A stretch of 64,000 nt of DNA. It comes from a virus. Shown here one piece after another: positions 1 to 64,000 of the stretch. Numbering within the stretch: the stretch's first letter is position 1; every line of letters starts with the position of its first letter. The DNA lies in the IMG/VR virus record IMGVR_UViG_3300045988_140636; one strand, written 5' to 3'. A program made the translations under genes and the position numbers. Under the pieces are notes generated by a model. The model searched no databases, had not been told where the DNA came from, and worked only from the letters and a program-made list of their open reading frames with translations.

Positions 1-34
1 ACATTATGGTGAAATTTTTTATTAGGGAGAAAGC

Positions 35-69
35 AAAAAAAAAGGAGGAATATTGTTCCTCCTTTTTTT
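35..69 (-). terminator. intrinsic terminator (A-run, AGGAGGAA/TTCCTCCT hairpin, T-run) downstream of the last minus-strand gene; bidirectional
   Basis: Perfect 8-bp inverted repeat at 43-50/56-63 flanked by A8 and T7 runs, directly after stop of ORF 99..4136. Confidence 0.6.
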
Positions 70-98
70 ATCTACAATATGCTTCATTAGTAGACACT

Positions 99-3000
99 TC
101 ATTGTTTAAAGAATGGAATTCCTGTTTCTGGATGTAATCCCCTGTATATAGTTCTATTCATTGGAATTACAGGAGATTCAAAGAATGACTTATATGCTGT
201 GCTATGTCCTTCATATCTGCCTGATTGTATCTCATCTGTATAGTTCCAAGGATTGAGTAATTTAGTTAAATCCAGTATATTTTCTATTGTATTTACACCA
301 GCAGCAGGAGATTTAACGATCTTTAAGCCTTCTGAAATCATAGATTTTCCAGGTATCATAGCACCTAATTCAGTATATAATCTTCTCGTCTGGTATTCAG
401 TCATTCTGACTAGCCATGGCCTATCCTTATCATCAGACCACTTAATGAGACCTATAATAGCCATTACTGCTAAGAAATGCCCTGTTTCAGTTAAGGCTCT
501 TTTTATATTAGCTTTTTCAGTAGAAGTAAGTTCATTCCACCTAGCGGCAATATTAAATTGAGTCTCTCTTAAATCTCTTGCGAGCTGCAATAGAAATCTA
601 CCACTCGTTCTATAATAACCTTCAGTCCAAGCATCTAAGTCATAGTTATATGAAGCTGATTTGAATCTTCTATTCAAAGATGGTTTTATCCACTTCCTGA
701 ACATCATACCCATTCTACCAATAGCCAATCTCTGTACTGCAGATCTATCAGCTTTATTATAAATACCGTGCATTCTCTGATTAATCGCAGCACTTCTTCG
801 ACTAAATTTAATAATATCATCTTGTGTGAAATCAGAACCATCAGCTTTTTTATAACCCTGCTTTAATTGAAGTTTAGTCCCTAGTTTCTTATTATTTTTA
901 TCAATAGGTACTACCTCCATGGCATCCCATAGACTAACAATCTTACCATTAGGAGCTTTCATCTTATAAGCATCTGCTAATGCTAAAGAAGTTCTATTCT
1001 GCATCCAGTGTTCTCCTGCATTATTCATAAAGAATAATGTAGATGTGCCAAACATTCTGCTGAACCAAGTCTTCCTATCAAAGTTCACTTCTCTGACATC
1101 CTGCTCATATTCCTGCATTACATTGAACAACTCATCCCATAGGGCAAGTTTGCTTGTCTTTACTCTATTGCCTATCTCAGCAAGATATGCAGGAAGAGAT
1201 TGACCATATATCCTATCAGCAGTAATTGTATTCTTCTCATTGAAGAACTCACCAGCAAATGACTCAATTCTCATCATCACTTTACCAGTAGCTATATTGG
1301 AAATACCTGAAAGAACATTGAGTGCTAAGTTGTTCATAGAAGTAACTCTATTTGCAAAGTTAGCAACTTTACCCTTATCAATATTTGTCTTGCCAAATGT
1401 ACCTTCATCTGCCATGTATCTTCCATATACTTGCATTTCAAAGAAGTCATTCAGTCTTTGGACAAATCTTGTAGCTTCTCCTTCTTTGGTTAATTTACTC
1501 TCAACCTTTCTACCTACTGCCTTGAACTTTTCTACAAGTGGCTTACCCCCTTGAGTTTGAATTACTTGCCTTTCTCTTAACAAGTCTCTACCTAATTCAA
1601 GCACATCAATAACCTTGTTCATTTCATCAAAGTCATTAGCCATTGCAGCATAGGCTGTGAGAGTACTTACAATGTCAGTAGACAAGTCATTTGCACTTTC
1701 TCCCTCTTTCAGTTTAGTAAAGTATATAGGAAGAGTCTGTACCTCATTGCCTTCAAAGTCCTTCACTGTAGCTCTGTCTCCAAAGTCCACATCATCAGTT
1801 CTTCTAATAAACTCATCCTTGATACTTTTCCATATCTGCTTTGCCCCTGACCTCACACCATCAGATGACTTAACTCTCTCAAGTAAGTCCTTTCTTATCT
1901 TGACAGCATTAGTAAGTGTAGTGTACTTCTCAGGCAAATAAGAATCCAACTGGGACTTAATGTTCATCACTGTATCATAATACTCTTTCTGAGCTGCATT
2001 TAGTCTTTGGTATTGCTTATTACCATAGATTGACATCTTAGGTACTTTCTTACCATTGACTATTTCCATATTGGCATCAAACCAAGCTTGTCTTTCTTTC
2101 TTATACTTCTCAGCATTTTCACCAACAGGGTTCTTTCCATACTTCTCATTAAGAGATTTGAACATTTCCCTTACTTTCTCCTTGAACAGGGCTTGATTGA
2201 TTTCAGAGATGTAATTACCACTTAAATTACCCTTACTATCCCTCTCAAACATCCAGTCAGTATTCTTAATACCAGCCTTTTCAAGTTTGATAGTAGCAGC
2301 CTGTAATTGTTTCATCACATCAATGGTTCTTGATCTTGCCTGTTCTTTACTCTTCTTGACAGCTTGATCCATTACCTTTAACATATAATCCGAAGAATCT
2401 GCCATACTATCCAGCCATCTATCAAAGAAAGATATATCCTTATCAGCCATCTTCACCAAATCCTCGGCCTTAATTACTTTACCCTTAAATTTGCCAAAAG
2501 GTATCATAATATTTTCCCCTACAAAAGGTTTGATAAAGTCTACAAATAATGGCATAGACACACTATTATATTTAACAAATAAGTCTCCAAGCAAGTTAGA
2601 AGTATCATTTAATAATACTCTCACTCTTTGACCATACCTATTGTCATCATATCTCTCTTCATCCACTAGTGCCTTCCTTATGTCCTCTATAATATTCTTA
2701 TAAGAGTACATATAATTCCTCACATCCCTTAATACAGAAGCTCTCTTATTTACATTAGTTGCCGGAGTATCCCTTAGTAATTCAAGTCTGTAACTTACTT
2801 TTTGTAACTCTTCAAGAGCATTATCAAGAAAAGAGTAAATTCCTTCAATTTCATTGTTATCATATAGCTCCATTTCTAGTCTATCAATAAGGAGCCTTTG
2901 ATTGGTACTAAATTGACTATTAGGATTTCTCTTTTCGTAAATCTTAAGTCTTCTAAGCTCATTATTAATAATATTCTGTAGTACTTTTCTATCTCTTTGA

Positions 3001-4136
3001 ATTCTTTCATTGGTTTGATAGAATAGATCAGATGACTTGATATTATCTATACTTATCTCCTCATCCATTCTACCATTAAGGATATCCCTTGCTAATCTAC
3101 TAAAATCTTTATCTGCTTCATATATAGCTTTTTGTATCTGGTTGACATTTATGGTCTTGAAGAAGGATTTAATAGCTGAGATAACTCTCTCCAATAAGTT
3201 CTTATAGGGTTTCTGTTCTATGGGTTCTGATTTTAACAAATGTTTTGCAAGTAATTTACCTGCTGCTTCCTTGGCTAATTTAGAAGTATCTCCATTATAG
3301 AGTGTATTATATGTATCATATTCATCACCAAGTATTTCATCTACGAGACCATTTGAATTTAGGTTATTGATTAATCTATTAATAATAGGAGACTCTCCCA
3401 TAGCTTCAATAGCAAAGTGAGCAAACTCTTCAGGAAGAGCTTTCTCTCCTTCAATACCATTAGCCAACCTAATCATCTCTACTAATCCATTAGCTGCTGT
3501 TTTTGCTGTATCAAAATCAGTAACCCCATTAATACCCATTCTTTTCTCAAGATTTGTAAGAACTCCTGTTGTAACACCGTTAGCTGCTAGAATATCTCTT
3601 AATCTATTATTGAGATTGGAATTGTATATCATTTTATCAGCTTCAATTGAATTGAGCCTATTTCTCTTTTCAACTTTTACTCCTATGAGTATTCTTGGTG
3701 ATTCAGTATCTTGAATCTTAATGATTCTAGCTACATAATCATCTCTGAAATCTGAGGTTTGATTGAATGAGATTGCTTTCTGTAATAGTGTCTGATAGTT
3801 CTCATCATTATTTATCCAAAGAGCGGGTCTATTCATTCCTCTCTTATAGTATCCAATATCTCTATTCAGCTTTTCAAGTACTTTAGACTCAGGAATAACA
3901 TCACTAAAATTAGTCTTTTTCAGCAAACTATTGATTGTGGGTTCATTGTTTTCATCTAATGTTAGCTTAGAATTCCAATTCTTAATAAATTCACTACTCT
4001 TAGTAATTAAATAAAGTCTGGTAGCTTCTGATCTATTATTCCCAGTGTAGGCAAGCAAGCCCTTGAAGAGCTTGCTGTCTACTATCTGGCCTTTATCATT
4101 TCTCACTTGAGGAATAATTGCACAATTTCTTGACAT
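99..4136 (-). CDS. giant virion-associated protein of the crAss-like RNAP/cargo block (1345 aa)
   Basis: Third of three back-to-back giant minus-strand ORFs (stop/start 4136/4143); position and size typical of the crAss-like virion RNA polymerase/ejected-protein cassette; no short motif I can name. Confidence 0.4.
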   Translation of the reverse strand: MSRNCAIIPQVRNDKGQIVDSKLFKGLLAYTGNNRSEATRLYLITKSSEFIKNWNSKLTLDENNEPTINSLLKKTNFSDVIPESKVLEKLNRDIGYYKRGMNRPALWINNDENYQTLLQKAISFNQTSDFRDDYVARIIKIQDTESPRILIGVKVEKRNRLNSIEADKMIYNSNLNNRLRDILAANGVTTGVLTNLEKRMGINGVTDFDTAKTAANGLVEMIRLANGIEGEKALPEEFAHFAIEAMGESPIINRLINNLNSNGLVDEILGDEYDTYNTLYNGDTSKLAKEAAGKLLAKHLLKSEPIEQKPYKNLLERVISAIKSFFKTINVNQIQKAIYEADKDFSRLARDILNGRMDEEISIDNIKSSDLFYQTNERIQRDRKVLQNIINNELRRLKIYEKRNPNSQFSTNQRLLIDRLEMELYDNNEIEGIYSFLDNALEELQKVSYRLELLRDTPATNVNKRASVLRDVRNYMYSYKNIIEDIRKALVDEERYDDNRYGQRVRVLLNDTSNLLGDLFVKYNSVSMPLFVDFIKPFVGENIMIPFGKFKGKVIKAEDLVKMADKDISFFDRWLDSMADSSDYMLKVMDQAVKKSKEQARSRTIDVMKQLQAATIKLEKAGIKNTDWMFERDSKGNLSGNYISEINQALFKEKVREMFKSLNEKYGKNPVGENAEKYKKERQAWFDANMEIVNGKKVPKMSIYGNKQYQRLNAAQKEYYDTVMNIKSQLDSYLPEKYTTLTNAVKIRKDLLERVKSSDGVRSGAKQIWKSIKDEFIRRTDDVDFGDRATVKDFEGNEVQTLPIYFTKLKEGESANDLSTDIVSTLTAYAAMANDFDEMNKVIDVLELGRDLLRERQVIQTQGGKPLVEKFKAVGRKVESKLTKEGEATRFVQRLNDFFEMQVYGRYMADEGTFGKTNIDKGKVANFANRVTSMNNLALNVLSGISNIATGKVMMRIESFAGEFFNEKNTITADRIYGQSLPAYLAEIGNRVKTSKLALWDELFNVMQEYEQDVREVNFDRKTWFSRMFGTSTLFFMNNAGEHWMQNRTSLALADAYKMKAPNGKIVSLWDAMEVVPIDKNNKKLGTKLQLKQGYKKADGSDFTQDDIIKFSRRSAAINQRMHGIYNKADRSAVQRLAIGRMGMMFRKWIKPSLNRRFKSASYNYDLDAWTEGYYRTSGRFLLQLARDLRETQFNIAARWNELTSTEKANIKRALTETGHFLAVMAIIGLIKWSDDKDRPWLVRMTEYQTRRLYTELGAMIPGKSMISEGLKIVKSPAAGVNTIENILDLTKLLNPWNYTDEIQSGRYEGHSTAYKSFFESPVIPMNRTIYRGLHPETGIPFFKQ

Positions 4137-4142
4137 ATCTTA

Positions 4143-7064
4143 TTAACTTAATAAATTTATTGTACCACAAATACTGTCACCATTTTCATCTCTATAATCT
4201 ACATTAGGCTGAATAGACGTTACATCATTTTCTGAACCTGAGGGAATTTCAAGGGAAGAGCCATATATATCTTCATAAGCCTGTCTTAATGCATCCTCAC
4301 TAAAGGCCTCTCTGTACATTTCAGAATAAGCCAAATCCTCTTCTGTCATTTGAGGAGTTTCATAAGAAGTAACTGCTTCATCAATAACAGCATTAGGATT
4401 ATAACCTTTCTTGTTCTTATCAATTACAGAAGTCATTTCACTTGCTTCCTTACCATACTCATATTCAATAAAGCTATTCTTGAATCCAAGTGGCTCAATC
4501 CTTCTATAGACGGCTACATTAGACTCTTCAACTCTATCTGCAGTTAATCTGTAATAAATATAGTTACCTTTGTTTCTTCTTGCAATGAAATCAAAGAAGT
4601 CATATACAGGACCATCAGGAGTATCTATTCTCTTCTTGATGATTTTTTTATCCCCAAAATTAGCATTTTCATCTATTACAAATGTAACTTCATCCTTAAT
4701 CCCATTATCTTCACCTCTAAATAAAGTTGAAGCATCATCAGGAATTTCAGGAACAAGCTTTCTATTATCAAGATGATTGTAGACATACTGTTCAACAAAG
4801 TCACTATAGTCATCCTCGGATGTAAGGAGACTTCTTAGTGTTTCAATATACTCTGGAACTGCACTTCTTACAGCTACAGGAGCTAAATGAATAAAGGTAT
4901 TAGGACCAAATGCAAAGCCATTTCTGTAGAAGCTGTATCTGAATAAGTTAAGAGCAAGCTTTTGAGCTTCTGGGTTACTCATATATAATAGAGAAGTCCA
5001 GTCTCTCATATATCTTTCTCTTAGAGTGGGACTCAATTGACCAACATTCTTAAACACCACAGTGTCCACAGGATTTGTATCATTTGCCCTTATCACTCTA
5101 AGTCTCTTAATAAACTCAAGGTCAGCTATATCCTCATTCTCTGCAACCACTTTCTTGAAGTAAGTTGGGAAATTATTGATGAAGTCCCTTCTCTTGTCAG
5201 CAGATGTAATCATCTTTGTAGGATTACCATTCTCATCTACTGAACTCCAATCAGGTTCTGCACCAAAGAAATCTGTCTTAGACATTATATAAGCAAGCAA
5301 ATCATTGTAAATACTATTCATAGTCTTCACATTTAATCTACCTGTCTTTGTCATGTTTCTAAGAACATCAACTACCTCATCAAATGACTCAGTGAATTGA
5401 GGGAAATACTTGCTTAACATTCTCTCTGATTGCTTCAATCCAAGTGTGTAGAATGCCTGTAAGAAAGGCAATTTACTTGCAAGCAATTGCTCTCTTATGT
5501 TGTCAATGTCATCATTAAGAGAAATACTGTCACTGATTACATCTGCCCCTACAAGTGGAAACTTGTCATTCTCCTCCATATCTTTCAAGAAGTCTTGAAC
5601 CTTTTGGATTTTGAGCTTTGTATCAGCAATAGTTGGACCTGCTGCACCACCTTGAGTATCAGACCTTGTAGCTTGCACAAGCTGACCAAGGCTATCAGCA
5701 GTTCTCATTATTCTCTTAAATAGGAATCCTACAGCAACTTGTTTCTTATAGAACTCAACCTTACTGTAATCAGAAGTCTGATGGGCACTTGTGATGCCTG
5801 CCATTTCCTTTGCAATAAGGATGTTGTTGGCAAGGTCTTCAATTAGGAAGTCATTATTCTTATAGTTATCATAAGTAACTTCTTCCATCATTGCAGCCTT
5901 CTTCTTATATTCTACAAGGATTTCATCAATCACAGTGTCCTTACCTTTACCTTCTCTACTCTCCCTAAAATAAGTCTGGGTAATATCCATAACAATAGGT
6001 TGTGTCATAAGCAAACCTATCTCAATAGGGTTATAACCTAGTCTTGAAAGAAGCATAGAAGCATCAGCAGTGAATGTATTTTGGTTAATACCAGCCAACA
6101 CAGGATCTTTCACATTATCCACAGATGCAGCCAAGAAACCTGCATTATTCTTTGATATAAACTCTTTGTCTTCATTCATAATGTTATGTAAAGAAATAAG
6201 TCTCTTCCCATTCAATATAAATGAGCCATTCTCTACATCAAGGCCTAATTCAGTATGTTGCATTAAAGCATGATTAGCATTATGATTTGCATATATACCT
6301 ATCAGTTTTGCACCAGTCATATTCTGTTGATGAAGTTGTACTTGAGTTCTTGGAGAAATAGGGTCAAGTCTTTTCTTAGTTTTTTCAGTAAGCCTATCAA
6401 GTTCTTTTAAATCCATTGAAAGTAACTTAGTAATAATCGAGCCATCAGAAATATTTAAGTCTCTTTTTAAATCTGATTCATAGCTCGAACTAAGAATACT
6501 AATAATTCTTGCAGCTTTCTTTTGATAATCAAAACCACCTGGGTTAAGAATCTTAGAGGCTGTATCTGTATTCGTTAGAACTCCCCACATCATATCTATC
6601 ATCAAGTTGTTTCTTGCTTCAAGACTATTTTCTTGTGGAGTTTTATTAAAGTCATACTTTACTTTTCTAATCTTGTATGTATCAAGTCTGTACTTTTCCT
6701 TGTTTTCTTCAAACCATTTCTTAAACTCTACAGGTGCATTTGCAAAGTCCTCTAATAGATTTCCTGCCCTAAATAAGGTAGCTAATTCATCAAGTATTTC
6801 TTGCTCACCTTTAAAGTCCTGTTTTGCTCTTCTGAAGTCAAACTTATCTACCTTGAATTCAGGAAGCATAATATACATCTTATCCACATCAAAGTCAGAA
6901 CCTGACAGAGTGGTAATCTCAGCAGGAAGCATAATTGCAGAACCATTCTGTTGAGGTAAGAATCCTTTGATATACAAAGGAGCCATTGAGTACTTATCTT
7001 CAGTTGGTTGTTTTGTTATCTTACAGATGTTTATTCTGTAATTCTTTATGTTTCCATAAAGCAC
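4143..7064 (-). CDS. virion RNA polymerase-like protein, downstream exon (about 960 aa). The DFDVD motif sits at 6882..6896. The first 15-27 codons of the ORF-track model overlap the intron 3' region, so the true exon start is 6983-7019
   Basis: SGSDFDVDKMY (DxDxD metal-binding-type motif as in crAss-like/phi14:2-type RNAP) about 57 aa from ORF start; the ORF-track start is a GTG lying inside the intron S element. Confidence 0.5.
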   Translation of the reverse strand: MLYGNIKNYRINICKITKQPTEDKYSMAPLYIKGFLPQQNGSAIMLPAEITTLSGSDFDVDKMYIMLPEFKVDKFDFRRAKQDFKGEQEILDELATLFRAGNLLEDFANAPVEFKKWFEENKEKYRLDTYKIRKVKYDFNKTPQENSLEARNNLMIDMMWGVLTNTDTASKILNPGGFDYQKKAARIISILSSSYESDLKRDLNISDGSIITKLLSMDLKELDRLTEKTKKRLDPISPRTQVQLHQQNMTGAKLIGIYANHNANHALMQHTELGLDVENGSFILNGKRLISLHNIMNEDKEFISKNNAGFLAASVDNVKDPVLAGINQNTFTADASMLLSRLGYNPIEIGLLMTQPIVMDITQTYFRESREGKGKDTVIDEILVEYKKKAAMMEEVTYDNYKNNDFLIEDLANNILIAKEMAGITSAHQTSDYSKVEFYKKQVAVGFLFKRIMRTADSLGQLVQATRSDTQGGAAGPTIADTKLKIQKVQDFLKDMEENDKFPLVGADVISDSISLNDDIDNIREQLLASKLPFLQAFYTLGLKQSERMLSKYFPQFTESFDEVVDVLRNMTKTGRLNVKTMNSIYNDLLAYIMSKTDFFGAEPDWSSVDENGNPTKMITSADKRRDFINNFPTYFKKVVAENEDIADLEFIKRLRVIRANDTNPVDTVVFKNVGQLSPTLRERYMRDWTSLLYMSNPEAQKLALNLFRYSFYRNGFAFGPNTFIHLAPVAVRSAVPEYIETLRSLLTSEDDYSDFVEQYVYNHLDNRKLVPEIPDDASTLFRGEDNGIKDEVTFVIDENANFGDKKIIKKRIDTPDGPVYDFFDFIARRNKGNYIYYRLTADRVEESNVAVYRRIEPLGFKNSFIEYEYGKEASEMTSVIDKNKKGYNPNAVIDEAVTSYETPQMTEEDLAYSEMYREAFSEDALRQAYEDIYGSSLEIPSGSENDVTSIQPNVDYRDENGDSICGTINLLS

Positions 7065-7908
7065 GGACTATATCTTCATCCTATAAGGATGTTGGGCACT
7101 CGTGGGTATATTATATTCTATTTTCATAGTTTCAATACCTAGTCTCTGAACCTTTTATAACCATTTAAGTTATAACTTGGCTGCTGATTGTCCCTACTTA
7201 TTGAATTGTCACACACTTGCATATTCCCAGTAATAACCATATCTTTTCTGATGAGTTTTAATACCACTAATTATGTTAGCATCTTTCCTAATATTTCCTA
7301 ATTGTCTGGCAGCTTCTCTAATAGATTGGTAAGTATTTATAATATTACCATCATTATCTATTTGATTAATCTGTCTTTTATTAGGATTAGATTCTCTAAG
7401 TTTTAATCCTATTTTAACTGCTTTATTTCCATAACAGTTATTATAAGACTTAGTACACCATTCAAGATTTTCTACAGAATTATTAGTCTTATTTTCATCT
7501 TTGTGGTTTATACATTCCAAATTGTTAGGATTTGGAATAAAAGTATCAGCTACTATTCTATGTACTGCAATAGTTCTTTTCTTGTTAGTGTCATCGTATA
7601 ATTTCACTATAGGATAGCCACTACTATCAAGTACTGAGGATAAAGGTTTCAAAATGTTACCTTGTCTATAACTAAATACTTTACCACTTTTAGTTACTTT
7701 ATAGCTTGGATATTCTCCAAATCTACTTTTAATATTAAATAGTTCTTCTTCCATATAATGTTTTTGTGTAGATTTATATGTGCAAAGATACTATAAATAT
7801 TTGAATTATGCAAATTTTGTATCAATAATCTAACAGGATGTTCCAGCAATTCACCCAATTTATTATTCTTTAGTATTACTACTAAAGCGAGTCCCAATCT
7901 TTCGATTA
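7020..7908 (-). mobile_element. group I intron (minus strand) inside the RNAP gene, carrying an HNH homing endonuclease; the 3' splice site is approximate (candidates at 7020, 6993, 6984)
   Basis: Minus-strand P (GAATTGCTGGAAC, 7841-7853), Q (CAATCAGCAGCCAA, 7177-7190), R (GGTTCAGAGACT, 7141-7152) and S (AAGATATAGTCC, 7065-7076) elements in canonical order. P2 hairpin with GUAA loop at 7868-7887. P9 hairpin with GAAA tetraloop follows S. Exon ends in U (GTT) and can pair with GACUC (7889-7893) as P1 with a U-G wobble. Confidence 0.7.
7209..7754 (-). CDS. HNH (HNH_3/AP2-type) homing endonuclease with C-terminal NUMOD/IENR-like DNA-binding motif, intron-encoded
   Basis: YKVTKSGKVFS...GYPIVKL...AVHRIVADTF...ECINHKDENKTNNSVENLEW motif pattern; lies between the intron 5' region and the Q/R/S core. 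Confidence 0.75.
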   Translation of the reverse strand: MEEELFNIKSRFGEYPSYKVTKSGKVFSYRQGNILKPLSSVLDSSGYPIVKLYDDTNKKRTIAVHRIVADTFIPNPNNLECINHKDENKTNNSVENLEWCTKSYNNCYGNKAVKIGLKLRESNPNKRQINQIDNDGNIINTYQSIREAARQLGNIRKDANIISGIKTHQKRYGYYWEYASV

Positions 7909-10900
7909 AACTCTATAACCAATCAACTTCCTAAGATCTTTAGGAAGTTTGGTAATATCAAGTTCATGAGTTCCTTCCTTCATAAGGGGTTCATAGAACT
8001 CTCTTGAATAAGCTGGCATGTAACATTCAAGATATTTAATTCTCTTGTTCTCACCTTCCCCTTCAAATACCACATGAAGTTCATCAGTTAAGCCATAATC
8101 AGATACCTGAATCAATGCTCCACCTCTAATCTTCTGTTTGGTGATTTTGCTCTTGATGATACTATTAAGAAGAGTCTGTACTCTTTGAGATTGTACAGGA
8201 TCAAATAATGGAATATTGAACTGACCATTCTCATTAAGGGTACAGGCTCTGACCATATCAATTCCATATCTCTGATTACCTCTAATCTCTTCAAGTAGTG
8301 CCTCCTCTATCTTCTTAGGGTCTTTGAATATATCATTCACATTCTTGAATGCTTGCAAGATATTCTCAGTATTGATTGCATTATACAGGTCCAGCCATTC
8401 CTGCTTGGTCATTTTCTTACCATCAACCTCAATGATAGCATCTGATGCAATATCAGCAGTAATCAACTTTCTAATCTGAGTACCTACAAGCTGCACAGCA
8501 TCAATAGCATGTTCAGGAGTTGCAGTCTGAATACCATAATCTTCATAGCTTATTTTATGTACTACATTAGGATTCTCAATACCATTAGGCATAGTAGTAT
8601 TCTTCAATACCTCCTTTACTTGCCTGAAGTCACTAACCTCGTTAAGGTCAATAACACCTTGCTTCCCGACTTTAGTAGTAGATTCAAATTGAACTACATC
8701 AATATTGTTCTCTTCCATGAATTCATTAATAGCTTTAAGCTTGCTTGATTTACTAAGTGGACCAGCTATTAACTCATGCATGGCAAGTAATAAGAATTCA
8801 GAGTTCTTATGCTGTACAGGAGTCTTAATACCAGTATGACCTTCTACACCACTCATGTTGCTAATTTGGGTATATACATAAGGTTTCTTAGTCTGCCAGA
8901 TGATATTAAAGTCAGCAATGTTCCAAGTACCATTTTTGAAATTATTATATGCCTGCTCCATCTCATCTGTCCATTGGCCAGACATACCAAGTATTGCTCT
9001 ATAGGAGCTTAAACTTCTATAAGCCTGTGCATCTGCAACATTAACTGCCTTAAACTTGTTAATAATATTATCTCTATCCATCTTGGGCATTTCACCTTTC
9101 TTAACTCTCTCATCAAGAACTGTTTCAATATCACTCAGTACTGAAGATACAACCTCATCATCCTTCAAGTAGATAGTTCTTTCCCAATCTCTACCAATTC
9201 TTTCTCCCTTATAAGTAGCTTTGGTATTCATTCTAAGAGCTGGGGCATGAACCTCCTTATATCTCTTCTGAAAGTCCTCTACATTCTTATAGAAAGCTAA
9301 GTCGGTAGTAGTTAACTCAATAATTTGAGAAGTAGCTAATTTACTATTCCAGTAATACTCTCTTAATGCAGCTTTTGTATTATTCTTTACTATAAGGTTT
9401 TTGTTAATACTATCTGCTTCTTGTTTAGTAATATCTCCTCTTATAGACTTCTGATTTATTAAGTCTTTAATTTGTTGGAACAAATCTGTAGCAACTCTAT
9501 CATCTACTGGATTATTGTTGTTATAATCTTTCAATAACAACTCCATATCAGTAGTCCATAAAGTAGTACCAAGGATTTCTTTAGCTTTGATAAGAGACTT
9601 TGCAGTTCTTGAGTTCTGCTGTGATTGACCTGCAAAAGGTAAGTACTTATACTTTCCATTTGGTAACTCATCAAATAAACCAATTCTTGCCCAGTCTCTA
9701 TATGCCTCTTCAAAGCCATTATCCATAACTTCTCTAAGAGTATCTCTAATGAATTCCTTTAACTCAGCACCACTGCCTTCCCTGCTCAATCTACTCAATC
9801 TGTCAAGGAATGTTTCTCCATTATTATATCTAATGGAATTAAGTGCAGGTAAGAACTTAAACTCAGCTCCCCCTATACTCTTAATACTTCCATCCTTCTT
9901 CCTGGAAATATCATAGTTTGCTATAGGGGAGATGTTTGGATTATTATTCTGAAATTCCTCATCTCTTGCTCTGACAAGCATTATTCTGTCATATTCTTGA
10001 TTGACTAAATCAGTTAGTTTATCAAGGATAATATCATCATAAGTCAGCTTGTTCCCATTCTCATCATATTCAACTCCACTTACATATTTTCTGAATCTAA
10101 TGAATTCAGCAGAAGGAGAATCTGAAAGAATAGGGACATGATACCAGGCCCACTTCACACTTGTTCTACTATCTTCTGGGTCTCCCCAATATTCAGTAAG
10201 AAGTGCTAAGGTATAATCTAAGTCATCCCAGTTAGTGTAGTCCACTTTATCAGAGTTCAATACTACTTTATGATTTAGGCCTCTTCTCATTTCCTCAGAG
10301 TTAACCAGTTGCTCTAACCAGTCACTTCTCCATCTCCCATCTTTAAAGAACCACTCATATTGCTTAAACTCAGTATTAATAAATTCTTCAAATCTCTTCC
10401 TATCTCCTCTTACATTCTTAAGCTGTTTAATTAACTTTCCAAGATAATTTGGGGTGACATGAGAGTAATAAGACTTATCATTCTCTCTAACACTACTTTC
10501 AATAGCATCTTCAGTTACATTAGCCATCATATTTGCAATCGCACTATAAGCTGAACCAAATGTATTGATTAAGTCTCCTCTCTTCTCTATTCCATCTTCT
10601 CCTGTTTCTGACTTTATTTCCCCCTTCTTGATTCCTTTGAATATAATATTCAATTGAGGTAGTAGGACCATAATAGGGTCAGTAAACTTAGCTGTATCAG
10701 AAGTTCTAATATCAGTTAGTGCATTTCTTAATATAGAGGGATTGGCATCAATACCAATCATATTCAACAGCTTTAGTATAGTTTTCCAGATCCTATCATC
10801 CTCAAGAAGTTCTAATCTTGCTTCAGTATCCAAATTAGAGAATTTATTGTTTAGAGTTTCGACCCACTTAAGACCTTTTTCAGCATTTTCAATATTTATG

Positions 10901-12258
10901 TCCCCATTCTTCTCATATACACTATCATTATCAAGTTGCATACCATTCTCATAGTTATCTCTCCAAGCATCAAGAAGGTAATATACACCTTCAGGCTTGT
11001 TAATAGCAATGGTTTGCATCTTGAATGTACCATCAAGCATCGTCTTTTTCTTCTGGATCCAATAGGGTACGAAATCCTTTCTGAAATCTTGATAGAATTG
11101 AGAAAATAGCGTATCATCCTCCTCAAGCAATTCTCTTACTTGAGTCACCCAAGGTTTATTCCTTTCGAGCCCCTGTATAAGAGGGATCATATCTTCAGAA
11201 GTAATCATATCTCTCAACTTGTCGATAAGAGTTGCATGAACATAATCAGCATCTAAATACCTTAGATTACCCAAATCATCTTCCTTATACATTCCTTCAT
11301 AGTCAAGCCTGGGTATTTCCCTAATAACTTTTCTAACTGCTTGAGATAAAGATTCATGGGAACTAACTTGTCTAAAGTTAGTCATCCAGCCATCTTTAAA
11401 AGTCTCTTCCTTATTATAATCATCAGCTTGCTCATCAAGCTCACTGTATCCTTCAGGAGTATCATCATTTAAGTTAGCATCTTTAGGAGCACTATAGTTC
11501 AAGTCAATTCTAACTCCTTCTGTCATTACGAGTAATGTGCTAGCTTCTTCTGCCAAAGGTTTAAAGTTATCAACAACTTTTCTATAAGCTTGTTCCTTAT
11601 ATACAGCTTTTCTTCTTGCAGCATCCAATTTTTGTTCATCAGAGAATCTTTCAGATTCATCTATAACACCCTCATCAATTAATGTCTGCTCTCTTGCATT
11701 TATTGCCCCAAGTTCAATTTGTACTCTATTCTCTTCTGTATCGTTGATATAGGATTGAAATATATCCAATACTCTGTCAAATAATCCAGCAGGGGTGTAT
11801 TTCTTTATGGCATCAAATCTATTAAGGGAGCTTAACTCCATCTGTAATTGTAATCTTTCTTCATCAGAAGCTGTATCCATTCTCTTATTAAGAGAATCAT
11901 TCATTTCCTGTAGTGCTTTATCTACCTCATTACTAAAGAATCTAGCAATAAGGCTTACTCTATCTCTTCTAGTTCTTGGGTCAAAGTCTAAATCAACCTT
12001 AGCTTGCTCTTCAATAGAAGAGATCTTAGGAGTGTCAAATGAAGTAGATAATGCTTCATCAAGCATTTCTATTGTATCTGCACTTCTGAGTTTAAATCTG
12101 AAATCATTAAGTTCCTTTGCAGAAGGATACTCTTCAATAGATTTATTATTCTCTTTTTGCCATAAAGCTACAAGGCCCTTTACAGATTCTTCTGTCTCAC
12201 CTTGTAACTTCTCAGTTAAGTGCCTAATCTCTTTAGTTGCTACTAAACAATTATTCAT
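7909..12258 (-). CDS. virion RNA polymerase-like protein, upstream exon (1449 aa); the annotated TAA stop is the first three nt of the intron
   Basis: Giant ORF ending ...LIGYRV then TAA; GAGTT exon end pairs with the intron IGS; contiguous with the DFDVD-containing ORF across the intron. Confidence 0.5.
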
Positions 12259-12479
12259 ATAATATACTTGTTAAATAAAAACAATAGCAAAGGTAAGTAT
12301 TTATCCTTAATAAACCAAGGTATTAAGTGTGAAAGTTGTCATTAATTAATTTGATTACTAATTATAGTATGAAGAAATAAGAGATCAATTTATATATTTA
12401 CATCTAACCTCTTAAGATACTTATATCAATCCACTTTACTAGAATAAGGTAACATTTTGAATTCTTATTTGACTTTAAG

Positions 12480-12526
12480 AGAAAAAAAATTACTAAGGGA
12501 GTAACAGGATTTCTCCGTTACTCCCA
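12480..12526 (-). terminator. intrinsic terminator (GGGAGTAAC/GTTACTCCC hairpin followed by a U-run on the minus strand)
   Basis: 9-bp perfect stem 12498-12506/12517-12525; T8 run on the minus strand; between gene 12567..13193 and the RNAP block. Confidence 0.55.
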
Positions 12527-12566
12527 TTTGAAAACTTTCTAACATGGTCAAGAAGAGGTGTAAAGA

Positions 12567-13193
12567 TTACTCTACCACATATTTTACTCCATTATAAATG
12601 AGATGTGAAATCGTATTTATATTTACATATCTCTCTCCGGTCTCTTTCTCTGTTCTTTTAATGTCCATATCCATACATTTATATTTACCATCTCTTGAAA
12701 CGAATTGCATCTTGTAACCTCTTAGTACTCTATCCTCTCCTTCAATATAATCCTTTACAGGATTGTTTTGAATGAATTCTAGAGCTTCCTTGTAGGCTAC
12801 AGCCATGGATTTCTTTTGTCTTTTAGCTTTATCTATTAACGCAATAGCCTCAGCTCTTTGAGATTCTCTCTCAGACTCAAACTGTTTCTTAGCCTTAGCC
12901 TTGTCTTGTTTCTTGAAGACCACAGTGAATACCTCAGAGGACTTAATACCTTCAAAGATAGTTCTTATACCCGGAGTACCATCTTTCTTATCTTCCTTAG
13001 TAACCTTTACTTCTTTTTCATACTGGTCAGAAGTATTGAGCATATCATAAATATATGCATTGCTCAGACTTACAGTCTTACCACTCTCAAGATGTTCAAA
13101 TACAACACTATCCTTCTTTATTTCTTTTACAATGTAATGAGACTCTTCTGAGAAGACGTCACCTACTTCAATTTCTGTAAGATTTATTTTCAT
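12567..13193 (-). CDS. hypothetical protein (208 aa, Lys/Glu-rich C-terminal half)
   Basis: ORF in tight operon spacing with 13206..13958. Confidence 0.45.
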   Translation of the reverse strand: MKINLTEIEVGDVFSEESHYIVKEIKKDSVVFEHLESGKTVSLSNAYIYDMLNTSDQYEKEVKVTKEDKKDGTPGIRTIFEGIKSSEVFTVVFKKQDKAKAKKQFESERESQRAEAIALIDKAKRQKKSMAVAYKEALEFIQNNPVKDYIEGEDRVLRGYKMQFVSRDGKYKCMDMDIKRTEKETGERYVNINTISHLIYNGVKYVVE

Positions 13194-13205
13194 GTTTTTA
13201 TTATT

Positions 13206-13958
13206 TTAGTATATTATTTCTTTTAAATAAGCTGCATATACAGCAGTCATTTCAATATCACCACTTGCTTCAAAGCTATCCATAGTAGTCTTATAAAGAC
13301 CTCTTGTCTTTTCCCCTCCTCTTGCTAATGCAGCAGCTTCGACCAGCTGTGAAGTCTTTGAGCTTGTGCTGAATGGAACACTCACACCTTTAGTAATACT
13401 TGAGAGTTCCTTATACCACGTAGCTCCTATAGTTAAGGTATCAAACTTGATTCCTTTTTCAGCAGCTTTTTTAGCTTCCTCTCTCCAATCAATTTGATTA
13501 TTAATCACTTTATCTCCATAATTATATCCCACTTCATGTGGTGATGCATCTGCAATGAGAAGAACTGCTTTGATAGAACCTTCTCTCCAGTTAGTTTCCT
13601 CTACTATCTTCTTGATAACAAGTTCATAGAATTCATCTGAATCACCTCCATATGTGTTTTCGACACTATTAATAAACTCTATAAGTGTAGCCTCATTATT
13701 AGTAAGCTCACATACTTGATACGCCTTACCAAATACATCTTTTCTTGGCATATCAAAATAATCACCAAAGGCCACTACTCCTATCTTCAAGTTAGGATTC
13801 TGCTTAAGAAGTTTAGGAATCAGTTCCTTTACATATAACTTAACTGCATTGATGTAAGCCCTCATAGAGCCAGTAGTATCAAATGCAATCACCATATCAA
13901 GCACACCATCATTTAAAGGTGATTTTGTATCTTTTTTCTTAACTAAATTCGTTCTCAT
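13206..13958 (-). CDS. von Willebrand factor A (vWA) domain protein
   Basis: MIDAS-like DTTGSM (DxSxS-type) motif near N-terminus of a Rossmann-like alternating pattern. Confidence 0.5.
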   Translation of the reverse strand: MRTNLVKKKDTKSPLNDGVLDMVIAFDTTGSMRAYINAVKLYVKELIPKLLKQNPNLKIGVVAFGDYFDMPRKDVFGKAYQVCELTNNEATLIEFINSVENTYGGDSDEFYELVIKKIVEETNWREGSIKAVLLIADASPHEVGYNYGDKVINNQIDWREEAKKAAEKGIKFDTLTIGATWYKELSSITKGVSVPFSTSSKTSQLVEAAALARGGEKTRGLYKTTMDSFEASGDIEMTAVYAAYLKEIIY

Positions 13959-14133
13959 ATTCTTTTTCTACTAAATACATTTCATCATTTTCAGCATCAT
14001 ATGCGACAGCAGAGTTATAGGGAGTAAACTTGTGAGCCCAACAGAATTGAACAAAATTAAAAATATTTGAAAAGCAGAATATTTTAGGATTATCCTGCAG
14101 CCAGGCTTCTCTTAATTTATCTATATTCATCAT
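13939..14133 (-). CDS. hypothetical small protein
   Basis: Overlapping start/stop with neighbours. Confidence 0.3.
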   Translation of the reverse strand: MMNIDKLREAWLQDNPKIFCFSNIFNFVQFCWAHKFTPYNSAVAYDAENDEMYLVEKEYENEFS

Positions 14134-14966
14134 ACCAGTCCTCTTTTAATAAATTCTTGTCTTAATGGCTCTATTAGTTCTACTACAGTAGGATGAGGAT
14201 TACCTGTTCTAGCTATTTCACTTCTTAAATCAAAGAAATGTTTGTAGTCAGAAATAAATCCAGTCATAATAATTTCTGCTTTAGTCCCCTGAATTAAGAA
14301 ATATGCAGCTTGTTGAGGTTGCCACCCTTTCTTAATCCACTTGAAATATAAAGACTCAATAACTCTTAAATCTTCTTCAAATTCTAATTCCTCTTCTTCT
14401 TTTAACCATATAGGAGTAGCGAATGATATACTGGAGCCAAATTTTTGCTTCATATAATTACAGAACCGAGTGGACTCAATAGCCCAGGAGAATACCCTAT
14501 GCCTTGTAATATCTTTATAGAAGTGAATATCAGATACATATCTTACACAGACTCTCTTCTCATGGTACTCTGTAGGCTCACAGATATACTGCAAGTCACC
14601 AAGCCAATCATTTTCTACTAACACTCTGAGATTAGTAGTAACAGCTACTCTCCTCTGACCATTAACTTCACATACCTTGAATCCTTTTGAATAAGGATTC
14701 TTAGTATATTTACCCCAGCCATTAGCTTCTATAGGTATTATAGTCTCCATAGGCATAGCTAGATACACTGTACCATGCTCCAACATAGCACCATGACCAG
14801 ACTTAATCATTCTATCTACAAATGGCTTGGCTGAGTTCTCTGTAATCTTATCTTCAGACTTATAACAGGTTCTTCCAGCTCTTTCTATGGCTTTGTATAT
14901 TCCATCTATCCCAGATTCCTGTTCTAAGATTTCCCATGAAGGTTTAATTAATTCCATATACAACAA
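14130..14966 (-). CDS. thyX: flavin-dependent thymidylate synthase ThyX
   Basis: ThyX signature RHRx7S: ITRHRVFSWAIESTRF; length 278 aa. Confidence 0.85.
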   Translation of the reverse strand: MLYMELIKPSWEILEQESGIDGIYKAIERAGRTCYKSEDKITENSAKPFVDRMIKSGHGAMLEHGTVYLAMPMETIIPIEANGWGKYTKNPYSKGFKVCEVNGQRRVAVTTNLRVLVENDWLGDLQYICEPTEYHEKRVCVRYVSDIHFYKDITRHRVFSWAIESTRFCNYMKQKFGSSISFATPIWLKEEEELEFEEDLRVIESLYFKWIKKGWQPQQAAYFLIQGTKAEIIMTGFISDYKHFFDLRSEIARTGNPHPTVVELIEPLRQEFIKRGLV

Positions 14967-15212
14967 TTATTGATAAATAAATTCTACTAGCTTCTCCTTT
15001 GATACCATTCCAGACAACTTTCTTAAAAGATTACCTTCATTGTCTGTAATTAATAGTGTAGGGAGTGATTTAATATTATATTTGAGAGAGAGTCCTTCTC
15101 CATCCATAGAGTCTATATTAACACTTTCATGTTCAATATTACACTCTTTCAATAACTTTTCTAACTCTTTACATGGTCCACACCAATCAGCATATATCTT
15201 TATTACTTTCAT
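14967..15212 (-). CDS. thioredoxin-like small redoxin (WCGPC)
   Basis: WCGPCK active-site motif, 81 aa. Confidence 0.8.
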   Translation of the reverse strand: MKVIKIYADWCGPCKELEKLLKECNIEHESVNIDSMDGEGLSLKYNIKSLPTLLITDNEGNLLRKLSGMVSKEKLVEFIYQ

Positions 15213-15657
15213 CTATCTCCTCCTCTTCTGCAATATCCTCTATTTCCATACAATCTTCACACCAGTATTCATTATTTGCCCAATCTTCCTGTGCAAATTC
15301 TAAAGTATTAGCATCTACCCATGCATGCTTCAGAATATTTGTACCTCCACAATTATTACAATGTAAAGGTCTTACATTATCTTTACAGTTTCTCTCTTTT
15401 AGAGATTTTAATATTAACTCCCTAGGTTCTTCATCTTCCCATTTTACTTCCGGGAACATATTACCATCAATCTCAGAACAATGAAAAGTCCCGTCCATTA
15501 CCCACCAAGAATTTTCTAATTTCTTTGGCTTCTTATCGAATATGAACAAACTGCCATATTTATCTCTTGCTATCCACATAACTTTATTCTTTTTTTTAAT
15601 AATTTCATCACTAATAAAAGCAATAAAAATTTCTTCATATTTACTCCTCCCACTCAA
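15187..15657 (-). CDS. hypothetical Cys-rich (zinc-ribbon-like) protein
   Basis: HCNNCGG...CEDC cysteine pairs. Confidence 0.4.
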   Translation of the reverse strand: MSGRSKYEEIFIAFISDEIIKKKNKVMWIARDKYGSLFIFDKKPKKLENSWWVMDGTFHCSEIDGNMFPEVKWEDEEPRELILKSLKERNCKDNVRPLHCNNCGGTNILKHAWVDANTLEFAQEDWANNEYWCEDCMEIEDIAEEEEIDESNKDIC

Positions 15658-16375
15658 TTTTAGTTGTATTGATATAATTTCCCAGTGATTTTGTTATCCC
15701 TTGTATTGCTTCTTCTTTTGAAGGAAAAATAGTATTACTACTATATCTATCACCTACTCTTGGATTAGTGTATATATTTACATATCCCTCTTTCTTTTCG
15801 ATAAGCATCATAAGGTCAGTACCCTGTGTTTCATAAATTCTGGCTTTTCCATCTTTATCACATGCACTAATCATTTCTTCACCATTCTCATATTCTATAA
15901 GAGCAACAATGGGATATTCCCAGTTTCTATCAAAGCAAATAATCCTTGCCTTTCTACCATCACGAGTACATACTGGCTTGCCATCTTTGGCTGCTTCAAG
16001 GTCAAAGGGTTTAAGATTTAATTTCTTTTCTTCCATATCTTCTTTGTTTTGTTTGATTTCTATTGCTATTCTTCCATTTTGACAATCCATCATAACTACA
16101 TGTCTATTGTCATCGTAGATATAACTTGCATTTGCAAGGATGTATTCTTGGACTATTATGATACCCATACCTCGAATAAAGTATTCGTAAGGCTCTCCTA
16201 CCTTTTCAAGTTTCTTGAATATGACATTCTTCTTATCACTTCTACATGTACAATGCGGATTATTAGCAATGCAAATATTCTTATCATAAAAGGCACATTT
16301 ATAACATCCTGTTCCTTCCACGCACTGATACCACTCACCGTTGTACTCAAATATTTCTCCTACTTGTCTTTCCAT
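15641..16375 (-). CDS. hypothetical Cys-rich protein
   Basis: CYKCAFYDKNICIANNPHCTC cluster near N-terminus. Confidence 0.4.
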   Translation of the reverse strand: MERQVGEIFEYNGEWYQCVEGTGCYKCAFYDKNICIANNPHCTCRSDKKNVIFKKLEKVGEPYEYFIRGMGIIIVQEYILANASYIYDDNRHVVMMDCQNGRIAIEIKQNKEDMEEKKLNLKPFDLEAAKDGKPVCTRDGRKARIICFDRNWEYPIVALIEYENGEEMISACDKDGKARIYETQGTDLMMLIEKKEGYVNIYTNPRVGDRYSSNTIFPSKEEAIQGITKSLGNYINTTKIEWEE

Positions 16376-16472
16376 ATCTTTATCCTTTCATTCGTCCTAA
16401 AAATTCCAAGTACAGCACATTATGTACTTCACCTGTCGATTTAATTTTTGCTTTCATTTCTTTATTATATCA

Positions 16473-16784
16473 TCAACATTTCTTAATTTCTACTTCTAGA
16501 CTATCTACCTTCCACTCATTTAAATTACCTTTATCTGGTAGTATAATTTGGTCTCTTACTGCTCCTTCTATATCACACTCTGAGTAGTCTATATCTTCGA
16601 AGTAATCCCCATCTTCATCTACTCCTGAATCCACTATTGTATAGTCATCTACCCATATCGACACTATCTTACTTAATGTTATAATAGCTTCAACCTCAAT
16701 TTTCCTACTTGAATTTGATTTCATATTCCATGGGGAATGATCATTATGTTCCACTCCTTCTGGATAATATCCACTTTCAGTCAT
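16473..16784 (-). CDS. possible HicB-like antitoxin partner (acidic, 103 aa)
   Basis: Immediately downstream of and overlapping the HicA-like gene by 8 nt; no sequence motif recognised. Confidence 0.3.
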   Translation of the reverse strand: MTESGYYPEGVEHNDHSPWNMKSNSSRKIEVEAIITLSKIVSIWVDDYTIVDSGVDEDGDYFEDIDYSECDIEGAVRDQIILPDKGNLNEWKVDSLEVEIKKC

Positions 16785-16989
16785 TTCTTCTTTTCTTTAG
16801 GTTCGTATCTAGGTTATTCTCCTTAATCAACCTCCTAATAATCACGTCCTTAATGTTCTTCGGGATGCTGATATGCCTCCCTTCACTATTTATGTAAATA
16901 GAATGGCTTCCATTACATCTATCATAATAGAAGCCATTACTCTCTACCATTTTAATAAATTCTCTCCTTGTATATTGTTTTCTTTGCAT
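16777..16989 (-). CDS. hicA: HicA-like (YcfA family) mRNA interferase toxin homologue
   Basis: REFIKMVESNGFYYDRCNGSHSIYINSEGRHISIPKNIKDVIIRRLIKENNL matches the HicA pattern ...G...GSH..Y.......ISIP.H...K.V..I....L; 70 aa. Confidence 0.55.
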   Translation of the reverse strand: MQRKQYTRREFIKMVESNGFYYDRCNGSHSIYINSEGRHISIPKNIKDVIIRRLIKENNLDTNLKKRRND

Positions 16990-17005
16990 GGAATCTTTTT
17001 AAAAT

Positions 17006-17419
17006 CTACAAAATTCCTCTCATCTTTAGTAAAATCTCTACTCCATTCCAATCCACATAGGGTAATGTACTATATTCATCATGCTTTAGTGGTATCCCAA
17101 GAGCACTATCATCTATATAAATATGTGCAAATATCTTTTTAGAGGAAGTCCAATTATGTTGGGTAGGATTTTCATTGACACCATATAGAGGAATCTCGTT
17201 TTTACGAAACCAATCAATAGCTTCCTGAAGAGTATCCACAAGTCTAACACCCTCATTGGTAACACATTTATTGTTACAGTGACTCCTCATAGTATATAAG
17301 ATAATTTGATGTTCTTTCTCTACTAGTTTTCTCAATACAGGTATTGCACCTATATCTTTACCTATTTTAGGGAACTCATGAGTTACACAAGTTCCATCAA
17401 AATCTACTGCTATTACCAT
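17006..17419 (-). CDS. HAD-superfamily hydrolase (possible nucleotidase/phosphatase)
   Basis: HAD motif I VDFDGT near N-terminus and IYIDDS (motif IV-like) near C-terminus. Confidence 0.5.
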   Translation of the reverse strand: MVIAVDFDGTCVTHEFPKIGKDIGAIPVLRKLVEKEHQIILYTMRSHCNNKCVTNEGVRLVDTLQEAIDWFRKNEIPLYGVNENPTQHNWTSSKKIFAHIYIDDSALGIPLKHDEYSTLPYVDWNGVEILLKMRGIL

Positions 17420-17719
17420 CTACTTCCCTCCTTCGTTACTAGTTAGATATTCTATTTCAAATTCAGATTTAGGAATCTCAAAGCAACAGTGAGTCCCAAA
17501 TTCAACCCATCTTAGTTTATATCCCAAGGATTCAAGCCTTCTAGATAAAGGTGCTTTAGTACTAATGATATTCACAAACTTATTATTTCCCATATAGTTT
17601 AATCCATTATTTCCTGTACCGTAGGCTTTCCCTATCTTAGACAAATTAGGTCTACCAGGCTTATAGTAAAGCCCAGTAGCCTTGTGTTTTATTCTATACG
17701 GAATCATTACCAGTTTCAT
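17420..17719 (-). CDS. hypothetical protein
   Basis: ORF in operon spacing. Confidence 0.35.
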   Translation of the reverse strand: MKLVMIPYRIKHKATGLYYKPGRPNLSKIGKAYGTGNNGLNYMGNNKFVNIISTKAPLSRRLESLGYKLRWVEFGTHCCFEIPKSEFEIEYLTSNEGGK

Positions 17720-18122
17720 TTTTATCCAACCACATCACAGTCATTATACAATATGAAGCTAAATCAAGAAGAGTGTCTCTGATAGACTCATCTTTAACCA
17801 TAGCCTTCTTGTTAATTAATGATTCTAGTCTATTCATCTTATCTCCCATTCTTACCAGACCTGCTATAAGTCCAAACTTATTGAGAGAGCAATCAAAGGA
17901 ATTACCATAATCATGGTTCTTAGCTGCATAAACTTTAGCCATATTGGTAGTTATATCCATAAAGGAATCTACACTACTGTCCAGTTCCGGTCTTTGTCCT
18001 AAAATTTTCAGTTCATTCATTACAGATCTTATGGGATCTAAAGCCTCTATAGATACTCCTGCCCTTATAGCATTTTCAAGTTTATCTATAAGATCTTTAT
18101 ACACTTTATTAATTTTTACCAT
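17694..18122 (-). CDS. hypothetical alpha-helical protein, possibly a MazG-like NTP pyrophosphatase
   Basis: KNHDYGNSF...GL.G...R..DK..R pattern; weak family recall only. Confidence 0.25.
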   Translation of the reverse strand: MVKINKVYKDLIDKLENAIRAGVSIEALDPIRSVMNELKILGQRPELDSSVDSFMDITTNMAKVYAAKNHDYGNSFDCSLNKFGLIAGLVRMGDKMNRLESLINKKAMVKDESIRDTLLDLASYCIMTVMWLDKNETGNDSV

Positions 18123-18159
18123 TTCCTTAATTTATTTTTTTTTTACTATATTATCTTAA

Positions 18160-18477
18160 TTAATGAACCCAGTAGGTTGGAAGAGGACCATTGTCATCAA
18201 GATATTCTCTATAGCTCTTTGGTAAGTCCTTTATTTTATAAGACTGATTAGTTCTGATATTTACTAGAACATCTTCTCCCATAGAGGCTATAACATCGCC
18301 CTTAACCATGATCTTCTCTCCATTAAATTCAAAGTCTCCTATACATAATTTATGTCTGGACACGTCTACATCCAACTTTACCCTGTGAACAAAATATGCT
18401 CCAGCTTTAACCATTATATCATATAGTACTTTAGCTATATCTTCCGCTATCTCTTCTGGAGCTTCACAGTTGATTTC
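18160..18477 (-). CDS. DNA polymerase I (family A), exon 2, encoding EINCEAPEE... to the C-terminus
   Basis: Aligns to the Pol I post-motif-C region (Taq HDELVLEAPKERAEAVARLAKEVMEG versus YDEINCEAPEEIAEDIAKVLYDIMVKAG); preceded by omega-G at 18478. Confidence 0.8.
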   Translation of the reverse strand, partial: EINCEAPEEIAEDIAKVLYDIMVKAGAYFVHRVKLDVDVSRHKLCIGDFEFNGEKIMVKGDVIASMGEDVLVNIRTNQSYKIKDLPKSYREYLDDNGPLPTYWVH

Positions 18478-19341
18478 CACATATGTTACGAATATGTCGA
18501 TTCCACATATTCTCTTTAGATTTCTCTAAAGGTCGGACTATATCTTATAAAAATCTCCACATATAGGCTAGTTGCCCATTGGTTAGATTTCTATCAGTGC
18601 TTTTCAGCTGCTCTTGCAGCTTACTCCATTTCTGGATAGTCTCTGAACTCCATAATTTATAAGAGTAACAATTAATAGGATATTTAGCTAATATAGAATG
18701 AATAATATAGGCTCCCTCATATTTATTTATTCCTAAATAATATAATGGTCTGCTATGATTATTATCTACTCTTACTTTAGCTTTTACTCCTATACTCTCA
18801 AAGAAAGGAATAAATACATTTTCTTGAATATTCAGAGAAAATTTCTGAGTATTAAGGTTGTAATATAAGTCCCTCTTATGAAGGCTCCCATCATCATAGA
18901 ACCACAATGCTAAACCTAACTCATCAAGATTACTCACTACTTCTTCTATAGGGAGTTCCTTGATTAATTTAAGTGAAAACCAAGCTCCTCCATAATAAGT
19001 ATATATGGGAGTTTGGTTATAACCATTGCTGTCTACATGATTTATTTTGCCTTTACCAATTAATTGTTTTTTATACTCTAAGTATTCCTTATGCTTACAA
19101 TTGGATGTATATATAGTACTACCACTATTAGTAGTAGATATGCAACCATCCCCTAATATAGCAGTAAGAAAAACCTGAGTTTGCTCTCTTGTAAAATCAT
19201 AAAGCTGCTTATTGCCTATTTCTCTTAAGTTACTTAAAATCATATTTAATACTTTTACTAGTTTATTATTACAATAATTCAGTGATTAAATCTTTAAGGG
19301 TTTCAAGCAATTAACACTGTTTTACTACAACAAAATTACTT
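18478..19341 (-). mobile_element. group I intron (864 nt) in the DNA polymerase gene with LAGLIDADG homing endonuclease
   Basis: Minus-strand P (AATTGCTTGAAAC, 19296-19308), R (GTTCAGAGACT, 18639-18649) and S (AAGATATAGTCC, 18535-18546). P9 CUUUAGAGAAAUCUAAAG and P9.1 hairpins. Exon 1 ends with U (GAT); omega-G precedes exon 2; the reading frame is continuous. Confidence 0.85.
18545..19243 (-). CDS. LAGLIDADG homing endonuclease (double-motif), intron-encoded
   Basis: LTAILGDGCIS and LALWFYDDGS motifs. Confidence 0.85.
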   Translation of the reverse strand: MILSNLREIGNKQLYDFTREQTQVFLTAILGDGCISTTNSGSTIYTSNCKHKEYLEYKKQLIGKGKINHVDSNGYNQTPIYTYYGGAWFSLKLIKELPIEEVVSNLDELGLALWFYDDGSLHKRDLYYNLNTQKFSLNIQENVFIPFFESIGVKAKVRVDNNHSRPLYYLGINKYEGAYIIHSILAKYPINCYSYKLWSSETIQKWSKLQEQLKSTDRNLTNGQLAYMWRFL

Positions 19342-21306
19342 ATCGTAGGGTGTTACAGTAATTAACACCTTGAATAATAAGTCATTACGTCTTAAGTATT
19401 CAAAAAAGTTTATCATACTCACCTTATAACACAATGCTCCAGTATGCTGTATAGGATAATTAACGGATTGCCTATCAGAATCAGACTTCCTCTTAAAGAA
19501 CTCTTTTACCATCTGCACCGTATCACATTTAGGAGCATCTATTTTCATTTCCCTATAGTAATCCCAAAACCTAGGTTCCTTAAACTTTACTTGTAGCTTC
19601 CTAAGATAGTTCCAATCATAGATATAGGCTCTATATCCAACTTTAGGATTAAGGTCTATATAGCCTTTACTGAACCAGTCCTTCTTTCTGAACTCAATAT
19701 ATCTTTTAAGACCATTAAAACCTTTCATATAATTGTCATATATCTCTTTAGCTCTTTTAGCTGTAAGCCCGAAGTTTCTCATAATGGTGTTGTCATTACC
19801 AGCGTAATTAAAAGCAAACTCATAACCTTTAGCCTCACTTCTCAACTTATGATACTGCTTCTTAACTTCTTTGGCAGGCATATCTTTAGGAATTTCAGGA
19901 AATACTATCTTCGCAGTTAGTGTATGTAAGTCCTTCTCACCATAGGTAAGCTCTCTAATCATCTCCTTATCATCAGCTACATCAGCCATGATAAATGATT
20001 CTTGCCCTGAGTAATCGGCACTTATCCATTTATTGCCACTTTCAGCTATGAAACAAGCCCTAGTCCTAGCATCAGCAGGCATATTAAGCATATTTACGTA
20101 CTCAACCTTAGCTGACTTGTCCTTACCTCCTGAGCTTATTCTTGCTGTATCAGTACCCAATGAGTTAAAGTTGGTATATAGCCTTCCAGTATCCCTATCT
20201 ATCTGTTTAAGTACATTTGCCCCATAGGTACTGCACAGCTTCTTCATTTCCTTATACCTTATATATAAGGGAATAAGACCACACTTATCCTTCTGAGGAG
20301 CCAATACCTTAGCTCCTATACTATCCTTATCCTCTCCTTCATCTTTGTCAAGAGAAGTTGTATCAACCCCATATTTCTTAAATAAAGGAATAACTTGTTT
20401 GGAGCTATTCCAATTAAGAACCACTTGGGGTTCAGTATTAAAACCTGAGAATAAACTACCTTGCCTATCTATTTTAATATACTTTGAATTGGGCTCATGC
20501 TCTATAAGCCATCTGTCCATTTCACCTTTAATGCTATCAAGAATAGATTGATCATGTTTCATTTTTTTCTGCCATTTATCTGTATCCATCTTTATGCCAC
20601 AATAGCACATATAAGCAATAGGAAGTATAGCCCTGTTCTCATACTCCATAGCAGTAAGAAGTCCTTGCTTCTCTAATTGTTTCAATTGTAATTCTTGTAT
20701 TTTCTCAAGATATTTTACATCATTGGCAGCATAGACTATGACATCTTCTGTAAGACCTTTATAGATGATTTGCCCTCTTATGGATTTATCGAGCTCTACT
20801 CCAAGATACATTTCACCTAGCTTTTTCAGATTCATATATAGAACATATTTAGCTTTTGAACTTTTTTTACTAGGGTCTGCCGGTACATAGTCATATCTAG
20901 GACATTGTATCTTATCCCATACTTCTGGACTTAATACAGTAGGGTAACCTAACCACATTAGTTTCTCTGCTAGAAACAAGTCATAGACATTACGAGGAAC
21001 TATATGGTATTTATAAAGCCACTGTAGATCAAATTTGGCATTATGAAATAAGAAAAGCCTATCAGATTCAAGATAGTTTTCATATAAAGTAATATCTGTA
21101 GTAAGACAATCTATTACTACTTGAAAATCAAAGCACCCTAATTGCAATGACAAGAGCTTATCCTTATGACAACTTAATCCACTAGTCTCGGTATCAACTC
21201 CTACAATTCTAAGAGGTTTAAGTAGGGATAGACTCTCGTCTACCCCTATTATTTTGTACTTCTCAGGTTCAAATAATTCTATATTTTTCGTAACTACATA
21301 TATCAT
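19342..21306 (-). CDS. DNA polymerase I (family A) with 3'-5' exonuclease domain, exon 1
   Basis: Exo I VGVDTETSGL, Exo III YAANDVKYL, motif A DYSGQESF, motif B RSEAKGYEFAFNYAG, NYPIQHTG; terminates at ...TPYD immediately before the intron. Confidence 0.85.
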
Positions 21307-21575
21307 TATTCAAATATTATAATATGTCCATACCCTATTGAATAAATAATAGACTTAACAACTGCTCCAGCTTCTTTCAGGAACTCTCCTTCTATTATCA
21401 TGGGGCCTCCTGGCGGAGAAATAAATCTCTTAGTCTCTTCTACATACCCAGATTTCACATTTATATAATCATGCTTTAATACATAGGTTTTGGAATCTTT
21501 TCCACTCATATTCTTGAGTTTTCTTAGACAATTATCTATTCCTCCCCTAGAATTAAGTTTTATTATGTTATCCAT
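21306..21575 (-). CDS. hypothetical protein
   Basis: ORF in operon spacing. Confidence 0.35.
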   Translation of the reverse strand: MDNIIKLNSRGGIDNCLRKLKNMSGKDSKTYVLKHDYINVKSGYVEETKRFISPPGGPMIIEGEFLKEAGAVVKSIIYSIGYGHIIIFE

Positions 21576-22063
21576 TATTTCATATATGCTATCAAGTTTT
21601 CGAAATCAATGACATACTTATATTTTTCAAAGAATCTACTTCCTAAGATTCCATGAAATTGTACACCGGATTCTTGCTTAATCACTTTAAACGCTGCATC
21701 TAAGTCAGCTATATTAAACTCTTCTTCAAATCTTTTTCTCTTATATGTTACTGTAATTCTGCAAGAGCCAGTACTAACTTCATTCCCTTCAAATCCTATC
21801 ACACTAGATTCTCCATCAATGATTTCATGGTCTAGAAGAGGTAAAACAGAACTGTTTATATAGGATAAATTACTACCTGTGTCCAATAGAAAATTTAATT
21901 TCTTTCTATTACAGTTAAATGTTGCTACTGGTAGCTCTGTTAAATCCATAGATTCTTTAAAGGAGATTTTACTATTGTTTCTATTCCTTACTTCCATGAT
22001 GGTATTAGCAATAAAAGCTACTGCTAATACCATTAATATCACGATTATTATATCTAATATCAT
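21575..22063 (-). CDS. membrane-anchored retropepsin-like (clan AA) aspartic peptidase
   Basis: N-terminal hydrophobic helix ILDIIIVILMVLAVAFIA; FLLDTGSNLSYI (DTG active site) and later HGILGSRFF flap-like motif. Confidence 0.5.
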   Translation of the reverse strand: MILDIIIVILMVLAVAFIANTIMEVRNRNNSKISFKESMDLTELPVATFNCNRKKLNFLLDTGSNLSYINSSVLPLLDHEIIDGESSVIGFEGNEVSTGSCRITVTYKRKRFEEEFNIADLDAAFKVIKQESGVQFHGILGSRFFEKYKYVIDFENLIAYMK

Positions 22064-22084
22064 GCCTCATAATTTTTTTAGTTA

Positions 22085-22624
22085 TTATCTAAGTCCAGTG
22101 GAACCAAGACCTCCTCTTTGTTTTCCTTCCAGATTCTCTACCTCAACCAATTTTATTCCAGAACTTAATAGCCATTTTAACTTCTGCCATGTAGAAGCAT
22201 GTTGACTAAGTCCGATTTCAAATTGGCAGATTCTATCCCCCTTTTTAATAGAGGTTTCTCTCATTGGAGAACAAATATAGTTCCATTCATCTTCTTCTCC
22301 TTTATAAATATTATCTATGAAACCCATACCATTAGGAATGAACAATCCCATCTTTCTAGGTATGCTGCTTCTTGACAGTATTTTGGCTGTAAATCCTTTT
22401 GGTAATTCCATAGCCACTCCAAGTGGTACATAGTAAGTTTCCATTGTTACATTCCTGTATCCAACTTCATTTCCATCTTGATCTGCTCTTTTCTTGAGAG
22501 TGCCTGATTGAGGAGCAGGAATGTCCATGTCAATAGCACTTTTCAAATCTATACAGTCTCCAAGTTTACTAATTTCGGGCATGCAGCCATCTACTAATAC
22601 TTTCACTTTTATCTTAAGCTTCAT
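22085..22624 (-). CDS. dut: dUTP pyrophosphatase (trimeric dUTPase)
   Basis: dUTPase motifs: GDCIDL, LSRSSI, GFIDNIYKG, RGGLGSTGL. Confidence 0.8.
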   Translation of the reverse strand: MKLKIKVKVLVDGCMPEISKLGDCIDLKSAIDMDIPAPQSGTLKKRADQDGNEVGYRNVTMETYYVPLGVAMELPKGFTAKILSRSSIPRKMGLFIPNGMGFIDNIYKGEEDEWNYICSPMRETSIKKGDRICQFEIGLSQHASTWQKLKWLLSSGIKLVEVENLEGKQRGGLGSTGLR

Positions 22625-22647
22625 ATTTATTCTATTTCTTTTTATTA

Positions 22648-22863
22648 TTAAAACAAATAATTGTAATCTACTATATGAGGGGGAGTCAAAGCCCTCTTCT
22701 TTTTAAACATAATTTTACTTCCTACCATAAAAGAGATACTATCTGCGTTATATCCTATAGCTTTAAGGTACTCTTCTACATTATCTATTTTATTAGCCAC
22801 CTCCTCTGGTATTTTTATACAATCCACGGTGGAACTTTGATAATCCAATACTACAGTTTCCAT
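22648..22863 (-). CDS. hypothetical small protein
   Basis: ORF between dUTPase and RNR. Confidence 0.3.
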   Translation of the reverse strand: METVVLDYQSSTVDCIKIPEEVANKIDNVEEYLKAIGYNADSISFMVGSKIMFKKKRALTPPHIVDYNYLF

Positions 22864-22880
22864 AATTAAATAGTTATTAG

Positions 22881-25800
22881 TTAATCACATCTTGAATAAC
22901 CACAATTCATGCAGTGTGTACAACCTCCATCTCTAACTAGGTTTCCACCGCACTCTGGGCACACTTCTCCTTTAATCTCTGAAGATTTAATATACTTGGC
23001 TAATATTCTACACATGGCAGAACTGAAGGAAGTTATATTATCATTTACTTTTTTGGCTGTTTTAGTAATAAATTCAATGCTAACTCCATGTCTTAATAGC
23101 ATTGATGAATATAAAGTAGCGGCTTTCTCCTCTATATTAGTATTAGCCAACTGTAAATCAGATAATTGAATAAACTTACTATCAAAGCTGTAGTGCATTT
23201 TACCTTTCTTGATAATCTTTCCTTTATGGGGAGGAATATCAATAGGTCTTAGAGGTCTGAATGCAAAAATTTCATAAGGTTTCCCTTCTAACAATCCTAC
23301 AAGAACGATAAATTGTTCCCCTTTCACTTTGACTTGATGATAGTCAGCTTCAAGCTCTTTAGGTCTCTTAGGAGCTTGTCTATTACTTATAGTACTAGGC
23401 TTTTCTATCTTATTCAAGACTCCTTCCCTACAACCATCTCTATATATAGTCTGTCCTTTATTTCCTGTTCTCCATGCTTCTATATAAATATCAGCAATCT
23501 CCTCTTCAGTAATCTCTTTTGGAAGATTTATTGTAGAACTAATACTATGAGTGATATATTTCTGTACAATACCTTGCAACTTGATTCTTTGCTTCCAATC
23601 TATCTCTGGTGCTGTAGATCCATAATAAGGACTCTTCTTAAAAGCCTCTTTAAGATATTCCATATCCTGTAACTTCTCCAAATATTCAGGATCATTGAAG
23701 TTCCCTTTGAATGTAGAATAGCATAACCATTTGGCTAAATTAGGATGAACCACTGTGAATAAAGTGTATTTTTCTCCTTTTACATCAGTATAATCTACTT
23801 TATCATTAGGAGACATACATTTTCTCTTTCTTCTATAGAATGGTAAAAAGACAGGCTCTATTCCAGAGGAACATTGAGCCATAATACTCACAGTGCCTGT
23901 GGGTGCAACAGTCGACCAACTTATATTTCTTCGGCCTAAGCATTTCATTTTAATAGCCTCTGTGTGGAAATTATCACTAAGGAATTCATACCATTTGTTC
24001 TTGCCACGATGGGGTATAACAGTATATTCCTTATGTGAATCCCAAGCTGGAAATGCTCCTCTCTCAATAGTCATATCTATTTGAGAGTCCAATTGACCCT
24101 TAAATATAATCCTCATCAGATCTTCAATTTTTTGAATACCTTCATCAGAATCATATTTCAGCCCTAACATAGCTATGGCATCTGCCAATCCAGTAAAACC
24201 AAGACCAGCTCTTCTACCTCTTCTTGTAGTCTCTCTTATTCTACTCCATAGATTAAATTCTACAAAGTCAGATTCACCGTTAGCTATATTTATAATTCTG
24301 TCTATGGCTTCCAATTCAAGATCTACAAGATCATCTGCTAATCTCATAGCTTCGTAGGAATGCTTGTAGAGTAAGTCTTTATCAATATAAGATTCTTCCG
24401 TAAATGGATCTTTTATATAGCTTGTCAGATTAATATGTATCAATCGGCAACTATCAAAGGGACCCATTGGTATTTCTCCACAGTTATGAGCAACCATATT
24501 ATTAGCAATTAAACAATGTGTTCCAGGTACTTGTATATCATATACATCTACTTGTTCACCTTCTTCAATGCTAACTATACAATTATCCCACTGATTTCTA
24601 CACTTAGTAGCTAAGTAATCAGGTAATGGCTCTGTATTTTTCCAAGCTGGGGTTTTTTCACTTGGGACAAACCTCCCATCTTCTCCTCTGACCTGGTGAT
24701 TTTGTGGATTCTGTTCTAATGCTGTAAGTCTAGCATGTTTAGAGTGATCAATAGATTGAAGGTTATTAATTACATTATTAAATGGATTTGCATCTAAGTG
24801 ATGAATATCCTTATCAATCTGCTGACCATATACTCCCTCATAAACAAGTCTATGCTCCATTACATAGTCCCTATTTCCCTCGGTAGTAAGTTTCACTCCG
24901 ACATATCTCCTTCCTCTTCTGCTCCTTAGGATATGAGCAATTCTATCTCCTATCTTAAGATTTTGAGCTTCTATAAATCCCACTCCTTGAACGAACATTT
25001 TATGGTTAGGCGTAACCATTATAGAAGATCCATTTCTTAGGACAATCTTTAATGTTTTAGCATTATCTCTTGTCTTAAAAGCTGCTGTAGAGGGAACTAT
25101 ACAAATATGCCCTTCCTCATTCATGCTATATACATAAGTAGGTTCAGTTATATCAGCAATTCTCTTTCTGCCTTCTACAGTTTCAATGAGAGTATCAGGA
25201 TGAAAGCAAGGATTTGTCCCGATCATCTTAAATTCTTCATAAACACCATCAGGAGCATAATCATGCATAGCATTTTCAAACATTATTCCAGGTTCAGCTG
25301 TATTATATGCACAATGCATTAGAGTATTCCATAACTTTCTTGCTTTAATCTTTTTTAAACAAACTCTTTTTTCAGCAGGAAGGGCTTCCCCAAAGCAGAG
25401 TAATTTATCATATTCCATCTCTTCTAATTGAGAAGGATCATAATTGGCATGTACAGGCCATCTAAGCAAATAATCTTCATCATTGATTACTGCTCTCATG
25501 AACTCATCTGTGACTTTCACACTTATATTGGCTCCAGTTACTTTGGTAAGATCTTGCTTTTTAGTAATGAACTCTTCAATGTCAGGGTGATTTATACTAA
25601 TACTTAACATTAAAGCTCCACGTCTACCATTCTGTGCTACCTCATTGGTGATATCAGAACATACATCCATAAAGCTTGCTGCACCAGTAGATGATTTAGC
25701 TGCATTATTCACTGCAGCTCCTCTTGGTCTTAGATTAGATAAATCATAACCTACTCCTCCTCTCCTTTTCATGAGCTGGACTTGCTGGCTTCTGGTATTC

Positions 25801-26165
25801 ATTATACTAGAGTAACTATCTACTGGAGAACCTATTACAAAACAGTTAGATAAAGAGACCAATTTTCCTGTACCTAATCCGGACATAACAGAACCTCCAG
25901 GGATTATATATTTAAAGTTCTTGAACAGTTCATATATATCCTCCTCTTTTAGCTCTTTCCTTTCATTCCCATAAGGGGATAATACTAACCTGCCTTTTTG
26001 ACTCATAGGAGTATTATTCGCATATTCTCTCTCTATTCTACCAAATTCCTTAGCGAGTCTCCTATGCATATCATCAGGAGTAGTTTCTCCTTCCATAGCG
26101 TACTTGTTTTTCCATGTGGAAGCCGCTAATTCATCTCCATTAAAATAATTCAATAAATCATTCAT
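22881..26165 (-). CDS. ribonucleotide reductase catalytic subunit (monomeric class II-like; C-terminal CxxC...CxxC tail) interrupted by an intein
   Basis: LSNCFV first-Cys region and NP/CGEI active-site loop split by the intein. C-terminal CPECGG...CTHCMNCG. No beta-subunit ORF seen nearby. Confidence 0.7.
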   Translation of the reverse strand: MNDLLNYFNGDELAASTWKNKYAMEGETTPDDMHRRLAKEFGRIEREYANNTPMSQKGRLVLSPYGNERKELKEEDIYELFKNFKYIIPGGSVMSGLGTGKLVSLSNCFVIGSPVDSYSSIMNTRSQQVQLMKRRGGVGYDLSNLRPRGAAVNNAAKSSTGAASFMDVCSDITNEVAQNGRRGALMLSISINHPDIEEFITKKQDLTKVTGANISVKVTDEFMRAVINDEDYLLRWPVHANYDPSQLEEMEYDKLLCFGEALPAEKRVCLKKIKARKLWNTLMHCAYNTAEPGIMFENAMHDYAPDGVYEEFKMIGTNPCFHPDTLIETVEGRKRIADITEPTYVYSMNEEGHICIVPSTAAFKTRDNAKTLKIVLRNGSSIMVTPNHKMFVQGVGFIEAQNLKIGDRIAHILRSRRGRRYVGVKLTTEGNRDYVMEHRLVYEGVYGQQIDKDIHHLDANPFNNVINNLQSIDHSKHARLTALEQNPQNHQVRGEDGRFVPSEKTPAWKNTEPLPDYLATKCRNQWDNCIVSIEEGEQVDVYDIQVPGTHCLIANNMVAHNCGEIPMGPFDSCRLIHINLTSYIKDPFTEESYIDKDLLYKHSYEAMRLADDLVDLELEAIDRIINIANGESDFVEFNLWSRIRETTRRGRRAGLGFTGLADAIAMLGLKYDSDEGIQKIEDLMRIIFKGQLDSQIDMTIERGAFPAWDSHKEYTVIPHRGKNKWYEFLSDNFHTEAIKMKCLGRRNISWSTVAPTGTVSIMAQCSSGIEPVFLPFYRRKRKCMSPNDKVDYTDVKGEKYTLFTVVHPNLAKWLCYSTFKGNFNDPEYLEKLQDMEYLKEAFKKSPYYGSTAPEIDWKQRIKLQGIVQKYITHSISSTINLPKEITEEEIADIYIEAWRTGNKGQTIYRDGCREGVLNKIEKPSTISNRQAPKRPKELEADYHQVKVKGEQFIVLVGLLEGKPYEIFAFRPLRPIDIPPHKGKIIKKGKMHYSFDSKFIQLSDLQLANTNIEEKAATLYSSMLLRHGVSIEFITKTAKKVNDNITSFSSAMCRILAKYIKSSEIKGEVCPECGGNLVRDGGCTHCMNCGYSRCD
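24483..25208 (-). mobile_element. intein (242 aa) with HNH endonuclease domain inserted at the RNR NPC|GE active site
   Basis: Starts CFHPDTLIETVEG (block A, Cys1), ends NMVAHN followed by +1 Cys (CGEI); internal HNH motif HRLV...DIHHLDANPFNNVINNL...H. Confidence 0.75.
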
Positions 26166-27198
26166 TATTTAACCAATTTGTTATTACGTTAATTTCTGAA
26201 ATATTTGCAGGATATTCCACATTATGAGTGGAATAATAATGAAGTTCTGATACTATCTTACTCCAATGCCTGCATAAATACTGTTTATTTCTTCCGTAGA
26301 CATGGTCTTCGAACTTACTGGTATCATCATAGATCCATACAAGAGGCTTCTTATTATATCTATTGATTACTATAAATCTGTAATCCAATAGTTTATAATT
26401 TCTATAGAACTCATCTTTGTCCAAGGTCTGTCTTATAAGATACCAATAAAGCTGAGCTTGAATCCAGTAATTCCAGTCTATAAAAGACTTATAGAATTCC
26501 CATTCACTCTTCCCAGATGTTTTTAAATCACAAGGAATGATATATTTCTCCTTATGATTAACTATGAGTAGGTCAGCCATACATCTTAGCGGAATTTTAT
26601 TCCATTCCCCTTTGAACTTCAATTGATAAAATCTTTCTACCTCAGGATTGAAAGGATTATTACATTCAAAGTACCACTTAGTCATTCTATGCGTCTTTAA
26701 TACTTCCACACATTCACATGCACTAATATAATCTTTGGTAGATACCAGTGTTTTACCTTTAGATAAAAATAATAGAGAGTAATAATCTCTACACTCTTCC
26801 TTTATCTTTCTTATTCTATAGGAAGCATACTTAGGATTAGAATAATATCCACAAGATTCTCCTATGTCTGATATAATATTGTCTGGTATTTGCTCTATGC
26901 CTTTGCAGGATTCATGATATGTATTAAATAACATTTTAGCTATCTGGGCTAGGGAGTCACTAATATCGGGAAGTTCAGCTACTTCATATCTTTTATCGAA
27001 TTCCTTTTGACCATCTGTAAGAAGAGTATCTACCATACTTCCAAATAACAAAGAAGGAGTCTCTATTTTATCATATAGATTGCCTAAACCATTAAATCCT
27101 TCTCTATTAAATCTGGCTATAACAGAATAAGAATAAGCTGGGTCAGATCTATACTCCTCTTCATTCACTTTCCAAGAAATATCATACAAAGATTTCAT
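26158..27198 (-). CDS. PD-(D/E)xK superfamily nuclease (RecB/YqaJ-like exonuclease)
   Basis: AYSYSVIARF N-terminal signature; MADLLIV ... IIPCDLKTSG (D...D/ExK). Confidence 0.45.
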   Translation of the reverse strand: MKSLYDISWKVNEEEYRSDPAYSYSVIARFNREGFNGLGNLYDKIETPSLLFGSMVDTLLTDGQKEFDKRYEVAELPDISDSLAQIAKMLFNTYHESCKGIEQIPDNIISDIGESCGYYSNPKYASYRIRKIKEECRDYYSLLFLSKGKTLVSTKDYISACECVEVLKTHRMTKWYFECNNPFNPEVERFYQLKFKGEWNKIPLRCMADLLIVNHKEKYIIPCDLKTSGKSEWEFYKSFIDWNYWIQAQLYWYLIRQTLDKDEFYRNYKLLDYRFIVINRYNKKPLVWIYDDTSKFEDHVYGRNKQYLCRHWSKIVSELHYYSTHNVEYPANISEINVITNWLNNE

Positions 27199-27201
27199 AC
27201 C

Positions 27202-27474
27202 TTAATACTCTAAATCACTAGGAAAATCAAGTTGCATTAAGTACACATCTACCTCAGACTTTAACACATTAAGGCTGTCTAGATCAATCTTTAAATATTC
27301 TGGCCTAGGATTTTCTTTCCTTCTGTCCATTCGTATCTTATTTATTGCAGAATCTACTAGCTCCTTCAACGAGTAAAAGTCTCTATTATCTAGGAATTTA
27401 TAGCCTAAATGAATATCCTTTTCAGGAAGTAAACCAATTAATTTCCTAATTCTATCTACAGGTGTGCTGCTCAT
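27202..27474 (-). CDS. hypothetical protein
   Basis: ORF in operon spacing. Confidence 0.3.
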   Translation of the reverse strand: MSSTPVDRIRKLIGLLPEKDIHLGYKFLDNRDFYSLKELVDSAINKIRMDRRKENPRPEYLKIDLDSLNVLKSEVDVYLMQLDFPSDLEY

Positions 27475-27964
27475 AATTTTTTATAATTTCTATTGCTTGA
27501 AGAAGTTGTTTTTTTGTATACACCTCAAAATATATAGATCTTTCACCGCTCTTTGTGTAGAGCTGGTCCAAGTAATACAAAAACATTTTCTTCTTGATAT
27601 AAAATACATCATTTTCTATCCCCTTAGCCTCAATATACACATTGAGATTGTTATATTTAAAGTAAAAGTCTGGAGTATATCTGATTCCTACTATCTTTCC
27701 AGTCTTCTGTATTAATATCCTTGAAGGACAATTGTTTATTCCTTCTTCAAGTCTCTTGGCTCTTTGCCTATCTGTCTCCATATCATAATATGGAGTCATT
27801 GGTTGAAATCCATCCCACAAGGTAAAGGTCTTAGGTTCATATTGAGGATCAAATCCATGTTGTAAAAGGATATTATAAAATCTCTTCTCTATAACACTCT
27901 TAAAGGTAATGCTACTATCCTTGCAGACAGTAGCATTCCTTATCTTTTTATTTGCAGTTTTCAT
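27452..27964 (-). CDS. T7 endonuclease I-like Holliday junction resolvase
   Basis: YTPDFYF...VYIEAKG (compare T7 gp3 YTPDFLL...FIEVKG) and N-terminal S.IEKRFYNILLQHGFDPQYE resembling T7 endo I SGLEDKVSKQLESKGIKFEYE. Confidence 0.55.
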   Translation of the reverse strand: MKTANKKIRNATVCKDSSITFKSVIEKRFYNILLQHGFDPQYEPKTFTLWDGFQPMTPYYDMETDRQRAKRLEEGINNCPSRILIQKTGKIVGIRYTPDFYFKYNNLNVYIEAKGIENDVFYIKKKMFLYYLDQLYTKSGERSIYFEVYTKKQLLQAIEIIKNYEQHTCR

Positions 27965-28539
27965 TTAAAGTCAAAACATTCTTGCGTTAGCAAATTTTGA
28001 AACTCTTCCAATAATCCAAGAGCAATTTGGGCTTCTCTGGCAGATCTGAAAGCAGCGAAGTTTTTGTAATCCTTGATACATTCTTTTTTCAGGTTATAAA
28101 CTTTCATACTAATTATATCTGCCATGTATATGTTAGGGCTATTACTAATATGATCTTCATAATTGGCATCTAGATCGATAGCTATTTCCCTTAAGAACAT
28201 AGTATATAGTGAAGCTGGACAAATATTAAGTAAGGTAAAAAGGAATTCTATAGAATTCTCTTCATTTAGACTGGATTTTTGGCATATTTTCCTAAGATAA
28301 TACTCTACATCTTTTTCAGATTTAAGGGGTCCTTCTTCTAGATCTTCTCTCTCTACTATTAAACCTTTTTTAATTAGTTTACTTATGCTATTAGGAAGTA
28401 CAATAAATTCTTGAATTACAGAAAAGTAATCTCCCCTACGTACTCTTCTTATAACGTCACCCATTTTTACTTCTTCACCTGCTTTAGTGTAATACCTTTT
28501 CTTATTCATATTTTTCTGTTTAATGTCAATATTCTTCAT
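27961..28539 (-). CDS. hypothetical protein
   Basis: ORF in operon spacing. Confidence 0.35.
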   Translation of the reverse strand: MKNIDIKQKNMNKKRYYTKAGEEVKMGDVIRRVRRGDYFSVIQEFIVLPNSISKLIKKGLIVEREDLEEGPLKSEKDVEYYLRKICQKSSLNEENSIEFLFTLLNICPASLYTMFLREIAIDLDANYEDHISNSPNIYMADIISMKVYNLKKECIKDYKNFAAFRSAREAQIALGLLEEFQNLLTQECFDFK

Positions 28540-29017
28540 ACCATTTTATGGAATACCCATAAATATCTCTTAATTTTTTATCTATTTCATCAAATAGATA
28601 ATGAGGCATCTTTGTCCCACTCCTTGCAAAATATGCAGGGTGTTCAATCTTCAAAACATGATTGAAATTCTTATTGATATACGGATCAAATGTTCCAGCT
28701 TGTTTACCGAATAATACATATACAATAGAACACAAATTTTCCGAAAGATTCTTTAATAATTTAGATATGAATGGTCTCCATAACATAACATGGGAGCCTA
28801 TTTTATTCATCTCCACAGTAAGAGCAGAGTTAATCATTAATATACCCTGCTTAGCCCAGTTCTCTAAAGTTTGGTCAAAGATAATGCTATCATGTGGAAT
28901 TTCCAAATTTATCACTGCTTCTTTTAATATTTTTAGAGAAGGCGACAAATCTTCTTCTGAAACTTCTTTTCTATTTCCAAACAGTACTCCAGTAGCTACT
29001 CCCTTTTGTGGATAAGG
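28526..29017 (-). CDS. ung: uracil-DNA glycosylase family 1, exon 2 (from PYPQKG...)
   Basis: Continues the E. coli Ung alignment after GQD (PYHGPGQAHG versus PYPQKGVATG); GILMINSALTV; C-terminal HPAYFARSG (HPSPLS-like); omega-G at 29018. Confidence 0.8.
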   Translation of the reverse strand, partial: PYPQKGVATGVLFGNRKEVSEEDLSPSLKILKEAVINLEIPHDSIIFDQTLENWAKQGILMINSALTVEMNKIGSHVMLWRPFISKLLKNLSENLCSIVYVLFGKQAGTFDPYINKNFNHVLKIEHPAYFARSGTKMPHYLFDEIDKKLRDIYGYSIKWYEEY

Positions 29018-29947
29018 CAATTTGTTACCCCAAAGGCTCTTTATCCTTTGGTTCTATATATTACTATATAGTTCGGACTATATCTTCATTGTTTCCAATG
29101 CAGGGCACTCGTGTCAGGTTTATTATTTGAGCTATTCACCTGTTAGTCTCTGAACCTTCTACATACTTTTATGCTCTTCTGTAGCTTGGCTGCTGATTGA
29201 CTCATTAAGTTGTTCCAGCAATTCACCCTGTTTATCCAGAACCCTTCTTTTACTATAAGTAATTAGTTTATATTGCATGGATGGAATAATATAATCTTTA
29301 ATTAGTTCTACAAACTTAGGAAAATCCTTAGCTTGTAGATACATACTATTATCATGTTTGCCTACAGTAAAATGTAAGTCAAATTTATTTAATAATATGT
29401 TAGCTAACAAAAGCTGTTCTTCAAGAGTAAATGAACAAGTAGATAAGGTACATGAATTTTTAGTTACATAACCATCATCCATATACCATATAGCCAAACC
29501 TAAAGCATCTATATCTTTTACAAATTCTTCAAAGATTCTTTTATGTCCATTAGAGTCATAATATTTTAATCTTATATTTGTAAAAATAGGATGTAATCTA
29601 GATTTAAATCTATATCCAACTAATTCATGTAAATATCTTTTATTATTTACATGATATTCAACTATAGGAGATACTAAGTTATATTTATTTAGTATCTCCC
29701 ATTTATACTCAAGATATTCTTTTTGTTTTTCAGAGTGCGCTATACTAAGACACATATTTTTAGCTGTTTTTCCTACTGAACAAAAACATCCATCACCTAA
29801 CAAACTTCCTATAAGAAGTTGTCTTAGATCATTTTCTACTTTAATTTCCTTGTAATTCTTCATACCATTAAGAATTTGGCACAAAGATAAGGTATTTGAC
29901 CTAATATTGCAATATTCTAGTTAAATTATTTATAGATTATTACCAAA
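29018..29947 (-). mobile_element. group I intron (930 nt) in the UDG gene with LAGLIDADG homing endonuclease
   Basis: Minus-strand Q (CAATCAGCAGCCAA, 29184-29197), R (GGTTCAGAGACT, 29145-29156) and S (AAGATATAGTCC, 29073-29084); P9 CUAUAUAGUAAUAUAUAG; ends GGUAACAAAUUG|; exon 1 ends in U (GAT). Confidence 0.85.
29159..29884 (-). CDS. LAGLIDADG homing endonuclease (double-motif), intron-encoded
   Basis: IGSLLGDGCFC and LAIWYMDDGY motifs; paralogous to 18545..19243. Confidence 0.85.
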   Translation of the reverse strand: MCQILNGMKNYKEIKVENDLRQLLIGSLLGDGCFCSVGKTAKNMCLSIAHSEKQKEYLEYKWEILNKYNLVSPIVEYHVNNKRYLHELVGYRFKSRLHPIFTNIRLKYYDSNGHKRIFEEFVKDIDALGLAIWYMDDGYVTKNSCTLSTCSFTLEEQLLLANILLNKFDLHFTVGKHDNSMYLQAKDFPKFVELIKDYIIPSMQYKLITYSKRRVLDKQGELLEQLNESISSQATEEHKSM

Positions 29948-30133
29948 ATCCTGCCCTAGAAACACTACCTTCAAATCCTCGAATGGACATAACTTAAAAG
30001 CCCTAAACACATCAGTTTGCTTAGGGCATACAGGCTTTATCATATACTCCTTAGATAACATATTCATTACATGATTAAGCTCTACTTTATCAATGACCTT
30101 CATCCAACCTCCAAAATATTCTTCTGTCGTCAT
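29948..30133 (-). CDS. ung: uracil-DNA glycosylase family 1, exon 1 (ends ...VVFLGQD)
   Basis: Matches the Ung N-terminus up to the catalytic GQD (E. coli VKVVILGQDPYH); the ORF-track tail FGNNL* is intron sequence. Confidence 0.8.
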
Positions 30134-30840
30134 TCAAGTGCTAGTAAATCGTCTATATTATTTTCTAAAAAATTATTTAGAGATTCATTTATATCTTCGC
30201 CTTGAGGTGGAGGAATAGTCTTTATGAACTCTTCAGCATTATCTATTTTAACTTCCACTTGGTTTAGGTATCTATAATCTACCAATTCCGAAAGGAATGC
30301 AGGAATAACCCTTTTAATTATATGTTTCTCTAATATACCTGGTCTATCTAATAAGAATAGCGTCGGAGACACATGTACTACTATCTTTCTAGTAGGAGTT
30401 AACCTGTGATCCTTCAATACGCAACAGGAGTTAACCATTAGTAACATATTCATGCATCTATCTAATATTATTCCTCTACATCCATAGTACACCTGATCTT
30501 TACAAGACACTTTACTCAAGGAGAATGAATCAAATAAGGCTCTAATTAATGAGTTACTTCCTAATGCAGTATTCTCTTTTGAGTTTAAGAACACAGGAGT
30601 AACTATTCTACATTTTCTTGACAACAGCTCATCGAACTCACTCCCAGATAGTTTAGAGAATTGGCTCCTCAGTATAGTGGGAATCTCTATATTCATATCC
30701 TCTCTTAGAGTAGCTTCAACAAGAATTCTATACGGGTTTGTATTGTTACTTCCATATAGTGAAGGGACAGATACTGAGGGTCTACTAATTGATATTGCTT
30801 TGTATAAGTCCTCTATATATTTTTCTGAAAAAATCATCAT
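30130..30840 (-). CDS. hypothetical protein (236 aa) in the E1/JAB cluster
   Basis: Start/stop overlap with E1-like gene; several Cys (GCRGIILDRCMNMLLMVNSCC); no family recognised. Confidence 0.4.
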   Translation of the reverse strand: MMIFSEKYIEDLYKAISISRPSVSVPSLYGSNNTNPYRILVEATLREDMNIEIPTILRSQFSKLSGSEFDELLSRKCRIVTPVFLNSKENTALGSNSLIRALFDSFSLSKVSCKDQVYYGCRGIILDRCMNMLLMVNSCCVLKDHRLTPTRKIVVHVSPTLFLLDRPGILEKHIIKRVIPAFLSELVDYRYLNQVEVKIDNAEEFIKTIPPPQGEDINESLNNFLENNIDDLLALE

Positions 30841-31787
30841 GATATAGTTTTAAAATACATAGTTTCTGCATTATATTCAGTATAGAACGGAAGGTCCCTG
30901 TCTATAAGTGGATTACATTTATTTGCTATAAAATTGACAAACAAATTAACTATAACAGATCCAATCATATTAGCCATAAAAGTAGTTTGTTTATAACTGC
31001 ATACAGTAGGATCGGCCTCAAAGTCTGAGAACAAATAAGGCTCATATCTTCGTATATTATCCATATCGTCTCCTTTTATACAGAACACTTGAAATTCTTC
31101 TGCTGCCAATCTGCCATCTATAAACAGACATTCTTCTCGCCTCTCTTTGGGTAATTCTAACACCCTATCAGTCCAATTCTTAAAAGCATCCTTTCTAGCT
31201 TTCATATTATCGAACCCACAAATAGTTATTCCAGTTATAGCTGAAGAGGTATCCAGTTTTTTAGTTAGAGCTGAAACACTATGATAGTCTGAATAATTTT
31301 CTATCATATCTGCTATAGCATCTGCCTTATAAAGACCTATTTGAGACTTACTATATAACTGTCCGGACAAATTAACTGTTTCTACTTTATCTGGGTCATA
31401 TAAAGTTAGTGACCTGACATCCATTCTAGATAACATAAATACTACATAGCTTCCTATCCCTCCTAATCCAGCTACAGTAATATTTTGCTTAAGTATCTTA
31501 TCAAACCAAAGGGCAGAGTTAAATCTAGATGTCCCTTCTTTTATTAATAAGGTCTTAGAATTTTCAGGAATTTTATCTATAACCAAATCCTGATCTATTA
31601 GTGCAGATATTAACATAGAATGTTCTTCTTCATCAAGATAAAATTTACTACCCTCTACAGTAATTTCACTAACAAATTCTCCATCCATAATAACTTGCCT
31701 AATACTGGAAATAGCCTTTCCTTTGATTAACTCTATTAAGTCCCCTACAGCTAGTGATTCATTAGGGCTTTGATCTAATCTTTTCAT
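30837..31787 (-). CDS. ThiF/MoeB-family E1-like adenylyltransferase with about 100-aa N-terminal extension
   Basis: Rossmann VAGLGGIGSYV (GxGxxG), LYDPDKVETVNLSGQLY, and ITICGFDNMKARKDAF (compare MoeB/E1 VLDCTDNFETR). Confidence 0.7.
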   Translation of the reverse strand: MKRLDQSPNESLAVGDLIELIKGKAISSIRQVIMDGEFVSEITVEGSKFYLDEEEHSMLISALIDQDLVIDKIPENSKTLLIKEGTSRFNSALWFDKILKQNITVAGLGGIGSYVVFMLSRMDVRSLTLYDPDKVETVNLSGQLYSKSQIGLYKADAIADMIENYSDYHSVSALTKKLDTSSAITGITICGFDNMKARKDAFKNWTDRVLELPKERREECLFIDGRLAAEEFQVFCIKGDDMDNIRRYEPYLFSDFEADPTVCSYKQTTFMANMIGSVIVNLFVNFIANKCNPLIDRDLPFYTEYNAETMYFKTIS

Positions 31788-31802
31788 ATTATCATTTCTC
31801 CT

Positions 31803-32987
31803 TTAAAAAATATAATCACATAATATTTTAATATATTCTCCTATATATATATTACTATCAAGCTTCTCTAATTCTTCTTTGATTGCAGTAGCACATAATG
31901 TAACTATCTCATCGTCATCCACTCCTTGTTTAACCAAATCCTCATCTATTGTATACCAACATAGGAATTCTATAAATCCTTCAGCCCACTTCTTGAACAT
32001 CTCCAGTCCTTCTTCTCCCTTCCCAAATCTTCTTTCATATATAGGTATCATTCCTGCTACCCAAGATTTTATATTTATTTTACTTTCTCTAGGGATAACC
32101 ACACTTCCTGTTACTAATTGAAGGGCTAAAGACTTTGCCAGACCTTTATCAAAACTATGCTTCTTTGTATCATCTCTAAATTTTAAAGTCTGCTGTCTCT
32201 GACTTAAATCATCTTCTTCCATTAGATTATATGTATCCTTTTGTGTCAATGATTCAAACTTGGAAAAAGGCTTATACGTGTGAAGAGGAGGATCAAATCT
32301 ACTATTTATTTTCTGAATCTTAGACTCCTCTATCTCTTTAAGTCTGGATTCTAACTCTGTATATTCACTACACCCTTCTACTTCTATATCAAGGTAGTAA
32401 TATTCCAATTCCTCAGTATTAGTTCCTTCAAAATTTCGAACTTCCTTGATTTGTGTGTTACCAAAACTAGGATAACAGAAACTTTCCACAATACACTTGT
32501 TAACCAATCTTCTAGTTATGGCTGCTGTATAATTCCCTCTATTATTAACTATTAAGGAAACAAAGTGATTCCTATCCAATCCTTCCTCTTTCAGAGTTCT
32601 TATATCTGTTCCACTGAAGGAGGTATCCATGTTATTATGTGAATGGATTAATCCCATATGACAATCTAACAGCTCAGGGTTGTTCACTACATAACTGCAT
32701 ACATCAGGAGACATATCAAACTCCGTATAAGCAGAACTTCCGATATCCATAACACATATATCTTCACATTTTATGATTAGACTTCTATCTTCAAAGGATC
32801 CCTCAGATGTAAAAAATAGAACTCCGGACCACTCATCTTTCCATACCTTTCTACATATGTATATTATTTTTTCTTCTACTTTCTTCGGTATTATCATTTT
32901 ATAAGTAGTAGAATTCTCGGTCATCTGAATTGTTTGTTTCTCTACTTTTTTCTGACTCGTCTCTAAGACTTGATTTATTCCTTCCAT
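31803..32987 (-). CDS. JAB/MPN (JAMM) metallopeptidase domain protein with about 200-aa C-terminal extension
   Basis: JAMM motif HSHNNMDTSFSGTD (HxHx7Sx2D) with upstream Glu (KDEWSG). Confidence 0.7.
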   Translation of the reverse strand: MEGINQVLETSQKKVEKQTIQMTENSTTYKMIIPKKVEEKIIYICRKVWKDEWSGVLFFTSEGSFEDRSLIIKCEDICVMDIGSSAYTEFDMSPDVCSYVVNNPELLDCHMGLIHSHNNMDTSFSGTDIRTLKEEGLDRNHFVSLIVNNRGNYTAAITRRLVNKCIVESFCYPSFGNTQIKEVRNFEGTNTEELEYYYLDIEVEGCSEYTELESRLKEIEESKIQKINSRFDPPLHTYKPFSKFESLTQKDTYNLMEEDDLSQRQQTLKFRDDTKKHSFDKGLAKSLALQLVTGSVVIPRESKINIKSWVAGMIPIYERRFGKGEEGLEMFKKWAEGFIEFLCWYTIDEDLVKQGVDDDEIVTLCATAIKEELEKLDSNIYIGEYIKILCDYIF

Positions 32988-34212
32988 ATTTACAATTTAC
33001 TAATTTTAATATTCTATTCAGTAAAAAACCTATTATCCCTGGATTTAAGATGGTAGTAATATAATTATTAATAGTATCTCCTTCTACTATATGAACTACT
33101 ACTTCTTTCCCCTTAAATGTGCCCATCACTCCTAGATTAGATTTATCAATCTCTAAAATACCCAGGATATTAGTGATTCTGTAAATAATACCCTTCGATA
33201 CAAATACTTTGGTTAAAATATTTTCTAGAGACTCTTCCTCTTTTCTTATCATTCCTTTTTGATATATATATCTTCCTTTGGTATTAAACCAATTGATAAA
33301 TTCATTACTTACTAGTAGTATAAATTTCGTTATACTCATACCAATAGAATAACCCCCATTTTTGTAATTGAAGATAAGTTTTTTCTGTTCTATGAAATAT
33401 TTAATGAAATCATAAACCATAGGCCTCAAACATGATGCTATATATACCGAATCATTAAGACTGATATGAACTATTTTAGCACTTCTGTTAAAAACTACTT
33501 CCTCTAATCTCCTATAAGGACCTCCACTTAGGGATTCTGTTGCTACATACTTCTCCAATTCTACACAAAACAGTCTCCAAATATCCAAATCATAATGAAA
33601 GTTCAAGGAATTTACTGTATTTCTTATAGGACCGCTTCCCAAACACACTTGAAGAAACTCTTTAAAGTTCTCCCTTGGTATTCCACATACATGGGAATGC
33701 ATATAGTCACAAAAATACTGTGTCATTGTATATTCCCCTCTATTAAAAGAGAAGGATCCTTCCATAGTGCCCCCCATATCTATTGGTACTTTGACATATA
33801 GTTCAGTAATATCTATAAAATGATCATGTTCATTACTAACTCTTACTCTTGGGAAGTATACTATGATGTAAAACTGTATCTCACTCTCTAATTTCGACAT
33901 TATCTTATCCAGAAGATCCCTAATGCTAGGGATACTACTTAGAATTTCATCAGGTATGTCCTTTATTAATTGTATATTAGACATTTTTTCCTTTAACCTG
34001 GATGACTCCTCAGTGCCCAGTGCTGTTCCAATACTTATATTATCATAAGTTTTCGAGAATTCCTCTTCTATTTCTGAAATGGTAGGAACATTTTGTAAGT
34101 CTACCTTATCTTCTCCAAAGAAATCTTCGAATATTTCCAGTACACTTGTTACATTTCGTAAATGTTCCTTACATATTGCTTCTATAACTTTCCTAGTTTT
34201 TTCCCCTATCAT
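32899..34212 (-). CDS. hypothetical protein (437 aa) in the E1/JAB cluster
   Basis: Large ORF overlapping the JAB gene start; no family recognised. Confidence 0.4.
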   Translation of the reverse strand: MIGEKTRKVIEAICKEHLRNVTSVLEIFEDFFGEDKVDLQNVPTISEIEEEFSKTYDNISIGTALGTEESSRLKEKMSNIQLIKDIPDEILSSIPSIRDLLDKIMSKLESEIQFYIIVYFPRVRVSNEHDHFIDITELYVKVPIDMGGTMEGSFSFNRGEYTMTQYFCDYMHSHVCGIPRENFKEFLQVCLGSGPIRNTVNSLNFHYDLDIWRLFCVELEKYVATESLSGGPYRRLEEVVFNRSAKIVHISLNDSVYIASCLRPMVYDFIKYFIEQKKLIFNYKNGGYSIGMSITKFILLVSNEFINWFNTKGRYIYQKGMIRKEEESLENILTKVFVSKGIIYRITNILGILEIDKSNLGVMGTFKGKEVVVHIVEGDTINNYITTILNPGIIGFLLNRILKLVNCKYGRNKSSLRDESEKSRETNNSDDREFYYL

Positions 34213-34221
34213 ATCATATAA

Positions 34222-34256
34222 TAAAAAAAAAGCAGGTAAGAAAAATCTTACCTGCT
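34222..34256 (-). terminator. intrinsic terminator (GCAGGTAAG/CTTACCTGC hairpin followed by a U10 run on the minus strand)
   Basis: 9-bp perfect stem 34232-34240/34247-34255; A-run on plus equals T-run on minus. Confidence 0.55.
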
Positions 34257-34272
34257 AGTAAACAAACCCTTA

Positions 34273-34902
34273 TCAAACAAAATCAAACATTTCATCAATC
34301 TCATCATCTGAGTAGGTGGAGAGCCCTTTTTTTGGCTTTGCAGTGTTAGAGGAGTACTTACCACTAAGAATATTAGTAGCCTCCTCTCTTTCCAAAATTT
34401 CAGCATCTACCAAAGAGTCTAACAGACATTTAATAGAGGTTCTCAATGAAGTTACTTCTTTCTCTAAATCACCTTTGGGAGCTTCTTCCTTAGATGTAGA
34501 ACCGTGATGCTCTTCAATCAGTTTCAGAAGATCTTCAGATTTACACAGAGTATAATTTTTCCCATACTTTCTAATACAGGCATCTTCCAAGTGATATTCT
34601 TTTATACCATTGTAAATCTCTTTTCTATTTACAGCTCCGGATTTAATCTTTTTATTAGGAGAAGTCAACATGAACACAAGCTCATTAGTAGTCTGTCCTT
34701 TATAAAGGACATCATGAGGAAGAATAGAACCATCATCGATTAATTCAGTTTTTGAAAGTCCTTCATAGAATGTCATGTCCTGATAATTTACGCCTGTTCT
34801 ATCCAGATCTCTCTTCAGTTCCCCTAATGTAGTAGCACTGGACATAATTACTTTTTTCTCTTGTGTTCTCGTAGATACGATTGTGATTTTTCTTGCTTCC
34901 AT
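34273..34902 (-). CDS. ubiquitin-like (beta-grasp) N-terminal domain protein, 209 aa, acidic C-terminus
   Basis: Residues 5-80 follow the ubiquitin pattern (KITIVSTRTQEKKVIMSSATTLGELKRDL...GVNYQDMTFYEGLSKTELIDDGSILPHDVL...NELVFML versus Ub QIFVKTLTGKTITLEV...LEDGRTLSDYNI...LHLVL); no C-terminal GG. Confidence 0.4.
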   Translation of the reverse strand: MEARKITIVSTRTQEKKVIMSSATTLGELKRDLDRTGVNYQDMTFYEGLSKTELIDDGSILPHDVLYKGQTTNELVFMLTSPNKKIKSGAVNRKEIYNGIKEYHLEDACIRKYGKNYTLCKSEDLLKLIEEHHGSTSKEEAPKGDLEKEVTSLRTSIKCLLDSLVDAEILEREEATNILSGKYSSNTAKPKKGLSTYSDDEIDEMFDFV

Positions 34903-34940
34903 AATTAATTTTATTAAATGTTTTTTATCTTTTTTTTCTT

Positions 34941-35942
34941 TTATTTTTCAAATAATTCTTTCATTATTTTGATGAAGTCATTCTTGTCTTGAAGAGAATG
35001 ATAAAGGCCTGATATATCATTATCTCCTTCGAATTTAGGTAATATCAAGTTAGTAAATCCTGTGGATTTAGCCAGTTTCTCCCCATCTATAAGTCCTGCT
35101 TCATCATTATCAAATAATATGAATATCCTTTTATACCTTCTTTTAAGCTCATTAATAGCTGTGTTGCTTATTCTATAGCCTTCTCCCTGAACAGCTAAGG
35201 ATGGAATTCCGGTATTAGCCCATAAGCAAAGAGCGTCTTTTACAGAAGAACATATGCATACTGAATCTCCATATTCAGGTATTTTTGTCCACAAACTAAT
35301 TACAGACAAGTCATGTTTGTTACTCCATTTATAACCATCTTTGTTAAATGGTTGGTAAATCTTCAAAGTAACCTTTCCTTCTTTACGTTCTACATACGCA
35401 TAGGCATATTTATCTGCTGCATACACCCTTCTCACTCCATCCTTTATCACGATCTTATGAGATATAGGATAAACATCAGCATATTTTAACCATTCCAGAC
35501 TCACTCCAAAGGATTCCCAGTACTCTATATCATGTTTCCTCCACTCTCTTATTTTGCATTGTAAGTCAATTGACTTGTTATAACTTTTAGTAGTAATTAT
35601 ACTGCAGGAATTATAAGGTCTTATATTAGAATTATTAGAGAATCTAAGCATATCCTTATCTATTCTTTCTAAAACTTCTACATATGATATTCCCCACATT
35701 TTAGACAGAAGGTCAAATAATCCTCCTCTGTCTCCTGTAGATAAATCAACATAAAATATTCTCTTTCCATCTCTAGAGTATAACCCAAAAGAAGGTCTTT
35801 TATCTTCTCTGAGAGGAGAATTTATTATACAAGGTATTTCAGTGATACCCAAATAAAAGTATAGAATACTAGATTCTGTTGTTTTCTTCAATATGTCCTC
35901 TAAGTTAATTGAAGATCTTCCAGAAATAAACGGCATATTCAC
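34941..35942 (-). CDS. DnaG-like DNA primase (degenerate zinc-binding N-terminus plus TOPRIM)
   Basis: SPLREDKRPSFGLY (compare CPFHxEKTPSF) and TOPRIM CICSSVKDALCLW ... ILFDNDEAG. Confidence 0.6.
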   Translation of the reverse strand: MNMPFISGRSSINLEDILKKTTESSILYFYLGITEIPCIINSPLREDKRPSFGLYSRDGKRIFYVDLSTGDRGGLFDLLSKMWGISYVEVLERIDKDMLRFSNNSNIRPYNSCSIITTKSYNKSIDLQCKIREWRKHDIEYWESFGVSLEWLKYADVYPISHKIVIKDGVRRVYAADKYAYAYVERKEGKVTLKIYQPFNKDGYKWSNKHDLSVISLWTKIPEYGDSVCICSSVKDALCLWANTGIPSLAVQGEGYRISNTAINELKRRYKRIFILFDNDEAGLIDGEKLAKSTGFTNLILPKFEGDNDISGLYHSLQDKNDFIKIMKELFEK

Positions 35943-35961
35943 ATTATTTTTCTATTTATTA

Positions 35962-36888
35962 TTATTTATCAAACCACGGAGAGGGTTGCATTGGCATGTC
36001 AAAAGGAGATCCTGTCTGGGTCAAGTCATTATTGAAGTCAGTCGGTTCTATTGTGTACTCCTTTAAATCACAGACTTCAAATTCTGTAGTAGGATAAGCT
36101 CCAGCGGCTTTTCTGTTTTGAAGTTCTTCATCCAGTTTGCTATAATCTGCCACACTATTCTTCAAGAACTTTTGAACATAAACAGCTTGATACTGTTTGC
36201 CATCTTCAGTAGTTCTTACTCCGAATAGACCTTTGACTCTGTTCTTAGGCTGCAAAGAAATTGCTTCTTTCAATTCTGAATAATCTCCTTTGAAATAATT
36301 TTCAATCTTATCCAATCTAGCTTCCGCATCAGCTTTATTAGGAAGTTCTACCACTTCTCCATTGGATTTTCTATAGGATTTATTAGGAATATTTAAATAT
36401 GCCTTCAAGAATCCTGTAAGATCCTCTTCCCCTATATAAGCCGGCCTAAAATCAGCAGGTTCGAACCAATTAAGGTTGGATGGAACAGTGCCAGATTTTG
36501 CATTTTCTATAGGCAGCCAAGTAGTTTCTCCATATTTATTTATTACTTGAACTTTGCTTCCATCTCTGTTATATCTAACCTCCCTGGCAATGAAGAAAGA
36601 TATTTTAGTTCTCATATCAATTCCATTGCATTTCTCAGGGTCTGTCTGTACAATAAAATCTATTCTTACTTGAGGAACAGTATGTTTATCACCTTCTGGA
36701 CCAACTTCAACTTCACTTAAATATGAAGGGCCATCATTAATAGTGGTATTATACAATTTTTCTAGTGTTTCCTTATCAGGATTAACAGCTAACACACCTA
36801 CTGAGCCTACTCCAATATACTTTTTAACTGCACTACCTTCTGTAGATTCACTACCTGTGGCAAAAGCCATAAAGATTTTGTTCGTCAT
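35962..36888 (-). CDS. hypothetical protein (possible ssDNA-binding protein by position)
   Basis: Between primase and helicase-associated genes; no motif recognised. Confidence 0.3.
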   Translation of the reverse strand: MTNKIFMAFATGSESTEGSAVKKYIGVGSVGVLAVNPDKETLEKLYNTTINDGPSYLSEVEVGPEGDKHTVPQVRIDFIVQTDPEKCNGIDMRTKISFFIAREVRYNRDGSKVQVINKYGETTWLPIENAKSGTVPSNLNWFEPADFRPAYIGEEDLTGFLKAYLNIPNKSYRKSNGEVVELPNKADAEARLDKIENYFKGDYSELKEAISLQPKNRVKGLFGVRTTEDGKQYQAVYVQKFLKNSVADYSKLDEELQNRKAAGAYPTTEFEVCDLKEYTIEPTDFNNDLTQTGSPFDMPMQPSPWFDK

Positions 36889-36940
36889 ACTTAATATTTT
36901 TTAATATACTTAATAATAAATATTGTTTACTTGATATTTC

Positions 36941-37327
36941 TTAACTAAAGCTGGGACCTTCAGATGGTACATCATCATCCATCTCAGAACATTGGAAGAA
37001 TTCATCATGGATTTCATACACTTTCTCTTTCTCATTAAATACTAATACACCTTCTTTTGGTTCGTATTTAGTTATTTTAATAGGTTTCCCGTTTCTATCC
37101 ATTTTACCAGTATCCTCAACTACTCTGGTTATTAGTTCCTCACTAGTATGTCCTGTGAGCATTTTTACTCCGACTTCATGGCCTTCTATTTCATTAATCA
37201 AGTCATTGCATTCCTTACTCAGTTCTTTTATTTGTTCTGTCAATTTATTCTTTCTAATAACTAAAGAACTTACATTTTGTGCTACTCTTTTTATGGTAGC
37301 TAGTTGTCTAATTGAAATTGTTTTCAT
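36941..37327 (-). CDS. hypothetical coiled-coil protein
   Basis: ORF in operon spacing. Confidence 0.35.
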   Translation of the reverse strand: MKTISIRQLATIKRVAQNVSSLVIRKNKLTEQIKELSKECNDLINEIEGHEVGVKMLTGHTSEELITRVVEDTGKMDRNGKPIKITKYEPKEGVLVFNEKEKVYEIHDEFFQCSEMDDDVPSEGPSFS

Positions 37328-37328
37328 G

Positions 37329-37592
37329 TTAATACACTAAAATTGTTTTGTTATTACTATCTTTTATTTCTACTATATTTAATTTACGCTTGTAATATTC
37401 TACTATTTCAGTAAAATATGTACCAATAATCCCAATACTTAAAAGGATCTTAATGAAATGTTTTGTTAACTCAACATCTTTATTGTGCTCTTTACAACAA
37501 TATTCTGTGAATAGATTAATTACTTCTTCTGTTTCAATAGCTCCTCCTCTTGTAATTTTATCTACCACTCTAATTATAGTTTCCTTATCCAT
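37329..37592 (-). CDS. hypothetical protein
   Basis: ORF in operon spacing. Confidence 0.3.
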   Translation of the reverse strand: MDKETIIRVVDKITRGGAIETEEVINLFTEYCCKEHNKDVELTKHFIKILLSIGIIGTYFTEIVEYYKRKLNIVEIKDSNNKTILVY

Positions 37593-38307
37593 AATACTCC
37601 TTCATAGCCTTTGATACTATACCAAGATCATTTGGTATGAAGTCTTCATTGAACATATCCGCTGGAGATTTAGCAGGAATTTCTACCAATCCATCCATAA
37701 ACCTATGAGTATAGAATCCATAAGTCGCTTCTCCCTTGTCATTGTACTTAATAGCAGAATAAAGTACCATTGGCACAACCTCTACTGGATTATATTGATT
37801 GTCAATAAGCTGCCCTACGGTACTTACCTTGTAACCGACTATAGTTTTATCACTTTGAATTTCTTCACTATGAAGAATCAAGAAAACATTGATATCCTCC
37901 CTCATTGATTCTATAGTCGAGATAATCTGCTGAAAGTGCATAGCTAACTCTGTATATTTACCATATCCAGTCTCCTTTGCTCTTTTGAAGTATTCCTTTC
38001 TCATAACGTATATAGCATCATCTAATATTACATTATGAACATGTGGAGCTCCCTTATCTATATTCTGCAACAGGCTTATAACTTGAGAATAGTCATCTAC
38101 TCTAAATAGATTCTTCTTGTCTTTGTTATAGAGCTTATTACTATCTTTGAATGGAAGTTTTTTACCTAAAACATTCAAGACTACTACCTCGCTAGGATCT
38201 AATCCTTTTATACTACTGGATTTGCCAGTACCACTCTTACCTAAAATAATTACTGCATTTGCCATCTGTATTACTTTTTTTTTCTCTGTTACTAATGAAT
38301 TTACCAT
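37585..38307 (-). CDS. P-loop ATPase (AAA_24/RecA-like replication-recombination ATPase)
   Basis: Walker A ILGKSGTGKSS, Walker B VILDDAIYV. Confidence 0.55.
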   Translation of the reverse strand: MVNSLVTEKKKVIQMANAVIILGKSGTGKSSSIKGLDPSEVVVLNVLGKKLPFKDSNKLYNKDKKNLFRVDDYSQVISLLQNIDKGAPHVHNVILDDAIYVMRKEYFKRAKETGYGKYTELAMHFQQIISTIESMREDINVFLILHSEEIQSDKTIVGYKVSTVGQLIDNQYNPVEVVPMVLYSAIKYNDKGEATYGFYTHRFMDGLVEIPAKSPADMFNEDFIPNDLGIVSKAMKEYYG

Positions 38308-39541
38308 ATGCTTCTGTTACCCATGTGTAGAAATTACTTAATTTACTAAATTTATGGTATAGCATTCTTGTGTTTCCCTCACTCTTTCTGTATTTGAAGA
38401 ATAGTTTGGATGTAATACCTCTTAACTTATTCAAGTACTGATACACTTTTTGTATATTCTCCTTGTCACCAGGTTTAGGAAGTTCTTCAAATCTACACAC
38501 TGCTCCATCGAAGAATAATGGGCATAATCCACCCATTTCTCCATCTCTGTTGACGATTACTTCTAGGAATCGTATATTATCTTTAAACTTAAGAATATCA
38601 TATCCTTCATATTCCTTAAGTGCAAATCGGAAGGGAGAAAATAAACCAAGGACTACATTACTATCTCTCGAAGTATATTTACTATCTCCTAATCCAGCAA
38701 CCGAGGGTCTTACTTTCCCTATTTTAAAAGCTTCATTGCCTTCTTGTTCAAAGGCTTGCTGCTGAATGACTACTGGAGAATAGTGATATCTGTTTCTTAA
38801 ATATTTGGCACAATATTCACTGAGCTTATCAACAGACTGCTTTAATGTCATCCCCTTTTCAGTATCTATAAGATTAATAGTGTCAATCATTATAAGTCTG
38901 TACTCATTGGGGTTATCCTGTTCATACCTATCAAATACTTCTCTCTCTTGAATTATCCCTAACTCGTCTTTGTACTTTCCTATTTTACGATAAACTTTTC
39001 CATGTTCCTCAGCATATTTTACACAATACTTATATATACCTGTCGGGTTACATGCTTCATCAGGAAACACCACATGTTCCTCGAAATACTTAATTATGTC
39101 TTGTATCTCATCAGATTTAATAATATCTAGTATCTCTTGCGGAACTGCTTTAGTAGTACTCCTTAAATCTCTTGGGCTGATTCTTATCTTTCCTTCACTA
39201 AAGTCAAATAGCAACCATGATATAAATCTTTGCAGTATCCTCTCAGGAGTTTCTTCAAGAGGAAAATATAATATCTTTATATCTATATCCGCTTTTGTAT
39301 AATAACAAAACATTAATGGTTTATAGATAAAGGTATATGATGCAAATTGCGATTTGCCTCCCTTAGTAAAGCTAGTTATAGTGTAATAACAGGATTGTTC
39401 TATACCTACAAAGTCAGTACTAAATCTCTTGAAGGGAGACGGAATACAGTTCAATTGCCCATTAAGGATTCGTTCTCTTCTGATATTGAGATTATCTAAT
39501 ACCCTTTCTCCTAATGTATTCATTTTAATGTAGATGTCCAA
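38237..39541 (-). CDS. DnaB-like replicative DNA helicase
   Basis: Walker A-like SFTKGGKSQFA, Walker B IMIDTINLID, RecA-fold pattern, 434 aa. Confidence 0.5.
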   Translation of the reverse strand: MDIYIKMNTLGERVLDNLNIRRERILNGQLNCIPSPFKRFSTDFVGIEQSCYYTITSFTKGGKSQFASYTFIYKPLMFCYYTKADIDIKILYFPLEETPERILQRFISWLLFDFSEGKIRISPRDLRSTTKAVPQEILDIIKSDEIQDIIKYFEEHVVFPDEACNPTGIYKYCVKYAEEHGKVYRKIGKYKDELGIIQEREVFDRYEQDNPNEYRLIMIDTINLIDTEKGMTLKQSVDKLSEYCAKYLRNRYHYSPVVIQQQAFEQEGNEAFKIGKVRPSVAGLGDSKYTSRDSNVVLGLFSPFRFALKEYEGYDILKFKDNIRFLEVIVNRDGEMGGLCPLFFDGAVCRFEELPKPGDKENIQKVYQYLNKLRGITSKLFFKYRKSEGNTRMLYHKFSKLSNFYTWVTEAYGKFISNREKKSNTDGKCSNYFR

Positions 39542-40122
39542 TCATTACTTAATTCTTCTTCTTGACCTGCATTCTCCATGTAACTAATTAGTTCAGAGTC
39601 TCCCTCTACTTCACCTGCAGCTCCTATTTTTTCCTTGAATATAAAATATTTCAGTAACCTCATATATGTATAATTCCCATTAAATCCTTGCACATATTTC
39701 TCTGCTGCTTGAATTATTTGTTCATCAGTAAATTTATTTCCATATTTCCTGAAAAACAGCTTGAGTCTTCTTACAATCAAGGCTACTCCTTCCGCCCAGT
39801 AATAATTAGTGCCAGCCTTCTTCCCTTTGGGAAATATTGCCTTTAATCTTTCAGCCAAGCTAACTAATCTATCTTGGGGCTCCTGTTCTTTACTAGAGTC
39901 TAAAATGACTGAATCTATCATTCTGGAGCCTTCATTGGTTAGTCTCCACCCTATAGGCTGTCCATTTTCATTTCTAGTTGCTGTAATAAAACCTTTTTGA
40001 ATTAAGCTTACTTCTGCTTTCTTCAAATCGGCTTTATTACATATAGCCAGCATTAAAAGAACTTCCCCCAGGCACATATCATTTTGCCTTATAGCTTCCT
40101 CATTTAAACATATCGTAGTCAT
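39520..40122 (-). CDS. hypothetical protein
   Basis: ORF in operon spacing. Confidence 0.35.
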   Translation of the reverse strand: MTTICLNEEAIRQNDMCLGEVLLMLAICNKADLKKAEVSLIQKGFITATRNENGQPIGWRLTNEGSRMIDSVILDSSKEQEPQDRLVSLAERLKAIFPKGKKAGTNYYWAEGVALIVRRLKLFFRKYGNKFTDEQIIQAAEKYVQGFNGNYTYMRLLKYFIFKEKIGAAGEVEGDSELISYMENAGQEEELSNDWTSTLK

Positions 40123-41342
40123 AATTCCAAGTCCTCCAATCTGTCAATCTTAGTTATATATTTCCTATCTATTCCTTCTAGAACATTCTTAAGATATTCA
40201 GTGTCCCTCGTATTTTCATAATAGAATATAAATTGAATAGGATCTTCAGCTCTTAAACTTCTACCGAATTTCTGGATAAATGCTCTTTCTTGTCCATCTA
40301 GTTGTACAATTATTCCAACCTCGATATCAGTTAAGTTTTGTCCTTCCTGTAACATTCCAACAGCAAATAGGTTATTTATTCTCTTACGATTAAAATCCTC
40401 TATTATCTGTAAAGAATCAACCCTCTTGGAATGTATGGCATTTTGACTTCCTAATTGCTCAGCTTGTTCTATACTGGTACAAAAACATATAAGTCTTTTG
40501 TTACTTACTTTGCAAAGTAGAGACCTTACGACATCTGTCTTTAATTCTCCCAAGAATCTTTTCCTCTTTGATCCAGTTTGAAGCCATTTGTTCTTGATGA
40601 ATTCTTGTCTCCTTAATAGAAATAGATTCTTCCAATATTCGAATTGATTGGACAAATAATCATATTTCTGTTGCTCACTGCAGTGTATAACTAGGGTTGC
40701 ATTCGGGTATTTATTCTTATTTCTTAAATACATCCACCTATCTTGGAATAAACATTCATAGGTGACTCTATCTTCCTTTTTCCCCCACTCCTCTACTATG
40801 GTACAGGTGTAATGTTCCTTATTCAAAGACAATGGAATAAGATATACTTTAGGTTCAGGAAGCATCTTCCACTCTAATGCTTTTTTAAGTGGAATTTTCG
40901 AGACTAGAAATTCACCGAAAATTCTTGTCAGGGCTTGAATTACAGACTCAGGAAGAGTAGCAGAAAGTAATATTACATTGTCTACAGGCATACTAGATAG
41001 AATATCCATCTTTAGATCAGTACCCAGATGGTGGGCTTCATCAAAGATAATTAAATCCCAATACGTGTTTCTATATTTAGCTAGAGAGGCATAACACTCT
41101 ATATTGATATTGTTGGACTTGAACTTCCATTTGGCTAATTCTACCTCCCAATTCGATTTATGAGCAGTTTCAGCTACCACTAAAAGAACCTTTAATTCTC
41201 TCTCCTTTTTTCTGCTCTGTAAATAATTAGCCATTTCTATAGCTACTCTGGACTTCCCCAAGCCGGTAGCCCATAGTAGGGCTACTCTTGGGTTCCTCCT
41301 AATTAATCTTATTGCATCTTGCTGTATATCCTCTCTATTCAT
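40119..41342 (-). CDS. superfamily 2 DNA/RNA helicase (DEAH/SNF2-like)
   Basis: Walker A ATGLGKS, DEAH box IIFDEAHH, SAT-like LLSATL. Confidence 0.65.
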   Translation of the reverse strand: MNREDIQQDAIRLIRRNPRVALLWATGLGKSRVAIEMANYLQSRKKERELKVLLVVAETAHKSNWEVELAKWKFKSNNINIECYASLAKYRNTYWDLIIFDEAHHLGTDLKMDILSSMPVDNVILLSATLPESVIQALTRIFGEFLVSKIPLKKALEWKMLPEPKVYLIPLSLNKEHYTCTIVEEWGKKEDRVTYECLFQDRWMYLRNKNKYPNATLVIHCSEQQKYDYLSNQFEYWKNLFLLRRQEFIKNKWLQTGSKRKRFLGELKTDVVRSLLCKVSNKRLICFCTSIEQAEQLGSQNAIHSKRVDSLQIIEDFNRKRINNLFAVGMLQEGQNLTDIEVGIIVQLDGQERAFIQKFGRSLRAEDPIQFIFYYENTRDTEYLKNVLEGIDRKYITKIDRLEDLEL

Positions 41343-41704
41343 GTTAATTCTCTATTAAGAAACTCCGATATAGATCTTATCATCTTTGCAAGTCTAGGAC
41401 TATTCTCTTTAATCTCCACTACCCACATCGTGCACTCATGAGGATCATCCGGGTAACTCGCTTTGACTGCTATTTGTATTATTAGAATTATGAACCATGC
41501 TATATTAAACCACGGAACTAATAATAAGAGCCACATTATGATACGCAAAGGAGTAAGAGGGAGCCTTCTACTGGAATCCCTATCTAATCCCCAATGCTGA
41601 GAATAATAGCTAGGACCTGAAGATGTTTGTGTATAATCATATACGGTAATATTCTTCCACATGAAGCCTATTACCATCATAGCCAGCACTATGAAAATAA
41701 TCAT
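41339..41704 (-). CDS. membrane protein (2 TM), possible NfeD-like partner of the SPFH protein
   Basis: Hydrophobic segments IIFIVLAMMVIGF and IIMWLLLLVPWFNIAWFIILII; overlaps start of SPFH gene. Confidence 0.35.
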   Translation of the reverse strand: MIIFIVLAMMVIGFMWKNITVYDYTQTSSGPSYYSQHWGLDRDSSRRLPLTPLRIIMWLLLLVPWFNIAWFIILIIQIAVKASYPDDPHECTMWVVEIKENSPRLAKMIRSISEFLNRELT

Positions 41705-41705
41705 A

Positions 41706-42509
41706 TTATTTACTTATTTTACTTATATCTAAAAATACTCCACTATTACCATTAGAGGTTACTGTCGGTACAGTACCATTCCATTTCTCAATCCACATTT
41801 GTTGCAATATTTGAGGAGTTAAAGCTTTGGTTCTTAGGATATTAGCTTCATACTCAGCTTGTGCTGATATTACCTTCTTTTGAGCCTCAGCTTTGACAAT
41901 AGCCAATTCATTTTCTGCTTTTTGACTCTTCTGTACAGCCTCATTCTTACTATTTATGGCTTCTATTAGAACTTTAGGATATTGCAAACCTGATGTAAGT
42001 TGTTCAAGTTGAAAATTCTCTTCTAATAATTCCTTAGATAGTTTATCCTCTATTGCTTTTTCAAATTCTTCTCTCTTACTAACTAATTCATCAGTAGTAT
42101 AAGCATTTAATTGTATTCTAAAAGCATTTCTTACATAGTTGTATAGTGTAGTATTAATAACTTCTGTAATATTCACCTTTCTATATTTCTTAAACACCTC
42201 TGCAGATTTTCCATCAACTATTTTTAGAGAAATAGTAGGGTCTACTACAAAAGAACTGCCATCCTTAGCATTAACACTAAATGGCGGGTAATCTACAGTT
42301 TGAACAAATGTAGGATACTCATAAATGGCGGTCGTTAATGGATTATACCATACCATTCCAGTTACTAATGTAATCTTGTCAACTCCTTTATCATCTCCAT
42401 AAAGATTAACTTTAATGCCTTCATAACCTGCATCTACTCTCTCAGCACAACTAGATACGGAAAGTATTAGTAGTGCAAATAATAATCCAAAAATAAATTT
42501 ACTTTTCAT
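41706..42509 (-). CDS. SPFH/band-7 (stomatin/prohibitin-like) domain lipoprotein
   Basis: Signal peptide with lipobox LSVSSC; band-7-like core followed by long coiled coil. Confidence 0.5.
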   Translation of the reverse strand: MKSKFIFGLLFALLILSVSSCAERVDAGYEGIKVNLYGDDKGVDKITLVTGMVWYNPLTTAIYEYPTFVQTVDYPPFSVNAKDGSSFVVDPTISLKIVDGKSAEVFKKYRKVNITEVINTTLYNYVRNAFRIQLNAYTTDELVSKREEFEKAIEDKLSKELLEENFQLEQLTSGLQYPKVLIEAINSKNEAVQKSQKAENELAIVKAEAQKKVISAQAEYEANILRTKALTPQILQQMWIEKWNGTVPTVTSNGNSGVFLDISKISK

Positions 42510-42702
42510 CTCTCTTACTTTTTAATTTTATTATTGTCAAACATTTGGTTTTAATTGAAATAATTAATAGGAATATAATAATAAGGAACCCAATTATATT
42601 CTCTACTGTGTTGGATGTAGACATCATTACTAATCCCATATTAAGTATAGCAACAAATAGGATAGCCCACACTATTAACTTAATTATTGTACCTGTTCTC
42701 AT
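42499..42702 (-). CDS. small membrane protein (2 TM)
   Basis: Hydrophobic 67-aa ORF overlapping neighbours. Confidence 0.35.
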   Translation of the reverse strand: MRTGTIIKLIVWAILFVAILNMGLVMMSTSNTVENIIGFLIIIFLLIISIKTKCLTIIKLKSKRDEK

Positions 42703-43220
42703 AATCTTAGTTGTTCACTATCATTACCACATATATAATCGAAGAGCCCACTAATGGTTTCATATGTATTACCTAAATCCCCTCCCTTTGCATCTAATGC
42801 ATTAGATATACATAACATATTCAACCTGTCTCTAGAAGCTAGTGTAATACTCAATGCTTTTTGAATTAATTCAAGTATAGTATCTCCTGTGGAGATAAAA
42901 TCATCTATCAGTATGATAGGAGAAGTACTAGAAGAGATACAAGAAGGTGAATTTTCATGAATACTTATTGGAAATCCATGTATTATAACATTTTGCCCGC
43001 TCTCTACTAGTTTAGCGGCAACTGCTCCTGACAGTATGTTGCCTGACCTGCCACTTCCTGCCAAGTGAAGAGTTCCATGTTCTTTACCATACATTTTTAA
43101 AATAACTTCAACTACACTATATATGTAGTCCAGATTTCCTGTGAAGTGCTCCCCAGTAGGGTAACTGCAATTTACAGGTCTATTATAGTATAGTAATTTT
43201 GCCTTACGCATTTTCATCAC
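42699..43220 (-). CDS. type I phosphoribosyltransferase (PRTase) domain protein
   Basis: PRPP-binding motif IILIDDFISTGDTI. Confidence 0.6.
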   Translation of the reverse strand: MMKMRKAKLLYYNRPVNCSYPTGEHFTGNLDYIYSVVEVILKMYGKEHGTLHLAGSGRSGNILSGAVAAKLVESGQNVIIHGFPISIHENSPSCISSSTSPIILIDDFISTGDTILELIQKALSITLASRDRLNMLCISNALDAKGGDLGNTYETISGLFDYICGNDSEQLRL

Positions 43221-43230
43221 TGTTTATCTT

Positions 43231-43265
43231 AAAAAAAATAAGGGAGGTTTCCTCCCTTATTTTAT
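43231..43265 (-). terminator. intrinsic terminator (ATAAGGGAGG/CCTCCCTTAT hairpin, flanking A/T runs), bidirectional
   Basis: 10-bp perfect inverted repeat 43239-43248/43251-43260 with A8 upstream and T4AT downstream. Confidence 0.55.
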
Positions 43266-43280
43266 CTTATATATTTATTT

Positions 43281-43748
43281 CTAGTCTTCAAAGATAACAT
43301 ATGAATCGACTATTCCTCCCAAAGATTCAGCTAACTCGTAGACATTGTGGTTCACTCTAAGTTCCTCCGGAAGGTTCAACCATTCCTGCTTTCTTCTTCT
43401 GAATTTTGCCGGAATATTATGAACCAAGCCATCATAGCCTTCCTTACTTATATTTATAACTTGTTTGACTGGTCTGGCTTTTCTAGTAGTATAATGTATT
43501 GCTTTAGGCTTTCCTTTCTTGCTTCCTTCTACCAGTATAGTATGAGTAGCTACCTTTTCTGGATCCTCTACATATTCTTTTTTGAATATTTTCTTTCCAT
43601 TCTTCAATACTTTTACTTTACGAGTTGTTTTAAGGCACTCTTCCTTGCTGAACATTGTACTTCCTGGAAGTATAATGCTTAGACTTAATTTAATTTCATT
43701 CATTTTTTTTTTAAGTGCTCCGTCAATTATGCTAAAATACAGAGACAA
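43281..43748 (-). CDS. hypothetical basic protein
   Basis: ORF following terminator; Lys-rich. Confidence 0.4.
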   Translation of the reverse strand: MSLYFSIIDGALKKKMNEIKLSLSIILPGSTMFSKEECLKTTRKVKVLKNGKKIFKKEYVEDPEKVATHTILVEGSKKGKPKAIHYTTRKARPVKQVINISKEGYDGLVHNIPAKFRRRKQEWLNLPEELRVNHNVYELAESLGGIVDSYVIFED

Positions 43749-44007
43749 GTTACATACAGCAGATATCTACTAATACAAAATCAATACCAATAACAAGAAC
43801 CTGCCATTCCATCAAGAACAAGAACAATCTTCTACTTATCTACCTTCTTCGTAGAGTAATATACTTGGAACGACAGACTATCTAATGGTAAAACATTAGA
43901 TATACTTTCTTTACAGATAATTGTATAATATATATTCGTACTATATATCTAAAGATATCTACTATATGTATTCAATAAGGTTAGGAATCAATACTCCCAG
44001 TCCTTAT

Positions 44008-44904
44008 TTACTTGCCCAAAGAATTGATAATATTATAAATACCCGACAGTGAGTGGGGAATTACAATCTTCAATTTGCTGTACTCCTGAGATTTCTCATC
44101 TCTCCATATCTTAAAAGATGCCAGTATGTCTTGAAGTTCAGCTTGGTACTTTAGTGATGCAGCCTTGAATTCTGAGTTCTCTCTATTAGTGGACTCATTG
44201 ATAGCCTGCTCACAACTATATTTCATAGAATTCAGTTGAGCCTGCACTTCTCTATGTTTCCTTTGAAGCTCAAAGAACACATTATCCACATCAGTTATTT
44301 CTATAGTAGGAACATAGGTATAAATGAGTGTATCTCTGCCTTTGCCCTCTACCACATGTGGATGCTGAATTTTATCTTTCAGTTCTTTTCTTGCAATAGA
44401 TAACGAGCCATTAGGATGAATATATTCACCTATTACAGCAGCCTCAGTCTCTAACTGATAGTATCTGTTTCTTTCCTTAATAGGAAGAGAGGCATAATAC
44501 TCTGATTCAGTCAATACATGACCATGACAAGGAGATTCAGGCTTAGTAATACCATTTTCTTTGCACCAATCGTCAAAACCAGTACCCAATAAGCCTCTAA
44601 GTAGAGACTCCTTAGCCTTGATACCTTCTCTCAGCCAAGCTATAAGAGACTTAGCCTGTGCTATCTTCTCAAGCATGGATTGCGAAGACCTTAGTGTCTC
44701 TAAAGTATCTCCCACATTGGTGATGTTTGCATCACTACTGCCTATTAGTGCTATTTCAGTATTGTAGAAACTAATATTATTCAGTTGCATTTCTACTCCT
44801 TGAATATACTCCTTAGCTAAATTAGCAATGTGATTGGCACTTGTGGCGGTTAAAGCTACTCCTTCTTCACCTTCCTTCTTGAAGAAAATTAAATCTTTTT
44901 CCAT
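44008..44904 (-). CDS. hypothetical protein (first gene of the minus-strand module)
   Basis: 298-aa ORF at the edge of the divergent region. Confidence 0.45.
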   Translation of the reverse strand: MEKDLIFFKKEGEEGVALTATSANHIANLAKEYIQGVEMQLNNISFYNTEIALIGSSDANITNVGDTLETLRSSQSMLEKIAQAKSLIAWLREGIKAKESLLRGLLGTGFDDWCKENGITKPESPCHGHVLTESEYYASLPIKERNRYYQLETEAAVIGEYIHPNGSLSIARKELKDKIQHPHVVEGKGRDTLIYTYVPTIEITDVDNVFFELQRKHREVQAQLNSMKYSCEQAINESTNRENSEFKAASLKYQAELQDILASFKIWRDEKSQEYSKLKIVIPHSLSGIYNIINSLGK

Positions 44905-45050
44905 GTTAAAAGAAATTTAAATTATACTTAATTAATTGTGGAGCATGAGGGATTCGCGAAGTTAGTAATTTCTTTAATATTCCAAAATAATTTCTATTAT
45001 ACTGTTATCTATGTGCTTGATTATTCTTAACTTTGTACAAAACTTAAAAT

Positions 45051-45613
45051 ATGGAGTTATACAAACAGAAAAGAAAACTAGTAACTGTCACTTGTGATTA
45101 CTGTAGAGAGAGAGTTTCTCTAAACCAGAATCAGAGTATAAAAGAAATATTAAATTAGGCAGACATAACTTTTGTTCAAGGTCTTGTTGCGGTAAATACA
45201 TTGCATCTCTCAACAAGCCTCTTACTCAAGCTCAAATAGGGTCTAGAAACTCTATAAGAAACTATAGTAGTAATAGAAATGATGAGTACACACCATTTAG
45301 AGAAATTCTAAGAACCGTAAGAAACAGGTGTAAAGAATTTAATCTAGATTTACCTTATCTTGTGGAACTTTGGAACTCACAAAATGGTATTTGTCCTTAT
45401 ACAAGACTTAAACTTGTTTTACCTACTTGGAATACTAATCCTGACATAAGATATAGAGCTTCACTTGACAGAATAGATTCTTCTAAAGGATATATTAAAG
45501 GTAACGTGCAATTTGTTGCGACTCCTATCAATTATCTTAAAGGAACTATGTCAGATGAGACTACTAAAGCTTATCTCAGAGAAATTGCTGCTTCTATTTT
45601 CATAGAAGATTAG
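45051..45613 (+). pseudogene. free-standing HNH_3-type homing endonuclease gene disrupted by a frameshift at a (GA)n run
   Basis: Frame 0 MELYKQKRKLVTVTCDYCRE... stops at 45156. Frame 2 (open from 45107) continues ...KRNIKLGRHNFCSRSCCGKY...ASLDRIDSSKGYIKGNVQFV. GAGAGAGAG lies at 45105-45113. The CxxC...FCSRSC zinc-ribbon plus HNH core is a known architecture. Confidence 0.55.
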
Positions 45614-45700
45614 ACTATATCATCACCTCAATAATTTGAGGGTAGGACGCTCAAGCTGGTAATTAAGGAGACTGTACTCCTCCAGTAGTCGTTGCACTTT

Positions 45701-45766
45701 CATTAGGTGTACCTAATGCTTAGCTCAGGATTGGCATGATAAAAGCTAGTTCTAAGCTTTTATTTT
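45701..45766 (+). terminator. tandem hairpins plus T-run downstream of the HNH gene
   Basis: CATTAGGT/ACCTAATG (45701-45718) and GCTTAG...CTAAGC (45718-45757) followed by TTTTATTTT. Confidence 0.45.
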
Positions 45767-46432
45767 AGCGTTCCCTGAGTTCATCCTATTTTGTAAATAC
45801 TATCACTAGTAAGTGGGTCCGAACTTAAACCCTCGTCTTACTAACTTTTAATAAAAGAATTTCACATGTTTACCACTTTGATATGTAGTAGGTTCTCTAC
45901 TGGGGTCAACCAGTGGTTGACAGATCCACCACTCTATTTAATCTAATAGAGAAATCTTCATAAGGAGTTATAAGAATTAAAAATGAAAGGGTCACACCCT
46001 CTGCATACACCAGACAGCTTGCTCCTGACTAATAAACAAACTATATAATATTATAGGTGTATTGAAAGTAGGTATAGCCTTATTAACTTCCTTCTTGACC
46101 CTATTATTCACCTTTCTGTTTCCAAGCAGGTGAGGCTCAGCCTACAAGTTAGGCGGCAGCTCTATAAGTGTTGCCAGTTAAAGTTTTGATGTCTTTCCAT
46201 CAGTCTTTACATGTTCTCTTACCAAATAATTAGCAATCAAAACCAAATCATGCCCCATATTATAGTGGAAGAAGTTGTTAATACTGATTTTTTGCTGTAT
46301 GCAACATCTTCTTCCACCTATAGTCAATCTCTTTTCATTTTTCTTACTTTCTTTCCAGATTTCATTTTCTCTGTCTTTTTCACCTGGAGTTCTTCATTAC
46401 TGCAATCATTAATATTTATTCTTTTCATTTTT

Positions 46433-46756
46433 CTATTTCGTCTTACTGAAAAATAACTTGAATATTGTTTTCCAAATACCGGATCTTTGTTTCTCAGGCT
46501 GTTGAGTGTTCTCCATTGCAGTCTTTCTGTTATAGTTTACACTCTTCTTCCCTACTGTGATAAAGACAGTATTTGTCTTGTCATTGGAGTCTTTCTTAGA
46601 TAGGTAATGATACCATCTGTTTGCAATACACTTTGGACTTCTGTTTATCTTAGTAGCTACTTCTCTAAAGCATTCTGATAAATTGTGAGGATTCTTAGCT
46701 ACTATACTAAGGATAAGTCTGTCTTCTTCCTTAGTAAATCTTCTTCTGGTTGTCAT
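46433..46756 (-). CDS. Myb/SANT-like DNA-binding domain protein (putative transcription regulator)
   Basis: FTKEEDRLILSIVAKNPHNLSECFREVATKINRSPKCIANRWYHYL matches the Myb repeat pattern (W/F..EED..L......G..W..I.......R....C..RW...L). Confidence 0.55.
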   Translation of the reverse strand: MTTRRRFTKEEDRLILSIVAKNPHNLSECFREVATKINRSPKCIANRWYHYLSKKDSNDKTNTVFITVGKKSVNYNRKTAMENTQQPEKQRSGIWKTIFKLFFSKTK

Positions 46757-46801
46757 TTTTTTTGTTAAAAGTTAATGAATAAGAGGTATAAATAGTTATA
46801 G

Positions 46802-46873
46802 TAACTCCTCCCAGACTCGAACTGGGATTAGAGGCTTAGAAGGCCACTGTTCTTTCCATTGAACCAAGGAGTC
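46802..46873 (-). tRNA. tRNA-Arg (anticodon UCU)
   Basis: Minus strand GACTCCT-TG-GTTC-AATGGAAA-GAAC-A-GTGGC-CTTCTAA-GCCTC-TAAT-CCCAG-TTCGAGT-CTGGG-AGGAGTT-A. The 7-bp acceptor stem has one G-U pair. D- and T-stems are perfect, with a TTCGAGT T-loop. The anticodon stem has one U-U mismatch; U33 and A37 are present. Confidence 0.6.
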
Positions 46874-47013
46874 TTTTAAAAATGATAGTCTATTCCTATC
46901 AGTCAAATAAACAAAAATCTTTATTGAATCTGAGAAAGGCATAAGTGTTTTGCTATACGTATAATCGCTATTGAACCTATATTACTCCTATATAGTTCTC
47001 ATATTATTTTGTT

Positions 47014-47226
47014 TTATTTGTTTAACAACTTATCCATAGTCAGTATCTTCAGCTCTTCTTTAGAAATTGTCTTATAACATATGTAACATAAGGCTATTAT
47101 TACAATTATGAATTGTATAAAATATCCATTATCATATATACTATCTACTCCTGCTAAGAAGAAAAAAGATAAAAGGAATGTTACATATAGCAGCACTCCT
47201 TTTATAATTAATTTTATAGTTTTCAT
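47014..47226 (-). CDS. small membrane protein (2 TM)
   Basis: LLYVTFLLSFFFLAGV and FIQFIIVIIALCYICY hydrophobic helices. Confidence 0.35.
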   Translation of the reverse strand: MKTIKLIIKGVLLYVTFLLSFFFLAGVDSIYDNGYFIQFIIVIIALCYICYKTISKEELKILTMDKLLNK

Positions 47227-47326
47227 CCTTATTTACTTTTTGAATTACTATCTTGTGTTGCAAGATATACAAAAAATGCTATTGTTAACAATATACATAA
47301 TATTGTATAATAAGGCTCTTCCATAG

Positions 47327-47557
47327 TTATTTCCATATTATAGTTACTGTGCTTTGTATTAAATGTGCCTCTTGTTCTGTTATTGGAATTAATTTACCAA
47401 AACATTTAATGTAAGCACATTTTATTTCTGTATAACTTTCAATTATCTTTATATTTTTGGTATGATGTTCTAGAAGATAATTTTTATATATCTTCCTTGA
47501 AAGTATGTAGTTGTCTGAACTACATATTCTCGATTTTCTAAATTTAGTTCTTGGCAT
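47327..47557 (-). CDS. hypothetical small basic protein
   Basis: 76-aa ORF in the divergent hub. Confidence 0.25.
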   Translation of the reverse strand: MPRTKFRKSRICSSDNYILSRKIYKNYLLEHHTKNIKIIESYTEIKCAYIKCFGKLIPITEQEAHLIQSTVTIIWK

Positions 47558-47960
47558 GATCTTGATTGTTTATTAGTTGGTTATCTGCATTTTACACCTA
47601 AAACTTACCCTATTACTTCCTCTATCATATAATTATCCTCCCAAGGAACGTCCCTATAATAGTTTTAAATACAATTATATTTAGCAAGTGGTAAGAAACT
47701 GGTGTCCTCAATGTCTTGGAAAGTTATTGAGTTTTTTCTATGTTATTAGGTGATAATTTATGTTTTAATTATCATAAAATCTTATAAAAGTATATACATA
47801 TACATTAAATTTCTCATTATATGAGAACCTATGGTATATGTTCCAGAAGGTTTTAGTTTGTATTGTATTCAGTAAATTTAGTTATATTTTATAGATAATA
47901 CTTATAATATAATCTACTGAATATTCTTATTTTACTCTGAATATTATTGATACTCAAGGA

Positions 47961-48040
47961 TTTAGCACTATTAATGTTTAAATGTTTAAAGAATTTAACA
48001 CTATTAATATTTAAAAGAATTTAACACTATTAATGTTCAG
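47961..48040. repeat. three direct repeats of a roughly 18-bp motif (GAATTTAACACTATTAATRTT; copies at about 47961, 47993, 48019)
   Basis: agcactattaatgtt / aacactattaatatt / aacactattaatgtt spaced 33 and 28 bp apart. Confidence 0.6.
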
Positions 48041-48047
48041 AGGAATA

Positions 48048-48076
48048 AAAAAAAGGTACATAGTACCTTTTTTTAT
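48048..48076 (-). terminator. bidirectional intrinsic terminator (A8-GGTAC-ATAG-GTACC-T8)
   Basis: Perfect palindrome aaaaaaaaggtac/gtaccttttttt immediately after the stop of ORF 48081..48341. Confidence 0.6.
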
Positions 48077-48080
48077 TTTA

Positions 48081-48341
48081 TTAGAAGCTGACCAAAATAG
48101 GTGCTCCACCATTACCCTCTTCATGTAGAAGCCAGAAGCTATCTCCGTCAGGAGTAGTGACATTGCTGAGCATAGGATTTGTGGGAATTCCTTTTGATGC
48201 TACAGCTCCAGTACTACTTCCAAATGTAAAGAAGAGTTTGTCTGTCTTAGGATTCCTCTTAACATCAATGCGTGAAACATGCATTTTGTCCTTAAATTGC
48301 TCAACAGTTAAAGTTGCATTGAATACAAGATTCTTTTCCAT
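48081..48341 (-). CDS. hypothetical protein (86 aa)
   Basis: Isolated ORF followed by terminator. Confidence 0.4.
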   Translation of the reverse strand: MEKNLVFNATLTVEQFKDKMHVSRIDVKRNPKTDKLFFTFGSSTGAVASKGIPTNPMLSNVTTPDGDSFWLLHEEGNGGAPILVSF

Positions 48342-48892
48342 AATGGTAATAATTTAATTGTTAGATAATAAGTTAATACCGGGGGAATATCCCCACTGGC
48401 TAAGTGATGGGGGAGGTGTGGTTGGTGTACATCTCTCTCATATAAAACAAGCCAAGAAAAAAAAATAAAAAAAAATAAAAAATAAATTTTTCATAGCACC
48501 GAAATAAAATCTCACTAAATAATTTGCATATATTATTTATTTTGCTTACATTTGTACCTGTTGAGAATATCTACAGTTCTTATCTCTCCAGAGATTCATA
48601 CCATAAAGTTGATGTACAGGCTTTGGAGATGAATAGGGTAGTAGTTCCAAATAGGAATGAGGTAACCCCTATACAAAAACTGTCTTAGTTATAAGGAGTG
48701 GTAGCCTACCAATGTAGATGAGAAAAGGTTGAGGGTAAAAGGCTCTTGGGGTAAACCGCCCACTATGAAATTCTAAGATAAGGGGATATAGTAATATATC
48801 CTCTAATGGATTTAAAAAAAATTAACAAATCCATAAGGGATAACTATACCCTAAAAGAAATAAAGTAAAATATAAAATAAAGGAAAAGTAAC

Positions 48893-49480
48893 ATGAAAGA
48901 AATCATTGTAGGAAGTAATGATAGCAGATCATATTTACCTTCATCAGGCATGCTATCCAAACTATGGCACTCTCTATTCTCTAGAACCCAATCCAAGAAT
49001 ATTTTCGAACAATTGGAGACCTATATTAACGGAATTAAAATATCCTGTTTTGATTTAGTAATAAGCTTTAATCAAAAGACATTAAAGTGGGAATTTTCCA
49101 ATAAGAGATTTAGATATAAATCTAATTATACATTATTTGGTATACTTGATCTCCTACAAAAGGAAAACGTATATATTAGATTAAATCTAGGGAAAGTATC
49201 TTACATAGAAGATAATGAAGGATTTATACAGCTATGTAAATATTTGGAGAAAAATTATCCTAAAATTAGATTCTTCGGAGGATATAGGATAAAAGATGGT
49301 AAGCAGCTCTATAAATTTGATTCAGATATAGTGGATTCAGATATACACTTATGGATAGCTTCTTCAATGAAAGATTCTAAATGGTATGAGAAGGTACTTC
49401 CGAAATTGTACTCCAGAAGAAAGAATAAAGAAAATTATTTAAAGGTAAAACCAGGAATAAACTTGTTCGATTTTGTATAA
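48893..49480 (+). CDS. hypothetical protein (first gene of the plus-strand module)
   Basis: 195-aa ORF. Confidence 0.4.
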   Translation: MKEIIVGSNDSRSYLPSSGMLSKLWHSLFSRTQSKNIFEQLETYINGIKISCFDLVISFNQKTLKWEFSNKRFRYKSNYTLFGILDLLQKENVYIRLNLGKVSYIEDNEGFIQLCKYLEKNYPKIRFFGGYRIKDGKQLYKFDSDIVDSDIHLWIASSMKDSKWYEKVLPKLYSRRKNKENYLKVKPGINLFDFV

Positions 49481-49721
49481 AATTCATAATCAATTATAAT
49501 GTATAAAATACAAGAAAAATTAGATGAGATAATAAAGAACCAAGAGATCCTTAATAAAATTCAAGTGACTATTTATGATCTATTACTAAGGATAGAAAGT
49601 AAAATGCCATCTGGGGAAAAGAGTTCTTAAGAAATTATTTAGTGGATATAGCTGGAACTATAACAGCAGAATTAGGATTAGTCGATATATTGAATGAGAT
49701 AAAGAAAGGATAAGAAAACTT

Positions 49722-50042
49722 ATGAAAAAATTAATTATCGAGTGTAATGGAAATATAGTTAAAGTTAATTTGACTGTAAACAATACATCAATTATAGATT
49801 CTTATAAGATAAAATCAGTGAACGATATGATGGATATCTTAGATAAGATAAGAGAATCTAGTAAAGAATTTTATGCAATACATCATAGAGGTATTATTGG
49901 AATGATAAATGAATGGAGAGCTCATAATCTCCTTTATAATTTGCATATAAAGAGAGATAGAACAGGAACTGTTGATCTTAATAAAGATCAGAGTATATGG
50001 GCGAAAATAGCTTATGCTATATTATCTTTCCTATATTTTTAA
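49722..50042 (+). CDS. hypothetical protein
   Basis: 106-aa ORF. Confidence 0.35.
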   Translation: MKKLIIECNGNIVKVNLTVNNTSIIDSYKIKSVNDMMDILDKIRESSKEFYAIHHRGIIGMINEWRAHNLLYNLHIKRDRTGTVDLNKDQSIWAKIAYAILSFLYF

Positions 50043-50119
50043 CATAAAATAACAAGAAATTATTTGTATATTTAAATAAATATGTCTACCTTTGTAGACA
50101 CATAAATGATATAACTATT

Positions 50120-50566
50120 ATGTATGAAGATATACTATTAACTCCTTTAGATTCCTCAAGAAAAGGAGAAGTAAACAGTACTCAGGATTTATTTATCTCC
50201 TTCTTGAATAAATTGGAAGGATGGAAAACTAAATGTAAAAACCTTCATTGGGCTGCTCCCAAGAAAAACATTCATGTATATCTGGATGAGTTCCTAGATA
50301 TTTTAGGAGATTATCAAGATGGATTGGCTGAAGGTTATATGGGAATTCTAGGAAAGATGCAACCTAATGTGATAAAGGGAATACCAAGTGATACATTGAA
50401 TGCTATGGACTTCATAGAAGAGGTAAAAATAGATACTTTATCATTTTATGATAAAATTCCCCAAGAAACTGTGTATAAAGGTATAACATCTGAATGTGAG
50501 ACTTTTATCCAAAATATTAATAAGTATAAGTACTTGTTTGGTTTATGTGATATTAGACCTTATTAA
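50120..50566 (+). CDS. hypothetical protein
   Basis: 148-aa ORF. Confidence 0.35.
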   Translation: MYEDILLTPLDSSRKGEVNSTQDLFISFLNKLEGWKTKCKNLHWAAPKKNIHVYLDEFLDILGDYQDGLAEGYMGILGKMQPNVIKGIPSDTLNAMDFIEEVKIDTLSFYDKIPQETVYKGITSECETFIQNINKYKYLFGLCDIRPY

Positions 50567-50842
50567 TGTGTTGCTCCCTTCTTCTAACGACTAGGAAATC
50601 AGTTTTGTACTCTGAGAATAAAGGTTTGAATCCTTTAGGGAGCTCTAAGTTTTTATTAGTTTACTAAGGCAATGGAAGTGAGAAATGTAATGAGTGTATT
50701 CATTGGGAATACAGTGAGAGAAGTTATTAACTTTGCTAACAATAATTCTATATCTAAAGAAGATATAGTTTCAATAATGAAAGACAAAGACCAGATATAT
50801 CTTATTTATTATAGACATATCCCAATTTAAAAGAAAGCTAAT

Positions 50843-51136
50843 ATGGAGAAGCAGGAAGTAGTAGAAAGAGAACTAATGCCTCAAGAAGAGTTTGAGAAGT
50901 ACATAAAAGATAACAGTGGATTGAAAACTTTTGAAGCTGTAGGAAGATATAAATCTGTGAGGAGAGCTATTAAAAGAAATCATGTAACTGGAGAAGGATT
51001 TCTCATTCCAAGAAGACCTTTCAATAATAGAGCTAATACTAGTAAAAAGAAAAAAGCTCATAGTAGAAGTGTGAATGAATACAAGAAGAATATTTATGGA
51101 CAACTTATTAAATACTACAAAAGAGAAGCTCAGTAA
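50843..51136 (+). CDS. hypothetical Lys/Arg-rich protein (possible nucleic-acid binding)
   Basis: Basic C-terminal half TSKKKKAHSRSVNEYKK. Confidence 0.3.
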   Translation: MEKQEVVERELMPQEEFEKYIKDNSGLKTFEAVGRYKSVRRAIKRNHVTGEGFLIPRRPFNNRANTSKKKKAHSRSVNEYKKNIYGQLIKYYKREAQ

Positions 51137-51323
51137 AGAAGACTATGAGAAGATTCCAGTAGCCTATTGTAGAAACTGTCTATCTTTAAATATCATGAAG
51201 ATAGATGATGATGATCCAGAACTTGACTATTGTGATGAATGTGGAAGCACATCTGTCTTAGTAACAAATATAGATAAATGGAGAGAATTATATAAAGAGA
51301 AATACGGGAAACATTTAATATAA
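51075..51323 (+). CDS. hypothetical zinc-ribbon protein
   Basis: CRNC ... CDEC cysteine pairs. Confidence 0.35.
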   Translation: MNTRRIFMDNLLNTTKEKLSKEDYEKIPVAYCRNCLSLNIMKIDDDDPELDYCDECGSTSVLVTNIDKWRELYKEKYGKHLI

Positions 51324-51331
51324 ATAGTATA

Positions 51332-51628
51332 ATGGAAGAGAATGTAAAAGATACAGCAGTAAAAGAGAATGCAAAAATGAGTTATGAGCAGTTAGAGAAT
51401 GTAGCACATCAATTGAGTGAGCAAGTTAGACAATTGTATGCAAAACTTCAAGAATCTAATCTAGAGAATATGTTCAAAAGATTAGATTATCTCTTTAAGG
51501 TAATTGAAAATGCTCATGCATTTAATGCAGAATTCATTTCTAAATGTACTTCAGAAATAGAGTCTTTAATGACTCTTCCTGACCCTGAAGATGAACCTAA
51601 AGAAGATTCAGACCAATCCGAAAATTAA
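51332..51628 (+). CDS. hypothetical acidic protein
   Basis: 98-aa ORF. Confidence 0.3.
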   Translation: MEENVKDTAVKENAKMSYEQLENVAHQLSEQVRQLYAKLQESNLENMFKRLDYLFKVIENAHAFNAEFISKCTSEIESLMTLPDPEDEPKEDSDQSEN

Positions 51629-52016
51629 ATATATGAATAGGAAAGCTAATAATGTTATTAGAATTCCTACTTCACTAGATGGTAAATTTTTCGAATATTG
51701 GTTTAAGTTTCTTAGACCTTTCCATAATTTGACAGACAGAGAAATAGATGTTATTGCATGTTTTGTAAAACATAGATATGAACTCAGTAAGGTTATCAAA
51801 GATAATGACATACTTGATAAAGTTACTATGAGTGAAGATACCAAAAGAAAAGTAAGAGAAGAGTGTAATATAACTCTTCCTCACTTTCAAGTAATTATGG
51901 GCAAGCTAAGGAAGAATGAAGTAATAATAAATGGTAGAATAAATCCTAGATTCATACCTAATATAGAGGAAGGATGCAATACTTTTCATTTATTGTTATA
52001 CTTTGAATTAAAATGA
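51591..52016 (+). CDS. hypothetical protein
   Basis: 141-aa ORF. Confidence 0.3.
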   Translation: MNLKKIQTNPKIKYMNRKANNVIRIPTSLDGKFFEYWFKFLRPFHNLTDREIDVIACFVKHRYELSKVIKDNDILDKVTMSEDTKRKVREECNITLPHFQVIMGKLRKNEVIINGRINPRFIPNIEEGCNTFHLLLYFELK

Positions 52017-52291
52017 GATATGAAGACATTTTGAATAAAGTTGCTGCAGATTTAGGTATCCCAATTGAAGTAGTAAAACTAGCCTATAAATCTTATTGGG
52101 AGTTCATAAGGCAAACTATTCAATCCTTACCATTAAAGGATAATCTAAGTGAAGAGGAGTTCTCTAAATTAAGAACTAATTTTAATATTCCAAGCCTAGG
52201 GAAACTATCTTGCACATTTGATAGAATGACCAGGATGAAAAAGAGATTCGAATATATAAAGAAATTAAGAAAGGAAGACAAATATGATTAA
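52013..52291 (+). CDS. HU/IHF-like DNA-binding protein
   Basis: 92 aa; DILNKVAADLGIPIEVVKLAYKSYWEFIRQTI ... SLGKLSCTF follows the HU/IHF helix-helix-arm pattern; an IHF-like gene is conserved in crAss-like structural modules. Confidence 0.4.
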   Translation: MRYEDILNKVAADLGIPIEVVKLAYKSYWEFIRQTIQSLPLKDNLSEEEFSKLRTNFNIPSLGKLSCTFDRMTRMKKRFEYIKKLRKEDKYD

Positions 52292-52709
52292 AGTAAAAAA
52301 GATACGTCCCATGTTCACTGCATTAGTAACCACCATGAATAAGTATGAGGATGATATAAAAACTTCTGCTGGCCTAATAGATACAAGTAGACAAAAAGGA
52401 ACTCTAAAAGAGTATCAGACAGTACTTGCCATAGGAGACTCAGTAAGAGGAATTAATGTAGGGGATATTGTATGTATAAATCCTTCTAGATTTGCGGTTA
52501 AGAAACATAAGGAAGGATCATTAAAAGATGGTATCGTTGCTGATAATCCAGTTGTAACCTTCAATTTTGACATAATCGAACTGGATAATAAGCAATGTTT
52601 ACTACTTCAAGACAGAGACATTGATTTTGTAATTGAAGATTATGAGGAAATTCCAGATGTGGCTCCTTCAAATATAATCATACCTAGGAAAAAGAAAATT
52701 CTTTCCTAA
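52284..52709 (+). CDS. hypothetical protein
   Basis: 141-aa ORF followed by a terminator. Confidence 0.35.
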   Translation: MIKVKKIRPMFTALVTTMNKYEDDIKTSAGLIDTSRQKGTLKEYQTVLAIGDSVRGINVGDIVCINPSRFAVKKHKEGSLKDGIVADNPVVTFNFDIIELDNKQCLLLQDRDIDFVIEDYEEIPDVAPSNIIIPRKKKILS

Positions 52710-52715
52710 ATTCAG

Positions 52716-52758
52716 GAAGGCCAGTCAGTTAGTTGGCTGGCCTTTCTTTTATTTTTTT
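52716..52758 (+). terminator. intrinsic terminator (GGCCAG...CTGGCC hairpin plus T-run)
   Basis: Inverted repeat 52718-52723/52735-52740 followed by tttcttttatttttttttt. Confidence 0.55.
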
Positions 52759-52779
52759 TTTCTTTAATTTTCTTTATTT

Positions 52780-53121
52780 ATGAGTATAGAAGATATTATA
52801 GAGTCTTTGAATAGGTACATACGTCTAGAAAGAAATGAACAAGGGATCTCTGTTAACAGCCATCTGGTTTTGCAAAGAATTGTAGAGCCTAATTCGACAT
52901 TTAAATCATATAAGAAGTATGAATGGATAGTGTGGCTCATTGACAATGATTCTAAATATAAAATTGTCATAGTTTCTCTTACAGAAAAAGTTCTGAAAGA
53001 TCAAGAAGAGGGAATAAATAAGAGATTATGTAATTCTTTATTAGAAGCTCTTTTTAGATTTATAAGAACTGAGGATTACAATCAAATAGTAAATGGTAAT
53101 TATAAGGGAGGAAGTCTATGA
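52780..53121 (+). CDS. hypothetical protein
   Basis: 113-aa ORF. Confidence 0.35.
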   Translation: MSIEDIIESLNRYIRLERNEQGISVNSHLVLQRIVEPNSTFKSYKKYEWIVWLIDNDSKYKIVIVSLTEKVLKDQEEGINKRLCNSLLEALFRFIRTEDYNQIVNGNYKGGSL

Positions 53122-53657
53122 GGTTATTAAAATATGAAGGATTTAAATTGACATTTGAACCGGAGTTACTTACCATAAAAGTCTTTAAGAAGCTTCATCA
53201 GAGAGATAAAACCAAAGATAAAAGTAAATTTTTACAGGAGTTAGGGTATATATATTTTTTTGTAGATCCTAGATCTGATTTTCAAATATATACTGATGAA
53301 GAGGAGAGACATAAAAAGATATTAGAAGGTATAGGAGTTTCTGACACTTGGAAGATAGATAAAGATTTACAAGAAGCTATAGATTATTATGCTAAATTCA
53401 AACCGATATCAGCTCTGTTATTAGATGATACTAGAGCTATGATTAATGGATACAGAAGCAAGTTAAGAGCTTTAACAGCTACTATGGCTGATCTGGATGT
53501 GAAAGAAACAAAAGATGTAGGAAGTATAATAAAGCAAATACCTTCTCTAGTAAAAGATTTGGATGAAGCTGAAAAGGCAATTACTAAGGAAATTGCTTCA
53601 AATGATAGAGTAAGAGGTAGTGTAGAAAAATCCATGTATGAAGATCTTACACTGTAG
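53118..53657 (+). CDS. hypothetical protein, possible terminase small subunit by position
   Basis: Immediately upstream of the large terminase; no motif. Confidence 0.25.
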   Translation: MRLLKYEGFKLTFEPELLTIKVFKKLHQRDKTKDKSKFLQELGYIYFFVDPRSDFQIYTDEEERHKKILEGIGVSDTWKIDKDLQEAIDYYAKFKPISALLLDDTRAMINGYRSKLRALTATMADLDVKETKDVGSIIKQIPSLVKDLDEAEKAITKEIASNDRVRGSVEKSMYEDLTL

Positions 53658-53668
53658 CATATTTTATT

Positions 53669-55927
53669 ATGGATGAAGAAGTATTAATACAAACTAATGA
53701 ATATCAAACTCCTATAACCAGAGAACTTTTATCTAAATATCCAGATGAAGTGGTAGAGCAATTTATGGACTTCATTTCTACAGTTCCTTTTATTCAGAAT
53801 CTTATTTCTTCTTCTAGACCAAAAATAGAAGATTTACCCAGAGATAAGTATAATAGAGCTATTATAGATATAACTAACCCACCAATATATAAAGATGCAG
53901 ATTATTTCAGGCAATCTGCATTGTATTTTCTAAAAGAAGGGGTATATACAAAACTTATACCTAATCCTAATCCTAATAGTGAGTATAGAAGATTCTGGGA
54001 TAGAGAAATAGATAGATGCTATAATGGTCTCTTAAGAGAATCTGATGGAATGTGGATTCCAGGATATTTATATTGGTTCCTCAATTATTGTCCAATGATG
54101 ATAAATGAATATCAGAAGGGCAAAAAGAAAGCTATAAGAAAGGAGGGATTCGGGCTATTCTTTGAAGGAATTTGGCTACGGTATCTATACCTTAATGACG
54201 CCAGAGAAGAAGGCCATCATGCTGCAGAGCTTGCTAAGAGAGGTTGTAGTAAAAGTTACTCATTGGCATCTATAATGTCAAAAAATTTGATAATAGGGGA
54301 GTCTGGGGAAACTCAAAGAAGAAATATTACAGTTCTCACAGCATACCAAAAGGAGTATCTTAGAGATGATAAGGATGGAACTTTAAGTAAGTTTGTTCCT
54401 ACTTTATCTCACTTGTCAAAATACACTCCATTTCCTAGACTAATGATTAAACAGTCATCTAATGAGATGACCTGGCAAATGGGATATAAGGATGAGTATG
54501 GGAAACTTCAAGGGTCACTAAATATGGTTATGGGGGTATCTGCTAAAGATGACTCCGATAAGTTAAGAGGAAAGAGAGGTTGGATATTATTTGAAGAGTT
54601 TGGTAACTTTAGTGGACTACTGGAGCTTTACGATGTTACTAGAAAATCAGTAGAAGATGGTGATTTTACTTTCTCTCTAATGTATCTTGTGGGTACAGCC
54701 AACAATAAAGAATCTAATTTCCAGTCTGCTAAAACTTTATTATATGCCCCCAGTTCTTATAATATAAAAGAAGTAAAAAATGTATATGATAAGAAAGGTC
54801 AAGGAAAAGATTACTTCGCATATTTCTTTCCAGCTTACTTAAATAGAGCAGGATGCTTTAATGAAGATGGAATATCGGATGTAGTAATGGCCCTATTACA
54901 AATATTGAATAATAGATATAAAGCAAAATATGGAGCTGATCCAACTTCAGTATTAAGAGTAATAGCAGAAGATCCTATTACTCCTGCAGAAGCTATTATA
55001 AAGGTAAAAGATGCTTATTTTAATGTACAAGCTCTTAATGAGAGAGCTTCTCAATTGGATAAAAATCCTAGCCTATATAATGATATATATGTTGGGGAAT
55101 TATATATTGATGGAGAAGGAGAAGTAAAATTCAGACCAACTGATAGTACTCCTATACGGAGTTATCCAGTTGATAATGATACTAAGGGAGCATTGGAGAT
55201 ATATGCTATGCCTGAAAAGGACAAATCTGGTAAAGTATTCAATAACAGGTATATTATAGGAGTAGACCCTGTTGATAATGATGTAGCTGAATCCTCTTCA
55301 TTATACTCATGCTTTGTATTCGATTTATTTACTGATACCATAGTAGCTGAGTTTACTGGAAGAAATCCTTTTGCTGATGATAATTTTGAGATAACAAGAT
55401 TATTATGTTTGTTCTATAATGCAAGATGTTTGTATGAGAGTAATAAGAAAGGAATATATGCATATTTTAAAGTTAAAAGAAGTGTTCATCTTTTAGCTGA
55501 AACTCCAGAGTATCTTAGAGACAAACAACTTATAAAGTACAGTAATGTTGGATCTAATGCATATGGAGTAAATGCCAGTTCTGCTATTAATAATTATGCT
55601 AATTCTTTATTAAGAGATTGGTTTAATAAATTAGTTCAGATATCAATAGAAAAAGAAGATGGAACTTATGATCAAGTAAGTGTTCCTGTAATACATACTT
55701 TAAAAACAAGAGCTTTAATAGAAGAGGCTATACAATTTAATCCTGAAATCAATGTAGATAGAATAAGAGCTATGGGAATGGTTATGATATATAGACAAGA
55801 ATATATTATAAGATATGGTGATAATATGAATGCTGAGTCTAGAGAAAAATATGATGAGGATGATTTAAGTAATGATCCCTACTTTAGAAATAACTATGAT
55901 CTTAGATTTGGTAGTAAATTTAGCTAA
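53669..55927 (+). CDS. terL: terminase large subunit
   Basis: Walker A-like LAKRGCSKS in the N-terminal ATPase region and RNase H-like nuclease motif YIIGVDPVDNDVAESSSLYSCFVFD; 752 aa. Confidence 0.7.
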   Translation: MDEEVLIQTNEYQTPITRELLSKYPDEVVEQFMDFISTVPFIQNLISSSRPKIEDLPRDKYNRAIIDITNPPIYKDADYFRQSALYFLKEGVYTKLIPNPNPNSEYRRFWDREIDRCYNGLLRESDGMWIPGYLYWFLNYCPMMINEYQKGKKKAIRKEGFGLFFEGIWLRYLYLNDAREEGHHAAELAKRGCSKSYSLASIMSKNLIIGESGETQRRNITVLTAYQKEYLRDDKDGTLSKFVPTLSHLSKYTPFPRLMIKQSSNEMTWQMGYKDEYGKLQGSLNMVMGVSAKDDSDKLRGKRGWILFEEFGNFSGLLELYDVTRKSVEDGDFTFSLMYLVGTANNKESNFQSAKTLLYAPSSYNIKEVKNVYDKKGQGKDYFAYFFPAYLNRAGCFNEDGISDVVMALLQILNNRYKAKYGADPTSVLRVIAEDPITPAEAIIKVKDAYFNVQALNERASQLDKNPSLYNDIYVGELYIDGEGEVKFRPTDSTPIRSYPVDNDTKGALEIYAMPEKDKSGKVFNNRYIIGVDPVDNDVAESSSLYSCFVFDLFTDTIVAEFTGRNPFADDNFEITRLLCLFYNARCLYESNKKGIYAYFKVKRSVHLLAETPEYLRDKQLIKYSNVGSNAYGVNASSAINNYANSLLRDWFNKLVQISIEKEDGTYDQVSVPVIHTLKTRALIEEAIQFNPEINVDRIRAMGMVMIYRQEYIIRYGDNMNAESREKYDEDDLSNDPYFRNNYDLRFGSKFS

Positions 55928-56015
55928 AAAGAATGTTAGGAATTAATAAACTATTTATATTATTGTTTTAGAAAGCAGTTTCACGTAACTTTGTAAAGAA
56001 TAAAATGAATCAAAT

Positions 56016-58421
56016 ATGTCTGAATTAATAAATTTACCTCCACAGCAATTACCGTTCTCCAAGAAGAATAAGAAGTGGAGAAAGGCACATCTTGATTGGG
56101 CTGACTCTAAAACTTTCTTCAATTATAGTCTTGTAAGAAAATCTGTGATTCATAAAAAGATTAACTACGATCTTTTGAATGGGAAACTCCATATGTCAGA
56201 TATAGAGTTGGTGTTGAATCCTGATAATATAAAGGCTGGATTTGTTCCAGATAGGATTCAGCATTACCCTATTATGAATAGCAAATTAAATGTATTAAGA
56301 GGTGAAGAATCCAGAAGAATTTTTGATTATAGAGTAGTTGTAACTAATCCAAATGCTATCTCTGAAATAGAGAATAATAAAAAGGAAGAGCTATTACAGA
56401 ACCTACAAAAACTAATAGCTGATACATCTAGATCTGAAGAAGAATTCAACCAAGAACTCGAGAAACTAAATGATTATTATACCTATGAGTGGCAAGACAT
56501 GAGAGAGATAAGAGGGAATGCTGTTCTTAATCATTATGTTAAAGAATATAATATCCCATTATTGTTTAATAATGGCTTCATGGATGCAGTTACTGTAGGT
56601 GAAGAGATGTATCAATGTGATATTGTTGGGGGAGAACCTATAATAGAAAGACTTAATCCTTTAAAGGTTAGAGTATTCAAATCAGGTTATTCTAATAAAA
56701 TAGAAGATGCCGATATGATTATAATAGAGGATTATTGGAGCCCTGGTAGAGTTATAGATACATATCATGATGTCTTAAGTAAAAAAGATATTGAATATAT
56801 AGAGAATATCCCTGACCATATTGGTCAAGCATCTATTGACTCAATGGATAATATAGATGAAAGATTTGGATATGTAAATAACCATATGGTAGGAGAAGAG
56901 ATAAGTACAGATGGGTTCTATTTTGATCCCTTTAATCTATTTTCAGATTCTATTTCAAATTCTTTACTTCCTTATGATCTAGCTGGTAATATTAGAGTGC
57001 TAAGGATGTACTGGAAATCCAGAAGGAGGATAAAAAAGGTTAAATCCTATGATCCAGAGACTGGAGAAGAGGTTTATAATTTCTTTCCTGAAACCTATGT
57101 TATAGATAAGGATAATGGAGAGGAGGAACAAATATTTTACATAAATGAAGCCTGGGAAGGTACTAAGATAGGAACTGATATTTATGTAAATATGAGACCA
57201 AGAGTAGTACAATATAACAGATTGTCTAATCCATCTAGATGTCATTTCGGTATTATAGGAAGTATATATAATCTTAATGATAGTAGGCCATTTTCTTTAG
57301 TTGATATGATGAAGAGATATAATTATTTCTATGATGTTATTCATGATAGACTAAATAAGATAATGGCTAGAAACTGGGGAAAACTATTAAGATTAGATCT
57401 CGCCAAAATTCCGAAGAAATGGGATATAGAAAAATGGATGTATTATGCCAAAGTTAATGGTATAGCAGTTGAAGATAGCTTCAAAGAAGGTAATATAGGA
57501 GCAGCTAGTGGAAAACTTGCAGGAGCTCTTAATAATTCCTCTTCTGGAGTAATAGATGCTGAGTTTGGGAATTCTATTCAATCACAGATTAACCTTCTTG
57601 AATTTATTAAAATGGAAATGTCTGAAGTGGTTGGAATTACTAGACAAAGAGAAGGACAAATAAGTAATAGGGAAACAGTAGGAGGAGTTGAGAGAGCTAC
57701 TTTACAGTCTTCCCATATAACTGAATGGTTATTTGTTATACATGATGATGTAAAGAGACGGGTATTAGAGTGCTTTCTGGAAACGGCTAAAATAGCTTTT
57801 AAGGGTAGAAGTAAAAAGTTCCAATATATTTTATCAGATAATTCTATGAGGATTATGGATATAGATGGAGATGAATTCGCAGAAGCTGACTATGGTTTAG
57901 TTGTTGACAATAGCCAAGGTACTCAAGAATTAGCACAGAAACTAGATATGCTAGCACAAGCTGCTTTACAGAATCAAACATTGTCATTCTCTACAATTAT
58001 GAGATTATATGACTCTAGTTCTTTAGCTGAAAAGCAGAGATTAGTAGAGAAAGATGAGCAAGCTATACAAGCAAGAAATGCCCAAGCTCAACAGCAACAA
58101 ATGCAAGCACAGCAGCAAATAGTTCAGTTAGAGAATGAACAAAGATTAGCTGAGATGCAGCAGAAAGAGCAAGCTAATATAAGAGATAATGAAACTAAAA
58201 TCATTGTAGCTCAGATACAGGCTAATAGTAAGGAAGATGGAATAAGTGAACCTGAGACTGATGAAGATAGAGCTAATTTAAGAGAAAAAATTAGGGGGTT
58301 CGATGAGAAAATGAGATTAGAAAAGGGGAAACTTTCCTTTGAGAGAGAGAAGCATTCAGATGATGTAAGAATAAAAGAAAAGTCTTTAAAGAAGAATAAA
58401 AATACTAACTCTAATAAATGA
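56016..58421 (+). CDS. portal protein (801 aa, Gln-rich C-terminal tail)
   Basis: Position directly after terL, size typical of crAss-like portals, C-terminal QARNAQAQQQQMQAQQQIVQLENEQ. Confidence 0.55.
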   Translation: MSELINLPPQQLPFSKKNKKWRKAHLDWADSKTFFNYSLVRKSVIHKKINYDLLNGKLHMSDIELVLNPDNIKAGFVPDRIQHYPIMNSKLNVLRGEESRRIFDYRVVVTNPNAISEIENNKKEELLQNLQKLIADTSRSEEEFNQELEKLNDYYTYEWQDMREIRGNAVLNHYVKEYNIPLLFNNGFMDAVTVGEEMYQCDIVGGEPIIERLNPLKVRVFKSGYSNKIEDADMIIIEDYWSPGRVIDTYHDVLSKKDIEYIENIPDHIGQASIDSMDNIDERFGYVNNHMVGEEISTDGFYFDPFNLFSDSISNSLLPYDLAGNIRVLRMYWKSRRRIKKVKSYDPETGEEVYNFFPETYVIDKDNGEEEQIFYINEAWEGTKIGTDIYVNMRPRVVQYNRLSNPSRCHFGIIGSIYNLNDSRPFSLVDMMKRYNYFYDVIHDRLNKIMARNWGKLLRLDLAKIPKKWDIEKWMYYAKVNGIAVEDSFKEGNIGAASGKLAGALNNSSSGVIDAEFGNSIQSQINLLEFIKMEMSEVVGITRQREGQISNRETVGGVERATLQSSHITEWLFVIHDDVKRRVLECFLETAKIAFKGRSKKFQYILSDNSMRIMDIDGDEFAEADYGLVVDNSQGTQELAQKLDMLAQAALQNQTLSFSTIMRLYDSSSLAEKQRLVEKDEQAIQARNAQAQQQQMQAQQQIVQLENEQRLAEMQQKEQANIRDNETKIIVAQIQANSKEDGISEPETDEDRANLREKIRGFDEKMRLEKGKLSFEREKHSDDVRIKEKSLKKNKNTNSNK

Positions 58422-59485
58422 ATAAAATGATAAGAGTCAAGGACATAATTATTTCAGAGTCTGCTCCAAATGATCCAAGAGTTGGATGGATAACTACTAA
58501 TGATAGAAAACCTGTACTTAAATTCAATATAAATGGAGTATGGAAGGATATGATGAAGGAGACTGATAACCCAGGAGAGGATGTAGATAATTACTATAGA
58601 ATATTAGTAGGTCCGTCTAGTGGTCTTTGGTTGCTGTCTATATATGGAGATGCAGATTTGAACAATGATGAGCAGACTACTGATATGACCGTAGTTTGTT
58701 TCAGTACTGAAGAATCCTTAATGAGATGGAAATTTGTTGCTGGATACACTGTTGGTCAGTATAAGGCATTAACTGGGGAATCCATTTCAAATGAAATTGA
58801 TTTTGATGATAATCATCAATTTCCATTATATATTGACTCGGATTTAATTAGTTCAGCAAAATATGGTCAATTAGAAGACACAGATACTTTAACAGAGATA
58901 CTCCAAAGGTTATGGGGTAATTGTGGGGAAGGAACTGTAAGACAGTTTACAGACGGCTATGGAAACATATACAACGTATCTAAAGCAGCAGATAGTAATA
59001 CTGTTTCAGTAATTAAGTATTTTCCAGAAGAACAATGGGTAACCTTTTTATTTGGGTCTAATGTGAGCTTCTCTGATAATGCTGCTATAATAGCAGCTAT
59101 GAATGGAGGAAGTACAGTTACTATAGATTTGACAGATATACAGTCTATTGTTTCCTCAACTAGGTATGGAGACACTGATAGTTCTAGTGTTGTTATCTAC
59201 CCTAATCAAACAGTATGGTGTTCTGCAGCTACTGAAACATTAAATGTGACTGTCAATACAGATGGTAGAGAAAAAAGTAGTGCAGTGTCAGGAGTAACTT
59301 ATTTAGCTTGTAAACCTGATGTTAAGACTGTAAATCTTACAGCTGGAGCTAATATCAGCATATTTCCAAGTGGTCCATTGAGTCTGACAGGTAGTGGGAA
59401 CAAATTAATACAATTTACCTTCATAAAAACAAGTGAAGGAATTGCTTACGAGGTTTATATTAGTAAATTAGGAGAAGATTTTTAA
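58418..59485 (+). CDS. virion structural protein (355 aa)
   Basis: Overlaps portal stop; Thr/Ser/Asn/Val-rich beta-strand composition. Confidence 0.4.
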   Translation: MNKMIRVKDIIISESAPNDPRVGWITTNDRKPVLKFNINGVWKDMMKETDNPGEDVDNYYRILVGPSSGLWLLSIYGDADLNNDEQTTDMTVVCFSTEESLMRWKFVAGYTVGQYKALTGESISNEIDFDDNHQFPLYIDSDLISSAKYGQLEDTDTLTEILQRLWGNCGEGTVRQFTDGYGNIYNVSKAADSNTVSVIKYFPEEQWVTFLFGSNVSFSDNAAIIAAMNGGSTVTIDLTDIQSIVSSTRYGDTDSSSVVIYPNQTVWCSAATETLNVTVNTDGREKSSAVSGVTYLACKPDVKTVNLTAGANISIFPSGPLSLTGSGNKLIQFTFIKTSEGIAYEVYISKLGEDF

Positions 59486-59489
59486 GATT

Positions 59490-61241
59490 ATGGGAGTGAT
59501 TAGAAAATTAAAAGATAAAGAACTGGTTGGAGGAACCCGAGATGAAGAAGTTTATCCTGTAACAAGTACACAATCAGTTTATAATAGCCAGAATAAGACA
59601 TTGGATCAGCTGTTAGCTCGTAATCTTCCAATAAATATTTCTGCCAATTATTCTGCCAATTATTCTACCATTGCATACTCTCTTAAAGAGGCTATAAGTA
59701 CAGTTCCCTTATATGATAGAAGGATTGGATTTGTAGGAACATTTTTATCTAAGGATTTAACTCCGAATAAGTGGGTAACTATACAATATAATGGTGTATC
59801 TGTAGATAGTAGTTCTTGGGTTAACCTTGATAATTGGGTCCAAATGTTATCTGAATTAGACATAGTTCAGTCTAGTGGGGAATCTGAAGATAAAGTAATG
59901 AGCCAGAAAGCTGTTAAGAAGTTTGTAGAAGAATATAGTGGCCCTAAGGTAGTATATGATATCTCCTTATTTGATGCACTATCTTTTGGAGATACTGTTA
60001 ATGATGCTTTTGTGCCTATATCTGGTGGATTTGAAGGTGTGCCTAAGTTTCCTTCTATAGGGGATATGGTAGCTAACGTAGCTTATGGTTCTATCAAAGG
60101 AGTGGTAATATTCTCTGGGGCAGAACTAAGAACAGGCAGAAAAGTGGTAATATATACGAGTTATGGAGGAGTAAATACTATATATATCAATAACAACATT
60201 GTCTCTAATATATCCAGAACTCATGTATATAATTTTACCGTATTAAAGGCTATTAACGGTAATAGCGCGCCTCCAGAACTTAAAGCTGCATTTACACCAT
60301 TGGGGGGTAATAGAATAATTCCTCCTAGAGCTGGAGATGTAGCTGTTTCAGCCGTATCCTCTGAAAGTGCCGTATTTGTTTCAGTTACCTATGATGATGG
60401 TGTCTATACCATTCATTATATAGTAAATGATGAGCATAGGATAATAAAAGCACATTCCAATTGGGTGATACAGGACTATACTGTATATAGCTTACCGGAG
60501 TTAAAGTACTCAATAGAAGCTATGACTGCTACATTACCTTTATCTAAATTTTTATTACTAGAAACTGGAGCCTCACAAGTAGATGTTGCTAAAGCACTAA
60601 ATATGAGTGCTAGCTCTACTAGTGGTATGATATCTACTTCATTAATCAGATTAAGTGCCATTCCTATAATTGATCTAGTATCTAGTAATACTGATACTAG
60701 TGAGAATAGAATAAAGTGCAATATAAGTGAACTTACTGAGACCATAGGTACTTCAGCTAAAACCTTGCATAGAATATCCTTTACTTATATGAATAAATCA
60801 TATGATTATGACTTCTATGTAAAAGATAATAATGAATACACTGTTAGAGTTACAGTAGGTGGGTTAAATGTAGAGACACTGTCGTTTGTTAATATTCAAG
60901 CTCTAAACGGAGCTTCTAATGTTAGAGCTATAAAGAATGCTTTAAAGATTAGTGATAGCTCTATGTCTATTACAGCCAGATTAGAGAATTTGTCTAAATC
61001 TATAGTAATATTAACGGATGATGATGCAAGTGACAATTTTGAGAATAGAACTTATGTAAATTTATATAAATCTAGAAAGGGTATAAATTCTACTTCATAT
61101 GCAGGTGTAGCTATGACCTATATGGGTCCGAATTTTATGCAAACTACTTTCTTCTATAACCCCACTCCAGAGAAGGAAGATCTAGATATCTCAAAAGTGG
61201 TTAGAGAAGTTCATGTATTAGAAAATCCTTCAATTGATTAG
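59490..61241 (+). CDS. virion structural protein (583 aa; capsid-associated, possibly major capsid protein)
   Basis: Position after the portal-proximal gene; beta-rich composition; no motif. Confidence 0.35.
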   Translation: MGVIRKLKDKELVGGTRDEEVYPVTSTQSVYNSQNKTLDQLLARNLPINISANYSANYSTIAYSLKEAISTVPLYDRRIGFVGTFLSKDLTPNKWVTIQYNGVSVDSSSWVNLDNWVQMLSELDIVQSSGESEDKVMSQKAVKKFVEEYSGPKVVYDISLFDALSFGDTVNDAFVPISGGFEGVPKFPSIGDMVANVAYGSIKGVVIFSGAELRTGRKVVIYTSYGGVNTIYINNNIVSNISRTHVYNFTVLKAINGNSAPPELKAAFTPLGGNRIIPPRAGDVAVSAVSSESAVFVSVTYDDGVYTIHYIVNDEHRIIKAHSNWVIQDYTVYSLPELKYSIEAMTATLPLSKFLLLETGASQVDVAKALNMSASSTSGMISTSLIRLSAIPIIDLVSSNTDTSENRIKCNISELTETIGTSAKTLHRISFTYMNKSYDYDFYVKDNNEYTVRVTVGGLNVETLSFVNIQALNGASNVRAIKNALKISDSSMSITARLENLSKSIVILTDDDASDNFENRTYVNLYKSRKGINSTSYAGVAMTYMGPNFMQTTFFYNPTPEKEDLDISKVVREVHVLENPSID

Positions 61242-61569
61242 TATTATGAAGATAAGTCATAATGATGATTTCAAAATAAGATTAAATTTTGTAGATTTGA
61301 GAGGGGAACCATTAAATCCCTCTCAAATAAAATTTAAATTTATTTATCAAGATTGTGAATGTAATACCTATGAAGTATCTTACAATGGAGTAAATAGAGT
61401 AAATAATATACTTAAAGGTGGAGTATTATATGCTATATTTAACTCTGGAATTTTTGTAAGAGGGCAACTAAGTGTTGTAAGAAACTATCAAATGCCTGAC
61501 GAAGATTTTCAGGATGGTATTTGGAACTTTAGTTCTCCTAGAGAGTTATTAAATATAATAATAATTTAA
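61234..61569 (+). CDS. hypothetical structural-module protein
   Basis: 111-aa ORF. Confidence 0.3.
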   Translation: MISIMKISHNDDFKIRLNFVDLRGEPLNPSQIKFKFIYQDCECNTYEVSYNGVNRVNNILKGGVLYAIFNSGIFVRGQLSVVRNYQMPDEDFQDGIWNFSSPRELLNIIII

Positions 61570-61570
61570 T

Positions 61571-62947
61571 ATGGAAAATATAATAGTAATAGAAGAAAAA
61601 GTTATATTACCTGAAACTCCTCTATGTGAACAAACTGTTACTATACCATGTATAAAAGGAGATAAAGGGGGTAAAGGAGACCCACTTACTTATGATGACC
61701 TTACTCCAGAACAAATTGAGGAGTTACAAAGACCAGCAATAGAGGCTGCTGAAGCAGCCAATGAAGCTGCTAAAAAGGCTGATACAGCAACTGAAAAAGC
61801 TAATATAGCAGCACAATCTGCTACAACAGCTACTACTAATGCAAATAATGCAGCTTCTAAAGCAACTACTGCTGCTTTATTAGCTAATGAAGCTATAGAT
61901 AATGCAAACCAAGCGGCGGAGAGTATCGCATACAAAGAGAATGGTTTTTATATTTCCCATGCTTTTCTTGAAGCCACAGATTTAAGGTATATAGGATTCA
62001 AAGAGATAAAAAACGACAAGACTTGTTACCTGCTTACGATGGGCAGGTGCTTGAAGTTTTCTTTGGACACTTACGAGGTGTTTTGGGACGTTAAACTTCA
62101 AGGATATGGAGATGCTTGGCATAATGCTGCTGAGCAGTTGAGGGTAATCGAGGATAAAATTTATATTACATGTACGAAATGGGGTGACCTCAATACTGGT
62201 ATTTGGCTTATCAAACTGAATGAGGAAGATGGAGCTTTTATCTCCGAGGAGTTTATTCCTATTCCAGTTAAATATGCATACGGAACATTTAAAAACAAAG
62301 AGGTTTTAATTACAAAGGACTATATATACGGGGTTGATAGTTACAATAAACAGATACTCCGATGTTCGATGGAGGACAAGTCGGTAGAAATTATCGATTC
62401 CATAGACTCTGCCGTATCCTTTCCCGTATTGGGGGACAGATGGATAACCCTGCCAGATGGAAGTGTGAAGTATGTACTTGTTTGGATTTCTGCCAAAAAC
62501 CATATCAAGATTGTAGATGAAGATAATAATCTGTACTCGATAGAGCTGGCCTTCTCAAATAACACACAAATTACAACATCTCAGAATACATATATTCATA
62601 ACATAAATTTCAAAACACCATATATTAACTTTATTAAAAATCCGTATAGACATTCAGTTCATTTGACGGACGGAGGAGATAACTCCTACTCTGCCGAAAA
62701 TATCGGTGTAAGGAACTCGTATCAAAATTTCCCATACACCACCGAATTTTACGGAAATAGTATGACAACACCAGATACCATTGTAAGTACGAATATTTTG
62801 AGTGCGACAAACGAATGGTTTTATAGACCTATTACCAACAATGCCTATATTTTCATGTCGAACGATCCAGATATGTTACTTGCCACCAACCTTTCTACTT
62901 CAAGAACCGTCGTAAGGCGTCAGATTGAAATAATCAATCCTATTTAA
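61571..62947 (+). CDS. fiber protein with short collagen-like segment, Ala-rich coiled coil and beta-rich C-terminal domain
   Basis: KGDKGGKGDP Gly-X-Y run, then AIEAAEAANEAAKKADTATEKANIAAQSATTATTNANNAASKATTAALLANEAIDNANQAAESIA; composition shift inside the gene near 61950. Confidence 0.5.
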   Translation: MENIIVIEEKVILPETPLCEQTVTIPCIKGDKGGKGDPLTYDDLTPEQIEELQRPAIEAAEAANEAAKKADTATEKANIAAQSATTATTNANNAASKATTAALLANEAIDNANQAAESIAYKENGFYISHAFLEATDLRYIGFKEIKNDKTCYLLTMGRCLKFSLDTYEVFWDVKLQGYGDAWHNAAEQLRVIEDKIYITCTKWGDLNTGIWLIKLNEEDGAFISEEFIPIPVKYAYGTFKNKEVLITKDYIYGVDSYNKQILRCSMEDKSVEIIDSIDSAVSFPVLGDRWITLPDGSVKYVLVWISAKNHIKIVDEDNNLYSIELAFSNNTQITTSQNTYIHNINFKTPYINFIKNPYRHSVHLTDGGDNSYSAENIGVRNSYQNFPYTTEFYGNSMTTPDTIVSTNILSATNEWFYRPITNNAYIFMSNDPDMLLATNLSTSRTVVRRQIEIINPI

Positions 62948-62957
62948 TTGAATAATT

Positions 62958-63317
62958 ATGTATATAGATATTAAAAACGAGAAGATTATAGGGATATACG
63001 CCGACAATGAGAGAAAAGAGTTGATAGATGTCGGCATTATCCCATCTCCCGAAGAGATACCCGGAAAAATACCCGTGATGTATTACCGGAACGGGGCGAT
63101 AGTCTATGAGTACGAACCTATCCCGGAGATACCAATAGAAGAGGAACATCTCATTCCCGAGATGACATATGAAGAGCAAGTAGTGGCAAAGATTCGAGAA
63201 AGATATAGTATTAATGACGAATTAGCTCTACTTCGTCAAAAGGATACAAAGACAGCAGAGTTTCAAGCATATTACCAATATGTTGAAGAATGTAAAAGTA
63301 ACATAAAAGCAAACTAA
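62958..63317 (+). CDS. hypothetical protein (GC-richer region)
   Basis: 119-aa ORF. Confidence 0.3.
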   Translation: MYIDIKNEKIIGIYADNERKELIDVGIIPSPEEIPGKIPVMYYRNGAIVYEYEPIPEIPIEEEHLIPEMTYEEQVVAKIRERYSINDELALLRQKDTKTAEFQAYYQYVEECKSNIKAN

Positions 63318-63328
63318 CAATATAGAAA

Positions 63329-64000
63329 ATGGGAACTATTATAATAACAGGTAATAAAGGAAATGGGGGAGGACTCACACCTCAACAAAAAATCGACGTA
63401 GCGGCGGAGGGGATTAAATTCTCATATTCTACGTTCGAGGAAGTACCGGAGATATTCGACTTTTCGAATGCGACGGATTTGTCATACATTTTTGACACCT
63501 GCAAATCTCTAATTTCTTTACCTTCAAACTTAAATTGGGGGAAAATGACTAATGTTGTGGCGGCTTTTCGTGGCACAACAAGTCTAAATTATGAAGTAAA
63601 TATAGAGCCGTTAGAAGTGCAGTCATTAGAAGGAATTTTTCAAAGGAGTAATATAAATAAGATCTTAAATTTATCCGTTCAAAGTGCATATACCGCATTT
63701 AACGCCTTTGAGAGCTCAAAACTAACGGAAATAGGCAATATCGATTTACCGGATATCACCGCCGCGGCATACGCTTTTTCAAACATTCCTATCGTTCATT
63801 TCCCGAAGATAAATATTCCGAAAATTGCTGATTGTAGCTTTATATTCTATAATAACCAATCCATGCAATCTCTTGAATACTGGGATTTTTCGAATGTAAG
63901 AGAAGCAACAAACATGTTCAAGGGGTGCTCGGCTTTGTCGTCGATCGGCGATGTGATCTTCTTACATACTGCTCTATCGCTGGCAGATTCCCCGAATATC
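63329..64000 (+). CDS. BspA-type leucine-rich repeat (LRR_5) protein, 5' partial (runs off the window end)
   Basis: Own translation from ATG 63329: MGTIIITGNKGNGGGL...FSNATDLSYIFDTCKSLISLPSNLNWGKMTNVVAAFRGTTSL... with repeated F..C.SL.SI pattern (AFESSKLTEIGNIDLPDIT, FKGCSALSSIGDV). Not in the ORF track because no stop is reached. Confidence 0.55.
   Translation, partial: MGTIIITGNKGNGGGLTPQQKIDVAAEGIKFSYSTFEEVPEIFDFSNATDLSYIFDTCKSLISLPSNLNWGKMTNVVAAFRGTTSLNYEVNIEPLEVQSLEGIFQRSNINKILNLSVQSAYTAFNAFESSKLTEIGNIDLPDITAAAYAFSNIPIVHFPKINIPKIADCSFIFYNNQSMQSLEYWDFSNVREATNMFKGCSALSSIGDVIFLHTALSLADSPNI

What the first reader, a model, noticed from the sequence alone, without database searches (positions are those of the whole stretch)
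6983..12258. Giant virion RNAP gene very likely interrupted by a third group I intron (HNH-type HEG) just upstream of its DFDVD metal-binding motif
An approximately 890-nt segment lies between the 1450-aa and 973-aa ORFs. On the minus strand it has the complete P-Q-R-S element series, a P2 GUAA hairpin and a P9 GAAA hairpin homologous to the other two introns. The upstream ORF ends in U (GAG TT|TAA), and this pairs with an intron GACUC as P1 with a U-G wobble. The ORF-track start of the downstream ORF is a GTG inside the S element. Splicing would fuse the two into one polypeptide of about 2400 aa. The DFDVD motif (6882-6896) would then lie roughly 20-45 residues after the junction, comparable to single-chain crAss-like RNAPs. 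In-frame omega-G candidates for the 3' splice site are at 7020, 6993 and 6984. The best by similarity to the other introns' 3' ends is GUACUCAAUG| at 6984
Basis: partly seen in the sequence, partly recalled or inferred. Interest (0 to 1): 0.65.

Follow-up and report, generated by a model that had tools for sequence, protein, structure and literature searches.

The report
Mobile intron splitting crAss-phage RNA polymerase
The giant RNA polymerase gene of this crAss-like gut phage is interrupted by a 901-base self-splicing group I intron that carries its own homing nuclease; the kind is familiar, but every copy found ends in A instead of the almost universal final G.

Summary
The intron is real. 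Rfam's group I model passes its curated cut-off at 7044-7287(-). The nearest relative, phage cr128_1, has one uninterrupted 2431-aa RNAP gene, and the window differs from it by an insertion of exactly 7008-7908 (901 nt). Thirty further copies at the same site give a P1-P10 structure with 97.5% of cells paired and 26 compensatory pairs, including an exon/guide-sequence covariation in P1. The ORF at 7209-7754 is an HNH homing endonuclease lying in the P5b loop. Three copies have lost it but keep the ribozyme.

Exon 2 starts at 7007 (CCAACU, PTEDKYS), 37 residues before DFDVD, giving a 2404-aa protein. The last intron base (7008) is A in all 31 copies. The only G in the 13-nt tail (7020) would add four residues, and several copies carry an in-frame TAA there. 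P10 (UUGG/CCAA), a putative P9.0 and homologous tails of G-ending relatives all place the terminal nucleotide at A7008.

Verdict: a new member of the phage intron-plus-HNH kind (compare PhiPA3 gp210), with a rare non-G terminus (precedent in Coxiella). Splicing itself is untested.

The parts
7909..12258 (-). Exon 1 of the RNAP gene (1450 codons, ends ...LIGYRV, last base U7909)
   Evidence: ORF list. blastn against cr128_1 runs colinear up to 7909. Protein alignment.
7008..7908 (-). Group I intron, 901 nt. It starts UAAUCG (an in-frame UAA stop) and ends ...GAUAACAAAACAA.
   Evidence: This is the exact insertion relative to the intron-less cr128_1 and to 80 intron-less IMG/VR alleles. Rfam hit. 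Covariation.
7909..7913 (-). P1 exon strand, GAGUU; U7909 forms the U.G wobble at the 5' splice site
   Evidence: All five pairs hold in all 9 distinct sequences. Exon G-to-A is matched by guide C-to-U in two lineages.
7889..7897 (-). Internal guide sequence UUGG|GACUC. GACUC (7889-7893) pairs with exon 1 (P1); UUGG (7894-7897) pairs with exon 2 (P10).
   Evidence: Intron 2 of the window, a G-ending control, has the same layout.
7868..7887 (-). P2 hairpin with GUAA loop
   Evidence: Five of its eight pairs show compensatory changes.
7843..7858 (-). P3 5' strand (UUGGGU), J3/4, and P4 5' strand (UGCUGG)
   Evidence: They pair with 7092-7097 and 7182-7187. Both helices are invariant and fully paired.
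7783..7814 (-). TTTG-N20-TATCTTTG, a match to the Bacteroides -33/-7 promoter consensus, 28 nt upstream of the endonuclease ATG. The TTTG is also the P5b 5' strand.
   Evidence: Read. The motif is conserved in endonuclease-bearing copies and absent from the ORF-less L006 copy. The consensus is recalled from memory and was not tested.
7209..7754 (-). Homing-endonuclease ORF (181 aa, HNH, I-HmuI-like) in the terminal loop of P5b. Its last codons form the P5b 3' strand.
   Evidence: Pfam HNH_3 4e-8; I-HmuI NUMOD-like 7e-4, below the cut-off. PHROG 59, 9e-36. Intact (180-181 aa) in 20 of the 23 complete non-window copies (21 of 24 counting the window's own).
7044..7287 (-). Rfam Intron_gpI match. 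Only its 3' two thirds (P5' to P9) are real core; its 'P1-P2' part falls inside the endonuclease ORF.
   Evidence: The natural ORF-less copy in L006 scores 77.8 bits.
7140..7146 (-). P7 5' strand (G-A-GACUA), containing the canonical G-C guanosine-binding pair
   Evidence: It pairs with 7065-7070 (UAGUCC). Invariant in all copies.
7065..7070 (-). P7 3' strand (UAGUCC, end of the S element); J7/9 GUG follows at 7062-7064
7044..7061 (-). P9 hairpin with GAAA loop
   Evidence: 7 bp, invariant.
7021..7041 (-). P9.1 hairpin
   Evidence: Three of its six pairs show compensatory changes.
7008..7020 (-). Single-stranded 3' tail GAUAACAAAACAA. C7010-A7009 are the putative P9.0 partners of U7063-G7062. 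A7008 is the terminal (omega) nucleotide.
   Evidence: All 31 copies end CAA|CCAAC. Tails of related introns are homologous and end in G.
7004..7007 (-). P10 exon strand, CCAA: the first four bases of exon 2
   Evidence: Four pairs with UUGG, invariant in all copies.
4143..7007 (-). Exon 2 (954 codons plus stop), starting PTEDKYSMAPLY...
   Evidence: blastn colinear with cr128_1 from 7007. The fused 2404-aa product aligns end to end with the cr128_1 RNAP at 91.9% identity.
6882..6896 (-). DFDVD catalytic metal-binding motif, 37 residues after the exon junction
   Evidence: It aligns with DFDID of phi14:2 gp66 (6VR4).

Best explanation
Window 7008-7908(-) is a mobile group I intron of subgroup IA type (it has P7.1/P7.2), inserted in the gene for the crAss-type single-chain RNA polymerase. 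The insertion lies between Val (GUU) and Pro (CCA) of the conserved GYRV|PTEDKYS strand, 37 residues before the catalytic DFDVD.

Inferred mechanism: the pre-mRNA folds into the ribozyme. Exogenous guanosine, bound at the canonical G-C pair of P7, attacks after U7909, which is held in P1 by a U.G wobble with the guide GACUC. The guide's adjacent UUGG then pairs with CCAA of exon 2 (P10), and J7/9 UG pairs with the CA that precedes the last intron base (P9.0). The exons are joined at A7008|C7007, restoring one 2404-aa ORF. Unspliced RNA stops at once on the intron's first codon, UAA.

The 181-aa HNH (I-HmuI-like) endonuclease is encoded in the P5b loop, possibly under its own Bacteroides-type promoter. 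It presumably nicks or cuts intron-less RNAP alleles in co-infecting phages and so drives homing.

Shown here: the boundaries, the fold with covariation, the endonuclease family, and the spread of the intron among diverged phages. Inferred: catalysis, use of a terminal A instead of G, and endonuclease activity and target.
For: 1. Rfam RF00028 scores 54.4 bits at 7044-7287 and 77.8 bits on the natural ORF-less copy in L006.
2. cr128_1 has one 2431-aa CDS, and the window's insertion relative to it is exactly 7008-7908. The fused product aligns end to end at 91.9% identity.
3. All 80 best intron-less IMG/VR alleles read GYRVPTEDKYS without an indel. 6VR4 aligns without a gap across the junction.
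4. Thirty further copies sit at the same site. The proposed P1-P10 structure has 97.5% of cells paired, against 36-45% when the partners are slid. It has 26 pairs with changes on both sides, including exon GAGUU/guide GACUC versus exon GAAUU/guide GAUUC. RNAalifold recovers the same helices independently.
5. Terminal A: all copies end CAA|CCAAC. The only other candidate, G7020, is excluded because the 12-nt stretch after it reads AUAACAUAACAA, with an in-frame TAA, in L010, L013, L014, L107 and L110.
6. Related G-ending introns have homologous tails: GGUAACAAAUUG| (window intron 2), GAUAACAAAAUG| and GAUAACAAAAUUG| (Clostridium phages), AUUAACAAAACAG| (a 23S intron).
7. Intron 2, whose junction is also fixed by cr128_1, has the same P1/P10 guide layout.
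8. The endonuclease is lost or degraded in L006, L110 and L113, yet the ribozyme and tail are kept.
9. The intron is often more similar between phages than the flanking exons are (for example L115: 91% against 68% and 75%).
Against: There is no RNA evidence of splicing. A terminal A fits poorly with the canonical G-binding pair in P7, which is unchanged from G-ending relatives, so the second step could be slow or could need a helper. P10 and the core helices never vary, so they carry no covariation signal of their own. P9.0 rests on a comparison between intron families, not on variation within the family, and one related class (..CAUG|) does not fit it well. No co-conversion gradient was detectable.
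Confidence: 0.8

Rival explanations
1. The intron is canonical and ends at G7020. Exon 2 then begins AUAACAAAACAA-CCAACU, and the mature RNAP carries four extra residues (ITKQ) between RV and PTEDKYS.
For: G7020 is the only G in the 3' tail. It is in frame, it is conserved in all copies, and in the window the 12 nt after it contain no stop.
Against: In L010, L013, L014, L107 and L110 the same 12 nt read ATA ACA TAA CAA, an in-frame stop. The variable bases give K/I/N/L/Q/stop, which is not a coding pattern. None of the 80 intron-less alleles, nor 6VR4, has an insertion at this point of the conserved strand. AUAA has no P10 partner, whereas CCAA pairs perfectly with the guide. Homologous tails of related introns run to their last base before the exon.
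Confidence: 0.05
2. The ribozyme is dead or not used. The polymerase is made as two polypeptides (1450 aa plus about 950 aa) that assemble, as in phages with split RNAP subunits.
For: The missing terminal G could be read as decay. Split beta/beta' subunits exist in other phages (general knowledge). The bajarodcaudo virus 1 homologue is annotated as separate ORFs.
Against: There is no conserved start codon. Copies with the in-frame tail TAA offer only the Met inside KYSM, and L006 has KYSAAPL with no ATG. Compensatory changes in 26 pairs, together with the exon-guide covariation in P1, indicate continuing selection on splice-site recognition. Copies that lost the endonuclease keep an intact ribozyme. 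The break would fall inside a conserved strand (GYRV|PTEDKYS) of the double-psi beta-barrel region that carries DFDVD.
Confidence: 0.06
3. One reading: the 3' splice site lies at G6984 (or G6993), so exon 2 starts APLY... (or YSMAPLY...).
For: Both Gs are in frame.
Against: The bases 7007-6985 encode PTEDKYSM. That stretch is present in every intron-less homologue, and it differs between intron-bearing copies only at synonymous sites (CCAACAGAGGACAAATAT against CCAACTGAAGATAAGTAC). blastn colinearity with cr128_1 starts at 7007.
Confidence: 0.01
4. The intron does splice at 7909/7007, but the step at the terminal A is inefficient on its own. It would then depend on a protein helper or on a slow, possibly regulatory, second step.
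For: The G-binding site is canonical while the terminal nucleotide is A. A has never reverted to G in 31 copies, although the neighbouring tail bases vary.
Against: Nothing here addresses kinetics or cofactors. No maturase-like domain was found in the endonuclease. One Coxiella intron lacking the terminal G is reported as self-splicing (title cited; details from memory).
Confidence: 0.3

Closest known systems
PhiPA3 gp210 intron in the virion RNAP beta-subunit gene (Birkholz et al., Science 2024; PMC11620839)
   Same: A group I intron inserted at a highly conserved catalytic-region site of a phage-encoded, virion-associated RNA polymerase gene. It encodes an HNH nicking homing endonuclease that targets intron-less alleles of related phages.
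   Different: The host is a jumbo Pseudomonas phage with a multisubunit RNAP (beta subunit, after two conserved Asp). Here the host is a single-chain crAss/phi14:2-type RNAP, and the insertion is in the beta'-like half before DFDVD. Nothing is known here about endonuclease activity or competition. The terminal A is specific to the present intron.
SPO1/SP82/Bastille DNA-polymerase introns with I-HmuI, I-HmuII and I-BasI (references listed)
   Same: Phage subgroup IA-type ribozyme plus an I-HmuI-like HNH endonuclease with an N-terminal HNH and a NUMOD-like C-terminal part. The intron is precisely inserted in an essential, conserved gene.
   Different: The host gene differs (DNA polymerase), as does the placement of the ORF in the ribozyme; here it is in the P5b loop. 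Protein identity to GenBank phage endonucleases is at most about 41%.
Coxiella burnetii 23S rRNA intron lacking the canonical terminal G (Raghavan et al., J Bacteriol 2007; title in the reference list of PMC3428280; details from memory: Cbu.L1917 ends in A and self-splices in vitro)
   Same: A natural group I intron whose 3'-terminal nucleotide is not G.
   Different: It is an rRNA intron in a bacterium, of a different subgroup, and a single element. Here the intron is in a protein-coding phage gene, and 31 copies in diverged phages all keep the A.
Group I introns of crAss-like phages (Yutin et al. 2021, PMC7886860; review PMC10136315)
   Same: Crassvirales genomes carry group I introns and inteins in core genes. 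The transcription block of some groups is fragmented, and a LAGLIDADG intron endonuclease is drawn in that block.
   Different: Those papers stress the Delta and Zeta groups and identify introns by protein domains. This phage is a Steigviridae (beta-group) relative of cr128_1. No GenBank phage record carries this intron. The ribozyme structure, exact boundaries and terminal A have not been described, to my knowledge.
Window intron 2 (29018-29947) and Clostridium perfringens phage introns (phiCP13O, CPQ4)
   Same: These are the closest ribozyme relatives found, about 70-75% identical over P7-P9.1. They share the tail motif (G/A)UAACAAA, and intron 2 has the same P1/P10 guide layout.
   Different: They end in UG or UUG (a terminal G), have J7/9 GAA instead of GUG, sit in other genes, and carry a LAGLIDADG endonuclease or none.

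Membership tests
Group I intron (Rfam RF00028) | Conserved catalytic core (P3-P9 with the P, Q, R and S elements) scoring above the curated covariance-model cut-off | tested here: met
   54.4 bits against a cut-off of 50, E 4.8e-11. The ORF-less copy in L006 scores 77.8 bits.
Group I intron (Rfam RF00028) | 5' splice site after a U that forms a U.G wobble in P1 with an internal guide sequence | tested here: met
   GAGUU/GACUC, with U7909.G in 9 of 9 distinct sequences. Pair 3 changes G-C to A-U (two lineages) or G.U (one).
Group I intron (Rfam RF00028) | P3/P7 pseudoknot with a G-C guanosine-binding pair in P7 | tested here: met
   P3 is 98% paired and P7 100% paired, both invariant; the bulged-A G-A-GACUA/UAGUCC arrangement is present. 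Because these helices are invariant, they give no covariation evidence.
Group I intron (Rfam RF00028) | 3'-terminal guanosine (omega G) at the 3' splice site | tested here: not met
   The last inserted base is A7008 in the window and in all 30 other copies. No shift of the boundaries gives a G (sequence logic).
Group I intron (Rfam RF00028) | P10 pairing between the guide sequence and the start of the 3' exon | tested here: met
   UUGG/CCAA, 4 bp, directly adjacent to the P1 part of the guide, in all copies. Intron 2 serves as a control with the same layout.
Group I intron (Rfam RF00028) | Guanosine-dependent self-splicing that yields ligated exons | not testable with these tools
   This needs RT-PCR or RNA-seq, or an in-vitro splicing assay.
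Subgroup IA (IA2-like) phage introns | Extra helices P7.1/P7.2 between P7 and P3' | tested here: met
   P7.1 (5 bp, 3 compensatory pairs) and P7.2 with a GAAA loop. No formal subgroup classifier was run.
HNH homing endonuclease, I-HmuI-like | HNH catalytic domain | tested here: met
   Pfam HNH_3 at 33.2 bits (cut-off 24.8). PHROG 59, 9e-36.
HNH homing endonuclease, I-HmuI-like | C-terminal NUMOD/I-HmuI-type DNA-binding module | tested here: inconclusive
   I-HmuI_NUMOD-like scores 19.6 bits and NUMOD1 17.1 bits, both below their cut-offs.
HNH homing endonuclease, I-HmuI-like | Site-specific nicking or cleavage of the intron-less allele | not testable with these tools
   One hint only: the near-identical intron-less allele L025 differs by three synonymous changes clustered at -1, +3 and +6 of the insertion site.
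crAss/phi14:2 gp66-type single-chain RNAP | Sequence homology to the solved gp66 structure across the second double-psi beta-barrel, with the DxDxD motif | tested here: met
   6VR4, E 7.4e-21; GYRV|PTEDKYS...DFDVDKMY aligns with GYRIPNQGQSS...DFDIDKMY without a gap at the junction.
crAss/phi14:2 gp66-type single-chain RNAP | Packaged in the virion and injected to transcribe early genes | not testable with these tools
   Inferred from homology only.

The most novel reading that the evidence does not exclude
This is a successful, horizontally spreading lineage of group I introns that has replaced the near-universal 3'-terminal guanosine by adenosine while keeping a canonical G-binding pocket. 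It would still restore an essential gene, with the 3' site defined by P9.0 and P10. If so, a deliberately slow second step might be tolerated because only a few RNAP molecules are needed per virion. A further hint is that 23S rRNA L1931 introns with the same P7-P9 sequence also appear to end in A.
Probability: 0.55. Interest if true: 0.65.

Novelty: new variant of a known kind. Interest (0 to 1): 0.5.

Why it matters
For annotation, the two "giant ORFs" are one 2404-aa RNA polymerase, and the true exon junction is now fixed to the base. About 30 public crAss-like contigs share this split. For phage ecology, an HNH endonuclease intron in the RNAP gene of very abundant gut phages parallels the PhiPA3/PhiKZ case, where such an element mediates competition between co-infecting phages. 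The near-isogenic intron-less allele with three clustered synonymous changes at the target site hints at the same arms race. For RNA biology, the invariant terminal A gives a natural, easily testable system: a 320-nt ORF-less copy exists, and it could show how a group I ribozyme performs exon ligation without its terminal G.

Tried and rejected
1. The 3' splice sites at 6984 and 6993 were rejected by intron-less alleles and by the synonymous-only variation in PTEDKYSM.

2. G7020 as the terminal nucleotide was rejected by the in-frame TAA in five copies, the absence of P10 and the absence of any insertion in homologues.

3. I checked by hand whether sliding both boundaries by 1-7 nt gives a terminal G while keeping the frame. 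None does.

4. The split-subunit reading was rejected for lack of a start codon and because of the covariation.

5. I looked for a co-conversion gradient in the flanking exons. Intron-bearing and intron-less alleles show the same profile, so nothing can be concluded.

6. I searched GenBank phages for the same intron and found none. The hits were exon matches only, plus core similarity of about 70% to Clostridium, Flavobacterium and Staphylococcus phage introns.

7. I tried to read the Coxiella papers on the intron lacking the terminal G (PMC2045182, PMC3187410, PMC2926257) and the AR9 paper. None is held, so only the title and memory support that comparison.

8. The 23S rRNA L1931 introns that seem to end in A (L112, L124, L125, L128) were not used as proof. 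They gave no Rfam intron hit at the cut-off, and an L1931 intron in Simkania is reported to stay unspliced (reference listed).

9. The 5' third of the Rfam alignment ("P1-P2" at 7287-7230) was discarded as spurious. The real P1-P5 5' strands lie at 7913-7807, upstream of the endonuclease ORF.

Full report
**What is there.** On the minus strand, a 1450-aa ORF (7906-12258) and a 973-aa ORF (4143-7064) flank a 181-aa ORF at 7209-7754. Rfam's group I intron model RF00028 passes its curated cut-off at 7044-7287(-), with 54.4 bits against a cut-off of 50 and E 4.8e-11. There are two further hits at 29054-29300 and 45591-45860. The 181-aa ORF is an HNH endonuclease (Pfam HNH_3, 4e-8; PHROG 59, 9e-36). 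Its I-HmuI/NUMOD-like C-terminal match is below the cut-off.

**Identity of the host gene.** A fused junction peptide finds 69 GenBank phage records, nearly all crAss-like, annotated "putative RNA polymerase". The closest is uncultured phage cr128_1 (Steigviridae, Mahlunavirus), which carries one uninterrupted 2431-aa CDS. The junction region matches the solved phi14:2 gp66 RNAP (6VR4) at E 7e-21. GYRV-PTEDKYS...DFDVDKMY aligns with GYRI-PNQGQSS...DFDIDKMY without a gap. The label "virion RNAP" is an inference from that homology.

**Exact boundaries.**
- blastn of the window against the whole cr128_1 genome aligns 1-7007 with 51908-44902 and 7909-9045 with 44901-43765. The inserted DNA is therefore exactly 7008-7908, 901 nt.
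- cr128_1 reads ...LIGYRV|PTEDKYSMAPLY...DFDVD.
- All 80 best intron-less IMG/VR relatives read GYRVPTEDKYS without an indel.
- Joining 7909 to 7007 gives a 2404-aa ORF that aligns end to end with cr128_1 at 91.9% identity.
- The junction lies 37 residues before DFDVD (6882-6896).
- Because U is not A and U is not C at the two edges, the boundaries cannot be slid.

**The ribozyme.** Exact-pattern scans found 30 further copies at the same site in IMG/VR and metagenome contigs. I excised the endonuclease insert and aligned 9 distinct cores (A1). I then wrote a structure comprising P1, P2, P3, P4, P5, P5a, P5b, P6, P6a, P7, P7.1, P7.2, P8, P9, P9.1 and P10, with P3/P7 as a pseudoknot.
- 97.5% of cells are paired, against 36-45% when the partners are slid by 1-3 columns.
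- 26 pairs have changes on both sides, in P1, P2, P5a, P5b, P6a, P7.1, P7.2, P8 and P9.1.
- The catalytic helices P3, P4, P5, P7 and P9 are invariant.
- RNAalifold recovers the same helices on its own.
- In P1, exon GAGUU pairs with guide GACUC. In L006 and L018/L019 the exon is GAAUU and the guide is GAUUC, a compensatory change between exon and intron that only matters for recognising the 5' splice site.
- The endonuclease ORF lies in the loop of P5b (UUUGCAUA/UAUGCAAG).
- The natural ORF-less copy in L006 is 318 nt and scores 77.8 bits in Rfam. The 5' third of the Rfam alignment in the window is therefore an artefact of the ORF insertion.

**The 3' end.**
- The intron ends ...P9.1-GAUAACAAAACAA|CCAACU. 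The last base, 7008, is A in the window and in all 30 other copies, while tail positions 7-9 vary among A, U and C.
That stretch is present in every intron-less allele and differs between intron-bearing copies only at synonymous sites.
- The candidate G7020 would add four residues. In L010, L013, L014, L107 and L110 those 12 nt read ATA ACA TAA CAA, which contains an in-frame stop.
- Three independent features place the terminal nucleotide at A7008. First, the guide's UUGG, immediately 5' of GACUC, pairs with CCAA at 7007-7004 (P10). Intron 2 of the window ends in G at a junction also fixed by cr128_1, and it has the same layout: guide AAGG|GUUCU, exon 1 AGGAU, exon 2 CCUU. Second, the tail is homologous to the tails of G-ending relatives, namely GGUAACAAAUUG|, GAUAACAAAAUG|, GAUAACAAAAUUG| and AUUAACAAAACAG|. 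Third, J7/9 is GUG where the tail ends CA-A or CA-G, and GAA where it ends UU-G. That is what a 2-bp P9.0 predicts. This third point is an inference between families, and one related class (CAUG|) fits it poorly.
- The G-binding pair in P7 is canonical. The intron therefore appears to lack the terminal G that mechanism reviews treat as standard.
- The only precedent I know of is one of the Coxiella 23S introns (title cited; details from memory).

**Mobility.**
- The endonuclease ORF is intact (180-181 aa) in 20 of the 23 complete non-window copies (21 of 24 counting the window's own). It is absent in L006 and reduced to remnants of about 60 codons in L110 and L113, and all three keep the ribozyme and the tail.
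- Intron identity often exceeds the identity of the flanking exons (L115: 91% against 68% and 75%; L122: 93% against 74% and 74%). This fits horizontal spread.
- L025 is an almost identical phage without the intron. Within 240 nt around the site it differs from the window at four positions, and three of them are synonymous changes at -1, +3 and +6 (GTC CCG ACG against GTT|CCA ACT). These changes remove the splice-site U and the P10 match, and probably the endonuclease site. They could be a short conversion tract or a resistant allele.
- No general co-conversion gradient was seen.

**Comparison with what is known.**
- Group I introns and inteins in Crassvirales are described mainly for the Delta and Zeta groups, and a LAGLIDADG intron endonuclease is drawn in a transcription block (PMC7886860; PMC10136315).
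- cr128_1 itself has a split capsid gene and a CDS annotated as a group I intron endonuclease.
- The closest functional precedent is PhiPA3 gp210, an HNH nicking endonuclease in a group I intron in a virion RNAP subunit gene. It attacks the PhiKZ allele (PMC11620839).
- No GenBank phage record holds this particular intron.
- The element is therefore a new member of a known kind. Its one unusual trait, the invariant terminal A, makes it a variant worth a bench test.

**Limits.** Splicing, endonuclease activity and the promoter-like motif are all inferred. The Coxiella comparison rests on a title and on memory. The rRNA introns that seem to end in A are a lead, not evidence.

Noticed in passing
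window 24483-25205 (-): A 723-nt in-frame insertion in the B12-dependent ribonucleotide reductase gene (ORF 22881-26165), absent from cr128_1. Pfam finds Intein_splicing (5.5e-17) plus HNH_3 (2e-6), so this is an intein with an HNH endonuclease.
   Followed up: partly
window 29018-29947 (-): Intron 2 is a 930-nt insertion in the uracil-DNA glycosylase gene (cr128_1 position 23640/23641). Its ORF at 29159-29884 is a LAGLIDADG_2 endonuclease (2.7e-33). The ORF lies between the 5' splice site and the guide sequence and runs into the ribozyme core. The intron ends UAACAAAUUG|.
   Followed up: partly
window 45591-45860 (-): An ORF-less group I intron (85.8 bits), also present in cr128_1 (a 97.8% identical block). 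There the only annotated CDS is on the opposite strand, so the interrupted gene is unclear.
   Followed up: no
window 7783-7814 (-): TTTG-N20-TATCTTTG, 28 nt upstream of the endonuclease ATG, matches the Bacteroides -33/-7 promoter consensus (recalled from memory). It is conserved in endonuclease-bearing copies, mutated in the degraded copy L113 (TATCTCTG) and absent from ORF-less L006.
   Followed up: partly
L006 2675-2951 (-): The same diverged phage that carries the ORF-less copy has a second group I intron (83.8 bits) about 120 nt downstream, inserted right after GAC UUC GAU (DFD|) of the catalytic DxDxD motif. The exon between the two introns is therefore about 120 nt long.
   Followed up: partly
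L002 6576-7471 (bajarodcaudo virus 1, PQ006092): This RNAP homologue is intact at the window's site. It is broken about 40 nt further on, just after DFDVDKMY, by an insert of about 900 nt carrying an annotated endonuclease. No Rfam intron hit reaches the cut-off there.
   Followed up: partly
L025 (IMGVR_UViG_3300045988_099131), junction near position 1756: A near-identical intron-less allele whose only clustered differences from the window are three synonymous changes at -1, +3 and +6 of the insertion site (GTC CCG ACG). This could be an endonuclease-resistant target or the edge of a conversion tract.
   Followed up: partly
L106, L109, L119; L112, L124, L128; L125 (metagenome 23S rRNA genes): 23S rRNA introns at position L1931 share the exact P7-J7/9-P9 sequence of the RNAP intron. 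L106, L109 and L119 end ..AACAAAACAG|AGCGAA. L125 (..AAAUCAA|AGCGAAAUUCC) and L112/L124/L128 (..AUUCCAA|AGCGAAAUUCC) appear to end in A as well. Only L106 gave an Rfam intron hit.
   Followed up: partly
L009 25757-28913 (cr128_1 73757-76913): The major capsid protein gene of cr128_1 is annotated in three pieces with intervening hypothetical ORFs, and a 'group I intron endonuclease' CDS lies nearby. Introns therefore already occur in this phage genus.
   Followed up: no
L120 near 4450: One copy of the RNAP intron begins CAAUCG instead of UAAUCG, so the immediate in-frame stop at the start of the intron is not universal.
   Followed up: no

Follow-up and report, generated by a model that had tools for sequence, protein, structure and literature searches.

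The 64,000-nt window analysed here comes from a gut Steigviridae crAss-like phage with about 92% identity to phage cr128_1. It carries three genuine group I introns on the minus strand, within positions 7008–29947. The first (I1, 7008–7908, 901 nt) splits the gene for a virion-type RNA polymerase (RNAP) between GYRV and PTED, the second (I2, 18478–19341, 864 nt) splits the family A DNA polymerase (PolA) gene between PYD and E, and the third (I3, 29018–29947, 930 nt) splits the uracil-DNA glycosylase (UDG) gene between GQD and PYP. RNAP exon 1 (7909–12258) encodes 1450 aa ending in GYRV and matches the cr128_1 RNAP with 92% identity by tblastn, and exon 2 (4143–7007) starts with PTEDKYS and aligns to gp66 of PDB 6VR4. 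The PolA exons are at 19342–21306 and 18160–18477 and the UDG exons at 29948–30133 and 28526–29017, all likewise on the minus strand.

A survey of related phages for intron-minus alleles, proposed in the initial annotation, yielded exact ones for every site. The cr128_1 allele joins AGAGTT directly to CCAAC at the I1 junction and CAGGAT to CCTTATCC at the I3 junction, and the I2 junction was set against the intronless PolA of crAss001. I2 itself is present in cr128_1 with 98% identity, while I1 and I3 are absent from it. The claim that all three insertions fall in catalytic cores holds, as active-site-coding positions are interrupted in each gene: 37 aa upstream of DFDVD of the catalytic double-psi beta-barrel in RNAP, immediately after the motif C Asp in PolA, and within the GQD-PYP sequence in UDG. 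A fourth group I intron lies beyond the range covered by that annotation (Rfam match at 45591–45860), and ARAGORN called no tmRNA once it had been removed in silico.

A P3–P9 core with the P3/P7 pseudoknot is present in all three introns. I1 matched Rfam RF00028 (gathering threshold, 50 bits) over its 3' half (7044–7287, 54.4 bits) and I3 matched it at 29054–29300 (80.9 bits); I2 gave no RF00028 match even at E<=1, a result explained by the two ORF-filled insertions that it contains. In the I1 family (10 members), 96% pairing was observed across 76 pairs, with 24 compensatory double changes, as compared to about 40% pairing in slid controls. The hand-built group I structure of the I2 family (6 members) has 79 pairs, with 98% pairing and 21 compensatory double changes. 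This covariation supports selection on the ribozyme fold in both families. For I3, the Rfam alignment is accompanied by compensation in P3 within the family (CAGGG/CCCUG versus UUGGG/CCCAA).

The catalytic core of I1 (7064–7190, minus strand) consists of Q (7177–7190), P6, R (7140–7152), P7.1/P7.2, P3' (7092–7104), P8, and S (7064–7076). Q, R, and S had been described as nearly identical in the three introns, which is true of S (AAGATATAGTCCG, exact in all) and, between I1 and I3, of R (GGTTCAGAGACT); however, R reads AGTTCAGAGACT in I2, and the Q element CAATCAGCAGCCAA occurs in I1 and I3 only, the Q of I2 being CAATAAGCAGCTTT (approximately 19202–19215, within the ORF). The P6 stem of I2 (19194–19204 with 18648–18658) encloses an insertion of some 535 nt. 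The P7.1 and P7.2 hairpins lie between P7 and P3' in all three introns, with covariation in the families of I1 and I2. Together with an RUAACA tail they constitute the common architecture, which we take to be that of the phage subgroup IA2, a label given by architecture only.

The guide sequences could also be placed, all on the minus strand. In I1 (P1 and P10, 7889–7899, GATTGGGACTC), P1 is GAGUU/GACUC, with the splice-site U.G pair in 10/10 copies and one compensatory pair, and P10 is CCAA/UUGG, directly adjoining P1. In I2 (P10 and P1, 19325–19336, ATTTTGTTGTAG), P1 is CUACGAU/GUUGUAG, with U.G in 6/6 copies, and one compensatory pair occurs in P10 (GAAAU/AUUUU). The guide of I3 (29234–29246, AAGGGTTCTGGAT), identified by reading the sequence and conserved across its family, forms P1 as CAGGAU/GUUCUG and P10 as CCUU/AAGG.

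Each intron contains a putative homing endonuclease gene on the minus strand, HNH/NUMOD-like in one and LAGLIDADG in two, as had been recognized initially. The I1 ORF (7209–7754, 181 aa) lies wholly inside loop L5 and matches Pfam HNH_3 (33.2 bits, cut-off 24.8), with I-HmuI_NUMOD-like (19.6 bits, cut-off 27) and NUMOD1 (17.1 bits, cut-off 22.8) falling below their cut-offs; its HNH showed no meaningful similarity with the HNH of the RNR intein. LAGLIDADG_2 (PF03161, cut-off 25 bits) was matched by the I2 ORF (18545–19243, 232 aa) at 43.5 bits (4e-11) and by the I3 ORF (29159–29863) at 115.7 bits (3e-33), the latter starting at ATG 29863, with the mechanical ORF start at TTG 29884. The I2 ORF extends from L5 into S, spanning P5', Q, the insert in P6, R, P7.1/P7.2, P3', and P8 on the way. 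R (18637–18649) thus falls inside a LAGLIDADG ORF, as noted before. The ORF of I3 likewise extends into the core: it lies in the P1 loop, passes through the guide sequence, P3–P5, and Q, and stops in P6. ORF placement therefore differs in each case (L5 in I1, L5 through P6 to P7' in I2, and L1 to P6 in I3). The flanks of these genes had been considered alike; we found only that the endonuclease genes of I1 and I3 are each preceded by a TATCTTTG box, which is absent from I2 and not enriched in the window. A TAnnTTTG promoter-like motif showed no enrichment over shuffles.

Homologs of the endonucleases keep to their sites, with 12 for I1 (72–94% identity), all at the RNAP site, and 21 for I3 (61–93% identity), all at the UDG site. 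The RNAP-site lineage comprises 13 copies on viral contigs and 12 distinct ones from metagenomes, the PolA-site lineage 14 viral-contig copies and MT835492 (15), and the UDG-site lineage about 21–22 copies. A search of metagenomes with GATATAGTCCGTGCTT did not single out the I1 lineage: just 17 of the 120 loci proved to be introns at the RNAP site. These lineages are spread across phages with exons just 40–60% identical, and endonuclease identity is often higher than host-exon identity, for example 79% versus 48–50% for copy L040 and 72% versus 58–63% for L068-L075. Occupied and empty alleles at one site, together with the same intron in diverged hosts, characterize them as mobile introns. A co-conversion tract around the RNAP and UDG junctions, sought by comparison with cr128_1, gave no clear signal, and none was detectable at RNAP, a point against the homing reading preferred below.

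The initial annotation had explained the likeness of the introns by a recent spread of one ribozyme scaffold to three sites in this genome, with the endonuclease swapped en route. Five blocks (GGGTGAATTGCTGGAAC, CAATCAGCAGCCAAG, GGTTCAGAGACTA, CACGAGTGCCC, and GAAGATATAGTCCG) are indeed identical in I1 and I3, and these, the common S element, and the box upstream of two endonuclease genes would fit such a spread. The shared core blocks exceed the universal group I consensus, yet they recur in the crAssphage dUTPase intron and in introns of Flavobacterium, Proteus, and Clostridium phages, and the Q 15-mer is found in >120 viral contigs from many biomes. Judged from sequence comparison, they mark a very widespread phage group I intron subfamily, not copying within the genome. 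The three introns are one family in the broad sense of a common architecture, but their cores are only 64–70% identical, as compared to 71–90% within site-specific lineages and a shuffled baseline of about 54%, and all their peripheral helices differ. Introns of unrelated phages are closer to each of them: by blastn, I3 scores 132 bits (80% identity) against the intron of Clostridium phage CPQ4, and I1 scores 106 bits (75% identity) against a capsid-gene intron of the unrelated phage bajarodcaudo-2, a relationship with 92% bootstrap support, while I1 and I3 reach 54 bits with each other. Outgroup cores were extracted by anchor motifs; Rfam found only 2 introns in ten outgroup loci, as ORF insertions break the model. 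An NJ tree splits I1 and I3 with support of 92% and 74%, the sequences being short and the deep nodes weakly supported. Moreover, the two LAGLIDADG proteins are 31% identical over 140 aa, the ORFs occupy different loops, and in other phages every lineage already shows diversity at the site it occupies. A recent spread within this genome is thus scarcely credible.

An older event is easier to accommodate, although we still regard it as unlikely: one ancestral intron may have moved ectopically within the crAss-like gene pool, perhaps through reverse splicing or through illegitimate recombination, with its copies later gaining endonucleases and continuing to exchange modules. I1 and I3 belong to the same subfamily, and in a random panel of it their identity of 73% is near the top of each other's range (panel median 63–65%), so an older shared ancestry within crAss-like phages may underlie it. 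The dUTPase introns of crAssphage and cr1_1 fall in this ribozyme subfamily as well. One UDG-site member, L048, looks mosaic, its P9.1 matching that of I1, which suggests that modules may recombine between lineages, and the RNAP-site copy L025 clusters with the clade containing I3. However, the nearest relatives found for I1 and I3 include introns of Clostridium, Proteus, and Flavobacterium phages and of an unclassified 31-kb phage, so that the clade extends beyond the crAss-like phages.

The reading we prefer, with a probability of roughly 0.85, is that I1, I2, and I3 are mobile group I introns that were acquired separately, each equipped with a homing endonuclease gene of its own. Each endonuclease, presumed to be active and specific, would cut the intronless allele of its own target (RNAP, PolA, or UDG) during co-infection, and recombinational repair would copy the intron into the exact cut site, the direction and timing of transfer being likewise presumptive. 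The ribozyme, presumably self-splicing, would then excise itself from the mRNA so that the essential or conserved gene still works. Active-site-coding sequences are probably targeted because no other DNA varies so little between diverged phages, and the three introns presumably look alike because all of them belong to one very widespread phage group I intron clade; what they have in common would be the catalytic core of this clade (P3, P4, P6, P7, and J8/7) and its tail motif. On this reading, the introns reached conserved active-site sequences by ordinary homing, known already for crAss-like phages, and no new evolutionary process is shown.

The last nucleotide of group I introns is near-universally G (omega G), and the standard mechanism needs this terminal G. 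It is present in I2, where the 3' end CGTAACATATGTG is followed by GA (..TGTG before GAA), and in I3, where GGTAACAAATTG is followed by CC (..ATTG before CCT). The I1 tail (7008–7020, minus strand) is GATAACAAAACAA, then CC, and its last base is A7008, not G. The common 3' end GUAACAnAUG assigned earlier was only loosely right, the true ends being those given here. The absence of a terminal G from I1 counts against the preferred reading. A terminal A is found in all of the roughly 25 RNAP intron copies (..ACAA before CCAAC), namely that of the window, 12 more on viral contigs, and 12 distinct ones from metagenomes, and the UDG intron copies L042-L044, a sub-branch of their lineage, likewise end in A. 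The junction between this A and CC is pinned by P1, P10, and P9.0 (CA/UG; CG/CG in L025), by the allele without the intron, by in-frame stops in the tail of the intron, and by the conservation of codons at the start of exon 2. Several other placements were tried and rejected: a canonical splice with G7020 or G7024 as the terminal G, one with the G seven nt into exon 2, and a shift of the 5' splice site by 1–2 nt either way each led to stops, frameshifts, or loss of RV-PTED. A full-text literature search, in which the omega symbol was not searchable, gave nothing relevant on natural introns without a terminal G.

It might be supposed that I1, for want of a terminal G, no longer completes splicing, and that the RNA polymerase is made as two polypeptides or its exons are joined otherwise. 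The A is terminal in every copy although the G-binding pair in P7 is unchanged and canonical, a UAA stop directly follows exon 1, and an A-rich stretch accompanies a conserved ATG 7 codons into exon 2, all of which would suit this explanation. A search for stop-codon recoding found no suppressor, as ARAGORN calls only tRNA-Arg(TCT) and an extra Rfam tRNA-like match was read as anticodon UGU. However, the PTEDKYS codons at the start of exon 2, between the junction and this ATG, change almost only synonymously, and in several RNAP copies an in-frame TAA in the intron tail, two codons upstream of the junction, makes them unreachable by translation without splicing. The ribozyme fold is clearly under selection, and P1, P9.0, and P10 covary or stay conserved at exactly this junction. 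We consider loss of splicing quite improbable. Returning to a mobile intron that splices, the RNAP intron lineage may tentatively be viewed as a structurally conserved clade in an essential gene that ligates exons after a 3'-terminal adenosine, with GGTTATAGAGTT joined to CCAACTGAAG as the expected spliced junction. If so, it would be a natural exception to the rule of a last-nucleotide G and would offer a cheap and direct test of the need for a terminal guanosine in the second step.

For annotation, the RNA polymerase, PolA, and UDG of this phage group should each be treated as one gene split by a mobile intron; the cr128_1 record lists the pieces as separate "hypothetical proteins".

A close parallel in organization is phage T4, whose td, nrdB, and nrdD (sunY) genes carry group IA2 introns with I-TevI, I-TevII, and I-TevIII. 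In both cases a single phage genome houses several group I introns that share a structural subgroup, in genes of nucleotide or DNA metabolism, with similar cores, endonucleases of different families in different peripheral loops, and homing into intronless alleles. Unlike those of T4, the introns studied here interrupt a virion-type RNA polymerase, PolA, and UDG in a crAss-like phage of Bacteroidetes, the enzymes are HNH/NUMOD-like and LAGLIDADG, two of the ORFs run through core helices, and one intron ends in A. Bacillus phages SPO1 and SP82 have a group I intron with I-HmuI in the DNA polymerase gene. They resemble our case, by description, in that a family A DNA polymerase gene of a phage harbours such an intron, and in the HNH and sub-threshold I-HmuI NUMOD-like matches of the I1 enzyme, but here it is the RNA polymerase intron that encodes the HNH/NUMOD-like enzyme, and the one in PolA encodes a LAGLIDADG protein. 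Staphylococcus phage Twort, with many related group I introns, is the classic case where intragenomic spread has been discussed, and the introns in its orf142 are closely related to one another inside this one gene. In contrast, I1, I2, and I3 are no closer mutually than to introns of unrelated phages.

Within the same phage order, the annotated dUTPase intron of crAssphage (Carjivirus communis), with an HNH endonuclease, has the same ribozyme subfamily and common blocks (GGGTGAATTGCTGGAA, CAATCAGCAGCCAAG, CACGAGTGCCC, and a GATAAC tail), but its host gene and endonuclease differ from those of I1, I2, and I3. Introns of crAss-like phages have also been reported in conserved genes, where they were recognized via their endonuclease domain (Yutin et al. 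2021, PMC7886860). In that study, insertions were highlighted in the Delta and Zeta groups, the Alpha-Gamma group was without insertions, and crAss001 was placed in the Beta group (PMC7886860). The phage of the window belongs to Steigviridae, the family of crAss001. The study defined introns through protein domains rather than through the structure of the ribozyme or the splice junctions (PMC7886860); our analysis adds well-defined splice junctions and ribozyme structures for three intron lineages circulating among gut crAss-like phages.

The phage in the window belongs to the crAss-like family Steigviridae, and its closest record is cr128_1 (NC_055885); across most of 7909-29017 the two are ~92% identical in nucleotide sequence. 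Introns in crAss-like phages were already described in 2021 (PMC7886860). The three introns treated here, their host genes, and their endonuclease genes all lie on the minus strand. Intron ends were defined by comparison with intronless alleles, which exist in cr128_1 for the RNA polymerase (RNAP) and UDG genes and in the related phage crAss001 for PolA. The RNAP intron, I1, spans 7908..7008, because the uninterrupted gene of cr128_1 joins AGAGTT|CCAAC; the UDG intron, I3, spans 29947..29018, because the likewise uninterrupted UDG of cr128_1 joins CAGGAT|CCTTATCC; and the PolA intron, I2, spans 19341..18478, because PolA of crAss001 reads ...TPYD|EINCE. I2 is present in cr128_1 with 98% identity, where the record annotates three separate ORFs. 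The UDG region (28526-30840) is a divergence hotspot, with nucleotide identities to cr128_1 of 84.5% for the UDG exons and 66.5% for the gene upstream, as compared to ~92% genome-wide. In another IMG/VR contig, 3300045988_111291, the I1 and I2 endonucleases are 100% identical to those of the window and the I3 endonuclease only 89%.

Rfam gave three group I intron matches (7044-7287, 29054-29300, and 45591-45860) and none for I2. After removal of the ORFs, I1, I2, and I3 fold alike (P3-P4-P5-P6, P7.1/P7.2, P8, P9, P9.1). The I1 family structure is 96% paired with 24 compensatory pairs, as compared to ~40% pairing in slid controls, and for I2 six family members give 98% pairing and 21 compensatory pairs, some of them in P3, P8, and P10. 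Of the endonuclease types given in the initial annotation, Pfam searches confirmed HNH_3 in I1, beside a NUMOD-like match below threshold, and LAGLIDADG_2 in I2 and I3. The position of the gene differs among the three introns. The I1 ORF is entirely inside L5, while that of I3 lies in the P1 loop and covers the guide sequence together with P3-P5 and Q before its stop codon in P6. The I2 ORF begins in L5, runs across P5' and Q (CAATAAGCAGC), occupies an insert of ~535 nt that the P6 stem closes, and then passes through R, as had been noticed earlier, P7.1/7.2, P3', and P8 to a stop codon in S. Within this coding sequence (18535-19215, minus strand), P8, P7.1/7.2, and P3' still show compensatory changes, in 6 of 10 pairs for P8; therefore protein and RNA structure both constrain the same nucleotides. 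The box TATCTTTG lies at 7783-7790 and 29882-29889 (minus strand), 28 nt ahead of the endonuclease ATG in I1 and 18 nt ahead of it in I3, and is conserved in both families; it is absent from I2. The Bacteroides -7 promoter box has the form TAnnTTTG, a general motif that is not enriched in the window.

Homing elements usually insert into invariant sequence of the kind found at these sites. The RNAP site, GYRV|PTED, precedes the metal-binding motif DFDVD by 37 residues and aligns with IGYRIPNQ...GSDFDIDKMY in the phi14:2 gp66 structure 6VR4. The PolA site, PYD|E, corresponds to motif C of family A polymerases, and the UDG site, GQD|PY, is the loop that activates the water in family 1 UDG enzymes.

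The initial annotation described nearly identical Q, R, and S cores and read them as recent intragenomic spread of one scaffold with endonuclease exchange. The observation was largely right: S occurs exactly in all three introns and R with at most one mismatch, although the Q 14-mer occurs in only two. The interpretation is not supported. From Q to the 3' end, global identity is 70% for I1-I3, 67% for I1-I2, and 64% for I2-I3 (the shuffled baseline, ~54%, was taken over the shorter Q-to-S segment), as compared to 68-90% within each lineage, 80% between I3 and the Clostridium phage CPQ4 intron, and 75% between I1 and the capsid-gene intron of bajarodcaudo virus 2. In blastn comparisons at a single common setting, the match between I1 and I3 was 171 nt long, with 68% identity and a score of 54 bits, and I2 matched either one only in a 34-nt block spanning S and P9. 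Outside introns scored higher: I1 gave 106 bits with the bajarodcaudo virus 2 intron, while I3 gave 132 bits with CPQ4, 98 with the cr1_1 dUTPase intron, 86 with the phiCP13O tape-measure intron, and 81 with a Proteus phage terminase intron. The NJ tree likewise separates them, grouping I1 with the bajarodcaudo-2 intron (92% bootstrap), placing I3 in a different clade (74%) beside Clostridium, Flavobacterium, and Proteus phage introns, and leaving I2 on a long branch of its own. The LAGLIDADG proteins of I2 and I3 are 31% identical over 140 aa. The common blocks do go beyond the universal group I consensus, but GGGTGAATTGCTGGAA, CAATCAGCAGCCAAG, CACGAGTGCCC, GAAGATATAGTCYG, and the GATAACA tail are also found in every outside intron compared, the annotated crAssphage dUTPase intron included, and the Q 15-mer matches at least 120 viral contigs from many biomes; they therefore mark a large phage intron subfamily rather than this genome. 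In a random panel of that subfamily, I1 and I3 (73%) fall at the upper end of similarity (median 63-65%), and an older shared ancestry of these two is possible. Judged from these comparisons, I1, I2, and I3 are not recent copies of one another.

Each intron instead forms a mobile lineage of its own, with endonuclease relatives that all share its insertion site: 12/12 viral-contig relatives in RNAP for I1 (72-94% identity), 14/14 viral-contig relatives in PolA at PYD|E for I2 (68-100%), and 21/21 relatives in UDG at GQD|PYP for I3 (61-93%). Both the intron and the ORF of I2 recur in MT835492, with a nucleotide identity of 75%. At several loci, conservation is far higher in the endonuclease than in the host exons, for example 79% versus 48-50% at L040, which is consistent with horizontal homing between diverged phages. 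Some members look mosaic. Among the UDG-site introns L048 and L049, found in contigs of 128-175 kb, L048 has a P9.1 and tail (TTACAGAATAAAGAATCTGTAAGATAACA) near-identical to those of I1; the RNAP-site intron L025 resembles I1 in the type of its endonuclease and guide sequence, yet clusters with the clade containing I3. These mosaics suggest module exchange between intron lineages. I1, I2, and I3 are ordinary homing introns of a known kind, acquired independently.

Further elements were seen in the window. The ribonucleotide reductase ORF (22881-26165) contains an in-frame 236-aa insert (24498-25205, minus strand) that is missing from the cr128_1 protein and matches Intein_splicing, HNH_3, and, below threshold, PT-HINT in Pfam; it is therefore an intein with an HNH endonuclease, and a fourth mobile element within the range of I1-I3. 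The group I intron matched by Rfam at 45591-45860, the fourth in the window, appears to split a tmRNA-like gene of the phage (44937-46256, minus strand) within the T-loop. In its 5' part (46256 to 45828), this gene shows a match to the tmRNA annotated in cr106_1 and includes a tag-like ORF, GNTYRAAA*, at 46149-46175; the break falls after GACGAGGGTT, and the matching 3' end, CGAATCCCTCATGCTCCACA, is at 44937-44956, directly after ...CTTCG. ARAGORN did not call the reconstructed gene. On the opposite strand, overlapping the 3' region of this intron, an 83-aa ORF (45362-45613, plus strand) has an HNH-like motif (...DRIDSSKGYIKGNVQFV...), and cr128_1 has an annotated 'endonuclease' there. A tRNA-like element at 50573-50644 (plus strand; Rfam 48.9 bits, no ARAGORN call) has an anticodon loop read as UGU (Thr), not a suppressor.

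The 3' end of I1 is not G. Relative to cr128_1 the insert terminates GATAACAAAACAA|CCAAC, while related introns terminate GATAACAAAATTG|, and a 23S rRNA intron with identical J7/9 and near-identical P9 terminates AACAAAACAG|. The terminal A precedes CCAAC in 13/13 viral-contig copies of the RNAP intron (L013-L025) and in 12/12 distinct metagenome copies (L208 to L284, from 17 RNAP-site loci among L197-L316). Several independent lines, the intronless allele of cr128_1 among them, fix the junction at 7008. P1 has a U.G wobble following GUU and one compensatory pair, P10 (CCAA/UUGG) directly adjoins P1 in the guide sequence, and the two bases preceding the terminal A pair with J7/9 in P9.0 (CA/UG, in L025 CG/CG). 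The intron tail is noncoding, as its third codon reads K, Q, I, N, or stop, with an in-frame TAA in at least seven copies; the first codons of exon 2 (PTEDKYS) change almost only synonymously and are therefore translated. The G-binding pair in P7 is identical in I1 and I3. Three UDG introns (L042-L044) also have a terminal A at the same junction, with exons and endonuclease ORF intact. A full-text search found no description of a natural exception to the terminal G; this G is generally regarded as near-universal in group I introns and as required for exon ligation. Of the three introns, that of RNAP has an unusual terminal nucleotide.

Follow-up and report, generated by a model that had tools for sequence, protein, structure and literature searches.

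The window, a stretch of 64,000 nucleotides of viral DNA, carries on its minus strand the gene for a family A DNA polymerase (PolA) in two pieces, which are separated by a predicted group I intron with an endonuclease ORF:

19342..21306, minus strand: PolA exon 1, 655 codons, with the Pfam domains DNA_pol_A_exo1 and DNA_pol_A, collinear with crAss001 gp64
18478..19341, minus strand: predicted group I intron of 864 nt, IA2-like, recognised by covariation and a partial RF00028 match
18545..19243, minus strand: endonuclease ORF, 232 aa, two-motif LAGLIDADG, I-SceI-like
18160..18477, minus strand: PolA exon 2, 105 codons and a stop, opening with the Glu codon (GAA) of motif C

An earlier note had described the polymerase frames as a 656-aa ORF and a 106-aa ORF (18160..18480) that holds the C-terminal part of the enzyme, and its coordinates and sequences were all confirmed; the 656-aa ORF (19336..21306, minus strand) ends in ...VTPYDK* and the 106-aa ORF (minus strand) begins (V)EINCEAPEE. 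Exon 1 encodes the 3'-5' exonuclease domain, polymerase motifs A and B and the Asp of motif C; exon 2 has the conserved C-terminus ...LPTYWVH. Motif C had been reported as absent from the 656-aa ORF. It is instead split, its Asp being the last codon of exon 1, and the Glu is indeed found in exon 2.

The proposed join 19342|18477 was verified: exon 1 ends in U at 19342, the interval 19341..18478 (864 nt) ends in an omega-G at 18478, directly before exon 2, and the frame is preserved, giving a spliced product of 760 aa. Across the junction, the joined sequence ...LITVTPYD|EINCEAPEE... matches the uninterrupted Pol I of crAss001 (gp64) without a gap, the residues LFKVLITVTPYDEINCEAPE spanning it being identical in both, and the two proteins share 72% identity over 698 aa. 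The profile check suggested with the join was carried out against family A polymerases: the spliced product covers positions 30-374 of the 381 in Pfam DNA_pol_A at 166.4 bits, 21.5 bits more than exon 1 alone (positions 30-333, 144.9 bits). In an alignment with Bst Pol I the junction falls at H-D|E in motif C ('V--HDElilEAPkE' facing the spliced 'tpYDEinceAPeE', with YDE opposite HDE), and, read from the sequence, moving it by one base either way would turn YDEI into YEEI or YDKI. Judging from these alignments, the insertion point is exactly between the catalytic Asp and Glu codons of motif C. The full-length DNA_pol_A domain and the motif C (H/Y)-D-E that splicing would restore place the product in family A. 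A Pfam search with the 52-53 aa C-terminal insertion of exon 2 returned nothing. Among lineages carrying the intron, dN/dS of exon 2 is 0.13-0.30, indicating purifying selection. Since crAss-like phages encode one DNAP each (PMC7886860), the polymerase must work.

Fold and detection of the intron

The P, R and S consensus elements that had been placed in the 864-nt gap were all located, together with the Q element AAUAAGCAGC in the region of the P4 3' strand, and the four are close to the Rfam consensus (P = AAUUGCUUGAAA, S = AAGAUAUAGUCC). The predicted fold is made up of the following parts:

19325..19348, minus strand: P1, exon CUACGAU (19348..19342) with guide sequence GUUGUAG (19331..19325)
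19314..19319, minus strand: P3 5' strand CAGUGU, partner GCACUG at 18600..18595
19297..19309, minus strand: P element, with P4 5' strand UGCUUG (19309..19304), J4/5 and P5 5' strand CCU (19299..19297)
19244..19291, minus strand: P5a/P5b extension stem-loop, from RNAalifold, 17 pairs, 5 of them compensated
19217..19215, 19211..19206 and 19205..19194, minus strand, within the ORF: P5 3' strand AGG, P4 3' strand UAAGCA and P6 5' strand GCUUUAUGAUUU, respectively
18636..18658, minus strand: P6 3' strand AAAUUAUGGAGU, J6/7 and P7 5' strand GACUAU, with the R element GUUCAGAGACUA
18606..18635, minus strand: P7.1 (CCA-GAAA-UGG), G-U-A linker and P7.2 (AGCUGC-AAGA-GCAGCU), from covariation and the IA2 criterion of PMC3428280
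18549..18600, minus strand: P3 3' strand GCACUG (18600..18595) and P8 (18592..18549), from covariation
18536..18548, minus strand: J8/7 and P7 3' strand, with the S element AAGAUAUAGUC
18531..18514, minus strand: P9, CUUUAGA-GAAA-UCUAAAG, from covariation
18512..18490, minus strand: P9.1, GAAUAUGU-GGAAUCG-ACAUAUUC, from covariation
end of the 18478..18531 block, minus strand: 3' tail GUAACAUAUGUG, closing with omega-G 18478

The final base of exon 1, U19342, provides the U of the U.G pair that marks the 5' splice site. The P1 loop, of 10 nt, contains an in-frame UAA (19338..19336) and the P10 partner UAAUUUU (19338..19332); in P10 the first 5 nt of exon 2, GAAAU, pair with the guide region. 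The two strands of P3 lie 714 nt apart with the ORF in between, the 3' strand of P5a/P5b (AUUAAAU) directly precedes the endonuclease AUG, and P8 consists of an outer stem AGAAAUCU/AGAUUUUU and an inner stem AUGGGC/GCCUAU. GNRA loops had been assigned to both P9 and P9.1; P9 does have one (GAAA), P9.1 has a 7-nt loop (GGAAUCG), and the second GNRA loop of the intron is that of P7.1. By the description of phage DNAP introns in PMC3428280, the P7.1-GUA-P7.2 arrangement and the lack of P2 mark the intron as IA2-like.

Covariation was scored in a close set of 15 copies (A1, 85 proposed pairs) and a broad set of 11 diverged copies (A4, 69 proposed pairs, P8 excluded), with pairing partners slid along the alignment as controls. 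In A1, 97.4% of the proposed pairs held against 36-44% in the slid controls, with 20 compensatory pairs against 0-3, and the observed value was reached by 0 of 500 shuffles. In A4, whose construction from segments anchored on conserved motifs favours the model, 95.8% were paired against 34-42%, and 31 of 69 pairs were compensatory against 2-11. The fold model was drawn from the aligned sequences themselves; the resulting bias in its favour is lessened, though not eliminated, by the slid controls and the numbers of compensatory pairs.

The evidence is distributed over most helices. P1 is paired in all 11 copies of A4 (100%), with an invariant U.G at the 5' splice site (11/11) and three pairs that covary with the exon sequence, the guide tracking the exon as CUACGAU/GUUGUAG, CCAUGAU/GUCAUGG, GCACGAU/GUUGUGC, CCACGAU/GUUGUGG and ACACGAU/GUUGUGU; in all copies looked at, the Glu codon follows omega-G. 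Compensatory changes occur at 3 of 6 pairs in P3 (100% paired), at two pairs in P5 and, in A4, at four in P6, three in P7.2, 5 of 7 in P9 and 8 of 8 in P9.1; A1 adds five in the outer stem of P8 and one A-U to G-C change in P10, which is 85.5% paired and weak in some diverged copies. P7 is invariant, which fits the fold and is uninformative for covariation, and P4 (100% paired) varies at a single pair, compensatory in A4; these two helices therefore rest on conservation. The single-sequence fold of the P5 extension was no better than that of shuffles of this AT-rich RNA (z = 0.31), and because its thermodynamic support is not significant it was judged by covariation (RNAalifold). The comparative analysis thus supports a group I fold comprising P1, P3-P9.1 and P10, and we consider it decisive for this predicted structure.

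Whole-window scans with RF00028 (Intron_gpI) gave no match in the gap at the gathering score or by E-value, and a targeted 1.4-kb scan reached 35.1 bits (E 6.4e-07), below the gathering score of 50. The model aligns the R and S elements and P9, cannot bridge the ~535-nt ORF segment in P6, and misaligns the 5' half onto ORF sequence. The low score is a detection limit and reflects no failed structural feature. A pattern scan for the 5' end, in search of an ORF-less copy whose unbroken core Rfam could score, returned only ORF-bearing PolA copies; one unrelated GC-rich intron was also picked up.

The intron is equally unannotated in the closest public genome, cr128_1 (NC_055885 / MT774392, Steigviridae), where RefSeq and GenBank list three separate CDSs, a truncated 'DNA polymerase I' and two hypothetical proteins, which should be one 760-aa polymerase and one homing endonuclease. 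The same PolA intron element was seen in many gut-phage contigs of 90-180 kb. In crAss-like phages, such an intron can distort gene calls, trees of the polymerase and analyses of 'DNAP switching'.

The endonuclease and its overlap with the ribozyme core

The double LAGLIDADG ORF announced for the gap was confirmed by a match to Pfam LAGLIDADG_2 (PF03161; 4.2e-11, 43.5 bits against a cut-off of 25), residues 28-174 aligning with profile positions 7-162 of 168, and by its fold. The motifs read ...ILGDGCI... and ...LALWFYDDGSL..., and G31, D32, G33, Y116, D117 and D118 are invariant in 28 aligned homologues. A sequence search of the PDB gave no meaningful match, so a fold search was needed: the AF2 model (pLDDT 90.6) found I-SceI as top Foldseek match (E 2e-8, TM ~0.65), with I-WcaI, I-DmoI and the bI3 maturase also among the matches. 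The ORF is intact in all copies and under purifying selection (dN/dS 0.10-0.32). The protein may be a new meganuclease of the I-SceI-like type whose target can be predicted, the candidate cleavage site being the crAss001 gp64 sequence ...ACTCCTTATGAT|GAAATTAATTGTGAAGC...

The ORF had been described as nested in the intron; it does not sit inside a peripheral loop: it begins beside P5a and runs through the core to J8/7, where its stop UAA lies (18547..18545). It reads through P5', P4', P6, the ~535-nt P6 loop, P6', J6/7, P7, P7.1, P7.2, P3' and P8, and shares about 160 nt with the ribozyme core (both strands); the bases 18636..18658, for example, also code for the residues ...LWSSETI... Because of this overlap and of the AUG abutting the P5a stem, a given RNA molecule can probably either be translated into the endonuclease or fold as the ribozyme, but not both. 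So large an overlap could also impair folding, in which case splicing would depend on protein. The block that the protein family conserves best (KLWSSETIQKWSKLQ) comes from the catalytic core (P6', J6/7, P7, P7.1 and P7.2) and folds into confident C-terminal helices; conservation in the family is highest in the last 40 aa, for which the core codes. At the 5' overlap pS is 0-0.27 against ~0.65 in the P6 loop, which is suggestive of extra synonymous constraint, with just 4-8 synonymous sites; at the 3' overlap no clear effect was found. The locus is a well-documented natural case of long dual coding by a ribozyme core and a protein.

All six distant family members sampled occupy the same polymerase site. 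Endonuclease and ribozyme might form an obligately interlocked unit, in which the C-terminus of the protein would bind its own RNA (maturase-type autoregulation) or translation and folding would act as a switch; we regard this as unlikely. If true, the switch variant would mean that the balance between ORF translation and ribozyme folding sets polymerase dosage during infection.

Mobility, proposed mechanism and known systems

PolA alleles in viral contigs comprise 17 with the intron and 47 uninterrupted ones. Intron and exon identities disagree, the exons being closer in one comparison and the intron in another: compared with contig L008, the exons of the window are 93-96% identical and the intron 81%, whereas with L003 and L017 the exons are 52-60% identical and the intron 72-76%. 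This patchy distribution and discordance indicate an intron that moves by homing. For co-conversion of flanking exon sequence, the single pair formed by the window and L008 was compared: identity is 82% over the final ~100 nt of exon 1 and 94-100% over the 700 nt upstream. The same 64 kb contain three further introns and one intein; crAss001-type phages, too, can be heavily colonised by self-splicing elements.

We propose that, with high probability, a mobile, self-splicing group I intron (IA2 type) interrupts the only family A DNAP gene of a crAss-like (Steigviridae-related) phage; splicing, catalysis, the activity and target of the endonuclease and the interplay of translation and folding are what we infer from the sequence of the locus. 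The gene would be transcribed as a single pre-mRNA, on which a ribosome translating exon 1 would halt at the in-frame UAA in the P1 loop, two codons into the intron. The final 7 nt of exon 1 would be bound by the guide GUUGUAG (P1, with U.G at the cleavage site) and the initial 5 nt of exon 2 by the AUUUU next to that guide (P10), P3-P8 and P4-P6 would form the core, and P7 would provide the guanosine pocket. Exogenous guanosine would attack after U19342, the freed 3'-OH of exon 1 would attack after omega-G 18478, and ligation of the exons would yield the polymerase of 760 aa, its Y-D-E motif C complete and its predicted junction peptide being ...VTPYDEINCEAPEEIAEDIAK. During co-infection, the endonuclease would most likely cut intron-less polymerase alleles near ...CCUUAUGAU|GAAAUUAAUUG..., and repair of the cut allele would copy the intron in.

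A variant of this proposal is that the intron is not autonomous, splicing in vivo requiring the LAGLIDADG protein as a maturase or a host chaperone, with endonuclease activity perhaps lost. It draws on the overlap of the ORF with core helices from P5' to P8, on the existence of LAGLIDADG maturases, one of which, that of bI3, is among the fold matches, on a bacterial LAGLIDADG protein showing an activity like that of maturases, cited in PMC3984707, and on the conservation of the core-encoded C-terminus. We nonetheless judge such dependence improbable. The acidic residues of both motifs (LGDG, YDDG) are kept in 28/28 aligned homologues, as expected for an active nuclease, the distribution and discordance described above point to ongoing mobility at the DNA level, RNA constraint alone can explain the conserved C-terminal block, and the related IA2 intron in the Pf-WMP3 DNAP gene, also with its ORF over the core, self-splices in vitro (PMC3428280).

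It is very improbable that no splicing takes place and that a free-standing homing endonuclease cassette separates 656-aa and ~100-aa polypeptides which associate into an active enzyme, as happens with certain split phage genes. Both fragments are open, a downstream start is possible at GTG 18480 or a later ATG, and GenBank lists three CDSs for cr128_1; yet this arrangement would pull apart Asp and Glu, the neighbouring catalytic residues of motif C, a guide pairing that tracks the exon, within a full group I fold supported by covariation, would be pointless in an unspliced spacer, the exon 1 U, the G ending the insert and the frame are retained in 11/11 diverged copies, and GTG 18480, which overlaps omega-G, is not a conserved start (in L017, for example, the sequence is AUUG|GAA). 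Decay of the interrupted polymerase gene as a pseudogene, with the intron left as a dead relic, is hardly credible: nothing specific speaks for it, apart from the sub-threshold Rfam score, and it conflicts with purifying selection on exon 2 and the endonuclease ORF, with an architecture retained where exons are just ~52% identical, with the presence of one DNAP gene per crAss-like phage (PMC7886860) and with compensatory changes that imply selection on the RNA fold. An intein is ruled out by the in-frame UAA at 19338..19336, two codons past the junction, and the endonuclease has its own AUG.

The self-splicing intron proposed here belongs to a well-known kind of element, but neither public annotation nor routine RNA-family scans pick up this copy. 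Its endonuclease resembles the monomeric I-SceI in length (232 against 235 aa), in its two LAGLIDADG motifs and in its fold, but has ~20% sequence identity to I-SceI and I-WcaI. I-SceI comes from a yeast mitochondrial rRNA context and the enzyme described here from a phage protein-coding gene; unlike in I-SceI and I-WcaI, its C-terminal helices are encoded by a ribozyme core.

Group I introns have been reported in crAss-like phages (Yutin et al. 2021, PMC7886860) and in Bacteroides jumbo 'Jug' phages (PMC12880540), the splicing of the latter being confirmed by metatranscriptomes. These are likewise gut Bacteroidota phages, with core genes broken up by introns and inteins, and LAGLIDADG ORFs were noted in introns; the genes named (MCP, PolB, primase, ATP_43b, TerL and nrdD) are mostly from the Delta and Zeta groups, and no description of a PolA motif C intron was found in the text of either paper.

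Closer parallels are the IA2 introns in the DNAP genes of the T7-like phages PhiI and W31 (Bonocora & Shub 2004, as summarised in PMC3428280), which also interrupt a phage family A DNAP in the motif C region and have an endonuclease ORF tied to P6. By description, their site is at E. coli Pol I position 881, and the present one, between 882 and 883, may coincide with it or lie one codon away; according to the same summary they encode HNH enzymes in P6a and reside in Enterobacteria podophages, whereas the present intron encodes a two-motif LAGLIDADG protein in an ORF reaching from the P5a side to J8/7 and is found in unrelated Bacteroides crAss-like phages. The DNAP introns of Pf-WMP3, SPO1, SP82 and Bastille, with I-PfoP3I, I-HmuI and I-HmuII as well as I-BasI (PMC3428280), are self-splicing IA2 introns at a conserved, catalytically important site of phage PolA, a likeness for which splicing is here predicted from sequence. 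The Pf-WMP3 intron further shares the absence of P2, the P7.1-GUA-P7.2 arrangement and a stop codon at the intron start (PMC3428280); its ORF contributes to P6, P7, P7.1 and P7.2, and the overlap described here extends further, through P3' and P8. The site of these four introns is E. coli position 674, in the fingers, as opposed to 882/883 in motif C of the palm, and their endonucleases are nicking HNH enzymes. As all phage PolA introns listed in PMC3428280 encode HNH enzymes, the PolA intron described here adds a polymerase-intron case with a predicted LAGLIDADG endonuclease.

The polymerase gene and its predicted splice junction

The 864 nt that divide the family A DNA polymerase gene (PolA) are a genuine group I intron, unannotated so far and of a well-known type; the interpretation proposed in the earlier note is correct, as are its ORFs, coordinates and quoted sequences. 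PolA, the intron and the endonuclease ORF inside it all lie on the minus strand of the window:

19336..21306, minus strand, upstream part of the PolA ORF (656 aa, C-terminus ...VTPYDK followed by the stop)
19341..18478, minus strand, intron interval (864 nt; U at 19342, G at 18478)
18160..18480, minus strand, downstream part of the PolA ORF (N-terminus (V)EINCEAPEE)

Joining the exons at 19342|18477 (...ACACCCUACGAU | GAAAUCAACUGUG...) keeps the frame and yields a product of 760 aa. Exon 1 alone matched the Pfam DNA_pol_A profile over positions 30-333 of 381 (144.9 bits), and the profile alignment of the spliced product, suggested in the earlier note as a check, covered positions 30-374 of 381 (166.4 bits). 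The 706-aa Pol I of the cultured phage crAss001, gp64, is uninterrupted and shares 72% identity with the spliced product over 698 residues; the only gaps are two of 1 residue each, located far upstream of the junction. The predicted peptide across the junction reads ...VTPYDEINCEAPEEIAEDIAK, and the 20 residues spanning it (LFKVLITVTPYD|EINCEAPE) are identical in the two proteins; the predicted junction is thus gap-free and identical across the site. Read from the sequence, a shift of one base in either direction would turn YDEI into YEEI or YDKI, which leaves GAU|GAA as the sole junction compatible with the homolog.

Motif C had been considered missing from exon 1. Comparison with solved structures aligned '...V--HDElilEAPkE...' of Bst Pol I to '...tpYDEinceAPeE...', and the intron therefore parts Asp from Glu in motif C, which is split rather than missing, its Asp being in exon 1. 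These residues correspond to D882/E883 of E. coli Pol I, which are catalytic carboxylates.

The region is 96.3% identical to that of the uncultured phage cr128_1 (MT774392 / NC_055885), classified as Crassvirales, Steigviridae, Mahlunavirus rarus. Its record lists a 656-aa "DNA polymerase I" followed by hypothetical proteins of 232 and 84 aa (MT774392.1 30639-33785), with no intron annotated in GenBank MT774392 or RefSeq NC_055885. Those three entries correspond to a single polymerase gene, predicted to be spliced, plus an endonuclease of the LAGLIDADG family.

Ribozyme fold and overlapping endonuclease frame

At the gathering score, Rfam recovered three group I introns elsewhere in the window and no match in the PolA gap, where the whole-window E-value scan had no match either. 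A scan targeted at the gap gave RF00028 at 35.1 bits (gathering score 50); in this alignment R (GUUCAGAGACUA), S (AAGAUAUAGUCC) and P9 are placed as they should be, whereas the 5' half is forced onto ORF sequence. Because of this sub-threshold score and misaligned 5' half, the structure was built comparatively. Intron and ORF occur at the identical site in MT835492.1 and 14 viral contigs, and the model from the close alignment (15 copies, 85 pairs) comprises P1, P3, P4, P5, P6, P7 (pseudoknot), P7.1, P7.2, P8, P9, P9.1 and P10. In this alignment 97.4% of cells are paired, vs 36-44% in slid controls with partners displaced by 1-3 columns, and compensatory double changes occur at 20 pairs, vs 0-3; none of 500 shuffles attained the observed values. 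P3 (19319..19314 with 18600..18595), which bridges the entire ORF, has three covarying pairs, the P5a/P5b extension five compensated pairs, and P10, which pairs the guide region with exon 2, one A-U to G-C exchange. In a broad alignment of the core only (11 diverse copies, 69 pairs), 95.8% of cells are paired (34-42% when slid) and 31 pairs are compensatory (2-11 when slid), values to be read knowing that the fold model was derived from these same sequences and that the broad alignment was assembled around conserved anchors. There, P9.1 covaries at 8/8 pairs, three exon-guide pairs of P1 covary and the splice-site U.G is present in 11/11 copies; P7 is invariant and P4 almost so, which fits the fold and is uninformative.

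P7.1 ((U)CCA-GAAA-UGG(A)) is linked by G-U-A to P7.2 (AGCUGC-AAGA-GCAGCU), P2 is absent and J1/3 is UAAAA. The polymerase introns of Pf-WMP3, PhiI and W31 were assigned to IA2 by P7.1-GUA-P7.2 without P2 (PMC3428280), and by its predicted helices the PolA intron is IA2-like.

The 232-aa ORF is a LAGLIDADG_2 protein (Pfam) with a dN/dS of 0.10-0.32. It is intact with both motifs kept (LGDGCI, LALWFYDDGSL) in every copy, and G31 D32 G33 and Y116 D117 D118 are invariant across 28 homologs. Its AlphaFold model (pLDDT 90.6) best matches I-SceI (E 2e-8, TM ~0.65), then I-WcaI and I-DmoI, which bears out the earlier description as a double LAGLIDADG. Contrary to that description, the ORF is not nested: it runs through the core helices, from P5' to P8. 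Its AUG (19243) is immediately 3' of the P5a 3' strand, from where it traverses P5', P4' (Q element), P6, the ~535-nt P6 loop, P6', J6/7, P7, P7.1, P7.2, P3' and P8 to a UAA stop within J8/7. The R element AGU UCA GAG ACU AUC codes for S-S-E-T-I, and across the endonuclease family conservation is highest in the block ...KLWSSETIQKWSKLQ.... Intron ORFs overlapping the core are already known (PMC3984707; Pf-WMP3, PMC3428280); the overlap in the PolA intron is unusually long.

The exon 1 frame is closed two codons past the 5' splice site by a UAA in the P1 loop, and within nine codons in other copies, an early stop that should hold ribosomes away from the core. Group I splicing chemistry is established knowledge, and following it guanosine would attack after U19342, and exon 1 would then attack after omega-G 18478. 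Because several core helices have both of their strands within the ORF, whose AUG adjoins P5a, endonuclease translation and ribozyme folding are probably mutually exclusive on a single RNA molecule. The protein may also act as a maturase.

Further introns, an intein and tRNA genes

The window contains additional elements:

29054..29300, minus strand, second group I intron (RF00028, 80.9 bits)
29159..29884, minus strand, 241-aa LAGLIDADG_2 ORF (2.7e-33) overlapping the 3' core of the second intron
28526..29020, minus strand, ORF downstream of the second intron, matching only C-terminal positions 41-140 of 141 of a UDG superfamily profile
7044..7287, minus strand, third group I intron (54.4 bits)
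7209..7754, minus strand, HNH_3 / I-HmuI NUMOD-like ORF of the third intron
45591..45860, minus strand, fourth group I intron (85.8 bits, the highest Rfam score in the window)
22881..26165, minus strand, ribonucleotide reductase gene (1094-aa product)
46802..46873, minus strand, tRNA gene (Rfam 60.2 bits)
50573..50644, plus strand, tRNA gene (Rfam 48.9 bits)

Given the C-terminal-only profile match downstream, the second intron seems to interrupt a uracil-DNA glycosylase-like gene in the manner of PolA. The two ORFs flanking the third, of 1450 aa (7906..12258) and 973 aa (4143..7064), are possibly exons of a single giant gene. The fourth has no obvious endonuclease ORF on its own strand; an 83-aa plus-strand ORF (45362..45613), without Pfam match, overlaps its 3' end. 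The reductase contains an intein at about residues 318-561 (Intein_splicing 1.2e-15 and an HNH_3 domain; CFHPDT...VAHN|C). Its CDS in the 96%-identical cr128_1 record has only 2568 nt, so that cr128_1 apparently does not have the intein, suggesting that its presence varies between phages that are nearly identical.

PolA exon 2 has a 52-53 aa in-frame insertion (LCIGDFEFNGEKIMVKGDVIASMGEDVLVNIRTNQSYKIKDLPKSYREYLDDN; 18190..18348, minus strand) just upstream of the conserved ...GPLPTYWVH, present in the window, cr128_1 and the related contig L008, missing from crAss001, L003, L009 and L017, and without match in a Pfam search. The first residues, C-I-G-D..., bear a faint likeness to an intein N-terminus; for an intein, however, the insertion is much too short, and it has no C-terminal HN plus nucleophile.

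Three viral contigs (L018, at 918-1500, L024 and L033) have a distinct, GC-richer group I intron with a different ORF in a gene other than PolA. It is also preceded by the exon heptamer CUACGAU and has the same 23-nt 5' end (AAAUAAUCUUGUCGUAGUAAAAC: P1 loop, guide sequence, J1/3) as the L003-type PolA intron, which could reflect common ancestry or 5' module transfer between introns. In two diverged copies, L086 (~3096-3101) and L089, the endonuclease ORF has an in-frame TGA, within the P6 3' strand (…GGUUUGAAGUUCAGAG…), where other copies have TGG (Trp), and table 11 translation of the gene does not reproduce the query protein, as would fit crAss-like phages in which TGA is recoded. Crass-like phages are known to have suppressor tRNAs.

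Selection, mobility and known phage polymerase introns

Two rival readings of the interrupted gene are a pseudogene and a polymerase of split subunits. Among intron-bearing lineages, PolA exon 2 has a dN/dS of 0.13-0.30, i.e. purifying selection, and retains the conserved C-terminal ...LPxYW(I/V)H. Crass-like phages each have one DNAP, according to the text of PMC7886860. The interrupted PolA must therefore give an active enzyme, which speaks against both of these readings.

The viral collection holds the PolA intron in 17 contigs and the uninterrupted TPYDEINCEAP allele in 47. Intron and exon divergence are discordant in both directions: the window is 81% identical to L008 in the intron and 93-96% in the exons, whereas the values are 76% and 53-60% with L003, and 72% and ~52% with L017. 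In the single case of L008, identity falls to 82% in the final ~100 nt of exon 1, from 94-100% upstream, a drop that resembles a co-conversion tract. Between the intron-less crAss001 site and the ligated exons of the window there are only synonymous differences, and this gp64 site (...ACTCCTTATGAT|GAAATTAATTGTGAAGC...) is the obvious candidate target of the endonuclease. Nearly all of the 347 database relatives of the endonuclease belong to PF03161. The six distant ones that were located (6/6; 47-61% identity) lie directly 3' of a truncated PolA and share one site: VHD|EYLLETP, VHD|EINLEAP, APYD|EINCEAP, AHD|EINVECP, VHD|EANIEAP and AHD|EFDIEAP. In distant copies the guide is altered to fit the differing 5' exons (CCAUGAU/GUCAUGG, GCACGAU/GUUGUGC, CCACGAU/GUUGUGG, ACACGAU/GUUGUGU).

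No description of the PolA intron was found in the literature searched, including the text of PMC7886860. Known phage PolA introns occupy E. coli positions 674 (SPO1, SP82, Bastille, Pf-WMP3), 676 (phiL7) and 881 (PhiI, W31), and all are IA2 with HNH enzymes (PMC3428280); LAGLIDADG is not among the families given as commonest in phage introns (PMC3984707). The intron described here, at 882/883, adjoins or possibly coincides with the 881 site of PhiI and W31 and, in contrast to the known phage PolA introns with their HNH enzymes, encodes a LAGLIDADG enzyme.

Follow-up and report, generated by a model that had tools for sequence, protein, structure and literature searches.

The uracil-DNA glycosylase (UDG) gene of a gut crAss-like phage is very probably interrupted by a mobile, self-splicing group I intron that carries the gene of a LAGLIDADG homing endonuclease. 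The phage (IMG/VR record IMGVR_UViG_3300045988_140636, of which a stretch of 64,000 nucleotides, referred to here as the window, was analysed) belongs to the family Steigviridae, and its DNA is ~88% identical to that of cr128_1. The evidence comprises the anatomy of the element, its splice junction, the covariation of its RNA, its presence or absence at the same site in related phages, and a signature of horizontal spread. From these data, we infer both the splicing of the intron and the cleavage of DNA by the endonuclease. All the features described below are encoded on the minus strand.

A UDG gene divided into two exons

Exon 1 (30133..29948) consists of 62 codons, running from an ATG at 30133, which shares bases with the stop codon of the upstream gene (ATGA), to a C-terminal LGQD and a last base U (29948). 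The open reading frame (ORF) that contains it (30133..29930) reads M...VVFLGQD and then FGNNL before a stop codon, that is, it resembles Ung as far as GQD and is non-Ung thereafter, as described in the original prediction. Exon 2 (29017..28526) consists of 163 codons plus the stop codon, opens with PYPQKG, and holds N125 and the motif HPAYFA, which includes H188. The corresponding ORF (29020..28526) reads (TTG)PYPQKGVATG...EHPAYFARSG...WYEEY, and bears out the predicted resumption of the gene at PYPQKGVATG and the HPS-like motif near the C terminus, the His of which aligns with that of Ung. The TTG at 29020 takes in the terminal G of the intron and is an artefact of the way in which the ORF list was built, the true start of exon 2 being 29017.

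The junction between 29948 and 29017 (GAT/CCT) leaves no ambiguity, as shifting even a single base from one side to the other is impossible. The spliced codons are CAG GAU/CCU UAU, in the context GGGCAGGAU/CCUUAUCCA, and the base preceding the 5' splice site is U (29948) while the final base of the intron is G (29018), just as had been predicted for both positions. The predicted junction also coincides with the break in the alignments to uninterrupted homologues: the megablast match to cr128_1 begins exactly at 29017, and BLAST and tblastn alignments break between residues 62 and 63 in all relatives. Precise removal of the intron restores the reading frame of the host gene. The joined exons encode a UDG of 225 amino acids, colinear with uninterrupted UDGs of the same length, in agreement with the proposal of a gene split between GQD and PY with a 225-aa spliced product.

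The Pfam UDG model matches the joined exons with an E value of 1e-11 and exon 2 alone with 7e-7, while exon 1 alone gives no match; the joined exons score above the threshold of the UDG superfamily (45.6 vs 24.3). The NCBIfam ung models also match the joined protein (E 4e-43), with scores that fall below the equivalog cut-offs (147.8 vs 162 for NF003592 and 135.2 vs 185.75 for TIGR00628), and therefore the protein is filed as a family-1-like member of the UDG superfamily and not as an Ung equivalog. Given these scores, it appears to be a divergent UDG, the activity of which is assumed. One record annotates the protein as 'UDG-F1-like'. The solved structures of the E. coli and Coxiella Ung proteins match the joined protein with E values of 1e-23 to 1e-25, and residues D62, Y64, F75, N125, and H188 align with Ung. 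As in the family 1 enzymes E. coli Ung and human UNG, the GQDPY water-activating loop, the Phe, the Asn, and the C-terminal His are aligned. Unlike them, the phage protein exhibits GQDPYP instead of GQDPYH, and its motif B is HPAYFA instead of HPSPLS, with H188 aligned and the Leu position not conserved. Motif A (GQDPY, with D62 and Y64) exists only once the exons are joined (GQD/PYP).

Joining at the predicted junction leaves the frame open and yields GQD/PYP in all 19 intron-bearing relatives compared. The dN/dS ratio of UDG is 0.07-0.2 in most comparable pairs and 0.38 in one pair, although this purifying selection on the exons could in part be older than the gain of the intron.

Phages with and without the intron

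A continuous UDG gene encoding 225 amino acids is found in cr128_1 (CDS L001:2815-3492, 88% identical to the joined exons), in bajarodcaudo virus 1, and in three IMG/VR contigs; the uninterrupted 225-aa homologues are 88% and 71% identical to the joined protein. The comparison with intron-less homologues, which had been suggested as a check on the prediction, returned one continuous gene and never two separate ones. The intron is absent from cr128_1 and from contigs L003-L005, and it occupies the identical site of the UDG gene in at least 20 IMG/VR contigs, being widespread and polymorphic in crAss-like phages. In one of these contigs (L019), which is 99.7% identical to cr128_1, the sole difference is a 934-nt insertion at the UDG junction. 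Identity in the two flanks is 99.66% and 99.72%, and the alignment breaks precisely where the exons end; at the insertion site, the UDG sequence of cr128_1 reads TTTCTAGGGCAGGAT/CCTTATCCCCAGAAAGG.

Between phages with flanking genes that are 52-72% identical, identity within the intron is 86-95%, and this greater conservation of the intron fits homing. The endonuclease ORF is intact in most relatives, it has decayed in variants L036, L037, L025, and L035, and variant L032 holds two endonucleases; the decayed and the two-endonuclease variants fit the life cycle of homing endonucleases. In L028-L030, the exons are intact although an A replaces the terminal G, so intact exons do not strictly imply canonical splicing.

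When the endonuclease was used to scan 185,579 bacterial and archaeal genomes, only one close match (94%) was obtained, on a 9-kb contig in a metagenome-assembled genome labelled Clostridium, and this contig may be a phage fragment that was binned with it. All other matches are at most 39% identical. Across these genomes, judged by the endonuclease matches, there is no evidence of the intron in cellular ung genes.

The ribozyme core

The intron (29947..29018) is 930 nt long and ends in a terminal G (omega-G, 29018). It matches the Rfam model RF00028 with 80.9 bits (gathering score 50, E 5e-19; core at 29300..29054), and this match, along with the covarying structure, upholds its assignment to group I. 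The Q, R, and S elements and the LAGLIDADG ORF that had been ascribed to the 930 nt were all located within these limits. The R element is UUCAGAGACUA (29154..29144) and the S element AAGAUAUAGUCC (29086..29075), and the two halves of P4 (UGCUGG/UCAGCA) are read here as the classical P and Q elements.

The core (29030..29230), delineated with the Rfam alignment and the covariation count, is made up of P3 (29230..29224/29107..29101), P4 (29220..29215/29196..29191), P5 (29210..29207/29203..29200), P6 (29189..29188/29156..29155), P6a (29184..29180/29163..29159), P7 (29148..29144/29080..29076), P7.1 (29142..29138/29119..29115), P8 (29100..29096/29091..29087, with a GAAA loop), P9 (29071..29065/29060..29054, with a GUAA loop), and P9.1 (29051..29045/29036..29030). 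P3 follows the guide sequence after just 6 nt, which leaves no space for a P2. The first two hairpins proposed by Rfam (29300..29250), which lie within the endonuclease ORF, were taken as forced by the model.

Among 16 distinct relatives, 98.6% of the pair cells are paired, and 26 of the 63 pairs show changes on both sides. When the pairing was slid, 26-40% of the cells remained paired, and none of 500 shuffles reached the observed value. As P4, P7, and P1 scarcely vary, if at all, they provide no information on covariation. Readings as an intein or a group II intron were set aside, since the endonuclease ORF is cut off from the exon frames by stop codons and the RNA fits the group I model.

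The guide sequence and a P1 helix across the endonuclease gene

The internal guide sequence (AAGG-GUUCUG, 29246..29237) is located ~700 nt downstream of the 5' splice site. P1 is formed by the last six bases of exon 1 (CAGGAU, 29953..29948) and GUUCUG (29242..29237), with a U.G pair at the splice site. This helix is paired in all 16 distinct sequences (100% of cells), each of which retains the U.G pair, and the U/C variation of the guide opposite G produces G.U or G-C pairs. P10 is formed by AAGG (29246..29243) and the start of exon 2 (CCUU, 29017..29014), with 96.9% of cells paired, and the pattern A[AG][AG]GGU[UC]CUG is found in 19 of 19 relatives. Since the guide pairs with the end of exon 1 from this distance, the endonuclease gene lies within the P1 loop. 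The need for a pairing that spans ~700 nt counts against the intron model. Three candidate P1 pairings closer to the intron's 5' end (AAUCU at ~29937, GGUC at ~29901, and AUCUUUGU at 29888..29881) were rejected, either for want of the U.G pair or for poor conservation (for instance, GGAC in L027 and L031).

A 12-bp long-range helix probably closes the long P1 loop. Its putative 5' strand, CUAUAAAUAAUU (29924..29935), is complementary, with one A-C mismatch, to AAUUACUUAUAG (29253..29264), which lies within the endonuclease reading frame. Compensating differences among relatives are seen by inspection. The duplex energy computed for the window alone (-5.6) is no better than that of shuffled sequences (-6.1 +/- 2.0), so that the helix is backed only by the differences among relatives.

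The endonuclease gene and its candidate promoter

The homing endonuclease gene (29863..29159) encodes 234 amino acids from an ATG at 29863. The protein holds two LAGLIDADG motifs (LLIGSLLGDG and LAIWYMDDG), in which both catalytic acidic residues are conserved. The presence of a LAGLIDADG gene inside the intron, already read from the ORF translation, is corroborated by Pfam LAGLIDADG_2 (PF03161; 115.7 bits vs a cut-off of 25, E 2.7e-33) and by matches over ~190 residues to I-SceI (E 3.7e-13) and 6x1j (E 2e-15). The frame overlaps the guide sequence and P3-P6a, its 3' end running through P3-P6 and its UAG stop codon (29161..29159) falling in the 3' strand of P6a, so its translation could disturb the folding of the ribozyme, a point against the intron model.

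The endonuclease is possibly expressed from a promoter of its own. The octamer TATCTTTG (29882..29889), 18 nt upstream of the ATG, is a candidate -7 box of the Bacteroidota type, the consensus of which is TAnnTTTG (quoted in PMC7366714). In 14 of 19 relatives, a TAnnTTTG octamer occupies the same position amid variable neighbouring bases. The motif is not enriched in the whole window (68 found vs 76 expected), so the promoter reading is backed by position and conservation alone. TATCTTTG was also considered as an element of RNA structure, and no covarying partner was found.

Proposed mechanism and alternative explanations

In the proposed mechanism, a single minus-strand pre-mRNA would cover both exons and the intron. 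In this precursor, P1 would arise by the pairing of CAGGAU of exon 1 with GUUCUG of the guide, U.G lying at the splice site, and the endonuclease-bearing loop would probably be closed by the 12-bp helix. The P3-P9.1 core, which contains a P7.1 insertion and in which GNRA loops cap P8 and P9, would then fold, and an external guanosine would attack 3' of U29948. P10 would position the 3' exon, allowing exon 1 to attack past the terminal G at 29018, and ligation would regain the water-activating loop and the full-length UDG. The I-SceI-like protein would in turn cut the GQDPY-coding sequence of intron-less UDG alleles in co-infecting related phages, and repair of the cut allele would copy the intron into it.

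Two alternatives deny that UDG is assembled by splicing. It is very unlikely that the insertion inactivated UDG, the intron being unable to splice now or ever in this context and the ORFs being remnants of a pseudogene. Splicing is indeed something that we infer, and parts of the element have decayed in some relatives; yet all 19 diverged relatives have intact exons that join in frame, with the dN/dS ratios given above, compensatory changes keep all the helices of the ribozyme, and the window retains an intact guide sequence, U, and terminal G. Less credible still is a UDG of two subunits encoded by naturally separate genes, with a free-standing endonuclease gene between them. The in-frame TTG directly before exon 2 in the ORF list would suit it, but this TTG contains the terminal G of the intron, the break lies inside the GQD/PY catalytic loop, what lies between the ORFs is a full group I ribozyme with a guide that base-pairs to the ends of both exons, and both close and distant homologues hold a single continuous gene.

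The third alternative accepts the intron and regards the LAGLIDADG protein chiefly as a maturase needed for the folding of the ribozyme, rather than as an active homing nuclease. LAGLIDADG maturases do exist, I-AniI being an example, and a P1 that must form across ~700 nt might require such help. Moreover, LAGLIDADG proteins of crAss-like phages have been labelled 'endonuclease maturase' by Yutin et al. (PMC7886860). Against this role, L036 and L037 are without most of the ORF and nevertheless conserve the core and the UDG exons, both catalytic acidic residues are retained, and the signature of horizontal spread favours mobility driven by a nuclease. A mainly maturase function is considered improbable, and a mobile intron with a homing endonuclease is the preferred explanation.

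Relation to known introns and significance

Self-splicing introns in phages such as T4 (td, nrdB, and sunY) and in those of Staphylococcus, Clostridium, and Flavobacterium are found in genes of DNA and nucleotide metabolism, in codons for highly conserved active-site residues. The endonuclease genes of these phage introns are mobile and may have their own promoter. A P7.1-type insertion is common to the T4 and other phage introns and to the UDG intron, and its ribozyme core is 71-76% identical to sequences from Clostridium, Proteus, and Flavobacterium phages, with identity bands of up to 90-95% in a tally of Staphylococcus phages. In contrast to these phage introns, which carry GIY-YIG or HNH endonucleases in the loops of P6, P8, or P9, the UDG intron carries an I-SceI-type LAGLIDADG gene in the P1 loop, has no P2, and its ORF traverses the guide sequence and P3-P6a. 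The endonuclease resembles I-SceI, from the omega intron of the yeast mitochondrial LSU rRNA, and 6x1j ('probable intron-encoded endonuclease 1') in being a single-chain, two-motif LAGLIDADG_2 protein, but those enzymes reside in an organellar rRNA gene, and the sequence divergence is high.

CrAss-like phages are already known to harbour group I introns that contain homing-endonuclease genes, among them LAGLIDADG genes (Yutin et al. 2021, PMC7886860). Those introns occur in the same phage order and likewise combine a ribozyme and an endonuclease ORF in conserved core genes; UDG is not named as an intron host in the text of that paper or in the supplement text consulted. Ribozyme cores at annotated crAss genes for 'intron-encoded HNH endonuclease' are 67-73% like this one. 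No intron in any UDG gene was found in the literature searched, the coverage of which is incomplete. The combination of intron and LAGLIDADG gene in crAss-like phages had already been described.

A wider reading, which we hold only tentatively and consider rather unlikely, is that these features define an intron lineage specific to crAss-like phages and unusual in layout, with a P1-loop endonuclease and possibly a host-type (TAnnTTTG) promoter for it. If this were true, an internal endonuclease transcript could not splice, because it would have no 5' exon, and ribosomes on the tail of the endonuclease frame would unfold the ribozyme. Endonuclease production and UDG splicing would be mutually exclusive and would rely on two transcripts, and the relatives that end in A with a UDG under selection would further suggest a relaxed requirement for the terminal G.

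The intron is another mobile intron in active-site codons, and it leaves knowledge of group I introns and of crAss-like phages unchanged. Its practical consequence is for annotation, since in intron-bearing crAss-like genomes UDG appears in two pieces alongside an endonuclease; knowing the precise junction enables annotation of the 225-aa protein, a correction that extends to at least 20 IMG/VR contigs. The endonuclease is a new enzyme of the I-SceI family and a possible tool; it probably recognizes a long target within the sequence that encodes GQDPY. Finally, phages with and without the intron that are 99.7% identical around the site represent a natural test system for homing in gut phages.

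The split uracil-DNA glycosylase gene

By its sequence, the window is from a crAss-like phage, showing 87.8% identity to the uncultured phage cr128_1 (MT774392; Crassvirales, Steigviridae, Mahlunavirus) over 79% of window 20000..44000. Two ORFs on the minus strand correspond to the halves of a uracil-DNA glycosylase (UDG). The first (30133..29930) reads MTTEEYFGGW...VVFLGQD, followed by five codons (FGNNL) and a stop, and the second (29020..28526) reads (TTG)PYPQKGVATG...EHPAYFARSG...WYEEY. The Pfam UDG profile matches the joined exons (1e-11) and exon 2 alone (7e-7), with no match for exon 1 alone. The Ung proteins of E. coli and Coxiella align to the joined protein with E values of 1e-23 to 1e-25, and GQDPY, F75, N125, and H188 are all positioned in this alignment. 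The NCBIfam ung models reach an E value of 4e-43, yet stay under their curated cut-offs, and the second motif of Ung, HPSPLS, is replaced by HPAYFA. The joined protein is classed here as a family-1-like UDG rather than an Ung equivalog.

An uninterrupted UDG of 225 amino acids is encoded by cr128_1 (88% identity to the joined exons) and by bajarodcaudo virus 1 (71%). When the DNA is aligned to these homologues, 930 additional nt fall between GAT and CCT, and neither boundary permits base sliding, which sets the limits on the minus strand at 30133..29948 for exon 1, 29947..29018 for the group I intron (930 nt), and 29017..28526 for exon 2. Position 29017 is also the exact start of the megablast match to cr128_1. 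This is the same junction, 29948|29017, as that of the original prediction. The strongest single evidence for the proposed junction is the comparison of cr128_1 with L019 (IMG/VR contig 3300045988_097391), whose identity is 99.66% across the 2,912 nt that end at the last exon-1 base and 99.72% across the 2,859 nt that begin with the first exon-2 base, L019 having a 934-nt insertion at the UDG exon junction.

When the exons of the 19 intron-bearing relatives are joined at this junction, every one of them yields an uninterrupted frame containing GQD|PYP. The dN/dS of the UDG is 0.07-0.2 in most comparable pairs (0.38 in one). These results speak for continued expression of the split gene.

Structure of the ribozyme

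An Rfam scan of the whole window detects a group I intron at 29300..29054 (minus strand) with 80.9 bits (E 5e-19; gathering score 50). No convincing candidate for the guide sequence was found near the 5' end of the intron. The guide, AAGG|GUUCUG (29246..29237, minus), lies ~700 nt downstream of that end, directly before P3. GUUCUG pairs with the last six bases of exon 1 (CAGGAU) to form P1, with the canonical U.G at the splice site, and AAGG pairs with the CCUU opening exon 2 to form P10. The motif A[AG][AG]GGU[UC]CUG is found in 19 of the 19 relatives examined. Just six bases lie between the guide and P3, so that the intron has no P2. The core consists of P3, P4, P5, P6/P6a, P7, a P7.1 insertion, P8 (GAAA loop), P9 (GUAA loop), and P9.1.

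Across an alignment of 16 distinct relatives, standard pairs occupy 98.6% of pair cells, and two-sided changes occur in 26 of the 63 pairs, including all seven of P9.1 and three or four each in P3, P6a, and P9. In a control with the partners shifted by 1-3 columns, pairing falls to 26-40%. P1, P4, and P7 either do not vary or have one-sided changes only, and are uninformative either way for covariation.

The intron-borne endonuclease gene

Between the UDG exon ORFs lies a third ORF (29884..29159, minus; first ATG at 29863) encoding a LAGLIDADG_2 protein (E 2.7e-33). In the structural model, it is the P1 loop that houses this gene. A 12-bp long-range helix (29935..29924 / 29264..29253, minus), which shows compensating differences among relatives and whose energy in the window sequence alone is at chance level, probably closes the loop. 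Homology to I-SceI stops at about residue 201; the last ~33 codons extend across the guide sequence, P3, P4, P5, and P6, and the UAG stop codon falls within the 3' strand of P6a.

The octamer TATCTTTG (29889..29882, minus), located 18 nt upstream of the endonuclease ATG, fits the Bacteroidota -7 box consensus TAnnTTTG (PMC7366714) and is a candidate promoter of the gene. A TAnnTTTG octamer is retained in the same position in 14 of 19 relatives, with variable adjoining bases; across the whole window the consensus is not enriched (68 found vs 76 expected). The same TATCTTTG precedes both intron-borne endonuclease genes of the window (7783..7790 and 29882..29889, minus), at distances of 28 and 18 nt from the respective ATGs.

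Other probable group I introns in the window

The first of these genes, at 7754..7209 (minus), encodes an I-HmuI-like HNH/NUMOD endonuclease of 181 aa (Pfam HNH_3, 4e-8) and is carried by a putative third group I intron (match 7287..7044, minus; Rfam, 54.4 bits). This match is flanked by two very large ORFs on the same strand, 7906..12258 (1450 aa) and 4143..7064 (973 aa), which look like the parts of a single split gene.

The second match of the Rfam scan (45860..45591, minus) appears to split, in the T-loop, a tmRNA-like gene (44937..46256, minus), an arrangement with a precedent in Clostridium botulinum ssrA. The annotated tmRNA of cr106_1 is matched at 87-88% by window 46256..46109 and 45873..45828. 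The 5' site reads ...GACGAGGGUU(45828)|UAAG... and the 3' site, 871 nt later, ...ACUUCG(44957)|CGAAUCCCUCAUGCUCCACA(44937), so that U precedes the former and G the latter. The joined halves form the T-arm GAGGG-UUCGAAU-CCCUC, and the acceptor strand pairs with the 5' GGGGCAU. ARAGORN calls no tmRNA at 44937..46256, and cr128_1, 97.8% identical across the region, is annotated there only with a hypothetical protein or endonuclease. Antisense to this gene, in the 3' part of the 871-nt insertion, an 83-aa ORF (45362..45613, plus) overlaps the final 23 nt of the Rfam match; it has no Pfam match and looks HNH-like by eye.

Distribution and probable mobility of the UDG intron

A scan of IMG/VR yielded three close relatives whose UDG is uninterrupted. 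In at least 20 contigs, a homologous intron interrupts the gene between the same two codons, the identity of the host UDG falling as low as ~47-55%. The introns of four contigs (L033, L022, L023, and L025) are 86-95% identical to that of the window, their UDG-flanking genes only 52-72%, and their UDG exons 68-77%. In L036 (2951..3533) and L037 (2951..3450) the endonuclease gene is mostly lost; their introns are 583 and 500 nt long, and the ribozyme core and UDG exons are intact, which argues against an obligatory maturase role of the protein. Truncated endonuclease ORFs occur in L025 and L035. L032 holds a 1,685-nt intron (2917..4601) with two LAGLIDADG ORFs, the first in the P1 loop, like that of the window, and the second (~210 aa) inserted in the P7.1 loop. 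Together, this presence and absence, the divergence, and the decayed and double-ORF variants are the stages to be expected of a homing-endonuclease cycle. Among bacterial and archaeal genomes, the sole close relative of the endonuclease is on a contig of 9 kb from a MAG labelled Clostridium; this contig may be a fragment of a phage genome.

In three contigs (L028 3811..3850; L029 and L030 3807..3846), the intron ends in A, not in the terminal G (...AAUUA|CCUUAUCC). These contigs show no change in P7, P10, or the guide sequence, and their UDG exons still join into an intact frame. Between L028 and L029 the pN/pS of the UDG is 0.27, L029 and L030 differ by 3 nonsynonymous and 8 synonymous changes, and the exons are apparently under selection.

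The flanks are strongly mosaic when window 26100..32900 is compared with L017-L020, a sign that these phages often recombine in the region of the UDG gene. For L020, identity to the window is 96-98% upstream of the intron and 86% in exon 2, then 99% in the adjacent gene and 80% in the gene that follows it.

Relation to known introns

UDG is not named as an intron host in the study of crAss-like phage introns by Yutin et al. (2021; PMC7886860) nor in other searchable papers. We infer that the intron is spliced and that its endonuclease cleaves. Its ribozyme core is similar to those of introns in phages of Clostridium, Staphylococcus, Flavobacterium, and Proteus and in other crAss phages. It belongs to an already described kind of element. 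What is distinctive in it is the host gene and site, the endonuclease gene in the P1 loop, the missing P2, and the reading frame that overlaps the core.
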